Position numbers and translations under genes: made by a program. The notes below the pieces were generated by a model, which ran no database searches, was not told the origin of the DNA, and saw nothing but the letters and a program-made list of their open reading frames with translations. From a virus, in the IMG/VR virus record IMGVR_UViG_3300025732_000018: a stretch of DNA of 64,000 nucleotides, one strand, 5' to 3'. How positions within the stretch are numbered: the stretch's first letter is position 1; every line of letters begins with the position of its first letter. Shown here piece after piece: positions 1 through 64,000 of the stretch.

Positions 1-269
1 ATGGATCGCAACAGGCCGCGATCGCCGAGATCACTGAATATAAAGTTACCAGCATACCGGGAGACGACAGGAACGTCGATCACTACGGCATAGTAGTCAA
101 CAAGGAGACGTTTGACGAGGATGCCGACCTGTCCACCTACGTGTACACTGAGGTCAACGCGTTCGACTCGGAGCTAGAAGAGAACACGTCGAAGCTAAAG
201 ATAGTCCTGCTGAACGAGCAGTATCTCATGCAGGCCAAGGACGAGCTGGTGAAGAAGCTAAATGAGTAG
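1..269 (+). CDS. gp53: Baseplate wedge protein gp53-like, 5'-truncated by the window edge
   Basis: Not in the ORF track. The frame from nt 3 reads GSQQAAIAEITEY...VNAFDSELEENTSKLKIVLLNEQYLMQAKDELVKKLNE* (TAG 267-269), resembling the gp53 C-terminus. It lies upstream of the hub and gp5 genes. Confidence 0.65.
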   Translation, partial: GSQQAAIAEITEYKVTSIPGDDRNVDHYGIVVNKETFDEDADLSTYVYTEVNAFDSELEENTSKLKIVLLNEQYLMQAKDELVKKLNE

Positions 270-1617
270 ACCTGGTCAGGTAGTCGTAGAGAAGATCCTA
301 GTTCATGACTTCAACAAGACTCGGTCGTTCAACATCACTGACGATCTGGTCTCACTGAAGATCCACGAGGACGTGTTCAAGAACACGATGTACGGACACA
401 TCGTCTTCCTCGACAAGATGAACGCGCTCGAGGAGCTTCCGATACTGGGAGAGGAGTACCTCTCTATCAAGTTTCACCTGCCGTTTGACACGTCGAAGAA
501 GAGGGAGTTTGAGTTCTTCATCTACGCCATAGAGGGTCTCTCGTTCGACGACTCTCAGAGGTACACCGCGGTCACACTTAAGTTCGTCAGCTTCGAGCAG
601 ATCACCAACGCCAAGAAGCTCATAAGCTACGGGTTCAGGGACGGCAAGGTCACCGACTACGTCAAGAAGGTGATCGAGGACCAGGTGTTCTTAAACAGCA
701 AGAAGAAGCTCAAGGTTCAGGACTCGACCGAGACGAAGACTCTCGCGCTTCCGTACTTGACTCCGTTCGAGATGATCGAGTTCTTTAGAAAGAACGCCTT
801 CAACTCTAACACCAAGACCAGCTCGTACATGTTCTTTGAGAACGCCGAGGGCTTCAACTTCTACACCCTCGAGGGTCTCATCAAGGAGAACCGAGAGAAC
901 CCGATAAAGCTGTACTACCAGCCGACTCAGGACAAGAAGGACGAGGAAGACCTTCTCTATAAGACCAGGACTATCACCAACATCAGCTACGTATCTCTAA
1001 ACGACACATTGGAGTCGATGAGGCGAGGGACGTACAACACCAAGATGATGTTCTTTGACTTCAACACCAAGGTCTTCAACACAGAGCAGTTCAAGATACT
1101 CGACGAGTTCCAGAACTTCACACACCTCGACCAGAACGGCGGGCTAAAGAACAGCGAGGAGTTCTTGAAGAGCATTGCTCCAGACTCGACCGAGTACTAC
1201 GTGTTCAACAAGTCCTACTTCCTTCCTGACGACAGCTCTCGCGACAACAACACTACTCTTCTGTCAGTCAAGGAGATGGCCAAACACTTCGCCTATCTCG
1301 AGATGCTGCAGCAGACTCCTATGGTGTGTAGCATATACGGAGACGCTACCATCAAGGCCGGCGACGTCGTCAACATTCAGATCCCTCAGCCGACGGCTGC
1401 CGAGGCGTCTACCGGAAGGCAGATGCAGAAGTACCTGAACGGCAACTACTTCGTCGGGAGGGTCAACCACGTTATCGAGGGTGACTATTACAAGATGCAG
1501 ATGAACCTGTACAAGGAGTCTTACGCCAGCAAGATCGTCAAGCAGAACCCGTTCTACGCCAATGGGACAGCTAACGTGCTTGAGACTGTTGTCAAGGGTG
1601 GAGGTGGCGCGCCGTGA
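262..1617 (+). CDS. Putative baseplate hub protein (gp27/GpD-like)
   Basis: 451 aa between gp53 and gp5. C-terminal 'IYGDATIKAGDVVNI...LNGNYFVGRVNHVI' is typical of hub/late-control-D-like proteins. Confidence 0.6.
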   Translation: MSRPGQVVVEKILVHDFNKTRSFNITDDLVSLKIHEDVFKNTMYGHIVFLDKMNALEELPILGEEYLSIKFHLPFDTSKKREFEFFIYAIEGLSFDDSQRYTAVTLKFVSFEQITNAKKLISYGFRDGKVTDYVKKVIEDQVFLNSKKKLKVQDSTETKTLALPYLTPFEMIEFFRKNAFNSNTKTSSYMFFENAEGFNFYTLEGLIKENRENPIKLYYQPTQDKKDEEDLLYKTRTITNISYVSLNDTLESMRRGTYNTKMMFFDFNTKVFNTEQFKILDEFQNFTHLDQNGGLKNSEEFLKSIAPDSTEYYVFNKSYFLPDDSSRDNNTTLLSVKEMAKHFAYLEMLQQTPMVCSIYGDATIKAGDVVNIQIPQPTAAEASTGRQMQKYLNGNYFVGRVNHVIEGDYYKMQMNLYKESYASKIVKQNPFYANGTANVLETVVKGGGGAP

Positions 1618-2417
1618 GAAATACATTCTTAGGCGTCAACGACGTCGTCTGGTTCATAGGAGTCGTCGAGGACACCAACGACCCGCTGCAGCAGGGAAGG
1701 GTGAGGGTCAGGATACACGGCCTGCACTCAAAAGACCCTCTCGAGCTTAAGACTAGCGACATACCGTGGGCTCCGGTCCTCATGCCGACGAACATGGGTG
1801 GCTTTCAGGGGTCTGGCTACTCTCCCTCCGGCGCGCTCGCTGGAGCCACGGTCATGGGCGTCGCGATGGACGGCGTCTCGTGCCAGTACCCCATCATACT
1901 AGGAATCCTCATGGGTAACAACATGAGTGACGGAAACATTCCTCCTGGTCCTTACGACAACCTTGACAAGAAAGACCTTCCGAAGCTCAAGCAGGACGCG
2001 TGCGAGGGCTACAACTACCTCAAGAGCATCGGCTACAGCGACGCTCAGGCTGCGGGTATCATGGGCAACCTCGTCGCCGAGTCCGGACTCAACACCAACG
2101 CGCTCAACACGGCCGGCGGCGGCCAAGGCGCGTACGGCATAGCTCAGTGGAGAGGTGCAAGACAGACGGCCCTCCGCCAGTTCGCCGCGGGCAAGGGTAC
2201 CGACCAGGCTGACTACGCCACGCAGCTGGCCTTCATCGACCACGAGTTTAAGACGACAGAGAAACCGGCATACGCCGCCATCAAGAATGCCAACACACCA
2301 GAAGACGCGGCCAATGCTTTCTACAGCAAGTTTGAGCGTCCCGGATCGTCTGACACCTCTGGACCAAAGCGCGCTGCTTATGCTCGTGAGATAGCAAACA
2401 AGTGCTCAATAAGTTAA
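1614..2417 (+). CDS. gp5: gp5 N-terminal part: OB-fold plus phage tail lysozyme (Phage_lysozyme2-like) domain
   Basis: 'WFIGVVEDTNDPLQQGRVRVRIHGLH...IPWA' is the gp5 OB fold. 'AAGIMGNLVAESGLN...AYGIAQWRGAR...QLAFIDHE...FERP' matches tail lysozyme motifs. Confidence 0.85.
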   Translation: MRNTFLGVNDVVWFIGVVEDTNDPLQQGRVRVRIHGLHSKDPLELKTSDIPWAPVLMPTNMGGFQGSGYSPSGALAGATVMGVAMDGVSCQYPIILGILMGNNMSDGNIPPGPYDNLDKKDLPKLKQDACEGYNYLKSIGYSDAQAAGIMGNLVAESGLNTNALNTAGGGQGAYGIAQWRGARQTALRQFAAGKGTDQADYATQLAFIDHEFKTTEKPAYAAIKNANTPEDAANAFYSKFERPGSSDTSGPKRAAYAREIANKCSIS

Positions 2418-2428
2418 TAGGATCGTGA

Positions 2429-5400
2429 ATGAACGTATCACAATTTCTTCCAGCTGGAACTGACAAGCTAGTAAGTGGAGTCATCCCTGTTGGGTGGGAC
2501 AACGCTCTCGTTAGAAACGTGGCCGGAGTAGCTCAGGCCATCACACCCGCACTTGTCGGCGGGCTAGCTCTCAAGACTAACATCGGCGCCCTCACCTCGG
2601 CGCTTACTGGTAGCTTGAACCTAGGAGCCCTGGCGAGTCTTGGTGCTATTGCTTCTTTTAACCCGTCGCAACTAGGCCAGATACTTCCAGCCGCGCTCAA
2701 CCTAACGTCGGTAGTTCCAAGCGCTCTTTCCATGGCTCAGAACTTAGGTGGGAGCATCGGTGGGTTAAACCCTATGGCGATGCTCTCATCGAGCACTGCT
2801 CTGGGTGGTCTCTCGTCTCTCTCGTTCATGAACACCGGTGTCACGCCCCTTCTGTCAGGTATGAGTCAGTTCGGTGGGATCAGCTCTGCTCTGTCTACTG
2901 GAATGCAGGCTCTCGGCGGTGTCGACAAAGTTCTAGGGTCTGCAGCGGGAGCCTTCACGTCGGCGCAGGGAGCATTCAGTAGTCTCGCTCAGTCGGCTAC
3001 CCAGAGCTTGAACGTCGCCATGCTAGGAAAGCCTCAGCTTCTAGACGGTAACACGCAGAGCGTCCTGTCCATGGCCTCGTCGATCAACACGATGGTTGGC
3101 GTGATGAGGCAGAGCTCCGGGTCTTTCTACGGCTCGTCGGCCGGGACGCAGCTCATCAACCAGATCGGATCCATGACGAGTCTCGCCGGCACCATCGGAC
3201 AGTTCGGAGCGAACGCTGCCGGGCTAGCGACCGGGGCATACAGCAACCCACTCGGACTAGTCAAGTCTCTTGCTGGAGCCATCAGTGGATCTGGGTCTCC
3301 TCTGGCCGGCTCAGGTTCTCTACTAGGAGGAATCGGAGGATTAGCACAAGCTTCTACGGCTATCAGCGCTGAGGCCCTGGTGGCGTGTGGGTTCGGCAAC
3401 AGCGAAGTGTACGAGAAGTACGACAGGAAGCCGAGCGCCATGAGCGACCCCGGATTCTGGACCGGAAAGCGACCGACGGACGACCCCGCCAAGAAAGGCG
3501 TCTATAACATGGGAGACTTCATGGGCTCTCAGGAGGCTCAGCAGGAGGTCTACTTCAGGCAGAACAGACAGAACTTCAACACCATGGTATCGCGCGGGCT
3601 GCTCGACGCTTCTACCGCTCAGCAGCAGCTCGGCGGCTTCATGTCTGTCGGGTTCTTTAACATAGCCGACGCCTTCGGAATGAAAGTTGGCGGACCGTCA
3701 GGCATGAACGCCTACGGTATGAACATAGCCAGCGTCTTTGCCTCAAGCGTCCCAGCGGTGTCGAAAGTTCTCTCGGCAGTAGCGACCGGAGCCGCGATAG
3801 TCAACAACGTACTAAACGCAGTATCGGGATTCCCAGGAGTGAGTCAGCTCCTAGGCGGAGTGGGCGGAGGCGCCAACAGCCTCGCTTGGACGGTAGGCAA
3901 CCTTCTCCAGTCGCCGCACATGCTCTCGTCTCAGATGTACAGCTACCTCAAGGAGCCGGACACCAACAGGCTGGCGAGAGGGACTGAGCACTACGACAAG
4001 ACCCCGGCGAACAACTACGACAGCACTCGCTCCATGGGCATACCTAAGCCCGACGGGAGCAAGTGGGAGATGCCTGAGTCGGCCTTCAACGCCAGCTACC
4101 CGCACAACGTCACTCGTCAGACTACCTCAGGAATGGTCGAGGAGTTCGACGGCACGCCCGCGTCTACTCGCTACCACCTCTATCACCCGTCTGGAACTAG
4201 GGTCGAGATCGACAACGCCGGAGTCAAGTCGGAGAGGGTAAACTCTGACAGGTATCTAGAGGTAACTGGAAACGACCACGTCTTCGTCAAGGGAGCCAAG
4301 AACCTAGTCATCGAGGGCGTCACCAACGTCATCATCAAGGACAAGGTGAACATGGTCGTGCACGGAGAGGTCAACGGCGAGTTCAGGAACGACGTCAACT
4401 TCACCGTCAGCGGCAGCATGAACACCATCGCCAAGGAGGCCTTCAGGGTCAAGGCGAGGGAGATACAGCTAGAGGCGTTCGACATCTCTCTGAAGTCTGA
4501 GTACGGTCTGTACGACGAGTCGAAGAGAAGGTCGTCGAAAGTCGGAGAGGGCGGCTGGGACATCAGCGGCAAGGGCGTGGCGGTGTCCATGGAGGGTCTG
4601 TCGGTAAAGATCGCCAAGGACTTCAAGCTACTAGCTGAGGGCAACGTCGAGATAGTATCTGACAAGAAGACCGTGATAGGGTCTGCCGGAGAGCTCATAG
4701 TCGCCTCGACCGACGACCTAGTCATCAGGTCGAAGAAGAACACCAAGGTCATATCAGGACAGACGCTCTTCCTGTCTGCCGGCTCCACGATGCACGAGTA
4801 CCGCGGCGGAACCAAATACGTCGTCAGCATCCCGACGGTCATCGGCGCTCAGCAGCAGACGCTCAGCACTCAGAGGATCGAGGTAGCCGACGTCAAGAAC
4901 GACGACATCAAGCCGGTCAAGGACGTCAACCCCAAGGTCTTCATCGACCTTCAGAAGATAGAGAAGAGAGCGAACCCAAGCAGCCCTCCACCTCCGACTC
5001 CTTACAGCAAGTCTAACGGAGAGAGAACGTCGATCTACAGTGAGAGAGAAGGTGGATCAGGCTCGGGAGCGACGTCGGTACCTACCAGCGCTCAGCCAGG
5101 AAACCAGCCGACCTCTCCTCCGGCAGGAAAGATAGTAGACGCCAGCGAGTTCGCCACCATCATAAGGGGCGACGAGATAGGAGACAGGGTCTACTCGATG
5201 AAGCTGTCCGAGAACTTCCTAGTTCGTCACCTGACTCTGGACCTAGGCCACCACCTCAGGGCTCAGTCCGGTCTGACGGCGGCTCAGATCCTGACCAACC
5301 TAAAGACTTTGGCTGAGAACGTCCTCGAGCCTCTCTACAAGAAGTACTCTTCAAACCTCATCATCACCAGTGGGTTCAGGGACGAGAGAAAGGTCTCGAA

Positions 5401-5638
5401 CAAGTCGTCCCAACACTGCAGGGGTCAGGCTATCGACGTTCAGAACAAAGCCTTCAATAAGTTCTCTCGCCAAGAGTTCGAGAAGTTCAGGTCCGAGATC
5501 CTCTCGACCGTTAACGGCTATGACCAGGTCATCCTCGAGCAGTCGACGAAGGGAAGCCACTGGATACACATCTCGTACAACGCGGCCGGAAACAGGAGAT
5601 CGGTGTTCAACATGACCGGTCAGTCCGGATCGGCGTGA
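2429..5638 (+). CDS. gp5: gp5 C-terminal part: low-complexity N-region, beta-helix spike and C-terminal M15-family peptidase
   Basis: 'SYPHNVTRQTTSGMVEEFDGTP...HPSGTRVEID...GNDHVFVKG' is the gp5 spike start. 'LSENF...LAENVLEPL...ITSGFRD...SQHCRGQAID...DQVILE...WIHISY' matches peptidase M15 Zn motifs. Confidence 0.8.
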   Translation: MNVSQFLPAGTDKLVSGVIPVGWDNALVRNVAGVAQAITPALVGGLALKTNIGALTSALTGSLNLGALASLGAIASFNPSQLGQILPAALNLTSVVPSALSMAQNLGGSIGGLNPMAMLSSSTALGGLSSLSFMNTGVTPLLSGMSQFGGISSALSTGMQALGGVDKVLGSAAGAFTSAQGAFSSLAQSATQSLNVAMLGKPQLLDGNTQSVLSMASSINTMVGVMRQSSGSFYGSSAGTQLINQIGSMTSLAGTIGQFGANAAGLATGAYSNPLGLVKSLAGAISGSGSPLAGSGSLLGGIGGLAQASTAISAEALVACGFGNSEVYEKYDRKPSAMSDPGFWTGKRPTDDPAKKGVYNMGDFMGSQEAQQEVYFRQNRQNFNTMVSRGLLDASTAQQQLGGFMSVGFFNIADAFGMKVGGPSGMNAYGMNIASVFASSVPAVSKVLSAVATGAAIVNNVLNAVSGFPGVSQLLGGVGGGANSLAWTVGNLLQSPHMLSSQMYSYLKEPDTNRLARGTEHYDKTPANNYDSTRSMGIPKPDGSKWEMPESAFNASYPHNVTRQTTSGMVEEFDGTPASTRYHLYHPSGTRVEIDNAGVKSERVNSDRYLEVTGNDHVFVKGAKNLVIEGVTNVIIKDKVNMVVHGEVNGEFRNDVNFTVSGSMNTIAKEAFRVKAREIQLEAFDISLKSEYGLYDESKRRSSKVGEGGWDISGKGVAVSMEGLSVKIAKDFKLLAEGNVEIVSDKKTVIGSAGELIVASTDDLVIRSKKNTKVISGQTLFLSAGSTMHEYRGGTKYVVSIPTVIGAQQQTLSTQRIEVADVKNDDIKPVKDVNPKVFIDLQKIEKRANPSSPPPPTPYSKSNGERTSIYSEREGGSGSGATSVPTSAQPGNQPTSPPAGKIVDASEFATIIRGDEIGDRVYSMKLSENFLVRHLTLDLGHHLRAQSGLTAAQILTNLKTLAENVLEPLYKKYSSNLIITSGFRDERKVSNKSSQHCRGQAIDVQNKAFNKFSRQEFEKFRSEILSTVNGYDQVILEQSTKGSHWIHISYNAAGNRRSVFNMTGQSGSA

Positions 5639-5644
5639 TAAATA
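5637..5644 (+). promoter_or_regulatory. T4-type late promoter (GATAAATA)
   Basis: One mismatch to TATAAATA, immediately upstream of gp25. Confidence 0.6.
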
Positions 5645-5649
5645 TCTAG

Positions 5650-6042
5650 ATGGCTACGAAATCAAGCGTATACTCGGACTTCATGACCAACCTGAACAGG
5701 TCCCCCCTGAAGAAGGACCTGTCGGTTCTGGAGGACGTCGACGCGGTCAAGAAGTCGGTCAGGAATCTGGTTCTAACTAACTTCTTCGAGAGACCGTTCC
5801 AGCCTCTCCTTGGCTCAAACATACGAGCCCAGCTCTTTGAGAACCAGACCCCTACTCTCGACAGCGAGATCAGAAAGAGCATAGAGGACGTCATCACCAA
5901 CTACGAGCCTAGGGCCCAGGTGGTCGACGTCAAGGTCATATCGAACATCGACTACAACGAAATCAGGCTAATCGTCGCGTTCATCGTCCTCGGCAAGGCC
6001 GAGCCTACGGTGGTAGACATTCTAATAGACAGGGTAAGATAG
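5650..6042 (+). CDS. gp25: Baseplate wedge subunit gp25
   Basis: 'YSDF...AVKKSVRNLVLTNFFERPFQPLLGSNIRAQLFE...NYEPRA'; synteny. Confidence 0.92.
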   Translation: MATKSSVYSDFMTNLNRSPLKKDLSVLEDVDAVKKSVRNLVLTNFFERPFQPLLGSNIRAQLFENQTPTLDSEIRKSIEDVITNYEPRAQVVDVKVISNIDYNEIRLIVAFIVLGKAEPTVVDILIDRVR

Positions 6043-7814
6043 TGGCCGACAACTCCTTTCTAAGTCCGGGATCGCTCGACTTCGTCGACATCAAGGAGAA
6101 CCTGAAGAACTACCTCAAGGGACAGAAGACCTTCAAGGACTTCGACTTCGAGGGTTCTAACATCTCCGTCCTGCTCGACGTCCTGGCGTACAACACCTAC
6201 ATGAACGGTTTCTACCTGAACATGGTAGGAAACGAGATGTTCCTAGACAGCGCGCTGATGAGGGACTCTCTCGTCTCCCACGCCAAGGACCTCAACTACT
6301 TCCCTAGATCCGCCGGGTCTGCTCAAGCCGTGGTAGACGTTAACATCAGGGTCACCAACCCGACGGTTCAGTCTGTTACCATTCCGGCCTACACTGAGTT
6401 CAACTCAAGCTACAACGGGACAACGTACGTCTTTACTAACGACGAGTCGATAATAGTGAACAGGTCTCTAGCGAACACGTTCAGCGTGAGCGCGCTATCT
6501 ATCTACGAGGGAGTGGTAGTGACCGAGAGGTTCACCGTGCTACCGGCCTCTAGCCAGAAGCAGAGGTTCATTCTATCTAACAAGAACGTCGACGCCTCGA
6601 GCATAAGAGTCACGGTGTACTCGTCCAACACCAGCACTACCGGAACGCAGTACGACAGGGCCGAGAGCCTCCTTGGACTCCAGCCTACCTCGAAGGTGTT
6701 CTTCGTTCAGGCAGCAGCGTCCGACAAGTACGAGATCCTGTTTGGAGACGACGTCTTCGGAGCGGCGCTCTCAGCCGGCAACGTCGCCAGGATCACCTAC
6801 AGGGTGACGAAGGGAGAGGACGCCAACGGCGTGTCTACTTTCAACGGTCCGTCGGTGTCCGGATACACTACGACCGTCGTCACGATCAACTCCGCCACCG
6901 GCGGGTCTGCCATAGAAGACATCGAGACGATCAGGTACAGGGCACCGAGATACTTTACCGCTCAGGACAGGGCCGTGACCAGCGACGACTACGAGGCGAT
7001 AGTCCTCAAAGAGTTTCCGTACGTTAAGAACATGACTGTATACGGTGGTGAGACGGTAACTTCTTCACCTCAGTACGGAAGGGTGTTCATCTCGGCGGTC
7101 ACGGACGACGGCACCAACCTCACCAACACGCAGAAGAACGACATCAAGAACTTCTTGAAGAAGAAGACGTTCCTCTCGCTCGAGACTTTCTTCGAGGACC
7201 CGGACTACACTTACATAGACCTAAGCGTCTCGGCTGTAGTATCTAAGACCCTGCAGAGGTACAGCCTCCTCGACATGAGAAGCAAGATCATATCTGCCGT
7301 GAAGAAGTTTAACGAGAACAACCTTCAAGACTTTAAGACGACGTTCAGGTTCTCGAAGCTAGCCTCTACGGTTGACGCCGTCGACGAGGCCATCATCAGC
7401 ACTCAGATCGACGTTCGTCTGGTCAAGCAGTACACTCCTATCTTGAACTTCGATGAGAACAAGACTCTCATGTACAACTGCAAGATAGTTCCTGGGTCTC
7501 TGACGACCTCTACTTTCTACTACCTAATGAACAACGTCGAGCGCATCTCGACCCTGATAGACGACAACGGCATCCTCAAGATAAGAAGCACCTCGGCTAC
7601 CGGCAGCGAGATAACTAACACCAACGTCGGAACCGTAGACTATGAGACTGGAAAGGTCGCGATACAACTTCTCAACGTGTCCAACTTTGACGGACCAGGA
7701 CTCAGGGTCTACGTCGAACCGGACAATCAAGACGTGACGTCGACTTACAACCAAGTCATTGAGATCGACGAGCAGTACGGACTCAACGTGGTAGTCACAC
7801 AAGAGTCGAACTAA
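6042..7814 (+). CDS. gp6: Baseplate wedge subunit gp6
   Basis: 'LDFVDIKENLKNYLKGQ..FKDFDFEGSNISVLLDVLAYNT...QDRAVTSDDYE'. The GTG start overlaps the gp25 stop. Confidence 0.92.
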   Translation: MADNSFLSPGSLDFVDIKENLKNYLKGQKTFKDFDFEGSNISVLLDVLAYNTYMNGFYLNMVGNEMFLDSALMRDSLVSHAKDLNYFPRSAGSAQAVVDVNIRVTNPTVQSVTIPAYTEFNSSYNGTTYVFTNDESIIVNRSLANTFSVSALSIYEGVVVTERFTVLPASSQKQRFILSNKNVDASSIRVTVYSSNTSTTGTQYDRAESLLGLQPTSKVFFVQAAASDKYEILFGDDVFGAALSAGNVARITYRVTKGEDANGVSTFNGPSVSGYTTTVVTINSATGGSAIEDIETIRYRAPRYFTAQDRAVTSDDYEAIVLKEFPYVKNMTVYGGETVTSSPQYGRVFISAVTDDGTNLTNTQKNDIKNFLKKKTFLSLETFFEDPDYTYIDLSVSAVVSKTLQRYSLLDMRSKIISAVKKFNENNLQDFKTTFRFSKLASTVDAVDEAIISTQIDVRLVKQYTPILNFDENKTLMYNCKIVPGSLTTSTFYYLMNNVERISTLIDDNGILKIRSTSATGSEITNTNVGTVDYETGKVAIQLLNVSNFDGPGLRVYVEPDNQDVTSTYNQVIEIDEQYGLNVVVTQESN

Positions 7815-10768
7815 TGAAGAACATCGAGAAGTACGTATCGCAGTACGTAGCTAACCAGTTTCCTTCCTTCTACAAAGAAGAGGGAGAGACTTTTATAGCT
7901 TTCATCAAGGCGTACTACGAGTGGCTCGAGAGCTCCGCGGTCAGCACTCTCTACCTAGAAGTTCCTACCGGCGCGTACGCCATCGGAGAGACGGTAGTTC
8001 AGCCTGCCAACGTCAACAACACAGCCACCGTCACCGAGGTCGGACCGGCCTTCATCAAGGTGATAGGGTCAGGCACCAGCTTCACCCCCGGCCCGGTATA
8101 CAAGTTAGACTCGATCAACTCTTCTCCGTCCGGTAAGGTGACCTGCACGGCAGGCAGCAGCATCATAACCGGCGACGGGACTTCCTTCCTGCTCGAGCTT
8201 GACGCCGGAGACTTCATAGTGGCAGACGGATCTGCCAGCGAGATCGAGTACGTCGCCTCAAACGACGTCGCTAAGATACCGTTCAAGTCTGGGGTCAACT
8301 ACTTCCTTAGCTCGTACGTCATCTACAGAGTGTCTCAGAAGTCGACCGTGACTCGCACCGAGAGCTCTCCCAACGTTGTGAGGGCGGCTAGAGAGCTACC
8401 CAGCTACGCAGACATCGACACGACCCTAGACCTGTTCATTGATCACTTCGTTAAGAAGTACCTCTACGGCGTACCGAGAGACACGCTCGGCGACAAGAGA
8501 AATCTTATCAAGAACATCATAAACTTCTACAGGGCTAAGGGCACCGACGACGCGTTCAAGTTCTTGTTCAGGCTCCTGTACAACGAGTCAGTAGAGATAT
8601 ACGTTCCGGGCAAGGACGTCCTCAGGGCGTCCGAGTCAGAGTGGGTCATACCTCGCTACCTAGAGGTGTCCGACTCTCCGTACCTCAAGGACATGGTCGG
8701 CAAGCAGATCTACAACTCTTCCAAGACAGCCACGGCTCTAGTTGAGAACTTCATAAGAAAGATCATAAAGAACAAGCCGGTCAACGTCCTGTCGGTGAGT
8801 CAGGTCAACGGAAACTTTAACTACAGTGAGTACGTCCTGTGCGACGGAGTCACCAACGACCTTCTACTCTCACCTAAGATCATAGGCTCGCTGAGCTCAC
8901 TTACCGTGGACAACGGTGGTTACGACTTTAAGGTCGGCGACGTCGTCGACGTTCAAGGCTCCGGACTTGGCGCTAAGGCGAGAGTGACGTCGATCATGAA
9001 CTTAACCGGCAAGGTACGGTTCTCTATTAGGGACGGAGGTTCTGGCTACAGCGTCGGTGACTCGGTCGTTACCGTCAGCCCGGTCTATAACTTGCTCTGT
9101 AACAACAGCGTCTCCTCCGTGGTCGTCGGCGAGAGAGTCTACCAGACGACTGGATCAAACACCTTCGTCGGAGAGGTGTTGAGCGTCGCCACTGGAGCAA
9201 ACACAGTAACGGTCAAGCGAGTGAGCGGCACACCGAACAACGCCCTCACACTTACTACCGTGACGTCCGCCTTGAGTCTCGACCTGACTAGCTTCTACGG
9301 AGGTGGAACCGGCGCTTCTTTCGCGGTCGGCGGGATAAAAGACCCAGAGATAATTCAGTACAGCACCGAGACCCTGGCTGCCTTCGTATCGGAGAACATA
9401 GACGACGGGGACTTTGAGGTTACCGTCGACGTGGTCAACGCCGGCACCTTTGAGGTCGGAGAGACGATAACCGGTGACATTCTAGCTAAAGACTTGATCA
9501 TAAACTACGCGATAGTGTCGAGCGCGTTTCAAGTCGGAGAGCAAGTCACCACCGGGATTGCCTCCGGAATAGTCGACAAAGTCGACGGCGACACGATGAC
9601 CATCAAGGGTTTCAACTCTACCGCTATATTCTTCGAGGGAGACACCCTCACCGGAGTCGACAGCGGTGCGACCGCCACGATAACAAAGACACTTAAGACT
9701 CAGAGGGTGTCCGCAGAAGCAACCATAGTGTCGATCGACGGAAACAAGCTTACTACTGACATACCTTTCTGCTACACCGTCCTTGAGGGGTACTACATCC
9801 CAGAGGTAACCATAGACAGCGCCGGTCAGGACTACGCTGTCGGAGACGTCGTAGAGTTCATAGGTGGTTCATACGTCGACACTCCTGCGACCGCCTACGT
9901 CGAGTCAGTCGACGGCTCCGGAGCCATCACTGGAATAAGGCTGGTGTCTCAGGGAAGATACAGCTCGGCCACGCTGCCAGACGTCGGTGTCCAGAGCAAC
10001 ATCGGTACCGGCGTAAGTCTGTCGGTTACCTTTGAGAGAGTCGCCGGAGACTACCTCACCGAGATGTACCTGACTGGTGGAACCTCCGGAGCGGTCGGAT
10101 ACGTCACGTCAGTCAAGAGGCTGTACGACTGGACCGACTTCGTGCACAAGAACGTAGAAGACCTCTATAACCTCGACGCCAAGATAGAAGACACTCTCAA
10201 CATACGCTCTAGGACGGTTGGGACTATCGACTATCTTAAGAACGTCAACCCAGGAACCGGCTACAACGTCAACCCTCACGTGGAGGTCCTCGAGACTAAC
10301 GTGTCGGACCTCTACATATACGACGCGGCGAGAGACAACTACAAGGGTAGAAACGCTAAGATCGACGGCATAGCTGGAGGTCTGACGGGAATCATCGGAA
10401 CCGTCGAGGTCATCGACTCAGGATTCGGCTACGGGCCTCAAGAGAGAGTGCTTCTTACCAGCGACTCTAACCCGTCAGCGGCATCTGCGACTTCGGTCAT
10501 CTTCCAGAAAGGAAGAAGCCCCGGTTACTGGAAGGACGACACGAGCTTCCTTAGCTCTAATAAATACATAATTGATAGTTACTACTACCAAGAGTACTCC
10601 TACGACCTAAGGTCAAAGGTTATGATCGATCGCTACAAGGAGGTCCTCCTGAAGCTAGCGCACCCGGCTGGATCAATTCCGTTCGGTAGCTTCCTGTTCA
10701 AGGACTCCTCGCTGAATGCTGAGAGCACCGTGGCGTCGTCTTACTTAACTCAAGCGGAAGACGCGTAA
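7814..10768 (+). CDS. gp7: Baseplate wedge initiator gp7-like
   Basis: 'QFPSFYKEEG..FIAFIKAYYEWLE', 'IKNIINFYRAKGT...LFRLLY' and C-terminal 'DSYYYQEYSY...HPAG'; follows gp6. Confidence 0.75.
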   Translation: MKNIEKYVSQYVANQFPSFYKEEGETFIAFIKAYYEWLESSAVSTLYLEVPTGAYAIGETVVQPANVNNTATVTEVGPAFIKVIGSGTSFTPGPVYKLDSINSSPSGKVTCTAGSSIITGDGTSFLLELDAGDFIVADGSASEIEYVASNDVAKIPFKSGVNYFLSSYVIYRVSQKSTVTRTESSPNVVRAARELPSYADIDTTLDLFIDHFVKKYLYGVPRDTLGDKRNLIKNIINFYRAKGTDDAFKFLFRLLYNESVEIYVPGKDVLRASESEWVIPRYLEVSDSPYLKDMVGKQIYNSSKTATALVENFIRKIIKNKPVNVLSVSQVNGNFNYSEYVLCDGVTNDLLLSPKIIGSLSSLTVDNGGYDFKVGDVVDVQGSGLGAKARVTSIMNLTGKVRFSIRDGGSGYSVGDSVVTVSPVYNLLCNNSVSSVVVGERVYQTTGSNTFVGEVLSVATGANTVTVKRVSGTPNNALTLTTVTSALSLDLTSFYGGGTGASFAVGGIKDPEIIQYSTETLAAFVSENIDDGDFEVTVDVVNAGTFEVGETITGDILAKDLIINYAIVSSAFQVGEQVTTGIASGIVDKVDGDTMTIKGFNSTAIFFEGDTLTGVDSGATATITKTLKTQRVSAEATIVSIDGNKLTTDIPFCYTVLEGYYIPEVTIDSAGQDYAVGDVVEFIGGSYVDTPATAYVESVDGSGAITGIRLVSQGRYSSATLPDVGVQSNIGTGVSLSVTFERVAGDYLTEMYLTGGTSGAVGYVTSVKRLYDWTDFVHKNVEDLYNLDAKIEDTLNIRSRTVGTIDYLKNVNPGTGYNVNPHVEVLETNVSDLYIYDAARDNYKGRNAKIDGIAGGLTGIIGTVEVIDSGFGYGPQERVLLTSDSNPSAASATSVIFQKGRSPGYWKDDTSFLSSNKYIIDSYYYQEYSYDLRSKVMIDRYKEVLLKLAHPAGSIPFGSFLFKDSSLNAESTVASSYLTQAEDA
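10559..10566 (+). promoter_or_regulatory. Possible late promoter (AATAAATA) in the gp7 3' end
   Basis: AT-rich late-box variant about 210 nt upstream of gp8. Confidence 0.35.
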
Positions 10769-10777
10769 GGAATAGAA

Positions 10778-13700
10778 ATGTCAAAGCTGACTATATCACA
10801 TGACGTTACACAGGTCGTTAACTTCATAGGAGATATATCCTCGAACGCAGAGTCACACTACGTGTTCGTGGCCAAGCACAGTCCTTGGGCAGACGACAAC
10901 AACCCTCCCGCGGCAGACACCAGCGTCGACGCGACCGAGCACAAGCTCTATACGGATCTTCTCTTTGGAAAGAGGATAGAGGCTGACAACGTGGTAGCCG
11001 CAGTGAGGCGCTACGACTGGACGGCCAACACCGTGTACGGAATGTATGACGACATCGACGGTGACCTGTACGCTAAGGAGTTCTACGTCTTGACCGACGA
11101 GAACAACGTATACAAGTGCATCTATAACGCCGACGGTCGCCCATCCACCGAGAAGCCGGTGACTACCTCCGAGGCCATCTTCGAGACCGCGGACGGGTAC
11201 AAGTGGAAGTACATGTATACCGTCAGCTCGCAGGACATCGACGACTTCGTGACTGACGAGTTTATTCCTGTGAGGACTAACGCTAACGTCGCCAGCGTGG
11301 CTGTCCCCGGCACCATCGACTTCATAAGAGTGACCGACAACGGCTACGACTACAGGACCTACCACTCTGGTACTATAACCTACGTTTCAAACGCCCAACT
11401 TGTAGCCATAGAACAGAGCGCTTCCGCGGAAGACAACTTCTACAACGGGTCGGCGATGTATCTAGTGGCCGGTCTCGGAGCGGGTCAAGTTAGAAAGATC
11501 AAGGACTACGACGGCACTCAGAGGCTAGTCCTTCTCGAGACGCCGTTTGACACTTACGGAATCGTCACGATAACGGACATCACGGGAAATATTGCAGTAG
11601 ACCAGTTCATAAGACAGGACTACAGCGCCATGACTGTATCCGACCTTACCGGCTACTTCGCCAGGGAAGGTGTCTCTGGCGCCATCGGCAAGATAAAGCA
11701 GACCGACACCGGTGCTCTAGGAGACATAGGGTTCGCTAACAACTCGAGCATAATAGCTCAGGTTATCGGCGCTACTCAGTTCTCCAGCAACCAGTACCCA
11801 GTTCTGAACGCCGACGATGGTGGAAGCCAGGTGCTCGGAGTCGTCTCGACGTCGAAGCAGTTCAGCGCCAACGTTACCTCCGGAAGCAACACCGTAGTCT
11901 GCAACGTCGCTTCAAACTTTACTGCAACCGTGAACGCGACCGCGGTTCTAGTTGGTACCATGGTGACCGGCTCTGGGTTTCCGGACGGAGCCACCATAGT
12001 AACTGCTAACTCTACGCACATCGTTTTAAGTGACCAGTCGACTACAACGGCTACGGGCGTAACTCTTACGCTGTCAAACAAGAAGATCTTGTTCGGGGTC
12101 GGCGCCAGCAACCTACCGGGTCTGGTCGGTAACACTGCCTTCACTACCGAGCTGGTCGAAAAGGGATACGTCAGGATCGGCACTGACATCGACAAGAACG
12201 TCAGAAAGATCGAGACGATAGCCTCTCCTAACCTTCTCAAGGTCACCTATGGATTTACTAACGACCCAGCTACCGGTTACGTGTACGAGATAAACAACGC
12301 GTACACCATCTCCTCACTGAACACGGTTCAGGCCAACGGGATAGTGACGTCGGTCAACCTTGACGCCATGACCGTCGAGTTGCAGAACGTCGTCGGAACC
12401 TTCTCTACTGGAGAAAAGATTCTAATAGTAGACGACGACCTCGTGTCGACTGGATTCGGCGCGACCGTTTCCTATATAAGTAACTTGCAAAATAATACGA
12501 TCACAATGATCGTGACGAAGGTCGACAATCAGAACGCCTTCTATAACTACGACCTCAAGGTCAAGGGGCTAAACTCTGGAGCAGTAGCCGACATAGCTTC
12601 TTCTAGAGTTCTTCCGAGCATCACCTATCAGGAGACCGGCGGAAAGATCCTGCAGGGCTTGAGCTTCAACACCTACGCTGAGTCTGGATCGACTACCGTG
12701 CTAGGTAGCGCTGCCATCATTGGAAAGACGTTCATACCGGACACCACGACTCAGTACTACATATCTCCATACGTTCAGATAACTGGAGACGGGTCAGACG
12801 CAGTAGCGTACTGCACTATCGACCCAGTAGCAAATACCATCTCTAAGATAGACGTGCTGAGTCCCGGCCAGAACTATACTCATGCTAACGTTACCATAAC
12901 AGCCAACACTCTCTATGGAACTACCGCTACGGCTAGAGCGATCATAAGCCCACTCGACGGTCACGGCTCGTACCCACAGATCGAGCTGGGTGGAAAGTAC
13001 GTGTGCGTGTCTACTGACTTTAAGAACATTGGAAACGAGCTATACAAGTTTCCAGGATACGGTGAGTTCAGAAAGATCGGCATCTTAAAAGATCCTAGGT
13101 ACAAAGAGCTCTATCTAAACTATACCACTAAGTACTCAGCTAACCTGCAGCTGACTAACGTATCGGGAACTTTCTCAGCCGGAGACGTCCTAACTCAGCC
13201 GACATCGACTGACGCTGTGGGGACTATAAAGACGGTCAGCGGAAGCAACGTGGTCGTAGTTGGAGTCCAAGGGGAGTTCGACGCGGCGGCTACTCCTGAC
13301 ACCGTCAGGTCTCTCCCGTCTGGAGCTACTGCAAACGTCTCGTCGGTAACTATGAACTATCCGGCAAACTCGACGTTCATAACTCAGGCTAGCACCGGCG
13401 CCACGGCCAACGTAGTGACGGCCTATCCGGTCTCTGACTACGTCAAGGTGACAAACGTAAGAGGTAAGTTCTTAACTACGGACGCCGGCGTTGACTCCAC
13501 GACCGATACTGCATCTAAGAACGCAGCGATAGACGTCGACACCATAAAGATAAATAACAACAGTCTAAACGTCAGCGGAAGCTACTACTCCAGGTTCAAT
13601 CAGCTGGCTAGGGTGTCGCTAAGCTCTCTGACTGGCACCTTTGAGAACCTTGCTGAGGTAACTCAGACGGTGACCGGCGCCACTGGAATAGTATATGACA

Positions 13701-14158
13701 CGACCAAAGAGATCGACTTTGAGATTGATAACGTGGTCGGTTCGTTCGTCGTAGGCGCCCTCGTTACGGATGGAACTACCGGTGCTAACGCTAACGTTCT
13801 ATACGCCAACAGCACCTACATGAAGCTTACTGCGGTAAGCGGGTCGTTTGAAGTTGGATCTGTGATAACTACGCCGACGGGTGCAAGTGCGACCATAACA
13901 GAAGTCTACCCCGTGCTAGTTCTCTCCGACGTATCAGAGAACATGATACAAGGAAACACCTCGGTCTATCTAAAGCAGACGAAGTTTGCTAACGGCGCTA
14001 CGAGCACCGGCATCATTGGGTACAACGAGACAGCTAACACAGTAACTCTTCCAGACCTAATTAGAGACACTGGAGAGATACTATACATAGAGAATATACA
14101 GCCAGTAACCAGGTCAAAGACGAGCAAAGAGTCTTTCAGGCTGATCATAAAGATGTAG
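10778..14158 (+). CDS. gp8: Baseplate wedge subunit gp8-like (enlarged)
   Basis: 'RRYDWTANTVYGMYDD...FYVLTDENNVYKCIYN...ADGYKWKYMYT' and C-terminal 'GEILYIENIQPVTRS...E.FRLII'. Confidence 0.8.
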   Translation: MSKLTISHDVTQVVNFIGDISSNAESHYVFVAKHSPWADDNNPPAADTSVDATEHKLYTDLLFGKRIEADNVVAAVRRYDWTANTVYGMYDDIDGDLYAKEFYVLTDENNVYKCIYNADGRPSTEKPVTTSEAIFETADGYKWKYMYTVSSQDIDDFVTDEFIPVRTNANVASVAVPGTIDFIRVTDNGYDYRTYHSGTITYVSNAQLVAIEQSASAEDNFYNGSAMYLVAGLGAGQVRKIKDYDGTQRLVLLETPFDTYGIVTITDITGNIAVDQFIRQDYSAMTVSDLTGYFAREGVSGAIGKIKQTDTGALGDIGFANNSSIIAQVIGATQFSSNQYPVLNADDGGSQVLGVVSTSKQFSANVTSGSNTVVCNVASNFTATVNATAVLVGTMVTGSGFPDGATIVTANSTHIVLSDQSTTTATGVTLTLSNKKILFGVGASNLPGLVGNTAFTTELVEKGYVRIGTDIDKNVRKIETIASPNLLKVTYGFTNDPATGYVYEINNAYTISSLNTVQANGIVTSVNLDAMTVELQNVVGTFSTGEKILIVDDDLVSTGFGATVSYISNLQNNTITMIVTKVDNQNAFYNYDLKVKGLNSGAVADIASSRVLPSITYQETGGKILQGLSFNTYAESGSTTVLGSAAIIGKTFIPDTTTQYYISPYVQITGDGSDAVAYCTIDPVANTISKIDVLSPGQNYTHANVTITANTLYGTTATARAIISPLDGHGSYPQIELGGKYVCVSTDFKNIGNELYKFPGYGEFRKIGILKDPRYKELYLNYTTKYSANLQLTNVSGTFSAGDVLTQPTSTDAVGTIKTVSGSNVVVVGVQGEFDAAATPDTVRSLPSGATANVSSVTMNYPANSTFITQASTGATANVVTAYPVSDYVKVTNVRGKFLTTDAGVDSTTDTASKNAAIDVDTIKINNNSLNVSGSYYSRFNQLARVSLSSLTGTFENLAEVTQTVTGATGIVYDTTKEIDFEIDNVVGSFVVGALVTDGTTGANANVLYANSTYMKLTAVSGSFEVGSVITTPTGASATITEVYPVLVLSDVSENMIQGNTSVYLKQTKFANGATSTGIIGYNETANTVTLPDLIRDTGEILYIENIQPVTRSKTSKESFRLIIKM

Positions 14159-14171
14159 AGGTAAGAAGAAA

Positions 14172-17100
14172 ATGGCATTAGAAACTAACCTAAACGCCTC
14201 TCCATACTACGACGACTTCGACGAGACAAAGAACTTCTATAGGGTTCTTCATCGTCCCGCGGTCGCCGTGCAGGCTCGCGAGCTCACGCAGGCTCAGTCG
14301 ATACTACAAGATCAGGTCAGCAAGTTTGGTCGACACATCTTCAAAGAAGGTTCTGTCGTAGAAGGTTGCTCGTTCTCTTTCAACAACAGATACTACTACG
14401 TCAAGCTAGTCGACAACCAGACAGACGGAACCAACCTAGACGTTCTGTCTCTCATGGACAAAGGTTACTCTCTTATCAACGGCGTCGACCTAAAAGCCTC
14501 GATAGTAAACGCCGTCGACGGTCTCGAGAGTCTTGCTCCAGACCTAAAGACGCTCTACATAGTATACTCAAATGCGAAGACGTATGCCAACGGCTACATG
14601 GTGTCCGTGTTTACTCCCGGTGAAGCCCTAAGCGTAGTTGACTCGTCAAACACCGTCATAGCGAACGTACAGATAGACTCTGCAACTACCTCGGTAGGAA
14701 CTGGTTACTCGTTCACTACCAGCGAAGGAGTCATCTTTAAGAAAGGATTCTTCGTCAGGGTAGACCCAGAGACGATAATAGTCAAGAAGTACGACAATCA
14801 GCCAGATAACTTGTCTGTTGGGTTTGAGGTCGCTGAAGAGATCGTTACGCCTGAAGTTGATCCAAGTCTGTTAGACAACGCTGCCGGAGCTAAGAACTTC
14901 GCTGCTCCAGGCGCGCACAGACTCAAGCTCAGTACTGGTCTGCTAGTCAAGACTACAGACTCGACCATCAGCGAGAACGAGTTCTTCTCTCTCGTAGACT
15001 TTAAGGGTGGAGTTCCAGTATCTATCAAGAACGACCCTCAGTATTCAACTCTTGGTAAAGAACTAGCCAGAAGGACTTTCGAGGAGTCTGGTCACTACAC
15101 GGTCAAGCCATTTCTTCTGTCTACTACAGAAGCTAACACTACTCACTTTACCGTTAACATCTCTCCGGGTGTGGCGTACGTCGACGGCTATAGGACTGAG
15201 ATTGCAAACAAGACTTTCATTCCGGCAAGAAGAGGTCTTGACACCGTCATAACACCGAACCAGCCGATGTCAACTAACTTCGGCTACTACTTCAGGATCA
15301 ATGAGTACTGCGGTGAGTTCGACGTCAACAGCATCACCAGGATAGAGATACACAATGACACGTACACCGCTCTAAGCACTAAGGCTTTCTTAGGAGTCGC
15401 TTATAACTCGGCTCAGATCATAGGAAGGGCTCATGTCAGAGGTCTTTCATACTCTGAGGGAACACCAGGGACTGCCGAGGCCGTATACAATCTTTACGTA
15501 TTCAACCTGATCATGAATAGAGGAAAGAACTTCTCTGACGCTAGAAGCGTAGTTTACTACAACGGTTCTGACGTAGTCGGAGTAGCCGACTTAATCCTCG
15601 AGAACGGCTACCCAGTCATTAAAGAGTCGGCGCTTAATTCTCTACTGTTTCCTCTTGGTCAGACGGCGATATCGCTGAATGGCTTCGACTCCATGAGCTA
15701 CGTCTATAGGAACAGGATCAACGCCTCTATCCAGACCAATGGTACTGCTACCATCTCTACCCCGTCGGTAATTGGAACTGCGACCGAGTCGTTCAGTGCA
15801 ACCGGAAGTCTAAGTAACAGTCTTGAGCAAGACTACATCGTCATCGCTGCTGAAGACGGAGAGACTGCTACTCTCTCAGGAAGTGCTACTTACACTAACG
15901 CCGCGAACACTGTAGTAGGAACCGGCGGATCGCTCTTCTCCACACAGTATCAGGTAGGAGACTATATAAGCGTCGACAACCAGATAGCGCAGATCACTAG
16001 GATCGCTAATAATACTTACATGGAAACCGACTTCAGTTTCACTGGAAGCGGCACCGTGACTCATAAGAAAGTGTTTCCAGAAGGTACGATCATACCTATC
16101 AACACTCGAGACAATAGGACTATAACAGTAGCTCCTGCCGGTGACACCGCGACTATAGACATCGACGAGACTCTTTCTACGTCGATGTCTGTAAAAATAT
16201 ACCAGAGCATCATTAGGGGCGGCACGTACCCAATAGCTAAGGTCATAAACAAGAGAAAGTACGTCAGGATCAACTGCGCTACTCATCCAAACGGTGCTAA
16301 CGGCCCGTGGGACCTTGGGTTCGTCGACGTCTATAAGATCAACGCCATATACATTGGTGATACCGCCGACACTACTCCTTATGATCCAACAGGAGCTGAC
16401 AAGAAGACAAAGTTCATCTATTCAGATGGACAGAGGGCCACGTGCTACATTCACGGCGTCCTTGAGAAAGACACAAGTAACCCTCCAGCTCTTACAGCTA
16501 CCAGCACAATACTGGTAGATCTTGATTACTTCACGTATGACCAGACTCAAGGTGTAGGTTTCTTTAACTTCCTGTCATATCCTATCGATGACACGAACAC
16601 AGCTAACACTAATGCTATAACAACGGCAACTATGCCGACATACGCCGGAGACTCGCTGAGAAACTACATTGACTTCAGGCCGTTCCTTGTCAACACCGCG
16701 GTAGTGACATCGGTCGTTAACGACTCAACCGTAAATCCTGCTACAACTAACACGTTTAGCGTCACGTCGGCTGGATCTTATCTTCCGTCGCCTGACAGCG
16801 TCTACCAATCTCAGACAGAACACTACCTGCCAAGGATCGACAGGATAGTGATGAACGCTAAAGGACAGTTGAACGTAGTAGAAGGAGTCAGTGACGACCA
16901 GCCGTATCCTCCTAAGGAGAGGCCCGGTGAGATGTCTCTCGGCCTCATCTACATTCCTCCATACCCTTCTCTCATCTACACGCAGCTGAGGAACGTTCCG
17001 AGGGCTAACAGAGGGTCTGAGTTCGTCACCATACAGCCGACGAAGAACCAGCGCTATACCATGAAGGACATCAGGACCATCGACTCTAGAGTCGAGGCCC

Positions 17101-17702
17101 TTGAGTACTACACCTCTCTCAGCCTTTTAGAGAAGAAGACAAAAGACATGCTGGTCAGAGACGACCAGGGTAACGACAGGTTCAAGAATGGATTCCTAGT
17201 CGACCCGTTCGACGATCACTTCATCGGTAACACCAAGAGCGTAGAATATAACTGCACCATCGACATGGAGATGGGTGAGATGAGACCTAAGATCAGGCAG
17301 TTCACCTCTGGCTTCAACCCTCAAGACTACACCAGCACTAACAAGATGGGTTCACTCGTCACTCTGGACTGGAGTGAAGTTAACTTTATGACCCAGCAGT
17401 ACGCCTCTAAGAAGAGAAACTGCATCGAGGGTAACGTCTACACGTACAGCGGCGTGATTACGCTGACACCATTTGTCGACACCTCGACTGACACTACAAC
17501 GAACCCGGTAGTAGCTACGGCTCAAGTTCAAAAGTATACGGCGGTGACCGACGGGGGAGCTGGAGCCATCACTACGGTGTTCAACAACTGGACTGGTGCA
17601 ACGGCCACTAAGTCTCCGACCTGGAAGCAAGATGAGAGAGCAAAGAAGAGAGCTGACAGGGACGACAGACTTCACATGAGAAATCATGGATTCAGAAGAT
17701 AA
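14172..17702 (+). CDS. VrlC/DUF4815-like virion structural protein, N-terminal part
   Basis: 'TNLNASPYYDDFDETKNFYRVLHRPAVAVQARELTQAQSILQDQ', 'APGAHRLK', 'YTMKDI...LEYYTSLSLLE...RFKNGFLVDPF'. Confidence 0.8.
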   Translation: MALETNLNASPYYDDFDETKNFYRVLHRPAVAVQARELTQAQSILQDQVSKFGRHIFKEGSVVEGCSFSFNNRYYYVKLVDNQTDGTNLDVLSLMDKGYSLINGVDLKASIVNAVDGLESLAPDLKTLYIVYSNAKTYANGYMVSVFTPGEALSVVDSSNTVIANVQIDSATTSVGTGYSFTTSEGVIFKKGFFVRVDPETIIVKKYDNQPDNLSVGFEVAEEIVTPEVDPSLLDNAAGAKNFAAPGAHRLKLSTGLLVKTTDSTISENEFFSLVDFKGGVPVSIKNDPQYSTLGKELARRTFEESGHYTVKPFLLSTTEANTTHFTVNISPGVAYVDGYRTEIANKTFIPARRGLDTVITPNQPMSTNFGYYFRINEYCGEFDVNSITRIEIHNDTYTALSTKAFLGVAYNSAQIIGRAHVRGLSYSEGTPGTAEAVYNLYVFNLIMNRGKNFSDARSVVYYNGSDVVGVADLILENGYPVIKESALNSLLFPLGQTAISLNGFDSMSYVYRNRINASIQTNGTATISTPSVIGTATESFSATGSLSNSLEQDYIVIAAEDGETATLSGSATYTNAANTVVGTGGSLFSTQYQVGDYISVDNQIAQITRIANNTYMETDFSFTGSGTVTHKKVFPEGTIIPINTRDNRTITVAPAGDTATIDIDETLSTSMSVKIYQSIIRGGTYPIAKVINKRKYVRINCATHPNGANGPWDLGFVDVYKINAIYIGDTADTTPYDPTGADKKTKFIYSDGQRATCYIHGVLEKDTSNPPALTATSTILVDLDYFTYDQTQGVGFFNFLSYPIDDTNTANTNAITTATMPTYAGDSLRNYIDFRPFLVNTAVVTSVVNDSTVNPATTNTFSVTSAGSYLPSPDSVYQSQTEHYLPRIDRIVMNAKGQLNVVEGVSDDQPYPPKERPGEMSLGLIYIPPYPSLIYTQLRNVPRANRGSEFVTIQPTKNQRYTMKDIRTIDSRVEALEYYTSLSLLEKKTKDMLVRDDQGNDRFKNGFLVDPFDDHFIGNTKSVEYNCTIDMEMGEMRPKIRQFTSGFNPQDYTSTNKMGSLVTLDWSEVNFMTQQYASKKRNCIEGNVYTYSGVITLTPFVDTSTDTTTNPVVATAQVQKYTAVTDGGAGAITTVFNNWTGATATKSPTWKQDERAKKRADRDDRLHMRNHGFRR

Positions 17703-17736
17703 TAAATTAAGTTAAGGGCCTCATCAGGGATTAGAA

Positions 17737-18930
17737 ATGACAAAAGTAGTCACAGACGTCATAATTACACCACAACCAGATAAGGTTGTAACGGTACATG
17801 AGGACCTTGGGACGTTCGTCAACAAGGTCGATCTACTCCCTTATATAAAGTCGCGAGACATCAGATTCAAAGCCACAGGTCTAAAACCTACTACCAGAGT
17901 CTACGCGTTCTTTGGATCAAAGCCAGTCAGCGCGTGGGTAGCTCAAGATACAAAGACATTCGGTGACCCTCTGGTCACGGATGCTACTGGATCGATAAGC
18001 GGAACGTTCACCATCCCGCCTAAGACCTACACCGCTGACTCTATTGAGTTCATGCTTGTCGACGTCGACGATCTAACGACCGGAGCCAGCACGATCAGCA
18101 CGCGCGCAGTGGCAACGTATCATGGAAGTCGCTTAGCTGTCAGCTCCGAAAACATCACGCTTGACTTTAGCTTCTCAGTTCCCCAGATTCCTATCATCGA
18201 GGTTGTCTATGGGAACATCACGACTACTGGGACTGGCACACCGTCAACTGGAACAGGTACACCGTCTACGGGTACGCCGTCAACTGGAACTCCTTCTACA
18301 GGCACACCGTCAACTGGAACTCCAGCGACAGGAACTCCAGCGACAGGAACTCCAGCGACAGGAACTCAGACTCCGGAAGACACGTGCTTCACCGGTGATT
18401 CTCTCGTAACTATGGCTAACGGCTCTCTAAAGAGAATCGACGAGGTTAAGATCGGAGAGTTTGTCGCCACTCCTGAAGGAAACCCTGCTCAGGTCATCGG
18501 AATAGAGAACCCAATAGTCGGAGAACGTGGACTTTTAGGAATTAATGGCGGAAAAGCTTTTGCGACCGCAGACCACATATTCAAGTCGACAGGTAACGTC
18601 TGGATAGTTGGTGACGCAGGGCTGTCGCAAGATATATTTCCATCTTTCAACGAGATCATTGAGCAAGGTGGAGTAGTCAAGCAGATAGAGGTCGGAGACG
18701 TCATCGAGACCGATAACGGGCCTGTCACTGTCGTGAGCTTCAACATAGAAGGTCAGGGAAGCTACAGTGAGGTACCGGTGTACGATCTCATGCTGGACGA
18801 CGAGAGTGAGCATACCTACTTCGTCAACGGCTTCGTCGTGCATAACTGTACCCCATGGCAACCGCCGGACACGACTGGCGGAGGAGACGGTCTCGGCGGT
18901 GACGGCGTATCCAGCGGCCCTGAAGAATAA
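17737..18930 (+). CDS. VrlC-like middle part with TGTPS repeats and a Hint/mini-intein domain
   Basis: 'PYIKSRDIRFKATGLKPTTRVYAFF...LVTDATGSISGTFTIP' is a VrlC-like internal segment, followed by CFTGD...TADH...VYDL...VVHNC. Confidence 0.75.
   Translation: MTKVVTDVIITPQPDKVVTVHEDLGTFVNKVDLLPYIKSRDIRFKATGLKPTTRVYAFFGSKPVSAWVAQDTKTFGDPLVTDATGSISGTFTIPPKTYTADSIEFMLVDVDDLTTGASTISTRAVATYHGSRLAVSSENITLDFSFSVPQIPIIEVVYGNITTTGTGTPSTGTGTPSTGTPSTGTPSTGTPSTGTPATGTPATGTPATGTQTPEDTCFTGDSLVTMANGSLKRIDEVKIGEFVATPEGNPAQVIGIENPIVGERGLLGINGGKAFATADHIFKSTGNVWIVGDAGLSQDIFPSFNEIIEQGGVVKQIEVGDVIETDNGPVTVVSFNIEGQGSYSEVPVYDLMLDDESEHTYFVNGFVVHNCTPWQPPDTTGGGDGLGGDGVSSGPEE
18229..18367 (+). repeat. Tandem pentapeptide repeats TGTP(S/A), including 3 exact 15-bp copies
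   Basis: GGAACTCCAGCGACA occurs exactly at 18316-18330, 18331-18345 and 18346-18360, with degenerate copies upstream. Confidence 0.9.
18385..18846 (+). other. Mini-intein / Hint domain (154 aa, no endonuclease)
   Basis: Cys1 block A (CFTGDSLVTMANG), block B TxxH (ATADHIF), block F (VYDLML), block G (VVHN) followed by +1 Cys. Confidence 0.85.
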
Positions 18931-18948
18931 TAACTCTTAGGAAGAACA

Positions 18949-21477
18949 ATGAGACCAGTTGCACAGACTTTTACGATCAATGAGTCCGGAGTAGAAGGTG
19001 TCTATCTCTCGGCCGTGAACTTATACTTCGCTAAGAAGCACGACAACTTCGGGGTCACGATCCAGATAAGGTACACCGACAACGGTATGCCTGCCCCACA
19101 GATAGTTGAGTTCTCGCAGGTTCAGATGCCGTCCGCTTCGGTCAATGTATCAGCCGACGCATCGACCGCTACAAAGTTCTCCTTCGAGAGCCTAGTGTAT
19201 CTCAAGAACGGCACGTACGCTCTCGTCATCATTCCGGACGGCGGTAACGACCAGTACGAGGCGTGGGTCAGCAAGCTCTCTGAGATGGACATTACCACGC
19301 AGCTTCCCATCATCAAGAACAATGAGACCGGATCTTTCTACCTGTCAGGCAACGACGTGACGTGGACGCCCGTCATCGACGAGGACCTGAAGTTCGACCT
19401 TCTCAGGGCAAACTTTACAGCCGCGACTGGAACCACTACTTTTTCTAAGAGAGACATCGAGTACATCAAGGTCAAGACTACTCCGACCGGTCTGAGAAGA
19501 CTCTTTAACGACACTATGTTCTGCGGTATCGATGACTCCATATCTGTCATCGGTATCGGAACGGTGTCCGGCACGTTTGCAACCGGTGAGATAGTCTATC
19601 AGTACAGCGGCACTGAGATCATCGCTAAAGGAATAACTTACTCAGCTAACACCACCTTCCTTAAGCTTGAGAGCGTAGAGGGAACGTTCACCGACACCGG
19701 CGACTTGATGGGAGTCACATCTGGAGCTACGGCTCAGATAACTTCTCTTGCCCAGACTGTAGAGATAAACAGCGCAACTGCGGTAGTTACAGTCCCAGAC
19801 GCTTCGGTCTATGGAGTCGATGACTGGATCTATGTGGTAGACACGTCTACCAAGAAAGCTGAAGTGCACCTCGTACAGTCACGTGATACTTCTCTAAACA
19901 CTATCACGCTTAAAGACACTCCGAAGGGCGATGACACCGACGCCATCATTGGAAAGATTAAGGGTGGAACCGGTCTTGGATTTGTAACAGGCTCAGCCTC
20001 GGGTCTCCCGCTCAACGCTCAGTACTCAGGCTTGACGCGCGAGGCTCTTGGATACAACATAGTCGTTCTTAGTGGTTCTACTGCCAACTCAACAGTTAAC
20101 TTCGCCAACTCAGCCGGGCAGAGGCTCATTGGAAGGTTCTCAGGAATCAACACGAAGATCGACTCGACCGTTAACTTGTCATATGACTTGGCTCACTTCT
20201 TGTTCAACGACTTAATACCTAGATCGACTGACATAACGTACTCGTTCAGGGGATTTGAAGACGCTGCTGGATATGCAGAAGATGGAGACGCCATACCGTT
20301 TGAGAACGACTCGAACAAAGAGTTCAATGACATACCACGCGTCATCATGAGTAGAAGTAACGAGTTCACACAGCTTCCCGTCGGAAGAGAAGGTGACAGG
20401 TCTCTGTCTGTCTACGCTACGATGTCAACTATCGACTCTAGAATTTCTCCGGCTATCGATCTTAGGCCGTCGCGCGCGACGTTCGTTCATAACTTCATAG
20501 CCAAGAACTTCCAACTCAATGGAGTCTACCTAGTAGTAGAGCCGACAGCGGTAACTACAGCAGATCCTATACCAAGCAAGTACTTCAACAGGTTCAAGAA
20601 GGGTGCAGTTCTTCAGCAAGAGTCTAACACTAGCATCACTGGAATAGTCTACGAGGCGAACAATACCAATGTGACACTCATAAGCGGCACTAACATGCCT
20701 AACTTTACTGTAGGCGAGGTCATACAAAACTCTGCTAACACAGATCAAAGATCGACTATTTTAGCGGTCGAGACTTTCAACGAGATCTTAGGAAATGGCA
20801 TCACGTTCTTCTCTAGATACGTCAGCAAGAGAGTCAACCTTGCGGAAGGACTGGACTCAGAAGACCTTAAGGTCTATTTGACCGCTTACAGGCCAGTTGG
20901 TACCGAGTTTAGAGTTTACTGTAAGCTCCTTAACTCGGAGGACAACAAGGCTTTCAATACTAAGATCTGGACGCCGATGGTACCAGTAAGCTCTGCCGGC
21001 CTAAGGTCAGACCTTGTCGACAAAGAAGACTTCGTCGAGCTCGAGTACAGACTACCTCAGAGCATCACACTTCACACCGCAAACGTAGAAGCGAATGCTA
21101 CCTCTACTACTATCGTGTGCCCATCGACTGCCGAGATAGCTGTGGGAGACGAGGTGTACCTGTACGACTCTAACCTAGGACTGTTCAACGTTCGAAAGGT
21201 TTCGGCAATTAACAGCACCACCAGTCTCACTCTTGCTTACAAGCCAAGTGGCAACTTTGGCTACAGCAACACATCGATGGGAGTCATCGAGAACATCTCG
21301 TACAAGCAGTCTGCTTTCAGGTTCACTGAGACTGACGGTGTCGTTAGATACACCAACGAGAAAGATCGCGTGTTCGAGACGTTCAAGTCGTTTGCCATAA
21401 AGATCGTTCCGGTAAGTTCAAGCTCTCACATCGTTCCTAGACTGAGAGACATGAGAGCGCTGGCTCTTCAGCTATAA
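18949..21477 (+). CDS. VrlC-like virion protein, C-terminal part
   Basis: Starts 'RPVAQTF...GVYLSAVNLYFAKK' (cf. the DPLAQTF motif) and ends 'FKSFAIKIV...VPRLRDMRALAL'. Confidence 0.75.
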   Translation: MRPVAQTFTINESGVEGVYLSAVNLYFAKKHDNFGVTIQIRYTDNGMPAPQIVEFSQVQMPSASVNVSADASTATKFSFESLVYLKNGTYALVIIPDGGNDQYEAWVSKLSEMDITTQLPIIKNNETGSFYLSGNDVTWTPVIDEDLKFDLLRANFTAATGTTTFSKRDIEYIKVKTTPTGLRRLFNDTMFCGIDDSISVIGIGTVSGTFATGEIVYQYSGTEIIAKGITYSANTTFLKLESVEGTFTDTGDLMGVTSGATAQITSLAQTVEINSATAVVTVPDASVYGVDDWIYVVDTSTKKAEVHLVQSRDTSLNTITLKDTPKGDDTDAIIGKIKGGTGLGFVTGSASGLPLNAQYSGLTREALGYNIVVLSGSTANSTVNFANSAGQRLIGRFSGINTKIDSTVNLSYDLAHFLFNDLIPRSTDITYSFRGFEDAAGYAEDGDAIPFENDSNKEFNDIPRVIMSRSNEFTQLPVGREGDRSLSVYATMSTIDSRISPAIDLRPSRATFVHNFIAKNFQLNGVYLVVEPTAVTTADPIPSKYFNRFKKGAVLQQESNTSITGIVYEANNTNVTLISGTNMPNFTVGEVIQNSANTDQRSTILAVETFNEILGNGITFFSRYVSKRVNLAEGLDSEDLKVYLTAYRPVGTEFRVYCKLLNSEDNKAFNTKIWTPMVPVSSAGLRSDLVDKEDFVELEYRLPQSITLHTANVEANATSTTIVCPSTAEIAVGDEVYLYDSNLGLFNVRKVSAINSTTSLTLAYKPSGNFGYSNTSMGVIENISYKQSAFRFTETDGVVRYTNEKDRVFETFKSFAIKIVPVSSSSHIVPRLRDMRALALQL

Positions 21478-21704
21478 TGACAAAGAAACCAATCTATAGA
21501 GTTGAGGAAGACAAGAGGCTGGTCAGAGATACCGGCAACAGGTTCATACTCAACACCGACCTTGAAGGTCTTCGTGCTTACAAAGAGAAGAAGAACGAGA
21601 GAGCCAAGATAAATAATCTAGAGAAGAGAGTGGACGAGTTGTCGTCCGACATAAGAGACATCAAGGACATGATCTCCCTTATCGCTAAGAAGGTCGCAGA
21701 ATGA
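21477..21704 (+). CDS. Conserved small T4-like hypothetical protein (coiled-coil)
   Basis: 'LVRDTGNRFILNTD...YKEKK...INNLEKRVDELSSDIRDIKDMI'; start overlaps the upstream stop. Confidence 0.7.
   Translation: MTKKPIYRVEEDKRLVRDTGNRFILNTDLEGLRAYKEKKNERAKINNLEKRVDELSSDIRDIKDMISLIAKKVAE
21608..21615 (+). promoter_or_regulatory. Late promoter (GATAAATA)
   Basis: Late-box variant about 85 nt upstream of the S74 fibre gene. Confidence 0.45.
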
Positions 21705-22699
21705 TAACCGTATCACCGGTATCCAACAACCAGACGTGGGCTGTCCTGATCAACAGGCTGAACACACTAACCGAGCTGATGACGCAGAACGTCGTCACCG
21801 CGGACGCCACTACTACCGGGTCAATAACGGTAGGAAACACGCAGCTGGTTGGAACGTTCAGCGCCAACACCATAGCGGTCGACAAGGCTCTCAGGGGTGG
21901 AAACGTCGCCACGTCCAACACCCTTAACATCGTATCTAACACCGTCATCTCTCTCGACAACGTTCCAGCGCTCAGCCTCAAGAAGATAGCAGGATCGGTC
22001 CAGTACGTGTTCACCTCGAACACTATGGACATTGACGTGACGACGCTCAACATCAGCTCTTCTAACACTATCATCAGCGGCGCGAACACCAACGTAAACT
22101 CTTTCTTGACCGTCAACGGGGAGTCGGCTCTCAACGGCAACTCGACCATAGTAGGAAACGTCTCTATCACCGGAATAGTAGAGACGTTCGGAAGCTTCGT
22201 TCAGGACGGCGGGTTTACTCACACCGGCGGACAGTTTGACATCACCGGAAACACTACTATTGTCGGAAAGCTCAGCGTCAACTCAAACACCGACGTCGGA
22301 AACCTAACGGTCAACGGTAACCAGACAGTCAACGGAAACGGTGCTATCACCGGTAACTTGACGGTCACAGATACCATATTTGGCACCGTCGTATCTCCGT
22401 CCGACATGAGGGTAAAGACCGGAGTCGAGCCGCTGGAAGGCGCCCTCGAGATGGTGACTAGGATGAACGGAATCACCTACAGGTGGTACTTCGGAGAGGT
22501 CGAGTCTTCAGAGAGACACTACGGTCTCATCGCCCAAGACGTCGAGAAGGCAGCGCCTCTCGCGGTGACGATAGCAGAGGCCTACAACTATCCAGACTTC
22601 AAGCACGTCAACTACATTGAGCTCGTCCCGATACTCATCGAGGCGATTAAGGAGCTCAAGGAAAGAGTAGAAGAGTTAGAGAATGGCGCGAAAGCTTAA
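21701..22699 (+). CDS. Short fibre protein with C-terminal intramolecular chaperone (peptidase S74)
   Basis: Beta-rich repeats, then 'SDMRVKT...ALEMVTRMNGITYRW...GLIAQDVE...VNYIELVPILIEAIKEL'. Confidence 0.85.
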   Translation: MITVSPVSNNQTWAVLINRLNTLTELMTQNVVTADATTTGSITVGNTQLVGTFSANTIAVDKALRGGNVATSNTLNIVSNTVISLDNVPALSLKKIAGSVQYVFTSNTMDIDVTTLNISSSNTIISGANTNVNSFLTVNGESALNGNSTIVGNVSITGIVETFGSFVQDGGFTHTGGQFDITGNTTIVGKLSVNSNTDVGNLTVNGNQTVNGNGAITGNLTVTDTIFGTVVSPSDMRVKTGVEPLEGALEMVTRMNGITYRWYFGEVESSERHYGLIAQDVEKAAPLAVTIAEAYNYPDFKHVNYIELVPILIEAIKELKERVEELENGAKA

Positions 22700-23006
22700 T
22701 CTAACGATCGATCAGGGCACGACGTTCAACTATACTATATTCTTGAACGACGCCAACGGTGCGCCTCAGAACCTGTCAAGTTTTACCGGCAGGGCTCAAA
22801 TGAGGAAGCACTACGCATCTACCACGGGAAAGAGCTTCACTGTGTCTGTAGGCGTAAATGGTACCGTCACTATGTCGATGAACGCGGCGTCCACCTCAAA
22901 CACTTCTCCAGGTCGCTACGTGTACGACCTAGAGCTAGTGAACGGAAGCGTCGTGACTAGACTCGCTGAAGGGATAGTGACAGTCACGCCAGAGGTTACT
23001 AAGTAA
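22683..23006 (+). CDS. Conserved virion structural protein (fibre/baseplate adaptor-like)
   Basis: 'NLTIDQGTTF...AQMRKHY...GRYVYDLEL...RLAEGIVTVTPEVT', a pattern common in T4-like phages. Confidence 0.7.
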   Translation: MARKLNLTIDQGTTFNYTIFLNDANGAPQNLSSFTGRAQMRKHYASTTGKSFTVSVGVNGTVTMSMNAASTSNTSPGRYVYDLELVNGSVVTRLAEGIVTVTPEVTK

Positions 23007-23254
23007 TGACTACTAACTCGGCAACGTTCACAGTCTCAATAACTGGCGACGGTCAGATCCTAGACTCGACTACGTCCTATAGTCTTGCCACCGCTGGAGT
23101 CACTCCTACACCTGAGCCTATCAGGGGAAGGTTCGACCTGCTCGACGACGTCGTCGAGGCCGGTACCGCGAACACTGGAATGGTTCCTGTCTACAACAAG
23201 GACTCCGACCTCTACGAGATCAAAGACGTAGACCTCGACGGCGGCGAGTACTGA
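23006..23254 (+). CDS. Small fibre-associated hypothetical protein
   Basis: 82 aa, translationally coupled to the upstream gene, ends with the 'LDGGEY' fibre-type motif. Confidence 0.6.
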   Translation: MTTNSATFTVSITGDGQILDSTTSYSLATAGVTPTPEPIRGRFDLLDDVVEAGTANTGMVPVYNKDSDLYEIKDVDLDGGEY

Positions 23255-26200
23255 TCACTTTCTGATGAAGTGGTAGTCGCCGTCAGGCCCTTGGTTCGAG
23301 AACAGCTCCACGTACTTGAATCCGTTCTTCTCCAGCCAGTCTATAACCTCACCCCTGAGCGGCGCCCCTTTGTTGTACTCGACGTTTTGAAGCTCGAGCA
23401 CGAGGTGCTTCACCGTCTTAAGAGTCTTCTTCATTCCCCTCAGCACGTCTAGCTCGGCGCCCTGCACGTCCATCTTGACCATATCAGGAGCTGGAAAGTT
23501 CTTCTCCTTCACGACGCTGTCGACGGACCTGGTCAGCTTCTTGACTCGATGTGTCTCGTTGAAGAAGTTGACCGTGTTCGGGTTGATCTCCTCGTTCTCC
23601 TTGTAGTAGGAGTTGCCGCCGGGGTGCTCAACGTTCTCCCAGAAGTCGACTTCTTTCCCGTCCTTGTCACTCATGACTCCGTTGAAGTGCTTGTAGTTAC
23701 CCTCCTCGTAGAGGAACTTAGGAGCGTCCATCGCCTCGAACAGGACATACTCGGCGTCAGGCCACGCGAACCTCTTTGCCGACTTAGTCCAGTGAAGGAC
23801 GCAGGCTCCGATGTCGTAGATAACTTTTGGGTGAAAGTCGTACTGGTCTCGTATCTTAGTCAGGTACTCGCAGTGAGCCTGAGGTACCAACCACTGGTCA
23901 CCTAGGTCCCTCAGACGCTTCCTCACAGGATCCTCAAGCGTCGCTGCGGGCTTAAAGTTCTTGAGGACTGTCTGCGTCGTGTGCCCGACCCTGTAGACGT
24001 TCGTGCCGTGGTGGTCGCAGCGGATCGTAGTGTCGGCGTACATCTTGAACCCCTTCTCGCGAGCCTTGCGACAGAAGTCGACGTCCTCAGACACGGTGTT
24101 GCTGTGGTCTAGAGCCGAGTGGTAGACGAACCACGGGTAGCCGATTCCCTCGAACACCCTCTTCTTCACGAGCACGCAGCCGAAGCCACAGCCGTCGATC
24201 GACACCAGACCCTGACCGTCGATGTCCTCTAGTGGTACGTTGCTCATGCCGCCTCGATCGTTCATCCTGTACAGCTCGAGCGTGTGCTGGTTATGCTTCC
24301 TCTGTATGTAGAGTCCGGAAACCAGGTCGACGTCGTGGGCAAGCATCTTCTCTAAGGTGTCTGACGCGAACTCTACATCGTAGTCGACGGCGAACAGGTA
24401 GTCGTATCCGTTCACTACCCAGCTGGCTATCAGGTTTCTCACCTGGTCGATGTTGTATCCGTAGAAGTACTGGAAGTCTGCCCTGTAACCCTCCGGGATA
24501 GTCAGGTCGTAGATAGACTTGAACGTGGCCGGCTCGATGTTCTTAGCGGTCGGTATGGCGATGAGTATCTTCTTACTGTTCACTTTTTTTTTCTCCGGTG
24601 TCTCGAAGACCGTAGACACGGTCCGCTTCGAGAGAATCTTCTTGGCCGTCTTGTTCTGCTCCTCGCCGTTGACCTTGTAGTCGTTCAGCGGGCTGGCGTC
24701 ATTATAGTTATAGACTATCTCCTTGACGGCCTTCACACGGTCTGGGTCGGCGTTCTCTATCATGGCGTAGAACAGCGCGCCGTCGCCTCCAGCCCTGAAC
24801 CACTCGCCGCTCTCGTCCTTGAAGGCGTCGTCAGTAACGTGGTTGATGAGGGCGCGCCTGAAAGTCCTCAGGTGAGTGTACGGCATAATCCAGTTAAAGT
24901 GGTAGTTCCTGTAGTCCCTCCTAGCCTTTACTTCAGGCGGGTAGTCCTGAGCTATTAGAGGGATGTTGTCGACCATCGACCAGCAGCTGCCGTAGGTGAA
25001 CTCAGCGCCGTCCGGACCGTTGTACAGGTTGTTGTAGAAGTTGAGGACGTTGTTGTCGTTGACCAGACTGTCGTCGCCGTCTAGCAGCATGACTATGGAG
25101 TCGTCGTGAACGTACTTCCTGATCACCTCGACCTGATTGAACGGGGCGCCCCTGTTCTCCCTGCGGTTGATCACCATCACCTTCTGCATCCTGTCTGGAG
25201 GAAGCAACTGAAGCGTCTCGGCTATGACTCTCTCGCTGTCGTCAGTCGAGCAGTCGTTAACGACGAAGTGAGTGTAGTTCTCGTAGTCCTGGCATGCCAC
25301 CGACTCGATGCACCTTGCCACGTAGTCTTGAGCGTTGTATAAGGTGCTGATGACGGCTATGTGGTTAGTGACCGGAGAGCGGTACGTGTTCCACTCCTCT
25401 CGGTTGCTGAACCTGCGACCGAACACCCGGTGCACCTTGTCGTTGATGTACGACGCTCTACGGTAGTCATCCACCGACAGATACAGACCAAGCTTCCTGT
25501 ACAGGTGCTGCTTCCACTGGATGGCTACAGTATCCCATCCGTTAACGTCCTTGATGACAGAACAGTAGTTCATCTTTTGTTGGTGTAGATAAGTATTATA
25601 GTACGCTTCTACAACCTTGTCAACAAATTTGTTCACCTGCTCTTCCGAATTAATGTTCGGGAACAGACCGTTTGGCTCGATGGCGTAGTCTATGAGGTAG
25701 CAGGCCTGGTCGACTGCCGTCTCCTCCAGAGCACCGAAGCGAGTGGCCACCAGCGGAGTGTTGTAGGTGAGGGACTCGAGGCTAGAGATTCCGAACGTCT
25801 CTGGGAAGGCTCCCGGAAACAGAAACATCGAGGCCTCGCAGAGGATCTCGGCTATCTGTCTCTGAGTGATGACGCCGGTGAACTCGATGCCCTGCTTCTT
25901 GTAGCGCTTCTCCTCGATCAGCTTCCGCCAGGTCTCCTCCTGAGCGTCCGGAGGAGCGTCCGACCTGAACCTGTAGTACCCACCGATCACCTTCAGCCTG
26001 GCGTCCGGGATCCGCTCCTTGACCTTCGGCCACACTCTGTCTATCAGAGGGATCATGCCCTTGGTGACAGAGGCGTTGTAGACGAAGAGGTTCTTGTCTT
26101 TCTTACTGACGTCGACGTAGTCAAAGTACGGAACGACTCCGTTGCGGGTCATGAACATCTTGTTCTTCAGGACCTCGAAGTTGCGGCGCTTGCCGTGGTC

Positions 26201-26710
26201 CGAGTTTCCGATGTAGCTGGTGTGGAAGTCTGAGAGGGTGAAGAGCTCGTCGATGTAGCCGCTGACCACGAGCTCCTCGACGTTGAGGTCACCCTGACAG
26301 AAAGTGTCGTGCATCCAGAGCGCCTTGAACCTAGCGTTCTTTCTGATCTGCTCGAAGAGGGATGGCTCGAACCTGAACCCGGCGATGTGGCGGTAGGCCT
26401 CGTACATGTACTCCGGAACGAACGGTACGACTGTCCTCATAGATATGACCACGTCGAACGTGGTGTACTGAGTAACCTCCCGGACCGGACGGTAGGTGAC
26501 CCCATCGTACGTACCCGGCTTCGAGTCGTCATCCTCGCAGGAGTTAAAGACGGTCACGTCGAACCCGAGTCGAACGAGCTCCTTGGACATCAGAATCACC
26601 GCTGACTCTGACCCACCTAGGCCTCTCTTCTTAAGGGTATCTCCATCGTAGACGAGACCGATGGTATCGATTATAGCGACCGTAACTTTATCACTCATAT
26701 TGAAGCTCAC
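23255..26710 (-). CDS. Multidomain glycosyltransferase: GT4 (GT-B) + GT2 + second GT-A domain + FkbM-type methyltransferase
   Basis: 'GLGGSESAV...FPETFGISSLESL' (GT4); 'YNAQDYVARCIESV...VNDCSTD...LDGDD' (GT2); 'ILIAIPT...VDYD...GCGFGCVLVK...SEDVDFC' (GT-A); 'YDIGA...FEA...KMDVQGAELDVL' (FkbM). The ATG at 26698 may be the true start. Confidence 0.85.
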   Translation of the reverse strand: MSFNMSDKVTVAIIDTIGLVYDGDTLKKRGLGGSESAVILMSKELVRLGFDVTVFNSCEDDDSKPGTYDGVTYRPVREVTQYTTFDVVISMRTVVPFVPEYMYEAYRHIAGFRFEPSLFEQIRKNARFKALWMHDTFCQGDLNVEELVVSGYIDELFTLSDFHTSYIGNSDHGKRRNFEVLKNKMFMTRNGVVPYFDYVDVSKKDKNLFVYNASVTKGMIPLIDRVWPKVKERIPDARLKVIGGYYRFRSDAPPDAQEETWRKLIEEKRYKKQGIEFTGVITQRQIAEILCEASMFLFPGAFPETFGISSLESLTYNTPLVATRFGALEETAVDQACYLIDYAIEPNGLFPNINSEEQVNKFVDKVVEAYYNTYLHQQKMNYCSVIKDVNGWDTVAIQWKQHLYRKLGLYLSVDDYRRASYINDKVHRVFGRRFSNREEWNTYRSPVTNHIAVISTLYNAQDYVARCIESVACQDYENYTHFVVNDCSTDDSERVIAETLQLLPPDRMQKVMVINRRENRGAPFNQVEVIRKYVHDDSIVMLLDGDDSLVNDNNVLNFYNNLYNGPDGAEFTYGSCWSMVDNIPLIAQDYPPEVKARRDYRNYHFNWIMPYTHLRTFRRALINHVTDDAFKDESGEWFRAGGDGALFYAMIENADPDRVKAVKEIVYNYNDASPLNDYKVNGEEQNKTAKKILSKRTVSTVFETPEKKKVNSKKILIAIPTAKNIEPATFKSIYDLTIPEGYRADFQYFYGYNIDQVRNLIASWVVNGYDYLFAVDYDVEFASDTLEKMLAHDVDLVSGLYIQRKHNQHTLELYRMNDRGGMSNVPLEDIDGQGLVSIDGCGFGCVLVKKRVFEGIGYPWFVYHSALDHSNTVSEDVDFCRKAREKGFKMYADTTIRCDHHGTNVYRVGHTTQTVLKNFKPAATLEDPVRKRLRDLGDQWLVPQAHCEYLTKIRDQYDFHPKVIYDIGACVLHWTKSAKRFAWPDAEYVLFEAMDAPKFLYEEGNYKHFNGVMSDKDGKEVDFWENVEHPGGNSYYKENEEINPNTVNFFNETHRVKKLTRSVDSVVKEKNFPAPDMVKMDVQGAELDVLRGMKKTLKTVKHLVLELQNVEYNKGAPLRGEVIDWLEKNGFKYVELFSNQGPDGDYHFIRK

Positions 26711-26735
26711 CCTTCCATCTCAGTAACACACTGCT

Positions 26736-26760
26736 TATAAATACTCACGAGATATTTATC
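26736..26760. promoter_or_regulatory. Face-to-face bidirectional late promoter cassette
   Basis: TATAAATA (+, 26736-26743), 9-nt spacer, TATTTATC (GATAAATA on the minus strand, 26753-26760), between divergent genes. Confidence 0.75.
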
Positions 26761-26789
26761 CCAGCTCTATAGCACACTAGGGACGCCAG

Positions 26790-29700
26790 ATGGCCAATAA
26801 GATCCAGATAAAGCGCAGCGCCGTGCCCGGCAAGGTACCCACCACGGGCAGTCTAGAGCTGGGCGAACTAGCCCTCAACACCTACGACGGCAAGCTCTTC
26901 ATCAAGATTGACAGGTCTGGTACCCAGTCGGTCGTCGAGATCGGAGCCATCGGCTACACTGGTTCTATCGGTTACACTGGATCTGTAGGATATACTGGTT
27001 CAATTGGCTACACCGGTTCCATCGGTTACACTGGTTCTCAGGGTGATACTGGCTACGTAGGAAGCAAAGGTGACCCCGGTGAGTTCGGCGGCGCCACCTT
27101 CAACTTTGAGTTCGACACCGCCGTCACTCATCCCGGCCCCCTCTCGAACGGAATAATCACCCTCAACAACGCTGACCTGACCGGCGCTTCCGTGATGGCG
27201 GTCGACTCATACGACTCAGACAACACCGACATATCGGCGTTCCTAACCTCGATTGGCGACTCTACCTCGAATATCAAAGGTCAGATAAAGCTCTCCGACA
27301 AGAACAACCTGTCGAGCTACGTCCTGTACTTCATAGACGCGGCCGCGACGCTTCACGAAGATCACTACGATATATCAGTCAACTACGTATCTGGCAGGAC
27401 TACCCAGTTCGCAGACGGCACCGCGCTGACCGCCACGTTCGCTAGGACGGGTGACCTAGGACCTACTGGTTACACTGGATCTCGTGGTGACACCGGCTTC
27501 GTAGGATCGAAGGGAGATCTAGGATACACTGGCAGCCAAGGATATACTGGATCGCAGGGCTTCACCGGCTCGCAGGGCTACGCTGGATCACGGGGCGATC
27601 AAGGCTTCACCGGATCTCAAGGTAACATCGGATTCACGGGATCGCAGGGAACTACTGGATACGTCGGATCTCAAGGATTTACCGGCAGCAAGGGCGACAT
27701 TGGCTACGTCGGATCCAAAGGAGACCAAGGATACTCAGGTTCTCAAGGATACGCCGGCAGCCAGGGTCCGATAGGTTACACCGGTTCTCAAGGTTACAGC
27801 GGCAGTCAAGGCATCATCGGCTTCACCGGCTCGCAAGGAGTTCAAGGTGTAATAGGTTACACCGGTTCTCAAGGTTACAGCGGCAGTCAAGGCAACATCG
27901 GCTTTACTGGCTCAAAGGGTGATCTAGGATATACCGGAAGTCAGGGTAACCTAGGTAACATTGGCTACACCGGCTCGAAAGGCGACATTGGATACACCGG
28001 TTCTAAGGGACTTCAGGGAGACCAAGGCGCTACTGGCTACACCGGCTCACAAGGCAACATCGGATACAGTGGGTCGCAGGGCGTAACTGGTTACACTGGA
28101 TCTTTTGGCCTGCAGGGTAACATCGGCTACAGCGGTTCGCAGGGCGTTATCGGATATACTGGTTCACAGGGTGACGTCGGGTACGTTGGCTCTCAAGGGT
28201 TCACGGGATCTCAAGGTGTCATAGGCTTCACTGGAAGTCAAGGTATAATTGGCTACACTGGAAGCCAAGGTGATCAAGGTTTCACTGGATCACAGGGTGA
28301 CGCTGGCTACACCGGCAGCCAAGGCGTTCAAGGCAATACCGGCTTCGTAGGAAGTCAAGGAATCCAGGGAGAGCTTGGCTACAGTGGAAGTCAAGGCGAC
28401 ATAGGCTACACTGGTTCTCAAGGAGAAACTGGATTCGTAGGAAGCCAAGGTGACCTAGGCTACACCGGCTCACTTGGTTACGTCGGATCACAGGGTGACA
28501 CTGGTTACGCAGGCTCTCAGGGCGACGTTGGGTTTACTGGATCCAAGGGTGACCAAGGAGTAATTGGATACACAGGATCGCAGGGTGACACTGGCTACGT
28601 TGGCTCACAGGGCTACTCCGGATCGAAAGGCGACATCGGTTGGACCGGATCGAAAGGCGACATAGGCTGGACTGGGTCGCAAGGCGACAGCGGATTTACC
28701 GGTAGTCAAGGAGTCATCGGCTACAGTGGATCTCAAGGTGAAACCGGATTTGCCGGCAGTCAAGGCGTAACAGGTTTTACTGGATCGCAGGGATACACCG
28801 GCTCTAAGGGCGACATCGGCTGGACCGGCTCTCAAGGAGACACCGGATTTACTGGATCTAAGGGAGACGCCGGATACAGTGGCTCTCAAGGAGATACCGG
28901 CTACGTCGGATCACAGGGCGACGTCGGCTTCACTGGATCTAAGGGATTCACGGGATCACAGGGCGACGTCGGCTTCACTGGATCAAAGGGCGACATTGGT
29001 TGGACCGGCTCCAAGGGTGACGCTGGATACACTGGATCGGAAGGTGTCGGCTACACTGGCTCCAAAGGTGACACCGGTCCGGCTTTCTCTGTCAGCGCTA
29101 GCGGTCTTCTCTCTGGTAAGAGTGCTTACGACGGAGAGGCTACTGGATTCTCTTACCTAGCTACAGACACCGGTGACCTGTACATCAAGAACAGCAACAC
29201 GTCCGGTGACTGGTCTTCTCCGATTCCGTTCGTTGGGTACACAGGATCTCAGGGAGCGCTGGGATACACTGGGTCGCAGGGAGTCGGATACACTGGATCA
29301 CAGGGAGACGTAGGCTTCGTAGGATCAAAGGGCGACGTCGGCTTCACTGGATCCACCGGCTACTCTGGATCACAGGGCGTCATCGGCTTTACCGGTTCAG
29401 CCTCTACCGTAGTCGGATACACTGGGTCTCAGGGCGTCATCGGCTACAGTGGATCACAGGGTGACACTGGATACGTCGGAAGTCAGGGATACACCGGCTC
29501 TAAGGGCGACATCGGTTGGACCGGGTCACAAGGTACTACCGGATACTCTGGATCGCAGGGCGACATCGGCTACTCTGGATCTAAGGGCGACATCGGCTTC
29601 ACGGGTAGCCAGGGAGACGTCGGCTACATCGGATCTCAAGGCTATACTGGCTCGCAAGGCGTCATCGGCTACAGCGGCTCGCAGGGTGTCATCGGCTACA

Positions 29701-32700
29701 CCGGTTCGAAGGGCGACCAAGGAGTAATTGGATACACTGGCTCGCAAGGCGTCATCGGCTACACCGGATCTAAGGGTGATCAGGGCGTCATAGGCTACAC
29801 TGGAAGCCTAGGTAACACAGGCTACACCGGATCGGCATCTACTGTAGCTGGTCCGACTGGATACACCGGCTCTAAAGGTGACATAGGCTACACTGGTTCC
29901 AAGGGTGCCGACGGCGGCCAGCTCACTGCGGGTGATTATGTAGTTCGCGGCAAGCTCTCAGGTACACAGACCCTCACAAACAATTCAGACACCGTTATAG
30001 CGTTCATAGACGACTACGACCCAAAGAACTGGCTGAACGCTTCTACTCACAGATTTCAACCGGACGTCGCCGGTTACTATATCATTGACCTAGCAGTAAT
30101 CTGGTCGTCGGCCTCGGTCTCAAACAACCAGTGTAACATTCAGTTCAAGAAGAACGGTACTACTCAGCTAGCGATCGCCATGAAGCAGCTTGAGACTAAT
30201 ACCGCGTACTCACAAGCTCTGACTGACGTCGTCTACTTCAACGGTAGCACTGACTACATCGAGTTCACCGCTTATACAGGAAACTCCACTAGTCAGAATC
30301 TTGAGGTAGCTGGAACTTGGTTCTCGGCCGCCCTCTACGCTTACGGACCCAAGGGTTACACCGGCTCTCTCGGCTACACCGGATCGGCCGGCGCGGGGTT
30401 CACCGGCTCGCAGGGTAACATCGGCTACACTGGGTCTCAGGGATTCACCGGCTCACAGGGTATTATTGGCTACACTGGAAGCCAGGGCATCATCGGCTTT
30501 ACCGGCTCGCAGGGCTACGCTGGATCGCAGGGCGACCTAGGCTTTACGGGAAGTCAAGGCCTCATTGGGTACACCGGGTCTCAAGGATTCACGGGCTCGC
30601 AGGGAACTACTGGCTTCGTAGGAAGTCAAGGCGTACAAGGTGAGTTGGGCTACACTGGATCACAGGGCGAGATAGGTTACACCGGCTCTCGCGGCGTGAC
30701 TGGATTCGCTGGATCACAAGGTGACCAAGGCGTAATTGGGTTCACCGGCTCCAAGGGAGACACCGGCGCAACTGGATACGTCGGTTCGCAGGGGCTACAG
30801 GGTGACCTAGGCTTCACTGGATCGCAGGGTCCGATCGGCTACACCGGAAGCCAAGGCGTACAAGGTGACACCGGGTTCATCGGCTCGCAAGGCTACACCG
30901 GCAGCCAAGGTGACCAAGGTTTAATCGGCTACACTGGAAGCCAAGGCGTACAGGGCGTAACTGGATTCGTAGGCTCTCAGGGTGACCAGGGCAACATCGG
31001 CTACACTGGCTCGCAAGGAACTACTGGATACGTTGGCTCACAAGGATACTCTGGGTCTCAAGGAGACATTGGCTACACCGGCAGTCAAGGAGAAGTTGGC
31101 TACGTAGGATCTAAAGGCTACACCGGCTCTCAGGGCGTAATCGGATTCACCGGCTCTCAGGGCGACGTAGGCTACGTAGGCTCTAAGGGAGACACCGGAA
31201 GCACCGGATACACTGGCAGCAAGGGCGACATAGGTTACACCGGCTCGTTCGGTCTGACCGGTTACACCGGCTCGTTTGGTACGACGGGTTATACCGGCTC
31301 GCGCGGCTTCGGCTACGCCGGTCTAACCTCTACCACCAGCGTCAACGCTACCGGAACTGGAATGAAGACGTTCTACGTCAGCCAGTCCTACGGTGACAAC
31401 GCGTTCGCGGTCGGTCAGAGAGTCAGGGCGATCTACCTCTACGATCCGACCCTCTTCAACGAGGGTGTGATTGACTCCTACAGTGGCACGACTCTAGTTC
31501 TCAACGTAGACTACACCTCGGGCAACGGCTTCGCCGCTGACTGGACTATCGTGGTCGCCGGTGACAGGGGAATCAGAGGCTACACTGGATCGATCGGCTT
31601 CACAGGCTCGCAGGGAGACCAGGGCGCGACTGGATACACCGGAAGCAAGGGTGATCAAGGAAACGTCGGCTACACCGGAAGTCAGGGACTGCAGGGCGAC
31701 GTTGGCTTCGTAGGCTCGCAGGGCTACACTGGCTCGAAGGGACTGCAGGGAGACCAGGGCTACACGGGGTCGCAGGGATCTACGGGTCTGACTGGATACA
31801 CTGGAAGTCAGGGCGACGTCGGAGCAATTGGCTACACCGGATCTAAGGGTGACCAAGGATTCATCGGCTACACCGGATCTAAAGGCGATCAAGGTAACAT
31901 CGGCTACACTGGATCTCAGGGAGACCAGGGCGTCAGAGGTTACACCGGCTCGCAGGGAGACCAGGGAGCTACCGGCTACGTCGGCTCGCAGGGCGCTCAG
32001 GGCAACATAGGCTACACGGGCTCTAAGGGTGACGCAGGGTCTACCGGCTACGCTGGAAGCAAGGGTGACATAGGTTACACAGGCTCGCAGGGAGACCTAG
32101 GATACAGTGGATCCAAGGGTGACCTAGGTTACACCGGCTCGATCGGTTCTACCGGATACACCGGAAGCAAGGGTGAGCCAGGAACGTTTGGTGGAGCGGC
32201 GTTCGACTACACGTTCGACACGTCCACCGCCGACTCAGACCCCGGCACCGGAAAGATCCGCCTCAGCAACGCCAACACCGCGCTGGCGTCGTCTCTCTAC
32301 ATCAACGAGAACGACGACCTGGCAGTCTCAGTGTACAACTACCTGCAGACGATCGACGACTCGACCTCCTCGATCAAGGGTCACTTCACGATAACCGAGA
32401 AAGCGAACACCGCCAACTTCGCTCAGTTCTCGATAACTGGCACTCATACACACAACACTAACTACTTCTCCGTTCCGATCGCGTGGCTGACCGGAGCTTA
32501 CTCTTTCTCTAACGGCCTTGACATCATCGTCACCTTCGCTAGGACCGGCGACAAGGGCGACGCTGGCTACACCGGTTCTGCCGGCGGACTTGGATATACT
32601 GGCAGCAAGGGCGACACGGGTTACACTGGATCTATCGGATCTATCGGCTACACCGGATCGCAGGGAACTCAGGGAACCACCGGCTACACCGGAAGTCAAG

Positions 32701-33713
32701 GTGACCAAGGCGTAACTGGATACACAGGATCTGTCGGAGCTCAGGGCAACCTAGGCTACACAGGATCGCAGGGGTCTCAGGGTGACCTAGGCTTCACGGG
32801 CTCTAAGGGTGACATCGGCTACACTGGCTCCGCTGGAAGTTCTGGAGCGGCAGGTGCTACCGGCTATACAGGATCGCAGGGAGACGCTGGCAGCATCGGT
32901 TACACCGGCTCCAAGGGTGACCAAGGTACGACTGGGTATACCGGATCTGCTGGAACCCAAGGCGCCATCGGCTACACCGGTTCTGCAGGAACTCAAGGAG
33001 ACGTTGGCTACACCGGAAGTCAGGGCAACGTTGGTTACACTGGATCCGTAGGATCGCAGGGTGTTATCGGTTACACCGGCTCTAAGGGCGACATCGGGTA
33101 TACCGGCTCACAGGGTACTCAGGGTAGCATAGGCTACACTGGATCGGTTGGATCGATCGGCTACACCGGCTCGCAAGGAGCTCTCGGCCCTCTGGGATAC
33201 ACCGGCTCCGCGGGTGTGGGTTACACCGGATCAGCTGGAGTCGCTACCGCGGCCGGCGCAGACACACAGGTGCAGTTCAACGACGGTGGGACTACTACCG
33301 GCGCGTCGGCAGGCTTCACCTTCAACAAGACTACCAACACGGTCTTTATCTCTGGAAAGCTAGGTCTCGGCACCGCGGCTACCGCAGAGCTAGACCTCAG
33401 TGGAAACTACGCCCTCAACATAGTGACAGTCTCTGCAAACAGCGTCGACTGCTCTGCTGGTAACTACTTCACTAAGACCGCGGCGGGCAACATCACCTGG
33501 ACTTTTGATAACGTTCCCGCCTCCAGGGCCTACGGCTTCGTGCTAGAGCTGACCAACGGTGGAGCATACACGATGACTTGGCCGGCTGCAACCAAGTGGC
33601 CCTCGGCTACGGCTCCTACTCTGACCGCCAGCGGGGTCGACGTACTAACGTTCATTACCGACGACGGTGGCACTACCTGGCGCGGCCTCGCCTCGATGAT
33701 CAACAGCTCGTAA
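26790..33713 (+). CDS. Giant collagen-like fibre protein 1
   Basis: N-terminal 'KIQIKRSAVPGKVP...LELGELALNTYDGKLFIK' (Mtd-N-like anchor), hundreds of Gly-X-Y triplets (GYT-GSQ-GDI), internal globular inserts including a C1q-like domain, and a C-terminal 'DCSAGNYFTKT...LELTNGG...TWP...DGGTTWRG' domain. Confidence 0.85.
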   Translation: MANKIQIKRSAVPGKVPTTGSLELGELALNTYDGKLFIKIDRSGTQSVVEIGAIGYTGSIGYTGSVGYTGSIGYTGSIGYTGSQGDTGYVGSKGDPGEFGGATFNFEFDTAVTHPGPLSNGIITLNNADLTGASVMAVDSYDSDNTDISAFLTSIGDSTSNIKGQIKLSDKNNLSSYVLYFIDAAATLHEDHYDISVNYVSGRTTQFADGTALTATFARTGDLGPTGYTGSRGDTGFVGSKGDLGYTGSQGYTGSQGFTGSQGYAGSRGDQGFTGSQGNIGFTGSQGTTGYVGSQGFTGSKGDIGYVGSKGDQGYSGSQGYAGSQGPIGYTGSQGYSGSQGIIGFTGSQGVQGVIGYTGSQGYSGSQGNIGFTGSKGDLGYTGSQGNLGNIGYTGSKGDIGYTGSKGLQGDQGATGYTGSQGNIGYSGSQGVTGYTGSFGLQGNIGYSGSQGVIGYTGSQGDVGYVGSQGFTGSQGVIGFTGSQGIIGYTGSQGDQGFTGSQGDAGYTGSQGVQGNTGFVGSQGIQGELGYSGSQGDIGYTGSQGETGFVGSQGDLGYTGSLGYVGSQGDTGYAGSQGDVGFTGSKGDQGVIGYTGSQGDTGYVGSQGYSGSKGDIGWTGSKGDIGWTGSQGDSGFTGSQGVIGYSGSQGETGFAGSQGVTGFTGSQGYTGSKGDIGWTGSQGDTGFTGSKGDAGYSGSQGDTGYVGSQGDVGFTGSKGFTGSQGDVGFTGSKGDIGWTGSKGDAGYTGSEGVGYTGSKGDTGPAFSVSASGLLSGKSAYDGEATGFSYLATDTGDLYIKNSNTSGDWSSPIPFVGYTGSQGALGYTGSQGVGYTGSQGDVGFVGSKGDVGFTGSTGYSGSQGVIGFTGSASTVVGYTGSQGVIGYSGSQGDTGYVGSQGYTGSKGDIGWTGSQGTTGYSGSQGDIGYSGSKGDIGFTGSQGDVGYIGSQGYTGSQGVIGYSGSQGVIGYTGSKGDQGVIGYTGSQGVIGYTGSKGDQGVIGYTGSLGNTGYTGSASTVAGPTGYTGSKGDIGYTGSKGADGGQLTAGDYVVRGKLSGTQTLTNNSDTVIAFIDDYDPKNWLNASTHRFQPDVAGYYIIDLAVIWSSASVSNNQCNIQFKKNGTTQLAIAMKQLETNTAYSQALTDVVYFNGSTDYIEFTAYTGNSTSQNLEVAGTWFSAALYAYGPKGYTGSLGYTGSAGAGFTGSQGNIGYTGSQGFTGSQGIIGYTGSQGIIGFTGSQGYAGSQGDLGFTGSQGLIGYTGSQGFTGSQGTTGFVGSQGVQGELGYTGSQGEIGYTGSRGVTGFAGSQGDQGVIGFTGSKGDTGATGYVGSQGLQGDLGFTGSQGPIGYTGSQGVQGDTGFIGSQGYTGSQGDQGLIGYTGSQGVQGVTGFVGSQGDQGNIGYTGSQGTTGYVGSQGYSGSQGDIGYTGSQGEVGYVGSKGYTGSQGVIGFTGSQGDVGYVGSKGDTGSTGYTGSKGDIGYTGSFGLTGYTGSFGTTGYTGSRGFGYAGLTSTTSVNATGTGMKTFYVSQSYGDNAFAVGQRVRAIYLYDPTLFNEGVIDSYSGTTLVLNVDYTSGNGFAADWTIVVAGDRGIRGYTGSIGFTGSQGDQGATGYTGSKGDQGNVGYTGSQGLQGDVGFVGSQGYTGSKGLQGDQGYTGSQGSTGLTGYTGSQGDVGAIGYTGSKGDQGFIGYTGSKGDQGNIGYTGSQGDQGVRGYTGSQGDQGATGYVGSQGAQGNIGYTGSKGDAGSTGYAGSKGDIGYTGSQGDLGYSGSKGDLGYTGSIGSTGYTGSKGEPGTFGGAAFDYTFDTSTADSDPGTGKIRLSNANTALASSLYINENDDLAVSVYNYLQTIDDSTSSIKGHFTITEKANTANFAQFSITGTHTHNTNYFSVPIAWLTGAYSFSNGLDIIVTFARTGDKGDAGYTGSAGGLGYTGSKGDTGYTGSIGSIGYTGSQGTQGTTGYTGSQGDQGVTGYTGSVGAQGNLGYTGSQGSQGDLGFTGSKGDIGYTGSAGSSGAAGATGYTGSQGDAGSIGYTGSKGDQGTTGYTGSAGTQGAIGYTGSAGTQGDVGYTGSQGNVGYTGSVGSQGVIGYTGSKGDIGYTGSQGTQGSIGYTGSVGSIGYTGSQGALGPLGYTGSAGVGYTGSAGVATAAGADTQVQFNDGGTTTGASAGFTFNKTTNTVFISGKLGLGTAATAELDLSGNYALNIVTVSANSVDCSAGNYFTKTAAGNITWTFDNVPASRAYGFVLELTNGGAYTMTWPAATKWPSATAPTLTASGVDVLTFITDDGGTTWRGLASMINSS

Positions 33714-33725
33714 GGAATACTGAAG

Positions 33726-34208
33726 ATGCCAAACTACGCACACGTTGAGAACGACCAGATCCAGAGGCTGTACGACGTTGTCCCTACCGCGTGGAGAAAC
33801 GTGAGCGGCCTCGACAAGCTCAGCGACGAGGAGCTAGTCGACTACGGCTGGTACAGGATACAGAAGCAAGACGTAAGCTTCGACGCGGCGACTCACTACG
33901 CCACCTACGACTACTCCTACGACTCGGCCGACGACGTCGTCAGAGAGACGACCGTCATTCATGAGAAGGTCGCGCCCTCCATCGAGGAGGCAAAGCCGGC
34001 GTTCCTGCGCTTTCTTAGAGAGGTGAGGAACGAGAAGCTAGCCGAGACAGACTTCACCCAGCTGGCAGACGTAGTAGCCAGGTCCACTCCGGAGCAGAAC
34101 CAGGCCTGGGCAGACTACAGGCAGGCCCTGAGGGATCTACCGGAGCAGTACGCCACAAACGACGTAATAAATATCCAGAACGTCGAGTGGCCTTCTAAAC
34201 CGGAATGA
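33726..34208 (+). CDS. Tail fibre assembly chaperone 1
   Basis: 'RNEKLAETDFTQLAD...WADYRQALRDLP...VEWPSKP' chaperone signature. Confidence 0.8.
   Translation: MPNYAHVENDQIQRLYDVVPTAWRNVSGLDKLSDEELVDYGWYRIQKQDVSFDAATHYATYDYSYDSADDVVRETTVIHEKVAPSIEEAKPAFLRFLREVRNEKLAETDFTQLADVVARSTPEQNQAWADYRQALRDLPEQYATNDVINIQNVEWPSKPE
34166..34173 (+). promoter_or_regulatory. Late promoter (AATAAATA)
   Basis: Late-box variant 45 nt upstream of the large RCC1 gene. Confidence 0.45.
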
Positions 34209-34218
34209 TTGTCAGCAG

Positions 34219-37200
34219 ATGCTTATCTTTCAGAGTCTTCTAGCGCCAGCAGCGACCTCTAGCCCAGTGGTCGTGACCCCGTACCCTCTGTACGGTTGGG
34301 GTGTTAACACTACCGGCAAGCTAGGAATCAACAACAACACCACTCAGTCCTATCCCGTTCAGGTGCTGTCCGGCACGTCTTGGAAGAGCTTCTCCACCGC
34401 TTTCAACCACTCGCTCGGAGTGAAGTCAGACGGCACCCTGTGGGCTTGGGGTGGAAACGCTAGTGGTGAGCTTGGTATCAATGTTAAGTCAGGAAGAAGG
34501 ACCTCTCTCGATAAGTTTGATAACTCCAGCTGGACGATGATAAAGACCGACAACCAGCACACCGTCGGTCTCAAGTCAGACGGATCTCTCTGGGCTTGGG
34601 GAGTAAACTCTAGCGGACAGCTCGGAACTAACGACGTCGTCACGAGGTCGTCTCCGGTACAGATAGGCACCAGCAGCTGGACGTCAGTCGACGCCGGAGC
34701 AAACTTCACTGTAGCGCTTAAAGTAGGTGGTACTCTCTGGGCGTGGGGTCTAGGAACTGGCGGGCAGCTAGGCATCAGCGCTGCAACCAGTCGCTCTTCA
34801 CCTACACAGGTCGGCGCTCTTACGACATGGTCAAAGGTCTCTGCCGGATCTGCAGCAGTTATAGCGTCAACTTCTGACAACTATGCATACGTCTGGGGAA
34901 CTGGTCTGATGCAGGCCGCCAACGACGGCTTCGTACTCGTTAGGTCTTCTCCTGTAGCAGTTGCTTTCCAGCCGTTCGATGGAGCTCTTTCTGCAGCAGG
35001 AATATTCCAAAGTACAATACTTATCGACAAACAGTACAGATTGTGGGCATGGGGAGGTAACACTTATTCCGGTTTAGCTCCCGGTATTCTTGGAACAAAT
35101 GATACGTTTGACAGAAGCTCGCCTGTCTTAGTCAGCTCTACTGGCTCTTGGACCATGATCTCCGGTAAGAGCAACTCGTTTGCAGCAATCAAGTCTGACG
35201 GCTCGCTGTGGACGTGGGGATACAACGCGCAGGGACAACTTGGGACGGGTGATACTAAGAACAGGAGCTCTCCGACTCAGATCGGCACCAGCAGCTGGTC
35301 GATGGTGTCGACCGGTACTTACTTCATGGCCGCGATTAACATCAACGGACAGGTGTTCTGCTGGGGAAGTGGCGGTCAGGGATCATTAGGAAACAACGCG
35401 GCTATCGACAGGAGCTCTCCCGTACAGCTCGCCTCTACCTCTAGCTTTAACGTCGTCTCTGTCGGAAACTTTCACGCTCTCGCTAGAACCATTAACAACA
35501 AGCTCTGGGCTTGGGGAATAAACAACTACGGCCAGCTTGGAGCTAGCTTAGGAGTTACTGCTGCTAGATCATCTCCAGTCGCGATAGGAACGACTACTAG
35601 CTGGACCGCGATATCAGCCGGCAGCGACCACTCCGCGGGAATAACCTCTGCCGGATCGCTATGGACCTGGGGAAGCAACGGCCTAGGAGCTCTCGGAAAC
35701 TCATCCACCATCAACAGGTCGTCACCAATTCAAGTTGGAGCGGCTACAACATGGACAAAGGTGGAAGGTGGAGTTGACTACACGCTGGCGATGACTGAGA
35801 GCGCCGGAACTGCAACAGTATATCACTTTGGCCAGAACGCCGGTAGGGCTGGAAATGGAACTACGGCTACTACCAGCTCGCCGGTTGCCGTGTACACGAC
35901 TGCAGGAACACCGAAGCTCATAACTTCTTTCTCTGGTGGTTCTACTTACATCATATCTCCAGACGATACTATCATCGGAACAGGAGAGAACGTATTATAC
36001 TCTCTGGCTCTTGTTGACTCTCCTCTAGCTAATACTACAGTGTGGAAGATAGTAGGTCACTCTCCACCTGGAACAATTAACTCTGTAGCTATGGGCACTG
36101 TACATGGAGCGGTAGTTGCTAATAATAAGCTTTATGGTCTAGGACTCAATGACTTCGGTCAGCTTGGCGCTGGCACTACGATCAGCAGGTCACGCGCCGT
36201 CTTGGTAGACTCCTCGAAGACGTGGTCAACGATCGACACGGGTTACTACGCGTCTATGGGAATAACCAGCGACGGTAAGCTCTGGTCCTGGGGAAACAAC
36301 ACACAGGGACAACTCGGGTTAGGTGATATAGTCGACAGAAGTAGTCCGACGCAGGTAGGAAGCAGTAGTTGGACTGTGGTTAGTTTGTCAAAAGCTAGCG
36401 CTGGCCCAGTGTTTGCTGCGGGTGTAACGACCGACGGAAAGCTCTGGGGCTGGGGAAGGAACTACGACTACCTGCCTCTAGGGTTCCTTGGAGACACAGC
36501 CGTTCTTACTAATAGGTCTGCACCAGTTCAGATCGGATCCGCTACAAACTGGACAAGCGTCTCGGTCGAGGGTCAGCAGACGTCATCTACGAACGACGCT
36601 CTGATCGTTGGGGTCAACAGTCTTGGCGAGGCGTACTGGCAAGGCAACGGAACTGACTTCGCCATCAACGACGCAAACAGGGTCTCTCCAGTTCAGATCG
36701 GCACCGACACCGACTGGGAGAGCGTAGCAGCAGGTGGCGGTGTCGCCCTTCTCGCTCACTCGTTCGCGATCAAGACGAACAAGACCCTATGGTCGTGGGG
36801 CTCAAACTACTGGGGAAACCTTGGACTTGGTCTAGCTAACAACGTCGATAGGTCATCTCCTACTCAAGTAACGGCAGGGCCGACAAACGGAAGCTGGAGC
36901 GCGGTCGCCGGAGGGTATAACTTCGACTACGGTATCGACACCTCTGGAAAGCTCTGGGCCTGGGGCTACAACTATACCGGCGGCGGTCTAGGCCTCGGGG
37001 TCGGAGACGTCACTAACTACACCGCACCTCAGCTAGTGACCAAGCAGAGAAGCTTCACTTTAGCAAGCGCACCCTACGTTGCAGGCGGTGGCAATTTCGG
37101 AGCCACGGTCATAGACTCTCTGAACAACGAGGCTTGGTCGTGGGGTGGAGGCACGTCTGGTGTAACAGGTCTAGGAGTGACGACGACATACTACAGTCCG

Positions 37201-40200
37201 ACTCTCGTCCCGAGCACATCGTGGAGAGTAATATCTTCAGGGTCAGACTTTGCTGTCGGCGTTAAGGCTGACGGCACCCTCTGGTCGTGGGGTGGAAACG
37301 TCAACGGTCAGCTCGGCAAGAACAGCACGGTGGGGTCACTAACGCCGGCGCAGATCATGACTGGAAGCAGCTTCACGACGGTCTCAGCTGCAGAATACAG
37401 GGCCTACGCCATATCTACGGCCGGTCAACTCTTCGCCTGGGGCTACAACAGCGCAGGAAACGCCTGGAACGACGGGAACGCTAGGTCGTCTCCGGTCCAG
37501 ATCGGCTCTAGCAGCTGGTCAGCTATCGCCTCTGGTCACAAGCACGACGTCGCTCTAACAGTCGACGGAAGTATGTACGCGTGGGGAGACAACGCTGCCG
37601 GACAGCACGGACTCAACGACGACCTCTACATTAGCAGGAGCAGTCCGACTCTGGTGGCTACTTCCATCTCGAAAGTATTCGCGGGCAACGCATGCACCTC
37701 GTACATCGACGGACTGTCTAGGTTGTTCTACGCCGGAAATGACATAGCTGGAGGAGCTGGAAGAAGTGGTCCGTTCTTTAACCCGGTCGTCGGATACATG
37801 AACGAGCCTTTCAACGAGACTCTCGGCGCCGCGGCAGGATCCTGGACCATGGTAGCCTTCGGCTACTATCCTGGCTTTGAGTCTTCTTACACTACCGCTC
37901 TAGGCGTGAAGAGCGACGGAAGTCTCTGGGCCTGGGGAAACAACAACGCTGGCACCATAGGTGACGGTACTACAGTAAACAGGTTTAGAAACCCTCAGAA
38001 GATAGGAAGTAGCAGTTGGTCGTTCGTTGCAGTAAATAACCAAGTGGCGGCGGCGATAGATACCGCCGGCCGGTTGTTTACCTGGGGTGTTAACACGGAC
38101 GGAAAGCTCGGTCAGAACAGCGTGGCGAGCAGGTCTTCTCCCGTGCAGGTGGCTGGATCTTGGAACTTCGTCGCGATAGGTCAGTCTAGCGTGGCTGCGA
38201 TTAAGACCGACAGCACACTGTGGACGTGGGGAGGTAACGCTAACGGTCAGCTCGGCGTCAGCGACACAATAAACAGGTCTTCACCCGTGCAGGTGGCGGG
38301 AGCTTGGGTCATGGTTGCCTTCTCGGGTGCTCAGTCAAACGAGTCTAAGAGCATGATCGGAATAAAGACCAACGGTCAGGTCTACACATGGGGACTGGGT
38401 TCGATCCAAAACAGCTATCTCGGAGGATCTATCGGAGCCCGAAACGAAGTCTACGGGATCGACAGGTCTTCTCCTGTATCTATAGGAGCCCCGCTGACCT
38501 ACACAGGAATAAGCGCGACCACCGTCAGCGCTTCAGACTACGGAGTGTCTCTCATAAGAATGTCCGACGGAAACTTGCTCACGTGGGGCTACGGCGGCTT
38601 CGGGAGCCATGGACACAGCGATCAAATCAACCGTTCGTGGCCTACCGTAGTCGGACAGACTCTGTCTTGGTCAGTGCTGTCGATGGGCGTAGATCACGTC
38701 GCAGCGGTTAGATCGGACGGCTCTCTCTGGTCATGGGGTCTCAACTCGGACGGAAGGTTAGGCACCAACGACACTAACAATAGGTCTTCTCCTGTACAGA
38801 TTGGCTCCTTGACTAACTGGTCAGACGTCTCTGCAGGAAACGGACACACGCTAGCGAGAAAGACAGACGGAACTCTCTGGGCTTGGGGTTCTAACGGGCA
38901 GGGAAGACTGGGAGACGGCACCACCATAAACAAGTCTTCACCGATACAGATAGGTACCAGCAGCTGGAGCGCGATCTCGGCAGGGTATACAACCTCTGCA
39001 GGAATAAGCGCGTTTAGACTGTTTGTCTGGGGTGACGACGGTTTAGGAAGACTCGGTCTCAACACTAGTAACGTTCATCAGTCTTCGCCGGTCCAACTCG
39101 GCACCAGTAGCTGGTCTGCGGTCTCTGTAGGAGAGCCGCACATGTTAGCTATAAGAACTGACGGAGCCTTGTTCGCCTGGGGAGGTGACGCTGGCTACGG
39201 TTGTCTAGGCTTAGACATCTCGACGAGCAGGTCCTCTCCGATTCAAGTCGGTACCAGCAGCTGGTCGCAGGTATCAGCCGGCTACTACGGCAGCATGGGC
39301 ATCACTACAGCCACCTCTCTATGGGCGTGGGGGTCTAACTCGCAGGGGAGACTAGGTGTTGGAGACGTTAGAAATAGGTCAGTGCCTACTCAAGTGGGAG
39401 CTCTTACTGGCTGGACGGCTCTAGGTAAAACTATTGTTACAGAGGTTAATACTGCCATCAGAGGCTCGGCGCTGTACGCGATGGGCGCAGTAGACGCTAT
39501 AACCGGAGACAGATCTTCGCCGGTCCTAGTGGGAGTAGGAGACTGGAAGAACAGCTGCACTACTCAGTACTATCATCTTGCTATCTATAATAAGACTATG
39601 ATTCTTACTGAGGGTCATGTTAACACGCCTTACGTCCTCGGAAACAACAGCACCACGACTAACTCCTGGAACACCAGTTCGCGAACGATCATGGAGGGTA
39701 CAAAGGGACACCGCGCTTACCCAGACGGCCCGTGGTCCAACAACTCTCACATGTTGTACGGTACTACTAAAGCGGTGAAGACCGACGGCACTCTATGGGC
39801 TTGGGGTGACAACTCTCTTTATCAGATTGCCACAAAAGACAACGTATCTAGATCGTCACCCACTCAGATAGGAACGGCCACGAGTTGGAGAACTACGAGC
39901 GTGGCGGTTAGAGCTCTTGGGGCATCAATACTTGGAGAATTAGACACGACCGGAAAGGTCTGGACGTGGGGCATCGGCAACTACGCTGGCTCCATGGTGA
40001 ACCCACTCCAGTCGTTCACGCAGATCCCAGGATCTTGGTCGATGGTCTCGTACGCCAGACAGGACTACTCTACTCAGGCGGGAATCAAGACCGACGGCAC
40101 GCTATGGACTTGGGGCTACGGCCAGTCCGGCTCGACAGGTCTCGGAAGCACCACCGCTAGGTCGTCTCCGACACAGGTCGGAACCAAGAACGACTGGACC

Positions 40201-41931
40201 TACGTGGCCTCTGGTCAGAACACAGTGATAGCCATCGGAGACTACGGTCAAGTAGTCTACGCCTGGGGTTACAGGCCGGGGGCTTTTTCTATCAATAGCA
40301 CCTCTTCTCCAGTAGCGCTGTTCGCGCCTAACTTCTCGGCTAAAGAGCTCGCTCCGAGCATGCTCGGCTCACACACGATGGTGCTGTCGACTGCCGGGTC
40401 TCTCTACGCCATCGGCGCTGGAAAGGACGGAGCGTTCGGAGACGGACTGACTACTACGTCGGCGTACGTTCCGATCAAGATAGACAACGGCACCTGGAAG
40501 AAGATAGCCACGGGCAACTCGCACACGCTCGGTCTAAAGACTGACAGCACTCTGTGGGCATGGGGCCTTAACACGTCGGGACAGCTGGGGATACAGGACG
40601 CTACAACGAGAAGTTCTCCGGTACAGGTCATGGCTGGAAAGAGCTTCACTGCGATAAGTGCCGGAGCGACTGGTTTCTCGCAAGTCATCGATCAGAACGG
40701 AATCATGTGGGGATTCGGTTTACCTACCAACGGCGTGCTCGGCATATCATCAACGGTCTCAAATAGATCAATGCCGGTAACCGTCGGTGAAGACTGGTCT
40801 ATCATTTCTACGGGAGGGTCGCACACGGCGGCGATAGACAGTGAAGGAGGTCTTTGGGTCTGGGGAACAAACTCATTTGGTTCACTCGGCGTTAATGACA
40901 CCATCGCTAGAAACGTAGTGACTAAGATTGGTACTTCTAGTTGGGTGTTCGTCACTTGCGCAGTCAACAGTACTATGGGAATCACCGCCGACGGCAAGCT
41001 TTATGCTTGGGGAAGGAACAGTAACGCAAACCTCGGCGTCGGAGACACGCTAGATAGGTCGTCGCCTGTACAAGTCACGAGCAGCGTCAGCAGCTGGAAG
41101 TTCGTAAGCACTATGGACGACGTGTCGTTTGGAATCGCGTCAGATGGAACTCTCTGGTCGTGGGGATCTGGAGCTAAGGGAACTCTTGGAGACGGAAGTG
41201 CTACTCTTACTAGATCCGCCCCGAACCAGATCTCGACAAGCAACTGGACAGTAGTTCGATCTTCGTATGGAAGTAGCAACAACGGCTACGGAATCACTGC
41301 CAGCGGAGACCTGTACGCTTGGGGCAACGGAGCCGGCGGAGCTATACCTCTCAACGCTTCTACAGGAGACAGGTCATATCCAACTCTTATATCTAGCGGG
41401 TGGTGGGCTAACGTCAACGCTCTTGCAGCACCGAACAACGGCGTCGGAGTGGCCATCAAGTCAGATCGTACTCTCTGGGTGTGGGGCTCACCAAACAACG
41501 TTGCTGTACTCGGCCTGAACAGCGCGACCAACAACAGAAGCTCGCCGACTCAGATTGGAACGAGTTCGTGGTCTGCAGTCACCGGTCAGCTGACTCAGGT
41601 AGCGGCTATCGACGTCGACGGTCGTCTGTTCATGTGGGGGGCAAACGCAAGCGGCATACTAGGAAACAACGATACACTTACTAGGTCGTCACCGACTCAG
41701 GTCACGGGTTCACTTAGCTACACGATGGTTACAATCGCAGCCGCGTACACGCACGGAATACAAGCAGTCACAAAAGACAGGTACTACTGGGGAGCCTCTA
41801 ATGCTGCGTATAGCGGACTTGGTACCGGTATAGCAAGAAGCAACCCAACGTTCGTTGCAGAGGGAAAGATAGGAAGCTGGACAGCAGTAAACGCAGGGTA
41901 CGACTCGGTTCTTGCCACGAAGACCGTATAA
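34219..41931 (+). CDS. Giant RCC1-repeat (beta-propeller) protein, putative fibre-tip adhesin
   Basis: Dozens of ~50-aa repeats 'H..AIKSDGTLWAWG.N..GQLG......RSSPVQIG.SSW..VSAG'. Confidence 0.85.
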   Translation: MLIFQSLLAPAATSSPVVVTPYPLYGWGVNTTGKLGINNNTTQSYPVQVLSGTSWKSFSTAFNHSLGVKSDGTLWAWGGNASGELGINVKSGRRTSLDKFDNSSWTMIKTDNQHTVGLKSDGSLWAWGVNSSGQLGTNDVVTRSSPVQIGTSSWTSVDAGANFTVALKVGGTLWAWGLGTGGQLGISAATSRSSPTQVGALTTWSKVSAGSAAVIASTSDNYAYVWGTGLMQAANDGFVLVRSSPVAVAFQPFDGALSAAGIFQSTILIDKQYRLWAWGGNTYSGLAPGILGTNDTFDRSSPVLVSSTGSWTMISGKSNSFAAIKSDGSLWTWGYNAQGQLGTGDTKNRSSPTQIGTSSWSMVSTGTYFMAAININGQVFCWGSGGQGSLGNNAAIDRSSPVQLASTSSFNVVSVGNFHALARTINNKLWAWGINNYGQLGASLGVTAARSSPVAIGTTTSWTAISAGSDHSAGITSAGSLWTWGSNGLGALGNSSTINRSSPIQVGAATTWTKVEGGVDYTLAMTESAGTATVYHFGQNAGRAGNGTTATTSSPVAVYTTAGTPKLITSFSGGSTYIISPDDTIIGTGENVLYSLALVDSPLANTTVWKIVGHSPPGTINSVAMGTVHGAVVANNKLYGLGLNDFGQLGAGTTISRSRAVLVDSSKTWSTIDTGYYASMGITSDGKLWSWGNNTQGQLGLGDIVDRSSPTQVGSSSWTVVSLSKASAGPVFAAGVTTDGKLWGWGRNYDYLPLGFLGDTAVLTNRSAPVQIGSATNWTSVSVEGQQTSSTNDALIVGVNSLGEAYWQGNGTDFAINDANRVSPVQIGTDTDWESVAAGGGVALLAHSFAIKTNKTLWSWGSNYWGNLGLGLANNVDRSSPTQVTAGPTNGSWSAVAGGYNFDYGIDTSGKLWAWGYNYTGGGLGLGVGDVTNYTAPQLVTKQRSFTLASAPYVAGGGNFGATVIDSLNNEAWSWGGGTSGVTGLGVTTTYYSPTLVPSTSWRVISSGSDFAVGVKADGTLWSWGGNVNGQLGKNSTVGSLTPAQIMTGSSFTTVSAAEYRAYAISTAGQLFAWGYNSAGNAWNDGNARSSPVQIGSSSWSAIASGHKHDVALTVDGSMYAWGDNAAGQHGLNDDLYISRSSPTLVATSISKVFAGNACTSYIDGLSRLFYAGNDIAGGAGRSGPFFNPVVGYMNEPFNETLGAAAGSWTMVAFGYYPGFESSYTTALGVKSDGSLWAWGNNNAGTIGDGTTVNRFRNPQKIGSSSWSFVAVNNQVAAAIDTAGRLFTWGVNTDGKLGQNSVASRSSPVQVAGSWNFVAIGQSSVAAIKTDSTLWTWGGNANGQLGVSDTINRSSPVQVAGAWVMVAFSGAQSNESKSMIGIKTNGQVYTWGLGSIQNSYLGGSIGARNEVYGIDRSSPVSIGAPLTYTGISATTVSASDYGVSLIRMSDGNLLTWGYGGFGSHGHSDQINRSWPTVVGQTLSWSVLSMGVDHVAAVRSDGSLWSWGLNSDGRLGTNDTNNRSSPVQIGSLTNWSDVSAGNGHTLARKTDGTLWAWGSNGQGRLGDGTTINKSSPIQIGTSSWSAISAGYTTSAGISAFRLFVWGDDGLGRLGLNTSNVHQSSPVQLGTSSWSAVSVGEPHMLAIRTDGALFAWGGDAGYGCLGLDISTSRSSPIQVGTSSWSQVSAGYYGSMGITTATSLWAWGSNSQGRLGVGDVRNRSVPTQVGALTGWTALGKTIVTEVNTAIRGSALYAMGAVDAITGDRSSPVLVGVGDWKNSCTTQYYHLAIYNKTMILTEGHVNTPYVLGNNSTTTNSWNTSSRTIMEGTKGHRAYPDGPWSNNSHMLYGTTKAVKTDGTLWAWGDNSLYQIATKDNVSRSSPTQIGTATSWRTTSVAVRALGASILGELDTTGKVWTWGIGNYAGSMVNPLQSFTQIPGSWSMVSYARQDYSTQAGIKTDGTLWTWGYGQSGSTGLGSTTARSSPTQVGTKNDWTYVASGQNTVIAIGDYGQVVYAWGYRPGAFSINSTSSPVALFAPNFSAKELAPSMLGSHTMVLSTAGSLYAIGAGKDGAFGDGLTTTSAYVPIKIDNGTWKKIATGNSHTLGLKTDSTLWAWGLNTSGQLGIQDATTRSSPVQVMAGKSFTAISAGATGFSQVIDQNGIMWGFGLPTNGVLGISSTVSNRSMPVTVGEDWSIISTGGSHTAAIDSEGGLWVWGTNSFGSLGVNDTIARNVVTKIGTSSWVFVTCAVNSTMGITADGKLYAWGRNSNANLGVGDTLDRSSPVQVTSSVSSWKFVSTMDDVSFGIASDGTLWSWGSGAKGTLGDGSATLTRSAPNQISTSNWTVVRSSYGSSNNGYGITASGDLYAWGNGAGGAIPLNASTGDRSYPTLISSGWWANVNALAAPNNGVGVAIKSDRTLWVWGSPNNVAVLGLNSATNNRSSPTQIGTSSWSAVTGQLTQVAAIDVDGRLFMWGANASGILGNNDTLTRSSPTQVTGSLSYTMVTIAAAYTHGIQAVTKDRYYWGASNAAYSGLGTGIARSNPTFVAEGKIGSWTAVNAGYDSVLATKTV

Positions 41932-41937
41932 TAAATA
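41930..41937 (+). promoter_or_regulatory. Late promoter (AATAAATA)
   Basis: At the RCC1 stop codon, about 35 nt upstream of the ATG at 41972, which has a GGAG Shine-Dalgarno. Confidence 0.55.
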
Positions 41938-41971
41938 CACGCGAGTCGTAATTCTACAACATGGAGTAGAC

Positions 41972-43705
41972 ATGCACAAGATTGACATGCAACTGAAGCT
42001 TATGCTCGACGGAAGGTTCGACGAGGCTTGGCAACTCTCAGAGGAGATGCAGGCGATCGGGCCAGAGAACCTCCTCGATGCGCGCGGTCAAAAGAACCCA
42101 GAGATGTGGGTCAGACACAGCTTCAACCGAGGCTGGTTCCTCCTTCAGCAGAACAAGTACAAAGAGGGGTGCCAGCTCCTTGAGAACGGTCGCTTCATCA
42201 AGGTCTACGGCAGCCCACCGATGAAGACTACGGCTCCTCTCTTCAACCCAGAGGAGCACGACGTCAAGGGTAAGTCGATAATCATCTCGCTCGAGGGAGG
42301 ATACGGCGACGAGATGATCCACGCTCGCTTCGCTACTTCGTTCAAGAACCTCGGCGCGGAGAACGTCTACCTCGCGGCGGACCCGTCGCTTCACTCTATC
42401 TTAGAGCGCATAGACGGCGTGACCAAGTGCATAACGCGAGCCGAGGCGCACACGGTTCACCACGACTACTGGCTTCCTGGCTTCTCGGCGGGGTGGTTGT
42501 CTGGTCATACGTTCGACGACTTCCCTGGAAAACCTTACCTCACCGCGAAGCCAGAGTCGGTCGATATGTGGAAGAGCGTCCTCAACTCTGACAAGAAGAA
42601 GGTCGGCATCCGCTGGGCAGGCAACCCGAAGTTCGAGCACCAGCAGTTCAGGCGCTTCCCAGAGAAGTTCATGACCCAGATGTCAGAGTACGAGGGCCTG
42701 CAGCTCTACTCCCTCCAGAGAGACAACAACGTTATCGAGCTTCCCGAGAAGATCATCGACCTCCAGCACCTACTGATCTCGTGGGAGGACACCGCCGCGG
42801 CGATCATGAACCTAGACCTAGTGATCACCTCATGTACCTCAGTGGCGCATCTCTCTGCAGCTTTGGGCAAGGAGACGTGGGTGATGGTGCCGATCCTCCC
42901 CTACCACACCTGGACACTGAACGCTCCGTACTCGACTTCCTCACCTTACTACGAGAGCGTCAGACTCTATCGACAAGAGAAGAAGAGCGAGTGGAACCAA
43001 CCGTTTCAGCGTCTCTACGCAGACCTCGAGAGAAAGTTTGACCTTCCTCACCTAGACCTCCCTACACAAGACAAGGAGGTCAAAAGGTTAAACCTCGGGT
43101 GCGGCTTCAAGAAGCACGAAGGATTCGTTAACGTCGACGCCTCGAGCATATGCTCACCGGATCAGGTCGTAGACCTCAACAGCAAGACGTGGCCGTGGAA
43201 GGACGACGAGTTCAGTCACGTCATAGCCAAGGACATCCTTGAGCACCTCGGTCACTCCGGCGTCAAGTTTGAGGACATCATCAAGGAGATGTACAGGGTC
43301 TCTGACAACGGGGCAGTCTGGGAGGTTCAGTTCCCTCACTGGAACTGCGACATAGCCAAGTCAGACCCGGAGCACGTTCGACTGCTGACCATCGACACCT
43401 TCAAGCTCTTCGACAAGAAGCGTTGCTACGAGAAGGCTGTGGCTGGTGAGACCGACTCGTACCACGCTTTCACGCACGACGTGGACATCGAGGTTCTCGA
43501 GCACGCGCTGGAGTTCACCGGTGAGCTGCAGAAGATGATAGACTCCGGACAGATAGGTGAGGGTGAGCTCGAGCACGCCATCAACCACCTGAACAACACG
43601 GTGCTGTCAGTGAAGCTTCTCATTCAGGTCCACAAGCCTGGAAGACACGACCGTCAGGAGTTGGACCGCGAGCTAAGGAAGGCAGCCCTCCATGGATCTA
43701 TCTAA
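41972..43705 (+). CDS. GT9-like (heptosyltransferase/FlmG-type GT-B) glycosyltransferase fused to a SAM-dependent methyltransferase-like domain
   Basis: 'EGGYGDEMIHARF', 'VGIRWAGNP', 'LYSLQ', 'WEDTAAAIMNLDLVITSCTSVAHLSAALGK', 'SPYYESVRLYRQ'; then 'LNLGCG...NVD...ILEHL...EMYRV'. Start re-assigned from 41912 to the ATG after GGAG. Confidence 0.78.
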   Translation: MHKIDMQLKLMLDGRFDEAWQLSEEMQAIGPENLLDARGQKNPEMWVRHSFNRGWFLLQQNKYKEGCQLLENGRFIKVYGSPPMKTTAPLFNPEEHDVKGKSIIISLEGGYGDEMIHARFATSFKNLGAENVYLAADPSLHSILERIDGVTKCITRAEAHTVHHDYWLPGFSAGWLSGHTFDDFPGKPYLTAKPESVDMWKSVLNSDKKKVGIRWAGNPKFEHQQFRRFPEKFMTQMSEYEGLQLYSLQRDNNVIELPEKIIDLQHLLISWEDTAAAIMNLDLVITSCTSVAHLSAALGKETWVMVPILPYHTWTLNAPYSTSSPYYESVRLYRQEKKSEWNQPFQRLYADLERKFDLPHLDLPTQDKEVKRLNLGCGFKKHEGFVNVDASSICSPDQVVDLNSKTWPWKDDEFSHVIAKDILEHLGHSGVKFEDIIKEMYRVSDNGAVWEVQFPHWNCDIAKSDPEHVRLLTIDTFKLFDKKRCYEKAVAGETDSYHAFTHDVDIEVLEHALEFTGELQKMIDSGQIGEGELEHAINHLNNTVLSVKLLIQVHKPGRHDRQELDRELRKAALHGSI

Positions 43706-44399
43706 GTCTCTAAACTTCGGGTATGATACCTCGGTAGAGTCAGCCTACATCATCACGATCAAAGACCACTCCGAGTCAGAGAGACTAGCCAAGGGATGTC
43801 AGCGATCTTGCGACATAGCCGGCATGCCGTGGAAGACATGGGACGCCTTCGACGCTACCGACGGCAAGACCATAAAGATACCTGAGCACTCTAAAGACTC
43901 GTCGTGGCTGAAGTGGGTGAAGGTGTACGATCATCACCTATCAATCACCGAGATAGCATGCTTCTTCAGCCACGCTAGCCTCTGGGCGAGGTGTCTCGAG
44001 ATGGACAGGCCGATAGTCATCCTCGAGCACGACGCCATCATGGTCCAGCGCTACCCTCACATGACTGCCTACAACAGCATCGTGTACCTCGGGGGAGAGG
44101 AGCAGAAGAACCACAGGATGCCGGTAGGTCCCGTGCCGCCTCACGGCTCCCTCAACAACAACTATCACTTCATCTGCAGGGCGCACGCCTACGCCATAGA
44201 CCCACCGATGGCCAAGAACCTGCTCGGCACCCTGATCCAGAGGGGCATATGCGAGAGTCTAGACGTCATCATGAGGGCGGACCTCTTCAACATCAGTCAG
44301 GCAGGCCTGTACGCCTACGACAGGTTCGAGGGTACTACGATCGTTAATAGAAAGAAAGACGTCAGCCTCAAGGACGAGAACGTGGGCAATGAGCGGTAG
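43692..44399 (+). CDS. GT25-like glycosyltransferase
   Basis: 'AYIITI...FDATDG...EIACFFSHASLW...PIVILEHDA...AHAYAIDP..AKNL' follows the GT25 pattern. Confidence 0.7.
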   Translation: MDLSKSLNFGYDTSVESAYIITIKDHSESERLAKGCQRSCDIAGMPWKTWDAFDATDGKTIKIPEHSKDSSWLKWVKVYDHHLSITEIACFFSHASLWARCLEMDRPIVILEHDAIMVQRYPHMTAYNSIVYLGGEEQKNHRMPVGPVPPHGSLNNNYHFICRAHAYAIDPPMAKNLLGTLIQRGICESLDVIMRADLFNISQAGLYAYDRFEGTTIVNRKKDVSLKDENVGNER

Positions 44400-44404
44400 G
44401 TTCT

Positions 44405-44412
44405 TATAAATA
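44405..44412 (+). promoter_or_regulatory. T4-type late promoter (TATAAATA)
   Basis: Exact consensus in the intergenic region upstream of collagen-like fibre 2. Confidence 0.8.
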
Positions 44413-44451
44413 ACCTAGATTCCCACCAACAACAAATAAGAACGAGCTCAA

Positions 44452-47400
44452 ATGGCCGATACTATCTGGGACTACAGCGGTTCAGTACAGGAGCTGATCG
44501 ATCTCTACAACAGCTGGTCTACTCTTCCACTCGAGGAGCAGGCAGCCAAGGAGGGAACTCGGTTTCTTATCACTGGTGACGGCTTTACTAACGGGGCCGG
44601 AGCTTGGTTTGACTGGGGGCTAGACGGCGGTATCATATGGGTCTACAGTATCACACCGTCTTGGTGGGTCTGGTATAATAATGAAAAGGTAACCACGTCA
44701 CCGTTTGGTTCCACTCTACCAGGATACGCAGCTGACGTAGTCTATATGCTTAATGCAGTCGGTCTACCCGGCTCAACTTCGGCATTTCCTTCTAACACCC
44801 CCCGCTACAGCTTCTGGGGAGAAGCCAGAGTACAAGGATATACCGGTTCACGCGGCATGATCGGCTACACTGGTACGATCGGCTTCGCAGGATCTATCGG
44901 TTATGCCGGCTCTCGAGGCTACACTGGCTCGTCAGGCTACACCGGGTCCGCATCTACTTTCCCAGGATACACCGGATCTCAGGGCTACACCGGATCTGCA
45001 ATCGTCGGCTCTCGCGGTTACACCGGGTCTGCGTCTACGGTCATCGGCTACACTGGAAGCATTGGGTACACCGGCTCCAAGGGTGTACAGGGCATTCAAG
45101 GAAACACCGGTTATACCGGATCCGAGGGTCCTCCCAACGGCTACACCGGCTCTAGAGGTAGCACCGGCTACACTGGCTCGGTTGGATACTCTGGAAGCCT
45201 AGGCTACACTGGATCGAGAGGACTGACTGGATTCTCCGGATCTGGCTTCGCCGGCTCTCAGGGATACACTGGCTCACTCGGCTACACGGGCTCACAGGGC
45301 TACAGCGGCTCTGCCGGATTCACCGGATCGGCGTCGACTGCTCCGGGATACACCGGATCTATCGGATACACGGGTTCAGCTGGTTACACCGGCAGCAGGG
45401 GTCTAACAGGCATACAAGGAGACCAAGGTCTTGCTGGCTACACCGGTTCGGTAGGAGAGTCGCTGCAGCCGGACGAGGTCGGACCTCTCTCTGGCAGAAG
45501 TGCTTACGACACTCAAGCTAAAGGATTCGCGTACCTAGCGACCGACACCGACTCCATCTACTATAAGCTCAGCGCTACTTCTGGCGACTGGTCAGACCCT
45601 ATAGCTCTCCTTCGCGGATTCACTGGGTCGCAGGGCTTCACTGGATCTTTTGGATTCACCGGCTCAGTCGGGTTCGTAGGGTCTCTCGGCTACACTGGTA
45701 GCATCGGCTACACTGGATCGATAGGCTACACTGGATCGCAGGGCTTCACCGGGTCTAAGGGATTCACCGGCTCCGCGTCTGAGATTCCTGGTTACAGCGG
45801 TTCTCGCGGCTTCACCGGCTCGGTAGGCTTCGTAGGATCTCAGGGCGTTCAAGGATGGACTGGCTCGCAAGGTCCGCCGGACGGATACACCGGTTCTAGA
45901 GGTTACACCGGCTCACTGGGGTCTCTTGGCTACACCGGCAGCATCGGCTACACCGGATCTCAAGGCATCCGCGGCTACACGGGTTCAGTAGGTTTCGTAG
46001 GTTCTGCCAGCACGACGCCAGGGTACACCGGCTCGAAGGGCGACTCTGGCTACACCGGATCCAAGGGAGACATAGGCTACACCGGTTACACCGGCTCTAA
46101 GGGTGACCCAGACGGATACACTGGATCTACCGGAGCTCAGGGATACACCGGCTCGCGCGGCTTCGGCTACTCCGGAGTTGCTAGCTCGACCAACATAAAC
46201 GCCTCAGGTACTGGTAACAAGACCTGGGTGATGAACCAGTCCTACACGCAGAACGCTTTCGAGCCTGGAATGCGCGTCAGGATGATATGCGTCGACGACC
46301 CGAACGTCTCGAACGAGGGTAACATCGTCAGCTACGTCGGAACCAACTTGACCATCTCGGTCGACGCGGTCGACGGCGCAGGATTCCAGAACAACTGGAT
46401 ACTCGCTGCTACGGGACGCGTCGGATACCTAGGCTACTCAGGATCTAGGGGCTACACCGGCTCGGTAGGATTTACCGGCTCGGTAGGCTTCGTCGGATCG
46501 GTCGGATTCGCTGGGTCTAGGGGATACACCGGATCGCAGGGTGACATCGGTTACACCGGATCTGCCTCTACCGTCGCCGGCCCTCTCGGCTACACGGGCT
46601 CACAGGGCTACAGCGGGTCGAGGGGCGACACCGGAGCTACCGGCTTCGTAGGGTCTCAAGGTGACCTAGGCTACACCGGCTCTCGCGGCTTCGGTGGAAG
46701 TCAGGGTTACGCTGGATCGCGCGGCTTCACTGGATCGATAGGCGACACGGGCTACACCGGATCCGCCTCGTCGACTCCAGGGTACACCGGCTCACTTGGC
46801 TATACCGGGTCTAGAGGATACAACGGAAGCCAGGGCGACATAGGCTACACCGGCAGCCTAGGCTACACGGGATCTCAGGGACCGATCGGCTACGTCGGAT
46901 CTGCTTCTACCGAGATAGGTCCTACGGGATACACCGGTAGCATCGGTTACACTGGATCGAGAGGCTACGCTGGATCGATCGGTGATACTGGATTCACCGG
47001 CTCGTTCGGAACGACAGGCTACACCGGATCGTTTGGGTTTACCGGATCGAAGGGCGACATCGGGTACTCAGGATCTGCGTCTACCGTTCCTGGTTATACG
47101 GGAAGTCTGGGTTACACTGGATCGCAAGGAGACATCGGCTACACCGGTTCAGCCTCTACTGTAGCTGGACCTACTGGTTACTCCGGCTCACAGGGTGACA
47201 TCGGTTACACTGGATCTAAAGGATTCACCGGATCGTTCGGTAACACCGGCTACACCGGCTCTGCTGGTGCGGGATTTACCGGCTCGCAGGGTGACACAGG
47301 CTTCACTGGATCGGGTGGATACACCGGATCGTTCGGATACACCGGGTCGGCTGGATCATTCGTCGTACCAGGTACGAACACACAGGTAGTGTTCAACGAC

Positions 47401-47811
47401 GGCGGTAACGCTAACACCGCGGCTACCTTCGTGTACGACAAGACCAACGGCAGGGTCGGTGTGGGAACTGCCTCGCCGGCGGCCACGATCGACGTGACCG
47501 GAAACTATGGCATGAACATCGTCACTGTCACTGCGTCGGACATCGACTGCTCTCAGGGCAACTACTTCACTAAGACTGCATCTGGAGCTCTGACGTGGAC
47601 CTTCTCTAACGTACCGGCTTCTAGGGCGGTGCTCGTGATCCTCGAGCTCACCAACGGTGGCACCGGAACTCAGACCTGGCCGGCGTCTGTTAAGTGGCCA
47701 GGTGGAACGGCACCAGTTCTAACGGTGTCTGGAGTAGACGTCATAACGTTCCTAACTGACGACAGCGGCACGACGTGGCGCGGTAACCCGACCATGTTGG
47801 ACAGCAAGTAA
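44452..47811 (+). CDS. Collagen-like fibre protein 2
   Basis: GYTGS Gly-X-Y repeats. Shares two inserts and the C-terminal 'DCSQGNYFTKT...LELTNGG...SGTTWRG' domain with fibre 1 but has a different N-terminus. Confidence 0.85.
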   Translation: MADTIWDYSGSVQELIDLYNSWSTLPLEEQAAKEGTRFLITGDGFTNGAGAWFDWGLDGGIIWVYSITPSWWVWYNNEKVTTSPFGSTLPGYAADVVYMLNAVGLPGSTSAFPSNTPRYSFWGEARVQGYTGSRGMIGYTGTIGFAGSIGYAGSRGYTGSSGYTGSASTFPGYTGSQGYTGSAIVGSRGYTGSASTVIGYTGSIGYTGSKGVQGIQGNTGYTGSEGPPNGYTGSRGSTGYTGSVGYSGSLGYTGSRGLTGFSGSGFAGSQGYTGSLGYTGSQGYSGSAGFTGSASTAPGYTGSIGYTGSAGYTGSRGLTGIQGDQGLAGYTGSVGESLQPDEVGPLSGRSAYDTQAKGFAYLATDTDSIYYKLSATSGDWSDPIALLRGFTGSQGFTGSFGFTGSVGFVGSLGYTGSIGYTGSIGYTGSQGFTGSKGFTGSASEIPGYSGSRGFTGSVGFVGSQGVQGWTGSQGPPDGYTGSRGYTGSLGSLGYTGSIGYTGSQGIRGYTGSVGFVGSASTTPGYTGSKGDSGYTGSKGDIGYTGYTGSKGDPDGYTGSTGAQGYTGSRGFGYSGVASSTNINASGTGNKTWVMNQSYTQNAFEPGMRVRMICVDDPNVSNEGNIVSYVGTNLTISVDAVDGAGFQNNWILAATGRVGYLGYSGSRGYTGSVGFTGSVGFVGSVGFAGSRGYTGSQGDIGYTGSASTVAGPLGYTGSQGYSGSRGDTGATGFVGSQGDLGYTGSRGFGGSQGYAGSRGFTGSIGDTGYTGSASSTPGYTGSLGYTGSRGYNGSQGDIGYTGSLGYTGSQGPIGYVGSASTEIGPTGYTGSIGYTGSRGYAGSIGDTGFTGSFGTTGYTGSFGFTGSKGDIGYSGSASTVPGYTGSLGYTGSQGDIGYTGSASTVAGPTGYSGSQGDIGYTGSKGFTGSFGNTGYTGSAGAGFTGSQGDTGFTGSGGYTGSFGYTGSAGSFVVPGTNTQVVFNDGGNANTAATFVYDKTNGRVGVGTASPAATIDVTGNYGMNIVTVTASDIDCSQGNYFTKTASGALTWTFSNVPASRAVLVILELTNGGTGTQTWPASVKWPGGTAPVLTVSGVDVITFLTDDSGTTWRGNPTMLDSK

Positions 47812-47823
47812 CAGGTAGAAGAG

Positions 47824-48321
47824 ATGGCTAGATACGCTTACGTAGATAACAACGAGATAGTAGAGCTAGTAGATCAGCTACCGAAGAGCTGGAAGAACTA
47901 CAGCAACTTTGATCTTATGGACCCTCAGTCCCTATTCGAGCTGGGTTGGCTTCCGGTCGACGAGTCTCAGGTAGTCGTACCCCCGTTCAACGGACTAGCA
48001 GAGAGAGCCGTAGTCAACTACGAGATCACTCCGTCTGGTGTTAGAGCGTTCGTGACGATAGTTCCTCATGACTCGACGTCGGAGCAGGAGGTCAGACAGG
48101 CCTACATGGCCGCTCTGAGAGACAGAAGAAACTCGAAGCTGCAGCAGTGTGACTGGACTGTGCTTCCCGACTCCATAGAGTCTAGAGGACAGCAGTGGAA
48201 GGAGCAGTGGGCCTCCTACAGGCAGACGCTGAGAGACTTTCCGTCGTTCTACGAGACAGTTCCTCTCAGCGATCTACCGGACATCGACTCTATTCTATGG
48301 CCTATTCCCCCAGCGGTTTAA
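47824..48321 (+). CDS. Tail fibre assembly chaperone 2
   Basis: 'RDRRNSKLQQCDWTVLPD...WASYRQTLRDFP...WPIPP'; paralogue of 33726-34208. Confidence 0.8.
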   Translation: MARYAYVDNNEIVELVDQLPKSWKNYSNFDLMDPQSLFELGWLPVDESQVVVPPFNGLAERAVVNYEITPSGVRAFVTIVPHDSTSEQEVRQAYMAALRDRRNSKLQQCDWTVLPDSIESRGQQWKEQWASYRQTLRDFPSFYETVPLSDLPDIDSILWPIPPAV

Positions 48322-48337
48322 TATCGAGAACTAACAG

Positions 48338-50701
48338 ATGCTGATCCTTGGCTCAGGAATTATGAGAAAGAAAGTTCAGAGTGACTCTCTGTTCGGGGCC
48401 GGCTATAGTACTTGGTATAGTCTCGGAAACAGCTTTGATGGTGCTAGAAGCTCTCCAGTCGCGGTGACTGCAGCCGGAAACCCTCTGATCTACAAGTCTT
48501 GGAAGACTGTTACTGGAACTAACGGAAACACCGCGGCGTTAAACAGCGTCGGAGAGCTCTACGTCTGGGGTGACAATAACTTTGGACAGTGGGGAAACAA
48601 GACTGCAGGAAATACGAGTCTAGCTCAGCCTGGATTTGACAGAGCGACGCATAGGTCTAGCCCTACGCTGGTTCCCTCTACAGGAAGTTGGACAGTAATT
48701 TCTGTCGGAGGTTACTCGGGGGAAGAGTATAGAGAAGTATGCAATACTGGAATCTACGACCCTAGCGCTCACGTTGCAGGGATCAAGTCAGACGGGACTC
48801 TCTGGACCTGGGGTTACGGGATCTACGGTAAGCTTGGAGCTGGAAACACTTTTAGCAGGTCTTCTCCTACTCAGCTTGGAACTAAGACTGACTGGGTAGA
48901 CGTTGCGTGCGGACCGGAGTTTACGATAGCGTGCGACTCTGCGGGTGACTTGTACGCGTGGGGACACAACTACAGAGGTCAGCTCGGTGACGGAACTACT
49001 ATCGACAGGTCTTCACCGGTCCTCGTGTCCTCAGTTAGAAACTACACCAAGGTCTACGCATCTGGGATGAAGTCGTTCGCAGTCGACGACACTAATCAGT
49101 TGTACTGGGCAGGAGCCGGAGCGAACGCTACATCCCTTGGATACTATCCGACATCAATCGACTCATTGACTCACTCGTCAGTAACCCTTGGAAACAACTT
49201 CTCTAGCGGTTCGATGGGTCCTCAGCACGGTCTGTTCATAAAGACTACCGGCGCTCTATACGCGGCTGGAATCAACGACTACGGGCAGCTTGGTCTCAAC
49301 GACACTTTCAGCAGGTCGAGCTTTGTTCAAGTAGGAGCTGGAACCAACTGGTCAACCGTTATAGTGTCAGCCAGCCACACGCTAGCTCTCAACAACACCG
49401 GGTCTCTGTTCGTCTGGGGAAGAAATAACTACGGACAGCTTGGACTCGGCGACGTCGTGAACAGGTCTTCTCCGACTCTTCTGTCCACCGGCGTCTCTTA
49501 CGTAATGGCTGCTGGATATAACACCTTCTACGTTAAGACCGACGGTACCCTGTGGGCCGTCGGAACCGAGAGATCTGGTCAGCTAGGTAATCAAGACTTA
49601 CTGCTTGACTTTGACACACCACACATCAACAGATCTTCTCCGATTCAGATAGGCTCCGGATTCACGTCTAACATCTTTGGAAAGTCTAACTATCGCGGGG
49701 CTGGAGCTAAGAGCTATATAAACGACGGAAAGCTCTACATGTGGGGTGTCAACGGATACGCGGCTGCGGACGACAACGCTACGAGTTGGACACCATACAA
49801 AAACTTCTGGCTTATGGAGACGAACAGACTCTTCACCAAGGTGCCCGGATCATGGAGTGCTGTATCCATGGGAACTGAGTACGCAGTAGCTATCAAGTCA
49901 GATGGGACCCTATGGTCTTGGGGATCTAATGCATCTTATGGACAGCTTGGAATCAACCTTACTAGCGCAGCAGGAAACAACGGCAGAAGCATACCAGTTC
50001 TAGTATCAAGCGACACGACCTGGAAGAAAGTTCAGGCTGGATTTGGCGGAGCTCTAGCTCTAAAGGGAGCTAGCAGCCCATACAGCCTCTACGGCTGGGG
50101 ATACTACTACATCACGGGTCAGAACAGTTCTATAAACAGAAGCTCTCCGGTGATCATTGGAGCGGCAAACAACTGGAAAGACATAGGCTTCAGTGAGAAT
50201 AGTCTGACGGTCTACGCCGTGGATAAGAACGACAACATCTACGTGTGGGGATACAACAACGTAGGACAGCTAGGCTTAAGCGACACGATCGATCGCTTCA
50301 GTCCTGTGCTACTTGCTACAGGTCAAGCAGGGGCAAAGGTGCAGGCCGGACAGGATCACGGACATATAATTAAGTCCGACGGCTCGCTGTGGTCCACTGG
50401 AAGCAGCGCCTACGGACAGACCGCTCTCGGCTACACTAACGTTTCTAGCTTCACTCAGGTCGGAAGCTCCTCTTGGACAGCGGTAAGCGCCGGCCAGCAA
50501 CACTCTCTAGGCATAGACGCGGCTGGTCGCCTTTTTGCCTGGGGAAGAAACAACTACGGGCAGCTGATGGGTCCGTCTCCAAACATTATCACCTACACGT
50601 ACTCGACGGTTCAAGTCGGGTCTGGCGCTTACGGAAGTTGGACTCTCGTTCGTGCAGCGAGAGACAGCTCGTTCGCCTCAGCTAAGGTAGACATTACTTA
50701 A
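48338..50701 (+). CDS. RCC1-repeat protein 2, putative fibre-tip adhesin
   Basis: About 14 repeats of 'GTLWTWG.N..GQLG....RSSP'. Confidence 0.85.
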   Translation: MLILGSGIMRKKVQSDSLFGAGYSTWYSLGNSFDGARSSPVAVTAAGNPLIYKSWKTVTGTNGNTAALNSVGELYVWGDNNFGQWGNKTAGNTSLAQPGFDRATHRSSPTLVPSTGSWTVISVGGYSGEEYREVCNTGIYDPSAHVAGIKSDGTLWTWGYGIYGKLGAGNTFSRSSPTQLGTKTDWVDVACGPEFTIACDSAGDLYAWGHNYRGQLGDGTTIDRSSPVLVSSVRNYTKVYASGMKSFAVDDTNQLYWAGAGANATSLGYYPTSIDSLTHSSVTLGNNFSSGSMGPQHGLFIKTTGALYAAGINDYGQLGLNDTFSRSSFVQVGAGTNWSTVIVSASHTLALNNTGSLFVWGRNNYGQLGLGDVVNRSSPTLLSTGVSYVMAAGYNTFYVKTDGTLWAVGTERSGQLGNQDLLLDFDTPHINRSSPIQIGSGFTSNIFGKSNYRGAGAKSYINDGKLYMWGVNGYAAADDNATSWTPYKNFWLMETNRLFTKVPGSWSAVSMGTEYAVAIKSDGTLWSWGSNASYGQLGINLTSAAGNNGRSIPVLVSSDTTWKKVQAGFGGALALKGASSPYSLYGWGYYYITGQNSSINRSSPVIIGAANNWKDIGFSENSLTVYAVDKNDNIYVWGYNNVGQLGLSDTIDRFSPVLLATGQAGAKVQAGQDHGHIIKSDGSLWSTGSSAYGQTALGYTNVSSFTQVGSSSWTAVSAGQQHSLGIDAAGRLFAWGRNNYGQLMGPSPNIITYTYSTVQVGSGAYGSWTLVRAARDSSFASAKVDIT

Positions 50702-51473
50702 TCAAGTCGTTGTAGTTGTACTGCGCGCTCGTGAAGTACTGATACTTTCCCTGTAGCTTCAAGGGAAACTTGATTCTCTCTATTCTAGCGCCGGTCCTGC
50801 TAGCTATCGACTCAGCCACCTCTGTGAAGCTCTTAGGCGCAGCAGTACCTACGTCGTAGATTCCTGACTCTTTCTTGCACTCTAGGATAGTCTTCACGAC
50901 GCTGTTGACATGTATAAAGTCACGGTGAGCGCTGTCAGAGTTGTCGAAGATCTTTATGACTCTTGTCTCGTTCGCCTGCTGCATGAACTTGTAGTATGGA
51001 CTCGCCTGCTCCCCCTTCGACCCCTCGTTGTCACCGTACACATTGAAAAACCTCATCCCCCTCACGAGCTTGAACCTGCTCATGTTGTCCTCGACCCAGG
51101 CGTCGACGGTAGCCTTGGTCATGGCGTAGTAGTTAAGCGGGTTTATCCTGTACTGCTTTCCCTCACATGTGTTGCCATAGACCGACCCAGAGCTCGCGTA
51201 TGTGACCGGGATCTGGTAGTCGATCGCCTTCTCAAAGAGCCTGATGCTGAAGTCCACGTTGTGCGCGTGCAAGAGGTTAATGTCCTTGCAGGTCGTGTCT
51301 GATATTGCTCCGAGGTGATAGATCTCGTCGACGTTCTCCCACTCTATCGCGTCTAGGATGGTAAAGATGTCTGGGAGAGTGTTCGTCAGCGTGTCGTAGC
51401 AGGCGACCTGACCGTCAAGCTTTGCCAGCAGGTTCCTTCCAATGAATCCACAGTTACCGGTGACAAACTTCAT
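50694..51473 (-). CDS. hldD: ADP-L-glycero-D-manno-heptose 6-epimerase-like SDR
   Basis: 'VTGNCGFIG', 'HLGAISDTT', 'YASSGSVYG', 'PLNYYAMTK' (YxxxK), 'RFFNVYG..E..KG', 'GKYQYFT'. Confidence 0.85.
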   Translation of the reverse strand: MKFVTGNCGFIGRNLLAKLDGQVACYDTLTNTLPDIFTILDAIEWENVDEIYHLGAISDTTCKDINLLHAHNVDFSIRLFEKAIDYQIPVTYASSGSVYGNTCEGKQYRINPLNYYAMTKATVDAWVEDNMSRFKLVRGMRFFNVYGDNEGSKGEQASPYYKFMQQANETRVIKIFDNSDSAHRDFIHVNSVVKTILECKKESGIYDVGTAAPKSFTEVAESIASRTGARIERIKFPLKLQGKYQYFTSAQYNYNDLIK

Positions 51474-51789
51474 CTTGGTTGATCTCCCTGTGAGGACCGG
51501 TGAAGTACAGGTCTGCGTTCATGGCCTTGTCGTCTATCCACACGTCGTACGACGGCTTCTTCATCTTCAAGCTAGTGTACCTGCAGCCCCACTCGTGAAG
51601 CTGTCTCTCGGTCAGTTCGCTCCAGTCGATACCAGAGTTTCCGCCGCGCGCGGTCCAGTAGTGGATCTCGTGACCCCAGTCGTACAGCATGTTGAAGTGG
51701 TTGATCCTATCCTTGATGGGCTCGCTCCTCGTGTAGTCAGACCCCTTGGTCCTGCATATGGTCCCGTCGATGTCGACCATGTACCTCAT
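51454..51789 (-). CDS. Small HAD-superfamily phosphatase
   Basis: 'VDIDGTIC' (DxD), 'WTARG', 'KP.YDVWIDDKA'. Confidence 0.8.
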   Translation of the reverse strand: MRYMVDIDGTICRTKGSDYTRSEPIKDRINHFNMLYDWGHEIHYWTARGGNSGIDWSELTERQLHEWGCRYTSLKMKKPSYDVWIDDKAMNADLYFTGPHREINQDEVCHR

Positions 51790-52145
51790 CGCTGAGAGTC
51801 TCCTGGCATCACGCGGTAGTTGTCGGCCGGATCGTCCTGACTTGACACCTCGAAGATGGAGGAGTCGTCCTCTAGAGCCTCGAGCTGGTGAACGAAGCCT
51901 GGCATCACACGCACCACGTGACCCATGACGATAGTCTCTTCTTTGATCTGGGCTGTAGACTGGTCTATGGTTCTAAGGTTGAAAGACCCAGTCACCACCA
52001 TGAAGGTCTCGTCCTTCTTCATGTGATAGTGCATGCTTCCCTTTGAGCCCGCCTTGTCAAACTGAAGTATCTTACCACAGTACAGCTCGTTTGAGGCAAA
52101 TATGATCTCTCTTCCCCATCCTTTTTCTACCGTCTGTCTACTCAT
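51786..52145 (-). CDS. Cupin-fold sugar isomerase-like protein
   Basis: 'KGWGRE...YCGKIL...SMHYHMKKDETF...PGFVHQLEALED..IFEVS' contains the cupin metal motif. Confidence 0.75.
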   Translation of the reverse strand: MSRQTVEKGWGREIIFASNELYCGKILQFDKAGSKGSMHYHMKKDETFMVVTGSFNLRTIDQSTAQIKEETIVMGHVVRVMPGFVHQLEALEDDSSIFEVSSQDDPADNYRVMPGDSQR

Positions 52146-53316
52146 TTCTCATCTTCTCCACGATGTCAGTAGTCGAGAAACCCTCGACGAGTGGTATGAT
52201 TATAACTTCAGCTAGATCGTTGCCTACTACGGTAGACACCTGATAGTCGCCTCCCTTGGTGATGATTGACGGCTGTACGCTCTTGATTAGCTCGAGCGGA
52301 GTGTCCTCATCGAAGATGATCACCTCGTCGACCCACTTGATCGCCTCGAGTGCGGCCTTCCTAGACTCCTGGTCATTGATGGGTCTGCACATTCCTTTAA
52401 GCCTGCGAACGCTCTCGTCGCTGTTGATCCCCACTACGAGTCTGTCTCCCATGTCGCGAGACTTCTTAAGTAACTCGATGTGCCCACGGTGCAGGATGTC
52501 GAAGCAGCCGTTGGTGAAGACTACCTTAGGACGCGCCTTAGCTATGTCCTCGGCAGTAAGCTTGTACGTGCCGAAGCGAGTGACTGATATCGTGGCCAGG
52601 GTGGTGGCCTGATGAAGCGCCGTGGCGAGATCCTTTCCTGCAGCCAGAGCTGATACCATTCCGGCAGTCACCACGTCTCCCGCTCCAGTGACGTCGGCCA
52701 CCTCTACCTTCTCGGTCGGGAAGTGTCCAACTGACCCGTCCTTGCTATAGGTGTATATTCCGTCGGATCCAGCCGTCACCACTAGGTTCTCGATGTCATA
52801 GTACTTTAAGACGTCGAGTGCCTCATAACCCTCGACGCCACTCTTCTTGAGTTCCTGCTTGTTCATCTTGACCATCCAGGCTCCGGAGCACTCTTGCAGG
52901 ACTCCCTTGGTATCTACGATAACGCGACTCCCTCTCTCGCTGTAGTACTCGATCAGATCTTCTACTGAAGTGATTGTGCCCTTTAGATAGTCTACCAAGA
53001 CGACGTAGTCGTAGTGCTTGTCAGACTTAAATGAGCTTGTCGGGTGACTGTCGGTGGCGTCGTCGTCACACCTGAAGACTATCTTGTTGTCGCAGACGTA
53101 CCGAGTCTTAAACGAGGTGCTACCCGTCATGATGTCGGGTCTACACCCTAGAGCCTTGAGGTTCTCGTATACGTTGTATACCCCTCCAGACTTACTGGTC
53201 TCTCTGATCTGATAGAAGATTGGGATAGGAGCCTCGGCAGAGACCCTCTCGGTTCCACAGTAGACGTATCGGTCTAGTATGGCGTCTCCGATCACTAGAA
53301 CATTCATGTCGCTCAC
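52138..53316 (-). CDS. hldE: Bifunctional heptose kinase / nucleotidyltransferase
   Basis: 'VIGDAILDRY...RVSAEAPIP', 'DYLKG', 'DVTGAGDVV' (PfkB kinase); 'VFTNGCFDILHRGH...GINSDESVRRLKG..RPIN...KGGDY...STT'. Likely start is the ATG at 53307. Confidence 0.9.
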   Translation of the reverse strand: MSDMNVLVIGDAILDRYVYCGTERVSAEAPIPIFYQIRETSKSGGVYNVYENLKALGCRPDIMTGSTSFKTRYVCDNKIVFRCDDDATDSHPTSSFKSDKHYDYVVLVDYLKGTITSVEDLIEYYSERGSRVIVDTKGVLQECSGAWMVKMNKQELKKSGVEGYEALDVLKYYDIENLVVTAGSDGIYTYSKDGSVGHFPTEKVEVADVTGAGDVVTAGMVSALAAGKDLATALHQATTLATISVTRFGTYKLTAEDIAKARPKVVFTNGCFDILHRGHIELLKKSRDMGDRLVVGINSDESVRRLKGMCRPINDQESRKAALEAIKWVDEVIIFDEDTPLELIKSVQPSIITKGGDYQVSTVVGNDLAEVIIIPLVEGFSTTDIVEKMRNE

Positions 53317-53318
53317 CT

Positions 53319-53343
53319 TATAAATACCACGGATCTATTTATC
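53319..53343. promoter_or_regulatory. Face-to-face bidirectional late promoter cassette
   Basis: TATAAATA (+, 53319-53326), 9-nt spacer, TATTTATC (53336-53343), between hldE and gp13. Confidence 0.75.
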
Positions 53344-53363
53344 GCTTTACAGAAGAGGCTCAG

Positions 53364-54101
53364 ATGGCCGTTCCCACTACCAGAGAAGAGTTCAAGCTCA
53401 ACTGCCTCCGCCGCTGCGGTTACCCAGTTATCGAGATCAACGTCGACGACGACCAGATAGAGGACCGAATCGACGAGGCCCTGTCTAAGTACTGGGACTA
53501 CCATTTTGACGGTACAGAAAAATTATACTACAAGTACGAGCTAACGTCAACTGATATTGATAACCAGTACATAACTATTCCTGAGAACATCATCGGGGTG
53601 GTCAACCTCTTTGACATCGGAAGCTCGCTCAGTACCAACAACCTGTTCAACATCAGGTACCAGATAGCCCTGAACGACCTCTACACGCTGACCTCGACCA
53701 GCATGGTCCCGTACTACATGGCCATGCAGCACATCCAGCACCTGGAGCAGCTCTTAGTAGGAAAGCAGCCGATCAGGTACAACCGCCACAGGAACAGGCT
53801 CCACATCGACATGGACTGGAAGAAGGTGGACGTCGGTTACTTCATCGTCGCCGAGTGCTACCAGATCGTAGACCCGACCGAGTTCACCAACGTCTGGAAA
53901 GACACCTGGCTCCAGAAGTACGCGGCGGCCCTCATCAAGAGGCAGTGGGGAACCAACCTGACCAAGTTCAGCGGAATGGTCTTGCCAGGTGGCGTGACCT
54001 TCAACGGCGAGAAGATCTACGACGACGCAAACGCGGCGGTAGAGAAGATAGAGGCCGAGCTTCTAGACTACTCGCTTCCAGTCTCAGACATGATAGGCTG
54101 A
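53364..54101 (+). CDS. gp13: Neck protein gp13
   Basis: 'CLRRCGYPVIEINVDDDQIEDRIDEAL..YWDYHFDG...KRQWGTNLTKFSGMVLPGGVTFNG'. Confidence 0.93.
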   Translation: MAVPTTREEFKLNCLRRCGYPVIEINVDDDQIEDRIDEALSKYWDYHFDGTEKLYYKYELTSTDIDNQYITIPENIIGVVNLFDIGSSLSTNNLFNIRYQIALNDLYTLTSTSMVPYYMAMQHIQHLEQLLVGKQPIRYNRHRNRLHIDMDWKKVDVGYFIVAECYQIVDPTEFTNVWKDTWLQKYAAALIKRQWGTNLTKFSGMVLPGGVTFNGEKIYDDANAAVEKIEAELLDYSLPVSDMIG

Positions 54102-54107
54102 TTCTAG

Positions 54108-54839
54108 ATGGTCACCTCGACGTTCTTCAACAACTACAACAACTTTGCTGAGCAGGGTCTCATCGAGGACTTGATCGTCGAGAGCATCAAGATCTACGGA
54201 ACCGACATCTACTACATGCCTAGAAGGAACGTTAACGTCGACGGCGTCCTGAACGAGCCTGAGTACTACGTGCTGCAGGACTACTGCATGCTCGAGATCT
54301 ACATAAAGAACACTCAGGGCTTTGAGGGCGAGGGTGACTTCATGTCGAAGTTCGGTCTCGAGGTCCGCGAGGAGCTCACGGTCAGCGTCGCCAGAAGGTC
54401 GTGGCTTCAGGACCTAGGACAGCAGTTCGGTTTCATAAGGCCTCGAGAGGGAGACGTCATCTACATGCCAATGACGCAGGACCTGTTCAGCGTCAGGTTC
54501 GTCGAGGACAAGTCTGTCTTCTACCAGATGGGCGCGCTGCAGATGTGGGACCTCTACCTCGAGAAGTTTGAGTACTCCAACGAGGTGTTCAACACCGGGG
54601 TGCCGGAGGTCGACAACGCCGGTAACGCCTACGCGACTGACACGCTTCTCAACCTTGTCACCGAGAGCGCTCTTGACAGGATAACCACGGAGTCTGGAGA
54701 CTTCATCGACCTCAACGAGGTGGAGGCTTCGCTCGACCTTCTAGATCCTAACGCTCAGAACGACGAGTTCCAGACCGAGTCGAACAACATACTTGACTTC
54801 ACTGAAAAAGACCCGTTCAGTGAGGGAGGAATCTACTAA
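54108..54839 (+). CDS. gp14: Neck protein gp14
   Basis: 'EQGLIEDLIVESIKIYG..IYYMPR...GFEGEGDFMSKFGLE...RPREGDVIY'. Confidence 0.93.
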   Translation: MVTSTFFNNYNNFAEQGLIEDLIVESIKIYGTDIYYMPRRNVNVDGVLNEPEYYVLQDYCMLEIYIKNTQGFEGEGDFMSKFGLEVREELTVSVARRSWLQDLGQQFGFIRPREGDVIYMPMTQDLFSVRFVEDKSVFYQMGALQMWDLYLEKFEYSNEVFNTGVPEVDNAGNAYATDTLLNLVTESALDRITTESGDFIDLNEVEASLDLLDPNAQNDEFQTESNNILDFTEKDPFSEGGIY

Positions 54840-55684
54840 TGCTAGGACATAACTTCTACCACGGTCTGACCAGGAAGTACGTCATCCTCTTTGGTACTCT
54901 CTTCAACGACATCTACATATACAGGCAGGACACGCAGGGCGGCGGAAACACTCAGAAGATAAAAGTTCCGATAGCGTACGGACCTCGAGAGAAGTTCCTG
55001 GCTCGCGTCAACGAGGACCCGACCATCAACAGGCCGGTGGCGATCAGGCTGCCTAGGATGGGGTTCGAGATCACCGGCATCAACTACGCTCCGAACAGGG
55101 CTATCTCTAGGGCCGGAAAGTTCAAGTCGAAGATACTCGCCGACGACGAGACGCAGTACTCGAACGTATTCAACCCGTCGCCTTACGACATCAACTTCCA
55201 ACTGTCGATCATGGTGAAGACTAACGAGGACGGCTCGAGGATAATCGAGCAGATCCTTCCTTACTTCAGGCCGGAGTTCAGCATCACAGCAAAGCTCCTG
55301 GACGACTTCCCAGACCTTAAGCTTGACATACCGGTAGTTCTAAACTCGGTGTCTCTCGACGACACCTATGACTCCGACTTCCTGTCAAGGAGAAGTCTGA
55401 CGTTCGTTCTAGACTTCACGATGAAGGCCATGTACTTCGGTCCGGTCATACAGGAGAAGATCATCAAGGTCGCGCAGGTTCCAGTCTACACCGACGCGGC
55501 GATTCAAGCGGACATACAGGCAGACCCACCGACCCAGTACAGTCAGAAGGTCACCACTCAGCCAGGTCTGACCGCCGAGGGTCAGCCAACCACCGTGCTC
55601 GCCGACAGCATAGACCCGCTGCTGATCGACGAGGTAGATAACTATGCATACATCGTGACCACGGAGGAACCTAATGTCGCGTGA
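54839..55684 (+). CDS. gp15: Tail sheath stabiliser / terminator gp15
   Basis: 'FYHGLTRKYVILFGTLFNDI...KVPIAYGPREKFLAR...LPRMGFE...IIEQILPYF'. Confidence 0.93.
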   Translation: MLGHNFYHGLTRKYVILFGTLFNDIYIYRQDTQGGGNTQKIKVPIAYGPREKFLARVNEDPTINRPVAIRLPRMGFEITGINYAPNRAISRAGKFKSKILADDETQYSNVFNPSPYDINFQLSIMVKTNEDGSRIIEQILPYFRPEFSITAKLLDDFPDLKLDIPVVLNSVSLDDTYDSDFLSRRSLTFVLDFTMKAMYFGPVIQEKIIKVAQVPVYTDAAIQADIQADPPTQYSQKVTTQPGLTAEGQPTTVLADSIDPLLIDEVDNYAYIVTTEEPNVA

Positions 55685-56051
55685 CGTAATTGCTAACTCT
55701 CTCAACATGACTCCCATGTCCGTGGAGGATCCGATCCCGGTCGACCACGTCGAGGACGACTACGACTTCGCTAGAAAGAACCTAAGAGACGTCATCCATC
55801 GCGGAGCGTCTGCCCTAGAGGACATCATCGACATAGCCCAGCAGAGCGAGTCACCTCGAGCCTACGAGGTCGTGTCGACACTCATCGGTCAGATAACCGA
55901 CGCCAACAAGAAGCTTCTAGAGCTGGCAGCCCAGAAGAAGAAGCTTCAGGACGAGAAGCAGTCGGACGGACCATCGACCGTCAACAACAACCTGTTCGTC
56001 GGAAACTCCACCGAGCTTCTAAAGATGCTCAAGGCCAAGGCGAATGAGTGA
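55674..56051 (+). CDS. gp16: Terminase small subunit gp16
   Basis: 'DDYDFARKNL...AQQSESPRAYEV...NNNLFVG'. Confidence 0.88.
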   Translation: MSRDVIANSLNMTPMSVEDPIPVDHVEDDYDFARKNLRDVIHRGASALEDIIDIAQQSESPRAYEVVSTLIGQITDANKKLLELAAQKKKLQDEKQSDGPSTVNNNLFVGNSTELLKMLKAKANE

Positions 56052-57669
56052 CATCTACCTCGGCAACAACAACCTAAAGCGCGCCGGCGTCGTAATAGAC
56101 TTTAAGAGGGAGCAGATCGAGGAGTTCATAAAGTGCTCCCAGGATCCCGTCTACTTCTGCGAGAACTACGTCAAGATCGTCAGCGTCGACAAGGGTCTGA
56201 TCCCGTTCGTCCCTTACGAGTATCAGAAGACCATGTTCAAGCAGATAGTGGGCAACAGGTTCACCATCTGCAAGATGCCTCGCCAGGTCGGTAAGACCAC
56301 CGGAGTCGTCGGTCTCCTCCTGTGGTACGTTCTCTTCAACGAGAACTACAGCATCGCAGTCCTGGCCAACAAGGAGAAGCAGTCCAGGGAGATCTTAGGT
56401 CGCGTCCAGCTGGCCTACGAGTGGCTTCCTAAGTGGCTGCAGCAGGGCATCGTCGAGTGGAACAAGAGCAACATAGTCCTCGAGAACGGCTCGAAGATAA
56501 TGGCCTCGTCCACCTCCTCGAGCGCCATCCGTGGACAGTCCTACAACATGGTGTACCTCGACGAGTTCGCGTTCGTACCCAGGAACATCCAGGACCAGTT
56601 CTTCGCCTCGACCTTCCCGACCATCTCGTCCGGTCAGACCAGTAAGGTGGTGATCACCTCTACCCCCAATGGCATGGACTTGTTCCACAAGCTCTGGGTA
56701 GACTCGGAGCACGACAGGAACACCTACGTCAGGGTAGACGTCCACTGGTCAGACGTCCCAGGTCGCGACGAGGCCTGGCGAGACGAGATGATCAGGAACA
56801 CCAGCGAGCAGCAGTTCAAGCAGGAGTTCGAGTGCGAGTTCCTCGGATCGACCAACACCCTCATCTCAGGATCTTATCTCTCTAAGATGGTTTTCTACCC
56901 TCCGATCGAGTCGAAGAACGGGCTAGACATATACGAGAGGGCTAAGAAGGACCACACCTACGTCTGCGCCGCCGACACCAGTCGAGGGGTGGGACTGGAC
57001 TACTCGGCCTTCGTCATAGTCGACGTCACCGAGTTCCCGTACAAGATGGTGGCCAAGTTCAGGGACAACATGATGGAGCCGGTACTGTTTCCGACCCTCA
57101 TCATAAATACGTGTCGGCACTACAACGACGCCTACGTCTTGGTGGAGGTCAACGACAACGGCCAGCAGATCGTCGACATGCTCTACATGGAGTTCGAGTA
57201 CGAGAACGTTGTCATGACCCAGCCTAACCCAAAGGTGGGCGTAAGGGCCAACTCGGAGGGTGGAAGAAAGACCCGCTTAGGAGTAAAGACCACGGCCACG
57301 GTCAAGAAAGTCGGCTGCTCTAACTTCAAGTCCCTGGTCGAGAACAACAAGCTGTTCATACCGGACTACGACACCATACAGGAGCTGGCCTCCTTCATAG
57401 CCGTAAACTCCTCCTTCCAGGCCGAAGAGGGGAAACATGACGACTTGGTCATGTGTCTGGTCCTGTTCTCGTGGCTGGCTAACCAGCAGTACTTCAGGGA
57501 CCTGACTAGCCTAGACTACAGGAAGCACATAGCGCTAGACAATGAGAGATTTATAGAGGAACAATTGACACCGTTTGGAATGATCGAGGACGGCCGGGAC
57601 GAGTACCAGGATGACAACGGGTACAGAATCATTGACTCCAATAGCTTTGATAGGGATCTCCTCCTATAA
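56044..57669 (+). CDS. gp17: Terminase large subunit gp17
   Basis: Walker A 'PRQVGKTT', Walker B 'YLDEFAF', 'STPNG', nuclease 'HDDLVM'. Confidence 0.96.
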   Translation: MSDIYLGNNNLKRAGVVIDFKREQIEEFIKCSQDPVYFCENYVKIVSVDKGLIPFVPYEYQKTMFKQIVGNRFTICKMPRQVGKTTGVVGLLLWYVLFNENYSIAVLANKEKQSREILGRVQLAYEWLPKWLQQGIVEWNKSNIVLENGSKIMASSTSSSAIRGQSYNMVYLDEFAFVPRNIQDQFFASTFPTISSGQTSKVVITSTPNGMDLFHKLWVDSEHDRNTYVRVDVHWSDVPGRDEAWRDEMIRNTSEQQFKQEFECEFLGSTNTLISGSYLSKMVFYPPIESKNGLDIYERAKKDHTYVCAADTSRGVGLDYSAFVIVDVTEFPYKMVAKFRDNMMEPVLFPTLIINTCRHYNDAYVLVEVNDNGQQIVDMLYMEFEYENVVMTQPNPKVGVRANSEGGRKTRLGVKTTATVKKVGCSNFKSLVENNKLFIPDYDTIQELASFIAVNSSFQAEEGKHDDLVMCLVLFSWLANQQYFRDLTSLDYRKHIALDNERFIEEQLTPFGMIEDGRDEYQDDNGYRIIDSNSFDRDLLL

Positions 57670-57680
57670 TTCTACCAATT

Positions 57681-57688
57681 GATAAATA
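57681..57688 (+). promoter_or_regulatory. Late promoter (GATAAATA)
   Basis: Intergenic, upstream of gp18 (AAGGAG RBS). Confidence 0.7.
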
Positions 57689-57738
57689 AACGAGTAAGAA
57701 AAGAATTGAAAACGTTCTTATCATAAAAGGAGATCACA

Positions 57739-59838
57739 ATGCCATTTCAGGTTTCACCGGGCGTAAATGTCTCTGAGATTGACCTTACTACGATCGTCCC
57801 TGCAGTATCCACCACAGAGGGTGGTATCGCGGGTGTCTTTCGCTGGGGTCCAATCGAAGACCGCCAACTAATAAGCAACGAGGATGAGCTCGTCCGCTCG
57901 TACGGCAAGCCGGACGACAACAACTACGAGACCTTCTTCACTGCAGCATCGTTCCTAGCCTACGGTAACAAGCTGTACGTCTCTCGCGCCGCGGCGTCCA
58001 ACGCCTACAACGCTAGGGCAAACACCGCTGGTACCGCTACCTCTGTCCAGATCAAGAACAAGGTAGCCTTCGAGACGTTCACCCCGGACGCCAACGTCAC
58101 TTTCTACGCTAAGTACGCAGGCGCCCTCGGTAACTCTCTCAAGGTCTCGGTCATCGACAGTGAGGCAGCATACCACAGCCTCATCTTTGGAGACACGACT
58201 TCTACGGTATCAGTAGTTGGCGACTCTACTGCCGCCGGCGACGGTACGGTTCCAGTAGCAAACGGCATCTTTGCAGACGCCAACAGCATCTTGCAGGTTA
58301 CTGGTACGGTCGGAAGCGCGAACCTAACCGTCGTCATCAGTAGCACAAGCAGCACTACTGCTAACACGGACTACCAGACCCTTCTGACCAAGCTTACCGT
58401 AGGTGACTACATCCGCGTCGGTGACTCGACTGTCGGCTATCAGGACATGAAGATCAAGGCTCTGAACACGGTTCCGGCTTCAAACACTGCTACCGCTATC
58501 ACAGCGATCATCAACTGTGAGAACATATTCGGTCTGTCCGGCAACGTCACGATGAACGACAAGTTCATTCGCTACTGGGAGTTCTACAACACCGTCGACG
58601 CCCCTCCAGGACAGTCGGCTTACATACAGAACAACACTACCAGCACCGTCAAGGACGAGATGCACATCGTTGTCGTCGATGCTGACGGCAAGTGGACAGG
58701 TATCAAGGGCACTATCCTTGAGGCTTGGGAAGGTCTCTCTCGCGCTACCGACGCTAAGTCGGAGCAGGGTGGAACCCTTTACTATAAAGAAGTTCTCAAG
58801 AACGGTTCAAGATACCTCTACGCTGGATCTAACAGGTCTGGGTCGGCTACAGGCACTGCTGCCGCTCTTACGGCTTCAACAAACACCAAGCCTCTCTCGG
58901 CAGTCATGTCTGACGGCACCGACGGTGTGTCTGAGACTGCGATCTCGGTGTCTGCTCTCGCCAATGCCTACGACCAGTTCAAGTCAGCTGAGGACGTCGA
59001 CATCAGTCTAGTTCTGGCTGGTAAGGCGATCGGAGGCACCAACGGAGAACAGGTAGCCAACTACCTCATCGACAACATCGCTGAGTTCCGCAGGGACTGC
59101 GTGGTGTTCGTATCTCCTGACGTTAACGACGTGGTCAACAACGTCGGTGAGGAAGTCGAGGCTCTCGTTGCTTTCCGCGACGGACTTCGCTCGACCTCAT
59201 ACGCGGTCATGGACAGCGGCTACAAGTACATGTACGACCGCTACAACGACAAGTATCGCTACGTACCTCTGAACGGCGACACCGCCGGTCTCTGCGTTCG
59301 TACCGACGACCTCCGCGACCCTTGGTTCTCACCGGCCGGCTTCAACCGCGGTCAGATCAAGAACGTGGTTCGTCTGGCCTACAATCCAGACAAGGCCGAC
59401 CGCGACGTCCTCTACAAGAAGGGCATCAACCCGGTCGTCACCTTCCCTGGTCAGGGCACCATTCTCTACGGAGACAAGACTCTCCTGGCCAAGCCGTCGG
59501 CTTTCGACAGGATCAACGTCCGCCGTCTCTTCATCGTTCTTGAGAAGTCGATCGCGACCTCTGCTAAGTTCACCCTGTTCGAGTTCAACGACGAGTTCAC
59601 CAGGGCGACCTTCAAGAACCTGGTTGAGCCGTTCCTTCGCGACGTGCAGGGAAGGCGCGGTATCTATGACTTCAAGGTGGTCTGCGACACGACCAACAAC
59701 ACCCCTGAGGTCATCGACCGCAACGAGTTCATTGGCGACATCTATATCAAGCCTGCTCGCTCCATCAACTTCATTCAGCTCAACTTTGTGGCTGTGAGGA
59801 CGGGCGTGCAGTTTGAAGAAGTCGTCGGCAGGTTCTAA
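57739..59838 (+). CDS. gp18: Tail sheath protein gp18
   Basis: 'SPGVNVSEIDLT', 'PWFSPAGFNRG', 'FDRINVRRLF', 'KPARSINFIQLNF'. Confidence 0.96.
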   Translation: MPFQVSPGVNVSEIDLTTIVPAVSTTEGGIAGVFRWGPIEDRQLISNEDELVRSYGKPDDNNYETFFTAASFLAYGNKLYVSRAAASNAYNARANTAGTATSVQIKNKVAFETFTPDANVTFYAKYAGALGNSLKVSVIDSEAAYHSLIFGDTTSTVSVVGDSTAAGDGTVPVANGIFADANSILQVTGTVGSANLTVVISSTSSTTANTDYQTLLTKLTVGDYIRVGDSTVGYQDMKIKALNTVPASNTATAITAIINCENIFGLSGNVTMNDKFIRYWEFYNTVDAPPGQSAYIQNNTTSTVKDEMHIVVVDADGKWTGIKGTILEAWEGLSRATDAKSEQGGTLYYKEVLKNGSRYLYAGSNRSGSATGTAAALTASTNTKPLSAVMSDGTDGVSETAISVSALANAYDQFKSAEDVDISLVLAGKAIGGTNGEQVANYLIDNIAEFRRDCVVFVSPDVNDVVNNVGEEVEALVAFRDGLRSTSYAVMDSGYKYMYDRYNDKYRYVPLNGDTAGLCVRTDDLRDPWFSPAGFNRGQIKNVVRLAYNPDKADRDVLYKKGINPVVTFPGQGTILYGDKTLLAKPSAFDRINVRRLFIVLEKSIATSAKFTLFEFNDEFTRATFKNLVEPFLRDVQGRRGIYDFKVVCDTTNNTPEVIDRNEFIGDIYIKPARSINFIQLNFVAVRTGVQFEEVVGRF

Positions 59839-59850
59839 TAGGAGGGAATA

Positions 59851-60402
59851 ATGGCTTTCAGCATTAACGACATCAGAAGCCAGCTTACCTTCGGTGGTGC
59901 TCGCCCCAACCTGTTTCAGGTGGCGATCACTAACCCGATCAACCCGGCAGCTGACCTCAAGGTACCGTTCATGGCAAAGGCGACTACCCTGCCTGAGTCA
60001 AACATCGGTCTCATCGAGGTACCTTACTTCGGCCGCAAGATCAAGCTGGCAGGCGACAGAACGTTCGCCGAGTGGACTACCACTATCATCAACGACGAGG
60101 ACTTCCTGATCAGGAACGCCCTCGAGCAGTGGATCAACACCATACAGTCGCCGGAGTCCAACCTCCGCGAGCTGGCTAACCCGTCGCCTCTTCTGTACAA
60201 GTCTCAGGCGACTGTTACTCAGTTCGGAAAGACCGGCGACGTGCTTCGCATCTACCAGTTCAACGGGATCTACCCTCAGACTCTCGCGCCGATCGATCTC
60301 TCTTGGGAGTCGGTCGACACGATCGAGGAGTTCCAGGTGACCTGGCAGTACGACAGCTTCGAGGTCATCGGTGGAATCACCGGGATCCCTGGTCCAGTAT
60401 AA
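59851..60402 (+). CDS. gp19: Tail tube protein gp19
   Basis: 'GGARPNLFQV...AGDRTFAEWTTTIINDEDF.IRNALEQW...IEEFQVTWQYD'. Confidence 0.95.
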   Translation: MAFSINDIRSQLTFGGARPNLFQVAITNPINPAADLKVPFMAKATTLPESNIGLIEVPYFGRKIKLAGDRTFAEWTTTIINDEDFLIRNALEQWINTIQSPESNLRELANPSPLLYKSQATVTQFGKTGDVLRIYQFNGIYPQTLAPIDLSWESVDTIEEFQVTWQYDSFEVIGGITGIPGPV

Positions 60403-60416
60403 TAAGTGACTCAATG

Positions 60417-60444
60417 GAGGGGCTATAAATGTATATAGCCCCTC
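60417..60444 (+). terminator. 11-bp stem-loop after gp19 containing a late-box-like sequence
   Basis: GAGGGGCTATA-AATGTA-TATAGCCCCTC; weak U-tail; TATAAATG at 60424-60431. Confidence 0.5.
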
Positions 60445-60464
60445 TATACTATTAGGAAATCATC

Positions 60465-61979
60465 ATGGATCTGTTCGGCTTTAAGATTGTTAAGAAGAGC
60501 GACGAGGAGAAGCAACCTCTGTCGTTCGCACCGCCCGTCGAGGACGACGGCGCGGTAGTCGTCGCTGCCGGTGGCTACTACGGTACGTACGTAGACCTCG
60601 AAGGTACGACGAAGAATGAGAACGACCTGATCACCCGCTACCGCGAGATGTCGCTTCAGCCGGAGTGTGAGAGCGCGATCGACGACATCGTCAACGACGC
60701 CATCATAACTGACGAGGACGAGATAGTCACGATCAACCTAGACACCGTCGAGGTCCCTGAGAACATCAAGGAGATCATCAAAGACGAGTTTGACGAGATC
60801 AAGAAACTTCTCAACTTTGACAGCACTGCGTACGAGTTGTTCAAGCGTTGGTACATCGACGGTCGGTTGAACTATCACATACTGATAGATCCTGACAACC
60901 CGATGGACGGAATCAAGGAGCTCAGGTACCTTGACCCAAGAAAGATTAAGAAGATCAGACAGGTAGAGGCGAAGCGCAAGGGCGCGGCCACTATGAAGAA
61001 GGTCAAGGAAGAGTTCTACATCTACAACGACAGGGGCTTTGGCAAGGGTTCCGTGGCTCTTACTCAAGGTGACCACAGCAGCACTCAGGGTCTCAGGATC
61101 GCCAGAGACTCGATACTAAGCGTTACTTCGGGCCTCACAGACCAGAACAACATGGTCGTACTGTCGTACCTACATAAGGCGATCAAGCCGCTCAACCAGC
61201 TCAGGACCCTAGAGGACGCGACGGTCATCTACAGGATGTCTCGAGCTCCGGAGCGCAGGATATTCTACATCGACGTCGGTAACCTTCCTAAGATGAAGGC
61301 CGAGCAGTATCTTCGTGACATGATGGTCAAGCACAAGAACCGACTGATCTACGACGCCAGCACCGGTGAGATCAGGGACGATCGTAAGTTCATGACCATG
61401 ATGGAGGACTACTGGCTCCCTCGTCGCGACGGCAACAGGGGAACCGAGATCCAGACTCTTCCAGGCGGGCAGAACCTAGGTGAGCTCGAGGACGTTAAGT
61501 ACTTCAGAAAGAAGCTTTACAACGCCCTCAACGTTCCAGTTAGTCGTCTTGAGACTGAGACTGGGTTCAACATGGGTAGGACCAGCGAGATCTCTCGAGA
61601 CGAGGTGAAGTTCACCAAGTTCATCTCTAGGCTGAGAAAGAGGTTCTCGATCCTGTTCCTTAAGGCTCTCGAAAAGCAGCTAATCCTTAAGAACGTGATC
61701 ACTCCAGAGGACTGGCCGGATCTGCAGTACAAGATCGGCTTTGACTTCGCTAACGACAACTTCTTCGGCGAGCTCAAAGACAACGACATCCTCAAGGAGA
61801 GAATCGCGATCGCCGATGGGATACAGACCTACATCGGAAAGTACTTCTCGAACGAGTGGGTCAGGAAGAACGTGTTCAAGCAGACTGACGAGGACATCAA
61901 GAACGAGGACGCTCTGATAAAGCAAGAAACTCCCGAGATGACCCCTCTGCCTCCAGGCACGCCGCCTCAGACAGAGTAA
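60465..61979 (+). CDS. gp20: Portal vertex protein gp20
   Basis: 'YRMSRAPERRIFYIDVGNLPKMKAEQYL...EDYWLPRRDGNRGTEIQTLPGGQNLG'. Confidence 0.96.
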   Translation: MDLFGFKIVKKSDEEKQPLSFAPPVEDDGAVVVAAGGYYGTYVDLEGTTKNENDLITRYREMSLQPECESAIDDIVNDAIITDEDEIVTINLDTVEVPENIKEIIKDEFDEIKKLLNFDSTAYELFKRWYIDGRLNYHILIDPDNPMDGIKELRYLDPRKIKKIRQVEAKRKGAATMKKVKEEFYIYNDRGFGKGSVALTQGDHSSTQGLRIARDSILSVTSGLTDQNNMVVLSYLHKAIKPLNQLRTLEDATVIYRMSRAPERRIFYIDVGNLPKMKAEQYLRDMMVKHKNRLIYDASTGEIRDDRKFMTMMEDYWLPRRDGNRGTEIQTLPGGQNLGELEDVKYFRKKLYNALNVPVSRLETETGFNMGRTSEISRDEVKFTKFISRLRKRFSILFLKALEKQLILKNVITPEDWPDLQYKIGFDFANDNFFGELKDNDILKERIAIADGIQTYIGKYFSNEWVRKNVFKQTDEDIKNEDALIKQETPEMTPLPPGTPPQTE

Positions 61980-61988
61980 CGAGCTTTT

Positions 61989-61996
61989 GATAAATA
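61989..61996 (+). promoter_or_regulatory. Late promoter (GATAAATA)
   Basis: Intergenic, upstream of the gp67-like gene (AGGAG RBS). Confidence 0.7.
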
Positions 61997-62018
61997 AAGA
62001 AGACAGGAGATAGTTATC

Positions 62019-62267
62019 ATGGACAATGAAGTAACTGCGGCAGACGTAGTCAATGGAATCATGAGTGGAAACTCGATGGATGCCAAGAGCGCCTTCGACT
62101 CGCTGGTAACGGCTAGAGTCGGAGAGTTGATAAACATGGCAAGACCGGACGTAGCGGCGTCGCTGTTCTCAGACGACGAGGTTCGGGTCGAGGAAGACAT
62201 CAACACGAATCTAGATAGCGAAGAAGGATCAGTAGATGGCGATCAAGTTCAATCAGTTCCAGAGTAA
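62019..62267 (+). CDS. gp67: Prohead core protein gp67-like
   Basis: Small protein with an acidic tail directly after the portal gene: 'AKSAFDSLVTARV...VAASLF'. Confidence 0.65.
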   Translation: MDNEVTAADVVNGIMSGNSMDAKSAFDSLVTARVGELINMARPDVAASLFSDDEVRVEEDINTNLDSEEGSVDGDQVQSVPE

Positions 62268-64000
62268 GATCGAGGAGATCTATACTCCTCGAGCAGAAGA
62301 CGAGAAGCGCTTCGCCGCTAAGCACGTCGTCGCCGTCACCAAGGACGCGGCCGGCAACCCTCCTGACTTTGCCACCAAGGGCATGGCCGGGAAGAAGAAG
62401 CGACTCGCGGACACCGACTCTGAGGAGCAGAAGAAGGTTTACGAGTACGCGTATCCCTACGTTCCTAATCAGATAGCCTACGAAGATGACGACTCCGGCG
62501 AGACTGAGGTCGAGCCGTCTGAGCCAGCAGAGACTGACTACGAGGGTGAGATGGCCAAGGCCGAGCTCAGGGCGGTAGCGTCTAAGGCTGGGGCTCTTGC
62601 CCAGATGATGGACGACGAGATGGAGCTAGAAGCTTGGCTTCAGTCAAAGATCTCGGTCGCTAAGAAAGACATCGACACCGTGTACGACTACGTTGTCTTC
62701 AGCATGATGCCGAGGATGAACACCGAGGAGTTCGAGTCTGCTCTCGAGATGCTCTCTGAGGAAGCCCTTGAAGAGGTGCTCAGAAAGTCTGACTCAGCTG
62801 GCAAGTGGATCAGCGACTTCGTTCACTCTGACAACCCAAAGTTCAAGGGTAAGTCAAAGAAGCAGAGGATGAAGCAGGCTCTCGCGGCTTACTACGCTAA
62901 GCAGCGCAACGAGTCGGTCGAGATGGACGAGGCTCGTCGCAGCGAGGACTATCTCGGTACCGTTCACAAGGATGACCCAGACTACGACAAGAAGATCGCT
63001 GCTTATAGGAAAGATCACGTAGTAAGAATTCGCGGTCGAGCACCGAAGCCAGAGCATAAAGACAAGTACAAGCGCGGCGGTGAGCTCTATCGCTCTTCGT
63101 CTCAAGACGTCAAGCCTGAGCACGCTTCTAGAGTAGACATCTATTCTCGCGGTAAGAAGAAGACCGTCAAGGAAGAGGTCGATCTCGAAGAGGGTGTGGT
63201 CGACGTATACGCTCACGAGCGCAAGGACGACAGCCACAAACTACAGGACTGGTCGAAGGCCAAGCTAGACAAGTATAGAAAGATGCCACACGGCTCTCAT
63301 TCTAACAAGGACATCGAGGACGAGCACAAACGTCGAATCAGGACCTCTGAGTACGAGATGCGCTCCAAGGAGCCAGTCAAGGAAGAGGTCGAGCAGATCG
63401 ACGAGCTCTCGAAGAAGACCATGCTTAGCTACGTCGACAAAGCTCTAAGAGACAAGAGAAGAACTGATCGTGCACATGGTATTGAGAGCAACAAGCCATA
63501 CTCTACGTCAGCTGCTGGAAAAAGTGACTATAGTGTCAAGTTGCTCGGCAAAGAGTCTGACAAGCGTCACAAAGGTATCGTGACGGCAACTAAGAAGCTA
63601 GCTAAAGAAGACGTCGAGCAGATCGACGAGCTCTCAAAGAAGACTCTAGGTTCTTACATTAAGAAGTCTGCAGAAAAAGTTCATAAGTCGTCTTTCATGG
63701 CTGCTAAAGATAAGCCAGAAAATGCTGCTAAGCATGGTATGGATTCTTATAAGCGTATTGAAGGTATTCGCAAAGCTACAGATAAGTTAACCAAAGAAGA
63801 AGTTGAGCTAGACGAGGCAAAGCGCGGTCGTCCTCGCAAAGACGGATCTTCATCCGGTGAGGACGAGGGTGGTCGCGAGCACATTGTGATTCAGCTTCGC
63901 AAGGCCATCAACCTTCGCGGTCAGAAGCACGTCGAGTTCAACAGCGGTGAGAAGCATCAGGTTCCAGTCGATCATGCTAAGAAAGCTCTCGACATGCACG
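62236..64000 (+). CDS. Large prohead-core / internal-head polyprotein, 3'-truncated by the window edge
   Basis: Absent from the ORF track because it has no stop. ATG at 62236, open for 588 codons (MAIKFNQFQSKIEEIYTP...HAKKALDMH). Highly charged, with repeated KEEVE(Q)(I/L)DE linkers. Confidence 0.75.
   Translation, partial: MAIKFNQFQSKIEEIYTPRAEDEKRFAAKHVVAVTKDAAGNPPDFATKGMAGKKKRLADTDSEEQKKVYEYAYPYVPNQIAYEDDDSGETEVEPSEPAETDYEGEMAKAELRAVASKAGALAQMMDDEMELEAWLQSKISVAKKDIDTVYDYVVFSMMPRMNTEEFESALEMLSEEALEEVLRKSDSAGKWISDFVHSDNPKFKGKSKKQRMKQALAAYYAKQRNESVEMDEARRSEDYLGTVHKDDPDYDKKIAAYRKDHVVRIRGRAPKPEHKDKYKRGGELYRSSSQDVKPEHASRVDIYSRGKKKTVKEEVDLEEGVVDVYAHERKDDSHKLQDWSKAKLDKYRKMPHGSHSNKDIEDEHKRRIRTSEYEMRSKEPVKEEVEQIDELSKKTMLSYVDKALRDKRRTDRAHGIESNKPYSTSAAGKSDYSVKLLGKESDKRHKGIVTATKKLAKEDVEQIDELSKKTLGSYIKKSAEKVHKSSFMAAKDKPENAAKHGMDSYKRIEGIRKATDKLTKEEVELDEAKRGRPRKDGSSSGEDEGGREHIVIQLRKAINLRGQKHVEFNSGEKHQVPVDHAKKALDMH
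63388..63644 (+). repeat. Direct repeat encoding VEQIDELSKKT
   Basis: GTCGAGCAGATCGACGAGCTCTC(G/A)AAGAAGAC at 63388-63419 and 63613-63644 (31/32 identical). Confidence 0.9.

Follow-up and report, generated by a model that had tools for sequence, protein, structure and literature searches.

Why an uncultured freshwater T4-like phage should carry sugar genes among its fibre genes, and what those sugars would be attached to, is the question raised by an island at positions 23255-53316 of the 64,000-nucleotide stretch of DNA that we analysed (the window). This island is flanked by the baseplate/tail-fibre genes on one side and by gp13-gp20 on the other. A preliminary description had read it as a late module, located in the structural region just before gp13, that heptosylates the phage's own fibres. 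Pfam, NCBIfam and fold models recovered every gene class that it had named, and the location was borne out by the flanking tail-fibre genes and by a gp13-like neck protein (53364-54101, plus strand; phrog_211, E 4e-40) that forms the right border. Comparison with about 240 related viral loci suggests that, within the host cytoplasm, the phage O-glycosylates the fibres and propeller proteins that it encodes, a reading to which we assign a probability of roughly 55%; however, the wiring between enzymes and acceptors appears to differ from that first proposed.

Two plus-strand genes encode collagen-like fibres: a tail fibre of 2307 aa (26790-33713; Pfam Collagen, E 2e-213) and a second fibre of 1119 aa (44452-47811; Pfam Collagen, E 2e-82; PHROG tail fibre families). 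Both contain long uninterrupted G-X-Y runs, with 521 and 213 triplets, respectively, in runs of at least five, and each may form a triple helix. In both fibres Thr is the most frequent residue at Y and Ser at X, and Ser and Thr together make up 23.5% of the larger and 26.0% of the smaller. The 2307-aa fibre has a conserved fibre N-terminus, six G-X-Y blocks of the GYTGSxG type broken by globular inserts, and a C-terminal domain that is also present in the second fibre (57% identity). Directly after each collagen gene lies a gene for a tail-fibre assembly chaperone (Phage_tail_APC), which the preliminary description did not list. The first encodes 160 aa (33726-34208, plus strand; Pfam, E 1e-16; PHROG tail fibre assembly) and the second 165 aa (47824-48321, plus strand; Pfam), with 31.5% identity between them.

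The minus strand at 23255-26710 encodes an enzyme of 1151 aa (likely true start, ATG 26698) with four domains: GT4 (GT-B), GT2 (GT-A), a second GT-A and an FkbM-type methyltransferase. Pfam and NCBIfam placed the GT4 domain at residues 204-347, the GT2 domain at 451-623 and the methyltransferase at 966-1133, and the third domain gave only weak Pfam matches. A fold model of residues 640-950 was of the GT-A type, its best match being the GT-A protein A197 of STIV (Z 20.9), and this model and an invariant DSD motif uphold the GT-A assignment made earlier from the sequence. LH3, COLGALT1 and Mimivirus R699 matched this middle GT-A domain at Z 16-19. We found 1354 homologues with the same architecture, some copies of which carry a fused GT25 domain.

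Collagen-like ORFs were present in 31 of 51 distinct loci carrying the four-domain enzyme (module A) versus 16 of 73 control loci (odds ratio 5.5, p 1.4e-5, kinship ignored). The loci in our linkage counts are related to one another, and the p-values overstate independence because of this shared kinship. In 22 of the 51 loci a collagen-like ORF directly adjoins the enzyme gene, and the two are often divergent in relatives, as they are in the window. HldE occurred in two of the 51 loci, and a GT9-like gene or RCC1 in none. This distribution indicates that the module A enzyme is linked to collagen and that the pairing is specific.

The remaining structural genes of the island encode RCC1-repeat (beta-propeller) proteins, both on the plus strand. 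The giant one has 2570 aa (34219-41931; Pfam RCC1/WD40_RLD), a Ser plus Thr content of 23.4% and 24 RSSP motifs; the other, of 787 aa (48338-50701; Pfam; Ser plus Thr 20.7%), is about 31% identical to it. We regard both as putative virion components and putative acceptors. Beyond the giant gene lies a plus-strand gene at 41972-43705 (listed from TTG 41912; likely true start, ATG 41972), whose product was assigned from a fold model, a protein atlas and synteny as a helical N-terminus followed by a GT9-like GT-B domain and a SAM methyltransferase.

The transferase part of this product had no Pfam match and did not reach the PF01075 threshold; weak Pfam GT9 matches were obtained for 11 of its 32 relatives (best E 0.019). 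Its fold model (pLDDT 84.7) had GT9 heptosyltransferases as all eight best PDB matches at Z 16-19, including 3tov (18.8), WaaF (17.7), TibC (16.9) and WaaC (16.6), with about 240 aligned residues each, and the next GT-B beyond GT9 scored Z 10.8. In the protein-atlas search, 29 of the 30 nearest clusters were GT9. The model thus points to a GT9-like GT-B fold that is closest to the solved GT9 enzymes. An invariant GGxGDE motif, a candidate for the N-terminal G-D motif that holds the catalytic Asp of GT9 enzymes (Asp13 in WaaC), is found where the first Rossmann half begins, a class I methyltransferase domain lies C-terminal to the GT9-like domain, and the model shows a four-helix N-terminal region at residues 21-95 of the listed ORF. 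The end of the gene is overlapped by one for a GT25-family glycosyltransferase of 235 aa (43692-44399, plus strand; PF01755, 54.2 bits versus a cut-off of 24), and the two are probably co-transcribed.

The GT9-like enzyme has 2862 homologues, and its surroundings (module B) are conserved. In 59 of 67 loci the GT9-like gene has an RCC1 gene upstream whose end is no more than 400 nt away, GT25 lies within 2.5 kb downstream in 60 of 77 related loci, and about 90% of loci retain the order RCC1, GT9-like, GT25 although protein identity is just 45-67%. Where no RCC1 gene lies upstream, the GT9-like gene instead follows genes for other large proteins with 25-31% Ser plus Thr. The complete genome of the cultured cyanophage BUCT-ZZ01 has the order fibre, chaperone, RCC1, GT9-like before gp13, and in other cyanophages proteins related to the GT9-like domain bear a TPR annotation and adjoin tail-fibre genes. 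Collagen was found in only 16 of 73 GT9-like/RCC1 loci, so that the co-occurrence of GYTGS collagen with GT9 and hldE, which the preliminary description had proposed as a check, is weak across related loci. Because collagen tracks module A while the GT9-like gene, GT25 and hld track giant RCC1 genes, the transfer of heptose by GT9 onto GYTGS collagen is not what the comparison shows, and the four-domain fusion takes its place as the collagen partner. The island appears to be a union of two separable modules, A and B, that are found apart in other phages.

A minus-strand operon at 50694-53316 encodes HldE-like, cupin, small HAD phosphatase and HldD-like proteins. The HldE-like bifunctional sugar-phosphate kinase/adenylyltransferase (52138-53307; likely true start, ATG 53307; NF008454, E 3e-83) has a PfkB kinase domain followed by a CTP_transf_like domain (Pfam), with GAGD at 208 and HRGH at 273, and missed the equivalog cut-offs of NF008454 (280/521 bits), TIGR02199 (174/181.5) and TIGR02198 (167/345). 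The HldD-like short-chain dehydrogenase/epimerase of 259 aa (50694-51473; TIGR02197, E 5e-55) has GNCGFIG and YAMTK motifs, scored 186.8 bits versus a cut-off of 274.6 and falls some 50 residues short of the model's length. Since both proteins score under their equivalog cut-offs, the identity of the sugar is not secure. The cupin and the HAD phosphatase, also on the minus strand, are additions to the earlier gene list. The former, a metal-binding protein of 119 aa (51786-52145; Pfam, NCBIfam, alignment and PDB profile search), has invariant H39, H41, E46 and H86 in the alignment; the latter, of 111 aa with a DIDGT motif (51454-51789; phrog_1238, E 4e-26), gave weak Pfam and NCBIfam HAD matches. 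In the ADP-heptose pathway (GmhA, HldE, GmhB, HldD), the GmhA slot is left without a SIS domain, as SIS_2 (GmhA-type isomerase) had no match in the 117.8 kb contig (about 70% complete), and the cassette has the cupin instead. The cupin might thus stand in for the absent sedoheptulose-7-phosphate isomerase or, alternatively, be a sugar epimerase, and the HAD protein might catalyse the heptose-1,7-bisphosphate phosphatase step.

HldE was present in 19 of 75 module B loci versus 2 of 51 module A loci (odds ratio 8.3), which suggests that the cassette goes with module B but is optional. It is missing from most module B loci, and HldE was not found in the complete BUCT-ZZ01 genome despite the GT9-like gene there; because of these absences, heptose may not be the donor, or it may be supplied by the host. 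Where the cassette does occur, its position and orientation vary and HldE is often split. The donor operon described earlier is thus present and has a late box; however, it is optional among relatives and its HldE- and HldD-like proteins fall short of the equivalog cut-offs.

The window contains 14 copies of the motif ATAAATA versus 1.35 expected and, as the preliminary description had stated, a late box precedes each sugar transcription unit. Only two copies are on the minus strand (26753 and 53336), each directly upstream of a minus-strand sugar unit, and plus-strand copies lie ahead of both collagen genes, the large RCC1 gene (34167-34173), the GT9-like gene (41931-41937) and gp13. Two face-to-face cassettes have a near-identical layout. 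In the first (26734-26762), TATAAATA at 26736-26743 (plus) faces the collagen gene and GATAAATA at 26753-26760 (minus) the four-domain fusion; in the second (53317-53345), TATAAATA at 53319-53326 (plus) faces gp13 and GATAAATA at 53336-53343 (minus) the hld operon. The second collagen gene is preceded by TATAAATA at 44405-44412. In relatives, ATAAATA lies upstream of the GT9-like gene in 17 of 57 distinct cases and upstream of gp13 in 14 of 19, the background being 0.022. Boxes of the TATAAATA type are common to sugar and structural genes, as in T4-type late units, and the two gene classes appear to use one late-type promoter box. A sigma-70-like site (11/12 match) upstream of hldE could permit early expression.

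Building on the domain identities, late-type boxes, predicted solubility and cross-phage gene linkages established here, we propose that the island is a late-expressed kit by which the phage's attachment proteins would be glycosylated in the host cytoplasm ahead of assembly. The soluble four-domain enzyme of module A would decorate the collagen-like fibres, which are rich in Thr and Ser and poor in proline, with a short O-linked glycan that probably has a methyl cap. In module B, the GT9-like transferase/methyltransferase, helped by GT25, would modify the giant RCC1 propeller encoded upstream or a fibre-propeller complex, and the HldE-cupin-HAD-HldD cassette would supply an ADP-heptose-type donor where the host cannot. 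The protein acceptors, the identity of the sugars and the O-linkage are our inferences, and the glycan may serve fibre stability, receptor binding or shielding. Decoration of the phage's own fibres, as first suggested, gains from the late-type boxes, the site in the structural module and the linkage to fibre genes in many relatives, and loses the heptose/GT9-to-collagen connection. The physical tie to particular fibre genes seems more readily explained by virion decoration than by 'LPS genes' gathered at random.

GT9, GT25, HldE and HldD are textbook LPS-core families, and the enzymes and ADP-heptose might instead change the LPS core or another envelope glycan of the infected cell, which would bar superinfection or spare progeny loss on cell debris. 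This is the published reading of the 'LPS genes' of T4-like cyanophages and pelagimyophages (PMC1079782, PMC7029224, PMC3037559), and the sigma-70-like site upstream of hldE is consistent with it; here we consider it a live but less likely alternative. No membrane segment was predicted in any of the 13 island proteins (maximum Kyte-Doolittle 19-residue mean, 1.52), and therefore the island holds no Gtr-, Wzx- or Wzy-type machinery; Pfam and hydropathy revealed no such membrane partner, lipid-carrier transferase, flippase or polymerase among these proteins. This lack counts against surface remodelling but does not exclude an LPS-core role, because LPS-core transferases are likewise soluble or peripheral. 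The late-type boxes shared by sugar and structural genes and the fusion of GT9-like relatives to TPR repeats also argue against remodelling, which does not predict two enzyme sets tied to two structural gene types across the roughly 240 loci. Moreover, the LPS of the host may not contain heptose.

Several transferase domains and two methyltransferases suggest a multi-sugar product, and this could be a free or lipid-free oligosaccharide, a polysaccharide coat attached loosely to the virion or a glycosylated small molecule in place of a covalent fibre glycan. Propeller proteins often bind carbohydrates, so the RCC1 propellers could serve as lectin-like holders of such a coat; nevertheless, a protein acceptor agrees better with the TPR-type relatives and with how closely the enzyme genes adjoin particular structural genes, the island has no polymerase or export component, and we consider a non-covalent product improbable. 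There is a similarly small chance that the sugar genes are unrelated cargo of a recombination-prone, hypervariable region. Tail-fibre regions of T4-like phages are known to gather accessory genes (PMC7029224), and the varying position and orientation of the hld cassette and the often split HldE would suit this origin, whereas the conserved order of RCC1, GT9-like and GT25 at such low identity, the specific collagen pairing and the size and conservation of both enzyme families would not. Glycosylation of altered bases in phage DNA, a common activity of phage glycosyltransferases (bioRxiv 10.1101/2023.12.21.572611, PMC13326640), is very improbable here: Pfam and NCBIfam revealed no base-modifying enzyme in the island, the genes have late-type boxes and lie among fibre genes, and the fusion of transferases with FkbM-type and class I methyltransferases is in keeping with glycan tailoring, of which PBCV-1 A064R is an example (PMC9614988).

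The proposed fibre and propeller glycosylation has parallels in bacterial adhesins. The enzymes TibC (with TibA) and Aah (with AIDA-I) share the GT9-type fold and use ADP-heptose for cytoplasmic Ser O-heptosylation of a large repetitive adhesin; the same may hold for the phage. The TibC/Aah enzyme gene adjoins the adhesin gene, as the GT9-like gene directly follows that of the RCC1 giant in 59 of 67 loci, and the giant may thus be the substrate of the GT9-like enzyme. However, the phage enzyme lacks the four-cysteine iron-finger cluster that, from TibC PDB entry titles, we take to be the hallmark of this family (BAHT): its transferase part has three Cys, one of them invariant in the 32 relatives. 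In addition, a methyltransferase is fused to it and its N-terminal region is helical, and its proposed acceptor is an RCC1 propeller rather than a beta-helix. For the fibres, the parallel is BclA of the Bacillus anthracis exosporium, a collagen of low proline content with Thr at Y, whose Thr residues carry an O-linked oligosaccharide with a methylated sugar at its end. The phage fibres are also proline-poor with Thr at Y; BclA, however, belongs to a bacterial spore surface, its repeat is GPT versus GYT-GSQ, and its enzymes showed no homology to those of the phage in the tests made.

FlmG, the flagellin O-glycosyltransferase of Caulobacter crescentus, relies on a helical/TPR N-terminus for substrate binding and on a GT-B domain for sugar transfer (PMC7591256). 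The TPR-annotated relatives of the GT9-like domain resemble it in layout; FlmG transfers pseudaminic acid to flagellin, and the helical N-terminus in the phage spans no more than about 75 residues. PBCV-1 A064R, a transferase-transferase-methyltransferase, builds and methyl-caps a virion-protein glycan, and the GT25-related Mimivirus L230 glycosylates viral collagen-like proteins (PMC9614988). A064R resembles the module A enzyme in multi-domain layout; A064R and L230 belong to eukaryotic viruses, whereas the window is from a phage. L230 requires a lysyl hydroxylase; no 2OG-Fe(II) oxygenase was found in the contig (PF13640 had no match and phrog_61 matched the GT25 gene only), although such a partner is expected for hydroxylysine-linked collagen glycosylation of the metazoan/Mimivirus type. 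Mycobacteriophage glycosyltransferases also modify structural proteins of their own phage inside the host (Freeman et al. 2023, as summarized in PMC12619734). According to that summary, that system was demonstrated by experiment, acts on capsid and tail-tube C-termini and uses other enzyme families with no dedicated nucleotide-sugar supply, whereas ours, deduced from genes, would act on fibres and propellers.

If correct, own-fibre decoration would account for the so-called LPS genes of aquatic phages. The function of the cyanophage clusters was left open in the original papers as 'stuffer DNA' or host LPS (PMC3037559, PMC1079782). Those of P-SSM2, S-SSM7, S-CAM1 and P-TIM68 contain the same kinase/adenylyltransferase, cupin, HAD and epimerase families as the window, at 34-38% identity. 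The cyanophage clusters lie near hli or phoH (PMC3037559, PMC1079782), whereas the cassette in the window abuts fibre genes and carries a late box.

The window forms the first 64 kb of a 117.8-kb IMG/VR viral contig from freshwater metagenomes, which is approximately 70% complete, and PHROG matches indicated a T4-like structural module. Genes for the baseplate hub and wedge (262-14158), a VrlC-like giant protein in three ORFs (14172-21477), and a tail fibre with its assembly protein (21701-23006) precede the island (23255-53316), which is followed by gp13 (53364), gp14, gp15, and the genes for the large terminase, sheath, tube, and portal. The VrlC-like protein (phrog_358, 2056 positions) is split into consecutive ORFs of 1176, 397, and 842 aa; its homologue in BUCT-ZZ01, a cultured freshwater cyanophage, is one ORF of 2097 aa. 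At the DNA level, the closest cultured phages were T4-like phages of Stenotrophomonas, Acidovorax, and Sinorhizobium, and one island gene had its closest relative in BUCT-ZZ01. No psbA gene was found in the 117.8 kb of the contig, and no tRNA gene was found in the window.

The island begins on the minus strand with a 1151-aa enzyme (23255-26710) containing GT4, GT2, and FkbM methyltransferase domains. Next are a collagen-like fibre (2307 aa; 26790-33713), a Phage_tail_APC chaperone (160 aa), and an RCC1-repeat protein (2570 aa; 34219-41931, plus strand), followed by a 577-aa protein (41972-43705, plus strand) whose residues 1-380 lack a Pfam match, and a GT25 enzyme (235 aa). A second triad comprises a collagen fibre (1119 aa; 44452-47811), a chaperone (165 aa), and an RCC1 protein (787 aa; 48338-50701, plus strand), and the island ends with a minus-strand operon (50694-53316) encoding HldE-like, cupin, small HAD phosphatase, and HldD-like proteins. 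The two triads are paralogous, with identities of 57% between the fibre C-terminal domains, 31.5% between the chaperones, and approximately 31% between the RCC1 proteins. The collagen blocks consist of triplets such as GYT-GSQ-GDI, in which proline is scarce, Thr is the most frequent Y residue (159 of 521 in the long fibre), and Ser is the most frequent X residue. The motif RSSP occurs 24 times in the large RCC1 protein and seven times in the second, about once per blade or two, and is a candidate acceptor site; it is also common among bacterial RCC1-like repeats.

Comparison with related loci divided the sugar genes into two modules. For the 577-aa protein, which we term GT9-like, and its GT25 partner (module B), we compared 80 IMG/VR loci and BUCT-ZZ01. 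The GT9-like gene lay directly downstream of a giant RCC1 gene in 59 of the 67 loci with sufficient upstream sequence, and a chaperone gene intervened in three further loci; the few true exceptions followed other large proteins with 25-31% Ser+Thr. GT25 was located within 2.5 kb after the GT9-like gene in 60/77 loci, and where the flanks extended, the order was fibre, chaperone, RCC1, GT9-like, GT25, and gp13-gp14. The fibres of this module share a C-terminal domain and contain 24-30% Ser/Thr, and only two of nine complete fibres were collagenous.

For the 1151-aa enzyme (module A), 16 close and 80 more distant viral loci yielded 51 distinct architectures. The enzyme was again encoded in the fibre region, often just upstream of gp13, and neither a GT9-like gene nor RCC1 was present in any of the 51. 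A collagen-like ORF was found in 31 architectures and was the adjacent gene in 22, frequently in divergent orientation as in the window. The corresponding frequency in control loci with the GT9-like gene and without the module-A enzyme was 16/73 (odds ratio 5.5, p = 1.4e-5), and HldE was present in 19/75 module-B loci versus 2/51 module-A loci (odds ratio 8.3, p = 0.0013); because the loci share kinship, these p-values are indicative only.

A PDB sequence search with the GT9-like family returned just one marginal methyltransferase match, so a fold search was needed. In a fold model built from 32 homologues (pLDDT 84.7), residues 114-378 adopted a GT-B fold whose best eight PDB matches were all GT9 heptosyltransferases, including 3tov (Z 18.8), WaaF (17.7), TibC (16.9), and WaaC (16.6), with the next GT-B protein at 10.8; residues 388-578 were modelled as a class I SAM methyltransferase. 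In a protein-atlas search, 29 of the 30 nearest clusters were likewise GT9. Because the Pfam GT9 model barely touched relatives of the protein (best E-value, 0.019) despite this agreement, the domain is labelled GT9-like and is not a certified member of GT9. The protein heptosyltransferases TibC and Aah have a cysteine cluster, whereas the phage domain does not. The family is very large (2862 database matches), and in the cultured freshwater cyanophage S-SRM01 (MW015081.1, 216847-235602) a TPR-annotated relative of the domain lies downstream of a tail-fibre gene. The same gene run also holds a sulfotransferase, another glycosyltransferase, and a nucleotide-sugar epimerase. Such TPR-annotated relatives beside fibre genes recall FlmG, whose TPR domain binds its substrate, flagellin (PMC7591256).

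The preliminary description had placed a GT-A domain in the module-A enzyme, and this was confirmed: the model of residues 640-950 has a GT-A fold, in which a DSD motif is invariant, and the enzyme has a GT4-GT2-GT-A-FkbM architecture. The highest PDB scores were those of STIV A197 (Z 20.9), the LH3 accessory domain (18.6), Mnn9 (17.0), COLGALT1 (16.5), and Mimivirus R699 (16.4), compared with approximately 14 for ordinary GT-A enzymes. Collagen-modifying enzymes outscored other GT-A folds only modestly, and this lead is no more than a hint. The four-domain architecture is fixed and widespread (1354 matches). A few copies (e.g., homologues P0148 and P0170) bear an additional GT25 domain in the same polypeptide, which ties GT25 functionally to the four-domain enzyme as well.

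The HldE-like protein contains the PfkB motif GAGD and the nucleotidyltransferase motif HRGH, the HldD-like protein contains GNCGFIG and YAMTK, and the HAD protein contains DIDGT. By far the best family matches were heptose enzymes (E = 3e-83 and 5e-55); all scores were below the curated equivalog cut-offs, which makes ADP-heptose the likeliest product of the cassette, short of proof. No SIS-type GmhA was found in the contig (117.8 kb, approximately 70% complete). The remaining gene of the cassette encodes a 119-aa cupin whose metal site of three His and one Glu is invariant. The cupin may substitute for GmhA or else tailor the sugar; in the PDB, its profile matched oxalate decarboxylases and sugar isomerases just as it matched the Cap5F epimerase domain, so that isomerase and epimerase roles are inseparable on these matches. 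The 'LPS genes' of marine cyanomyoviruses comprise the same four families. The cassette is optional: most module-B loci lack it, as does the complete BUCT-ZZ01 genome, and five long but incomplete module-B contigs without a nearby cassette contained only cytidylyltransferase-like fragments, in two of the five. Within 51454-52145, the PHROG 'phosphoheptose isomerase' (phrog_1238) corresponds to the small HAD phosphatase with its DxDxT motif, and 'cysteine dioxygenase' (phrog_7851) to the cupin; both names look wrong, and 'phosphoheptose isomerase' annotations in cyanophages may inherit the error. The RCC1 PHROGs are classed under nucleotide metabolism.

Promoter-like boxes linked the sugar genes to the structural genes. 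TATAAATA occurred three times in 64 kb (0.34 expected), before both collagen genes and gp13, and its core ATAAATA occurred 14 times (1.35 expected). Of the 12 plus-strand copies, most were directly upstream of structural genes, and others preceded the genes for the large RCC1 protein (34167) and the GT9-like protein (41931). The minus strand bore just two copies (26753 and 53336), one before each of the two sugar units on that strand at a distance of 20-45 nt, and both divergent intergenic regions were laid out alike, with CTTATAAATAC, eight bases, and TATTTATC. Among relatives, 14 of 19 distinct cases had the box within 150 nt upstream of gp13, and 17 of 57 had it upstream of the GT9-like gene (background 0.022). 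From this excess, placement, and recurrence, late expression of the sugar genes is well supported as a prediction.

We consider glycosylation of virion proteins, with a probability of about 0.55, to be the function of the island. This reading is favoured by the late-type boxes and the location in the structural module, by the pairing of two enzyme sets with two kinds of structural gene, and by the S-SRM01 relatives that echo FlmG; that sugar genes without any functional link simply share the region appears improbable. All 13 island proteins were predicted to be soluble, and no lipid-carrier, flippase, polymerase, or Gtr-type membrane component was present among them, which also favours virion decoration. 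Counted against it are the membership of the enzymes in classic LPS-core families and the published interpretation of such genes as changing the host surface (PMC1079782, PMC7029224); both points speak for remodelling of the host surface, which we regard as rather unlikely. A glycan that is non-covalent or not attached to protein is doubtful, and glycosylation of DNA is very improbable. Metazoan-style hydroxylysine glycosylation of the collagen is unlikely, as a search of the contig revealed no 2OG oxygenase; Thr/Ser O-linkage of the kind seen in BclA is the better model for the phage collagen.

More tentatively, and at rather less than even odds, the 'LPS genes' of aquatic T4-like phages may in general be virion-glycosylation genes, organized in substrate-dedicated modules. 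The four-domain enzyme would then act on the proline-poor collagen fibres, where Thr-linked sugars would assume the helix-stabilising role of hydroxyproline, and the GT9-like-methyltransferase and GT25 would act on the RCC1 propeller adhesins, drawing on an ADP-heptose pathway of the phage with a metal cupin in place of the SIS-type isomerase GmhA.

The role of sugar genes in T4-like cyanophages has been undemonstrated since 2005, with host LPS change or 'stuffer DNA' as the guesses (PMC1079782, PMC3037559, PMC7029224). Whether they function at all was left undecided by Sullivan et al. (2010; PMC3037559). Virus-encoded glycosylation of virion proteins is already known: it has been shown for mycobacteriophage capsid and tail-tube proteins (Freeman 2023, as cited in PMC12619734) and for giant viruses, in which examples include the PBCV-1 transferase-transferase-methyltransferase A064R and Mimivirus L230, which acts on viral collagen-like proteins (PMC9614988). 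The literature searched contained no report of glycosylated fibres from T4-like aquatic phages. The two-module split, the pairing of the four-domain enzyme with collagen, and the assignments by fold come from the present analysis. If the fibres and propeller adhesins are decorated, glycans would belong to the apparatus by which some of the most abundant aquatic viruses recognize their hosts, affecting host range, protease or grazer resistance, and adsorption, and the enzymes would be new tools for glycosylating proteins in the cytoplasm. The two gene pairings indicate which protein to inspect for which enzyme, and the idea is directly testable because two of the phages are in culture, S-SRM01 and BUCT-ZZ01 (on Synechococcus elongatus PCC 7942). 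In BUCT-ZZ01, UTS52180.1 is the RCC1 protein and UTS52182.1 the fibre.

Sigma-70 and terminator scans gave no excess over shuffles. A perfect sigma-70 consensus (TTGACA, 17 nt, TATAAT) at 25595-25623 on the minus strand lies within the four-domain gene and is co-oriented with it; by a rough estimate, a 12/12 match is unlikely to occur by chance in this stretch, and from this site the host polymerase could express the part encoding GT2, GT-A, and methyltransferase early. An 11/12 site at 53522-53550 (minus strand), within the gp13 coding start and aimed at the hld operon approximately 200 nt away, could serve the sugar-nucleotide genes as an early promoter besides the late box. The window departs from the genome copy of its contig at a single base, position 48084 (G versus T), a Glu-to-Asp change in the second fibre chaperone.

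Follow-up and report, generated by a model that had tools for sequence, protein, structure and literature searches.

Besides being textbook biochemistry, the ADP-heptose pathway serves as an antibiotic target and gives rise to an innate-immune signal; GmhA, an SIS enzyme, has hitherto been credited with its isomerase step. Heptose clusters comparable to the locus described here occur in the T4-like cyanophages P-SSM2, S-CAM1, S-SSM7, P-TIM68, Bellamy, and SynMITS9220M01, in which genes coding for a kinase, an adenylyltransferase, a small HAD phosphatase, a cupin, and a short-chain dehydrogenase (SDR) are sited in the hypervariable fibre region. In the published records of these phages, 'phosphoheptose isomerase' is the name given to the HAD protein, and the cupin is listed either as hypothetical or as a 'cysteine dioxygenase'. 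Heptose is absent from cyanobacterial LPS (PMC4390846), and thus the hosts of these cyanophages may not supply the pathway.

We analyzed a window of 64,000 nucleotides (GC content 54%) from a virus record of 117,822 b with a CheckV completeness of approximately 70%. The window carries the same set of functions as the cyanophage clusters, with 35-49% identity between the genes, but differs from them in that the kinase and the transferase are fused and the gene order is different.

Results and Discussion

Open reading frame calls placed four minus-strand genes at positions 50694-53316, next to a divergent intergenic region:

52138..53316, minus strand: HldE-like bifunctional enzyme, 392 aa
51786..52145, minus strand: single-domain, metal-type cupin, 119 aa
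51454..51789, minus strand: capless HAD phosphatase, 111 aa
50694..51473, minus strand: HldD-like short-chain dehydrogenase, ADP-heptose 6-epimerase-like, 259 aa
53319..53343, no strand assigned: divergent intergenic region with T4-late-promoter-like motifs on both strands

The initial annotation had described this locus as hldE-cupin-HAD-hldD with overlapping genes, which is borne out by the family matches and by overlaps of 8, 4, and 20 nt between consecutive genes. In this T4-like phage, the operon is flanked by tail-fibre genes on one side and by neck genes on the other. Within the intergenic region, an exact T4-late-promoter-like TATAAATA on the plus strand precedes the gp13-like gene, and GATAAATA, with one mismatch, lies on the minus strand 20-30 nt ahead of the hldE start. 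The exact TATAAATA was found three times in the window against 0.34 expected, and the remaining two copies (26736 and 44405) are directly upstream of fibre genes.

The outer genes of the operon code for homologs of known heptose enzymes. In the family scan, the HldE-like protein matched a PfkB kinase domain (PF00294, E 1e-23) and a cytidylyltransferase-like domain (PF01467, E 5e-21), corresponding to a heptose-7-P kinase at approximately residues 1-258 and a heptose-1-P adenylyltransferase at approximately 262-392. Its translation contains the GG and DVTGAGD kinase motifs and the transferase motif GCFDILHRGH, its kinase part is about 60 aa shorter than the E. coli counterpart, and its true start is likely the ATG at 53307. 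The protein also matches PHROG 8133 and 7878. Its top NCBIfam match was HldE (NF008454, 280 bits, under the cut-off of 521), and the scores against TIGR02198 (167 bits) and TIGR02199 (174 bits) were likewise under the cut-offs of 345 and 181.5. The HldD-like protein, which is 259 aa long compared with about 310 aa for HldD, matched PF01370 and has a GxxGxxG-like N-terminus and a YxxxK motif; its top match was TIGR02197, ADP-glyceromanno-heptose 6-epimerase (186.8 bits, under the cut-off of 274.6). Since both homologs score under the NCBIfam equivalog cut-offs, the operon could make some other heptose nucleotide.

The second gene codes for a member of the metal-binding-type cupin superfamily in which both cupin motifs are present. 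Its AF2 model is an all-beta barrel (pLDDT 94.8) that matched 145 PDB chains at Z of at least 8, and all of the top ones are cupins. Among 30 diverse family members, H39, H41, E46, and H86 are invariant together with K8, K25, K44, and R111, giving a 3-His/1-Glu metal site and a set of conserved basic residues. GmhA is an alpha/beta SIS domain of approximately 190 aa, whereas the window cupin is a 119-aa His3-Glu beta-barrel unrelated to it in sequence and fold, and the SIS-fold models PF13580 and TIGR00441 gave no match to the cupin. Family matches were all weak, namely WbuC (TIGR04366, 29.7 bits, under the cut-off of 42), WbcJ, the CapF C-terminal domain (PF14667, 28.2 bits, cut-off 28.7), D-lyxose isomerase (PF07385, 22.3 bits for the whole protein with a cut-off of 20.8, no single stretch passing), and Cupin_1. 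The type II phosphomannose isomerase model PF01050 did not match the window cupin at E<=0.01, a few homologs carry a precomputed PF01050 match, and the automatic family name given by JGI is 'mannose-6-phosphate isomerase-like cupin'. The described cupin isomerases, which comprise the T. kodakarensis phosphomannose isomerase (PDB 7zvy, Z 14.5, 19% identity), the PF01050 domain, D-lyxose/mannose isomerase (PDB 7nzo, Z 13.6), and phosphoglucose isomerase (1j3p), are like the window cupin single barrels of about 110-120 aa with a metal site (Z 12.9-14.5). They form a manno-configured aldose from a ketose phosphate, as we propose for the window cupin. However, the identities are only about 19-22%, none of their Pfam thresholds is reached, the substrate would be a seven-carbon sugar, and the genomic setting is one of heptose rather than mannose.

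The structure closest to the cupin model is the cupin domain of CapF (Z 15.7, 113 residues aligned, 20% identity; Foldseek rank 5). On the predicted model, the fold comparison does not separate an isomerase from a CapF-like epimerase, the CapF Z score being within about 1 of those of the isomerases. Because the top fold match is an epimerase cupin, the cupin could instead alter heptose stereochemistry, the alternative put forward in the initial annotation. It would then be a tailoring epimerase whose substrate is either the nucleotide-heptose or a keto intermediate produced by the HldD-like enzyme; a non-standard heptose would result, with isomerization falling to a host GmhA. Models for such an activity are the CapF cupin domain and the RmlC-like heptose epimerases of Campylobacter. 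The weak PF14667, WbuC, and WbcJ matches agree with it, as does the nearly constant presence of an HldD-like SDR with the cupin, and in Bellamy the cupin adjoins a GMD-like 4,6-dehydratase and an RmlD-like reductase. The cupins of CapF (Cap5F) and WbuC resemble the window cupin in being metal-binding and beside an SDR domain. However, CapF performs C3 epimerization of a UDP-4-keto sugar that comes from a dehydratase, and HldE-type cassettes lack such a 4,6-dehydratase. We regard an epimerase role as unlikely, and the distribution of GmhA bears on it further.

The initial annotation noted that gmhA and gmhB were missing from the operon, and a search of the whole 117,822-b record (approximately 70% complete) with SIS, SIS_2, gmhA, and GmhB models found none, even at E<=1. 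By sequence comparison, the four-gene arrangement is widespread and not peculiar to the window phage, and it is present in cultured cyanophages too. The cupin family comprises approximately 2,200 clusters at 50% identity, is found on more than 575 IMG/VR contigs, and is also present in DPANN archaea and CPR bacteria. We examined 143 loci from viruses, DPANN archaea, and CPR bacteria for heptose genes up to 8 kb from the cupin. An HldE-type kinase was present in 106, an adenylyltransferase in 106, and HldD in 105, and no GmhA was matched at these loci even at E<=1. GmhA was likewise found in none of 40 whole viral records, two of them at least 99% complete, nor in the phages S-CAM1 and Bellamy. 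Conversely, among 80 viral loci picked for GmhA, the kinase was present in 15 and the cupin in only one, where it lies 5 kb off, past a lysin gene. A strong HldE kinase was detected in 70 of 301 DPANN genomes. Of these 70, the cupin occurs in 19 and GmhA in 38, both together in 1, and neither of them in 14 (Fisher p=3e-7, uncorrected for shared ancestry and with incomplete MAGs included). Against this pattern, three or four archaeal genomes with the cupin additionally encode a weaker SIS_2 protein. This near-exclusion would be left unexplained if the cupin were an epimerase, and the reported lack of LPS heptose in the hosts of the cyanophage relatives also speaks against such a role.

A role of the cupin in the pathway other than isomerization was also considered, for example as an accessory or regulatory subunit that binds metal, as a pyrophosphatase, or as an enzyme for another sugar phosphate; heptose-7-P would then be supplied by the host or by some enzyme yet to be recognised. 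Cupin chemistries are highly varied, and GmhA and the cupin occur together in viral locus L191 and in archaeal genome G271. Moreover, approximately 25 cupin loci, mostly from bacterial MAGs, have no heptose genes nearby, and the two inspected (L004 and L012) adjoin unrelated genes. However, the invariance of the metal site and basic residues and the exclusion of GmhA argue otherwise, and we consider such a role very unlikely.

The archaeal operons are informative as to which step the cupin may perform. Their usual order is cupin-HldD-kinase-GmhB-adenylyltransferase (AT), that is, five genes for five steps, and by elimination the isomerase step, the only one unassigned, is left for the cupin. 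In some archaea, a kinase-cupin fusion stands exactly where relatives carry a kinase-GmhA fusion. The former (439-443 aa) was found in genomes G151 and G127, with an AT-GmhB fusion after it in G151, and the latter (approximately 510-526 aa) in G285 and G211, followed by an AT-GmhB fusion. The cupin and GmhA share the operon slot and the HldE-kinase fusion partner in DPANN archaea, as well as the proposed reaction and place in the pathway. An epimerase would not explain this domain swap within matching operons, and no HldD was detected in the 8 kb covered at the G127 fusion locus. Further fusions join the cupin to AT in both orders (AT-cupin in P0337, cupin-AT in P0358) and to the HAD protein in four metagenomic proteins (P0251, P0256, P0260, and P0317).

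The 111-aa protein belongs to the HAD superfamily, and motifs I-IV are all present, including DIDGT. The catalytic residues D6-x-D8-x-T10, T46, K78, and D86-D87 are at least 90% conserved among 17 family members. It has the superfamily, the four catalytic motifs, and the cassette slot in common with GmhB (HAD-IIIA), but GmhB is approximately 180-190 aa long, the GmhB/HAD-IIIA models TIGR00213, TIGR01656, and TIGR01662 did not match the small HAD, and the latter is nearer to capless phosphatases of the PNKP and EcbF/BcbF types. It shares 41-49% identity with the cyanophage genes that carry the label 'phosphoheptose isomerase'; this label, like 'cysteine dioxygenase' for the cupin, appears to be wrong. 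The small HAD might be a phosphatase that acts on another substrate and is in the cluster by chance; one example, as in T4 PNKP, is a nucleotide or polynucleotide 3'-phosphate. Consistent with this, its sole Pfam match is the PNKP phosphatase domain (E 0.007), it matches phrog_415 'polynucleotide kinase' (E 1e-7), and in about half of the complete viral cassettes a phosphatase is lacking from the neighborhood. However, the small HAD and canonical GmhB alternate at one cassette position and are rarely found together, the fusions tie the HAD to the cupin, and the top NCBIfam match, although weak, is the capsule-biosynthesis phosphatase family EcbF/BcbF. In addition, the small HAD is present with both HldE-type and HddA/HddC-type pathways, since in Bellamy the cupin and small HAD are paired with enzymes of the unrelated GDP-heptose type, a GHMP kinase resembling HddA and a transferase resembling HddC. 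A chance neighbor acting on another substrate is therefore improbable in our view.

The initial annotation suggested that the cupin replaces GmhA and the HAD replaces GmhB. The comparison strongly supports both substitutions through synteny, the exclusion of GmhA, the kinase-cupin, HAD-cupin, and AT-cupin fusions, the alternation of HAD and GmhB, and the association with two unrelated kinase/nucleotidyltransferase pairs. From the observed gene content, intact catalytic motifs, absence of GmhA and GmhB, and comparative pattern, we infer the exact steps of the cupin and HAD, and the product. The four genes would form a self-sufficient viral route from sedoheptulose-7-phosphate to ADP-L-glycero-beta-D-manno-heptose. 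The cupin, as a metal-dependent relative of mannose-6-P and lyxose isomerases, would convert sedoheptulose-7-P to D-glycero-D-manno-heptose-7-P, a one-carbon-longer counterpart of the conversion of fructose-6-P to mannose-6-P, and would stand in for the unrelated GmhA. The HldE kinase domain would then phosphorylate C1, the capless HAD would remove the 7-phosphate from heptose-1,7-bisphosphate in place of GmhB, the HldE transferase domain would add AMP, and the HldD-like enzyme would epimerize C6. We consider it likely that the operon encodes such a complete pathway. The initial annotation also remarked on ADP-heptose as the agonist of ALPK1, a point of no apparent relevance to a phage from the environment.

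A candidate user of the sugar is encoded in the same window:

41972..43705, plus strand: GT9-like GT-B glycosyltransferase fused to a methyltransferase, 577 aa, as predicted by AF2 and Foldseek

A Pfam scan of this protein gave no match, and the GT9 model PF01075 had no match in the genome. The AF2 model (pLDDT 83.7) most resembled the GT9 enzyme 3tov, WaaF (1psw), TibC with ADP-heptose (4rb4), and WaaC in Foldseek, with E values from 7e-7 to 7e-4 and TM scores of 0.46-0.55 on the target, and its C-terminus resembles methyltransferases. At nine other loci, homologs are encoded no more than 8 kb from the cupin cassette. On this structural evidence, the protein may use ADP-heptose, and its proximity suggests glycosylation of the virion or cell surface. 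We tentatively propose that the sugar would probably be used late in infection by phage glycosyltransferases of the fibre region, on virion fibres or on the host surface.

Conclusion

Taken together, the cupin family seems, on balance, reasonably likely to be a sedoheptulose-7-phosphate isomerase that is not homologous to GmhA, has so far gone unrecognised, and has taken the place of GmhA repeatedly; with a minimal HAD displacing GmhB, it may allow viruses to make nucleotide-activated heptose in hosts without the pathway. Hundreds of viruses and tiny archaea show the cupin/HAD swap, which suggests that an enzyme family has been overlooked. If true, GmhA would have an unrelated counterpart family for the isomerase step, a clear instance of non-orthologous displacement, and two systematic mislabels in phage databases would be corrected, namely 'phosphoheptose isomerase' on a phosphatase and 'cysteine dioxygenase' on a likely isomerase. 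Pathway calls would also change in DPANN and CPR genomes, where the lack of gmhA otherwise suggests that the pathway is incomplete. Many phages of marine and fresh waters would then produce heptose themselves, raising the question of what they glycosylate.

The heptose operon and its genomic setting

The virus record is linear, comprises 117,822 b, and is approximately 70% complete according to CheckV; the GC content is about 54%. The initial annotation had described an hldE-cupin-HAD-hldD operon with overlapping genes, and this was borne out by family matches to four successive minus-strand ORFs that overlap by 8, 4, and 20 nt. T4-type structural genes flank the operon:

44452-47811, plus strand, collagen-repeat tail fiber of 1119 aa, upstream of the operon
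plus strand, fiber chaperone and RCC1-repeat protein, upstream of the operon
52138-53316, minus strand, HldE-like fusion of PfkB kinase and cytidylyltransferase-like domains, top NCBIfam match HldE
51786-52145, minus strand, cupin of 119 aa
51454-51789, minus strand, HAD protein of 111 aa, N-terminus MRYMVDIDGT
50694-51473, minus strand, HldD-like short-chain dehydrogenase (SDR)
homologs of gp13, gp14, gp15, the small and large terminase, sheath, and tube, downstream of the operon

The kinase of the HldE-like fusion is short, and every score of this protein lies below the equivalog cut-offs. A 63-aa ORF upstream of hldE (53313-53504, minus strand) is probably not a gene; it lacks a family match and overlaps the gp13-like gene on the opposite strand. 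The closest cultured terminases are those of cyanomyoviruses (Kyanoviridae), with 55% identity. A search of the 117.8 kb for psbA was negative, and a DNA similarity search with the cassette gave no match among cultured phages. The lack of gmhA and gmhB extends to the rest of the record, where the SIS, SIS_2, gmhA, and GmhB models had no match in 117.8 kb even at E ≤ 1.

The cupin family

Homologs of the cupin with about 40% identity occur in 35 cultured-phage records, all from T4-like cyanophages or marine single-cell viruses, and many other members share 50-63% identity; the JGI name for the family is 'mannose-6-phosphate isomerase-like cupin'. When 1.84 billion cluster representatives were searched with a profile, 2,191 clusters were recovered at E ≤ 1e-10, and relatives are encoded on more than 575 IMG/VR contigs. 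Among 30 diverse members, H39, H41, E46, and H86 are invariant and correspond to the classical cupin metal site; K8, K25, K44, R111, E13, E99, and D108 are also common to these members.

AF2 modeled the cupin with high confidence (pLDDT 94.8). The best fold match of the model was the CapF cupin domain (Z 15.7; Foldseek, VIA-align), followed by the phosphomannose isomerase of T. kodakarensis and KdgF (both Z 14.5) and by D-lyxose isomerase (Z 13.6), and a PDB profile search with the sequence retrieved generic cupins only (oxalate decarboxylase, KdgF, Cap5F, lyxose isomerase; E 4e-5 to 1). The top fold matches are effectively tied, so the fold identifies a small metal cupin and does not decide between isomerase and epimerase. 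The main alternative, which we consider unlikely, is that the cupin is an epimerase. The isomerization of fructose-6-P to mannose-6-P has its seven-carbon counterpart in that of sedoheptulose-7-P to D-glycero-D-manno-heptose-7-P, which makes a phosphomannose isomerase-like cupin a natural candidate for the isomerase.

Gene neighborhoods and the absence of GmhA

The cassette is widespread and is not unique to this phage. Six-frame translations were made of all 143 cupin loci, which comprised 80 viral and 60 cellular loci and those of the cultured cyanophages S-CAM1 and Bellamy and of the present genome. The translations were then searched with profiles for which proteins of the window and the E. 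coli GmhA and GmhB sequences served as seeds. An HldE-type kinase was present in 106/143 loci, an adenylyltransferase in 106/143, and an HldD-like SDR in 105/143. A canonical GmhB-like HAD was found in 40 loci and the small HAD in 17, with both in one locus only (E ≤ 1e-5). GmhA was detected in 0/143 loci, and a profile built from four GmhA sequences gave the same result at E ≤ 1. The usual order in DPANN archaea (Woesearchaeota, Nanoarchaeia, Aenigmatarchaeota) and CPR bacteria is cupin-HldD-kinase-GmhB-adenylyltransferase, which would provide five genes for five steps if the cupin is the isomerase. About 25 cupin loci, mostly from bacterial MAGs, contain no heptose genes, and the two inspected adjoin unrelated genes.

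Searches beyond the loci gave SIS_2 in 0/40 whole viral records, among them records of 165 kb and 365 kb with a completeness of ≥99%, and no SIS protein in S-CAM1 or Bellamy. Among 25 cellular genomes with the cassette, including two unpublished ones (G009 and G010), about nine encode an SIS_2 protein of approximately 200 aa somewhere, and the others gave weak GlmS-like matches only.

The relation between the cupin and GmhA was further analyzed in 301 DPANN genomes from the phylum of one Woesearchaeote, in which a strong HldE kinase (E ≤ 1e-60) occurred in 70, strong GmhA (at least 140 bits) in 57, and the cupin (E ≤ 1e-15) in 22. Of the 70 kinase-bearing genomes, 19 encode the cupin, 38 GmhA, 1 both (on different contigs), and 14 neither, giving an odds ratio of 0.02 (Fisher p = 3e-7) in a test that ignores shared ancestry. 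When one unpublished genome of the 70 (G307) was left out, the counts for both, cupin only, GmhA only, and neither were 1/17/37/14 (Fisher p = 6e-7). None of the conclusions depends solely on the unpublished genomes G009, G010, and G307. Operons or fusions of three or more distinct architectures contain the cupin, so more than one event is involved. In the converse sample of 80 IMG/VR loci picked for GmhA, the kinase was present in 15, the transferase in 16, and the cupin in 1; the cupin-picked and GmhA-picked viral samples were selected separately, so a joint 2x2 Fisher p value is not valid. The single exception is L191 (IMG/VR contig 3300027631_002279, 5853-13751); both proteins were seen together in no other viral locus. 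L191 contains a GHMP kinase/GmhA/adenylyltransferase cluster, and its lone cupin lies 5 kb away, beyond an endolysin gene.

Fusion proteins

ADP-heptose genes are common in DPANN archaea, often as kinase-GmhA and adenylyltransferase-GmhB fusions and sometimes with a second kinase copy. In the DPANN genomes G285 and G211 (L146:3489-5069, L146:5076-6149, and L147), a protein of 510-526 aa joins an HldE kinase to GmhA (TIGR00441, 217 bits) and is followed by an adenylyltransferase-GmhB fusion. In genome G151, a 443-aa kinase-cupin fusion is followed by an adenylyltransferase-GmhB fusion and HldD. Genome G127 encodes the same type of kinase-cupin fusion in 439 aa (350 bits to TIGR02198 for the kinase; 35% identity to the cupin of the window), which is preceded by a GT9-like heptosyltransferase. 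The kinase parts of the kinase-GmhA and kinase-cupin fusions share 36% identity up to residue ~312, after which the C-terminal domains are unrelated. Thus, in a two-gene operon that matches in other respects, the position of the GmhA domain is taken by the cupin. Metagenomic proteins also include fusions of the small HAD with the cupin (P0251, P0256, P0260, and P0317) and of the adenylyltransferase with the cupin in either order (P0337 and P0358).

The small HAD and a second pathway type

In 17 members of the small-HAD family, the four HAD motifs are all conserved. Of the 74 complete cassettes that lie clear of contig ends, GmhB is present in 23 and the small HAD in 9; 6 are matched by both profiles when the threshold is relaxed, and 36 contain neither, so the phosphatase is the most dispensable step. 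E. coli gmhB mutants are said to be leaky.

In Bellamy, the cupin and a small HAD lie beside an HddA-like GHMP kinase (NF049969, 279 bits) and an HddC-like nucleotidyltransferase, in a cluster that further holds a GMD-like dehydratase and an RmlD-like reductase; this cluster is of the GDP-(6-deoxy)heptose type. Two unrelated kinase/transferase pairs thus share this cupin and HAD, as would be expected if these two proteins catalyze the isomerase and phosphatase steps that the two routes have in common.

The S-CAM1 cupin is surrounded by an adenylyltransferase, a PfkB kinase, a 107-aa 'phosphoheptose isomerase', and an SDR epimerase, and is itself annotated as 'cysteine dioxygenase'. This 'phosphoheptose isomerase' and the HAD of the window share 41% identity, so the label sits on a phosphatase. 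The Bellamy copy has 49% identity to the HAD of the window, and the sole model that it matched is HAD_PNKP. Both labels are carried by PHROGs (phrog_1238 for the HAD, phrog_7851 for the cupin) and by the RefSeq records NC_020837 and NC_047838, and a cyanophage genome announcement counts 'phosphoheptose isomerase' among host-like genes (PMC7378029). These labels look wrong for a capless HAD and a cupin, respectively.

The central proposal of the initial annotation, that the cupin replaces GmhA and the small HAD replaces GmhB, is well supported by comparative genomics, and we regard it as probable. It reaches a large family that is mislabeled in public annotation. Our literature search returned nothing relevant on a cupin-type phosphoheptose isomerase (or a cupin with sedoheptulose-7-P isomerase or gmhA), on phage-encoded ADP-heptose, or on heptose in DPANN.

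Possible use of the sugar

Several genes of this virus are candidates for sugar transfer or related sugar metabolism:

23255-26710, minus strand, 1151-aa protein with GT4/GT1, GT2, and FkbM-methyltransferase domains, amid plus-strand fiber genes
41972-43705, plus strand, 577-aa protein without a Pfam match
43692-44399, plus strand, GT25-family glycosyltransferase (PF01755, E 2e-14), directly upstream of the collagen-repeat tail fiber
~82860-85890 (G000:C1, outside the window; L151/L152), SDR epimerase/dehydratase adjoining UDP-galactopyranose mutase, then a C5 cytosine DNA methylase
114915-115916 (G000:C1, outside the window; L151/L152), further GMD-like SDR near the contig end

In the baseplate/fiber region, a 397-aa ORF (17737-18930, plus strand) gave weak Hint/intein-like matches at residues ~215-270 (E 2e-5 to 2.5e-4, below cut-offs).

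No GT9 sequence match was found in the genome. The model of the 577-aa protein predicts a GT-B domain followed by a methyltransferase domain, and the closest folds of the predicted GT-B domain are GT9 heptosyltransferases, including TibC with bound ADP-heptose. In nine other loci, of which seven belong to the small-HAD type, homologs of this protein are found no more than 8 kb from the cupin cassette. The protein is highly conserved, with matches to 2,943 database proteins of which many share about 60% identity, and it is nearly missing from cultured phages (5 records; best Synechococcus phage BUCT-ZZ01, 49%). BUCT-ZZ01, a phage of S. elongatus PCC 7942, was rejected as a cultured model; it has the GT9-like gene and neither the cupin nor HldE. 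In addition, viral locus L128 encodes a full-length homolog of the 1151-aa protein at a distance of 0-3.4 kb from the cupin.

The GT25 family includes collagen galactosyltransferases, and the collagen-repeat fiber may therefore be glycosylated. An exact TATAAATA is located at 44405, between the GT25 gene and the collagen-repeat fiber gene. Exact copies of this late-promoter-like sequence precede two fiber genes and the gp13-like gene, and a one-mismatch copy faces the heptose operon. According to a review, cyanobacterial LPS is without heptose (PMC4390846). As a whole, this evidence is weak; a late-expressed system that would glycosylate the fibers or the cell surface is plausible.
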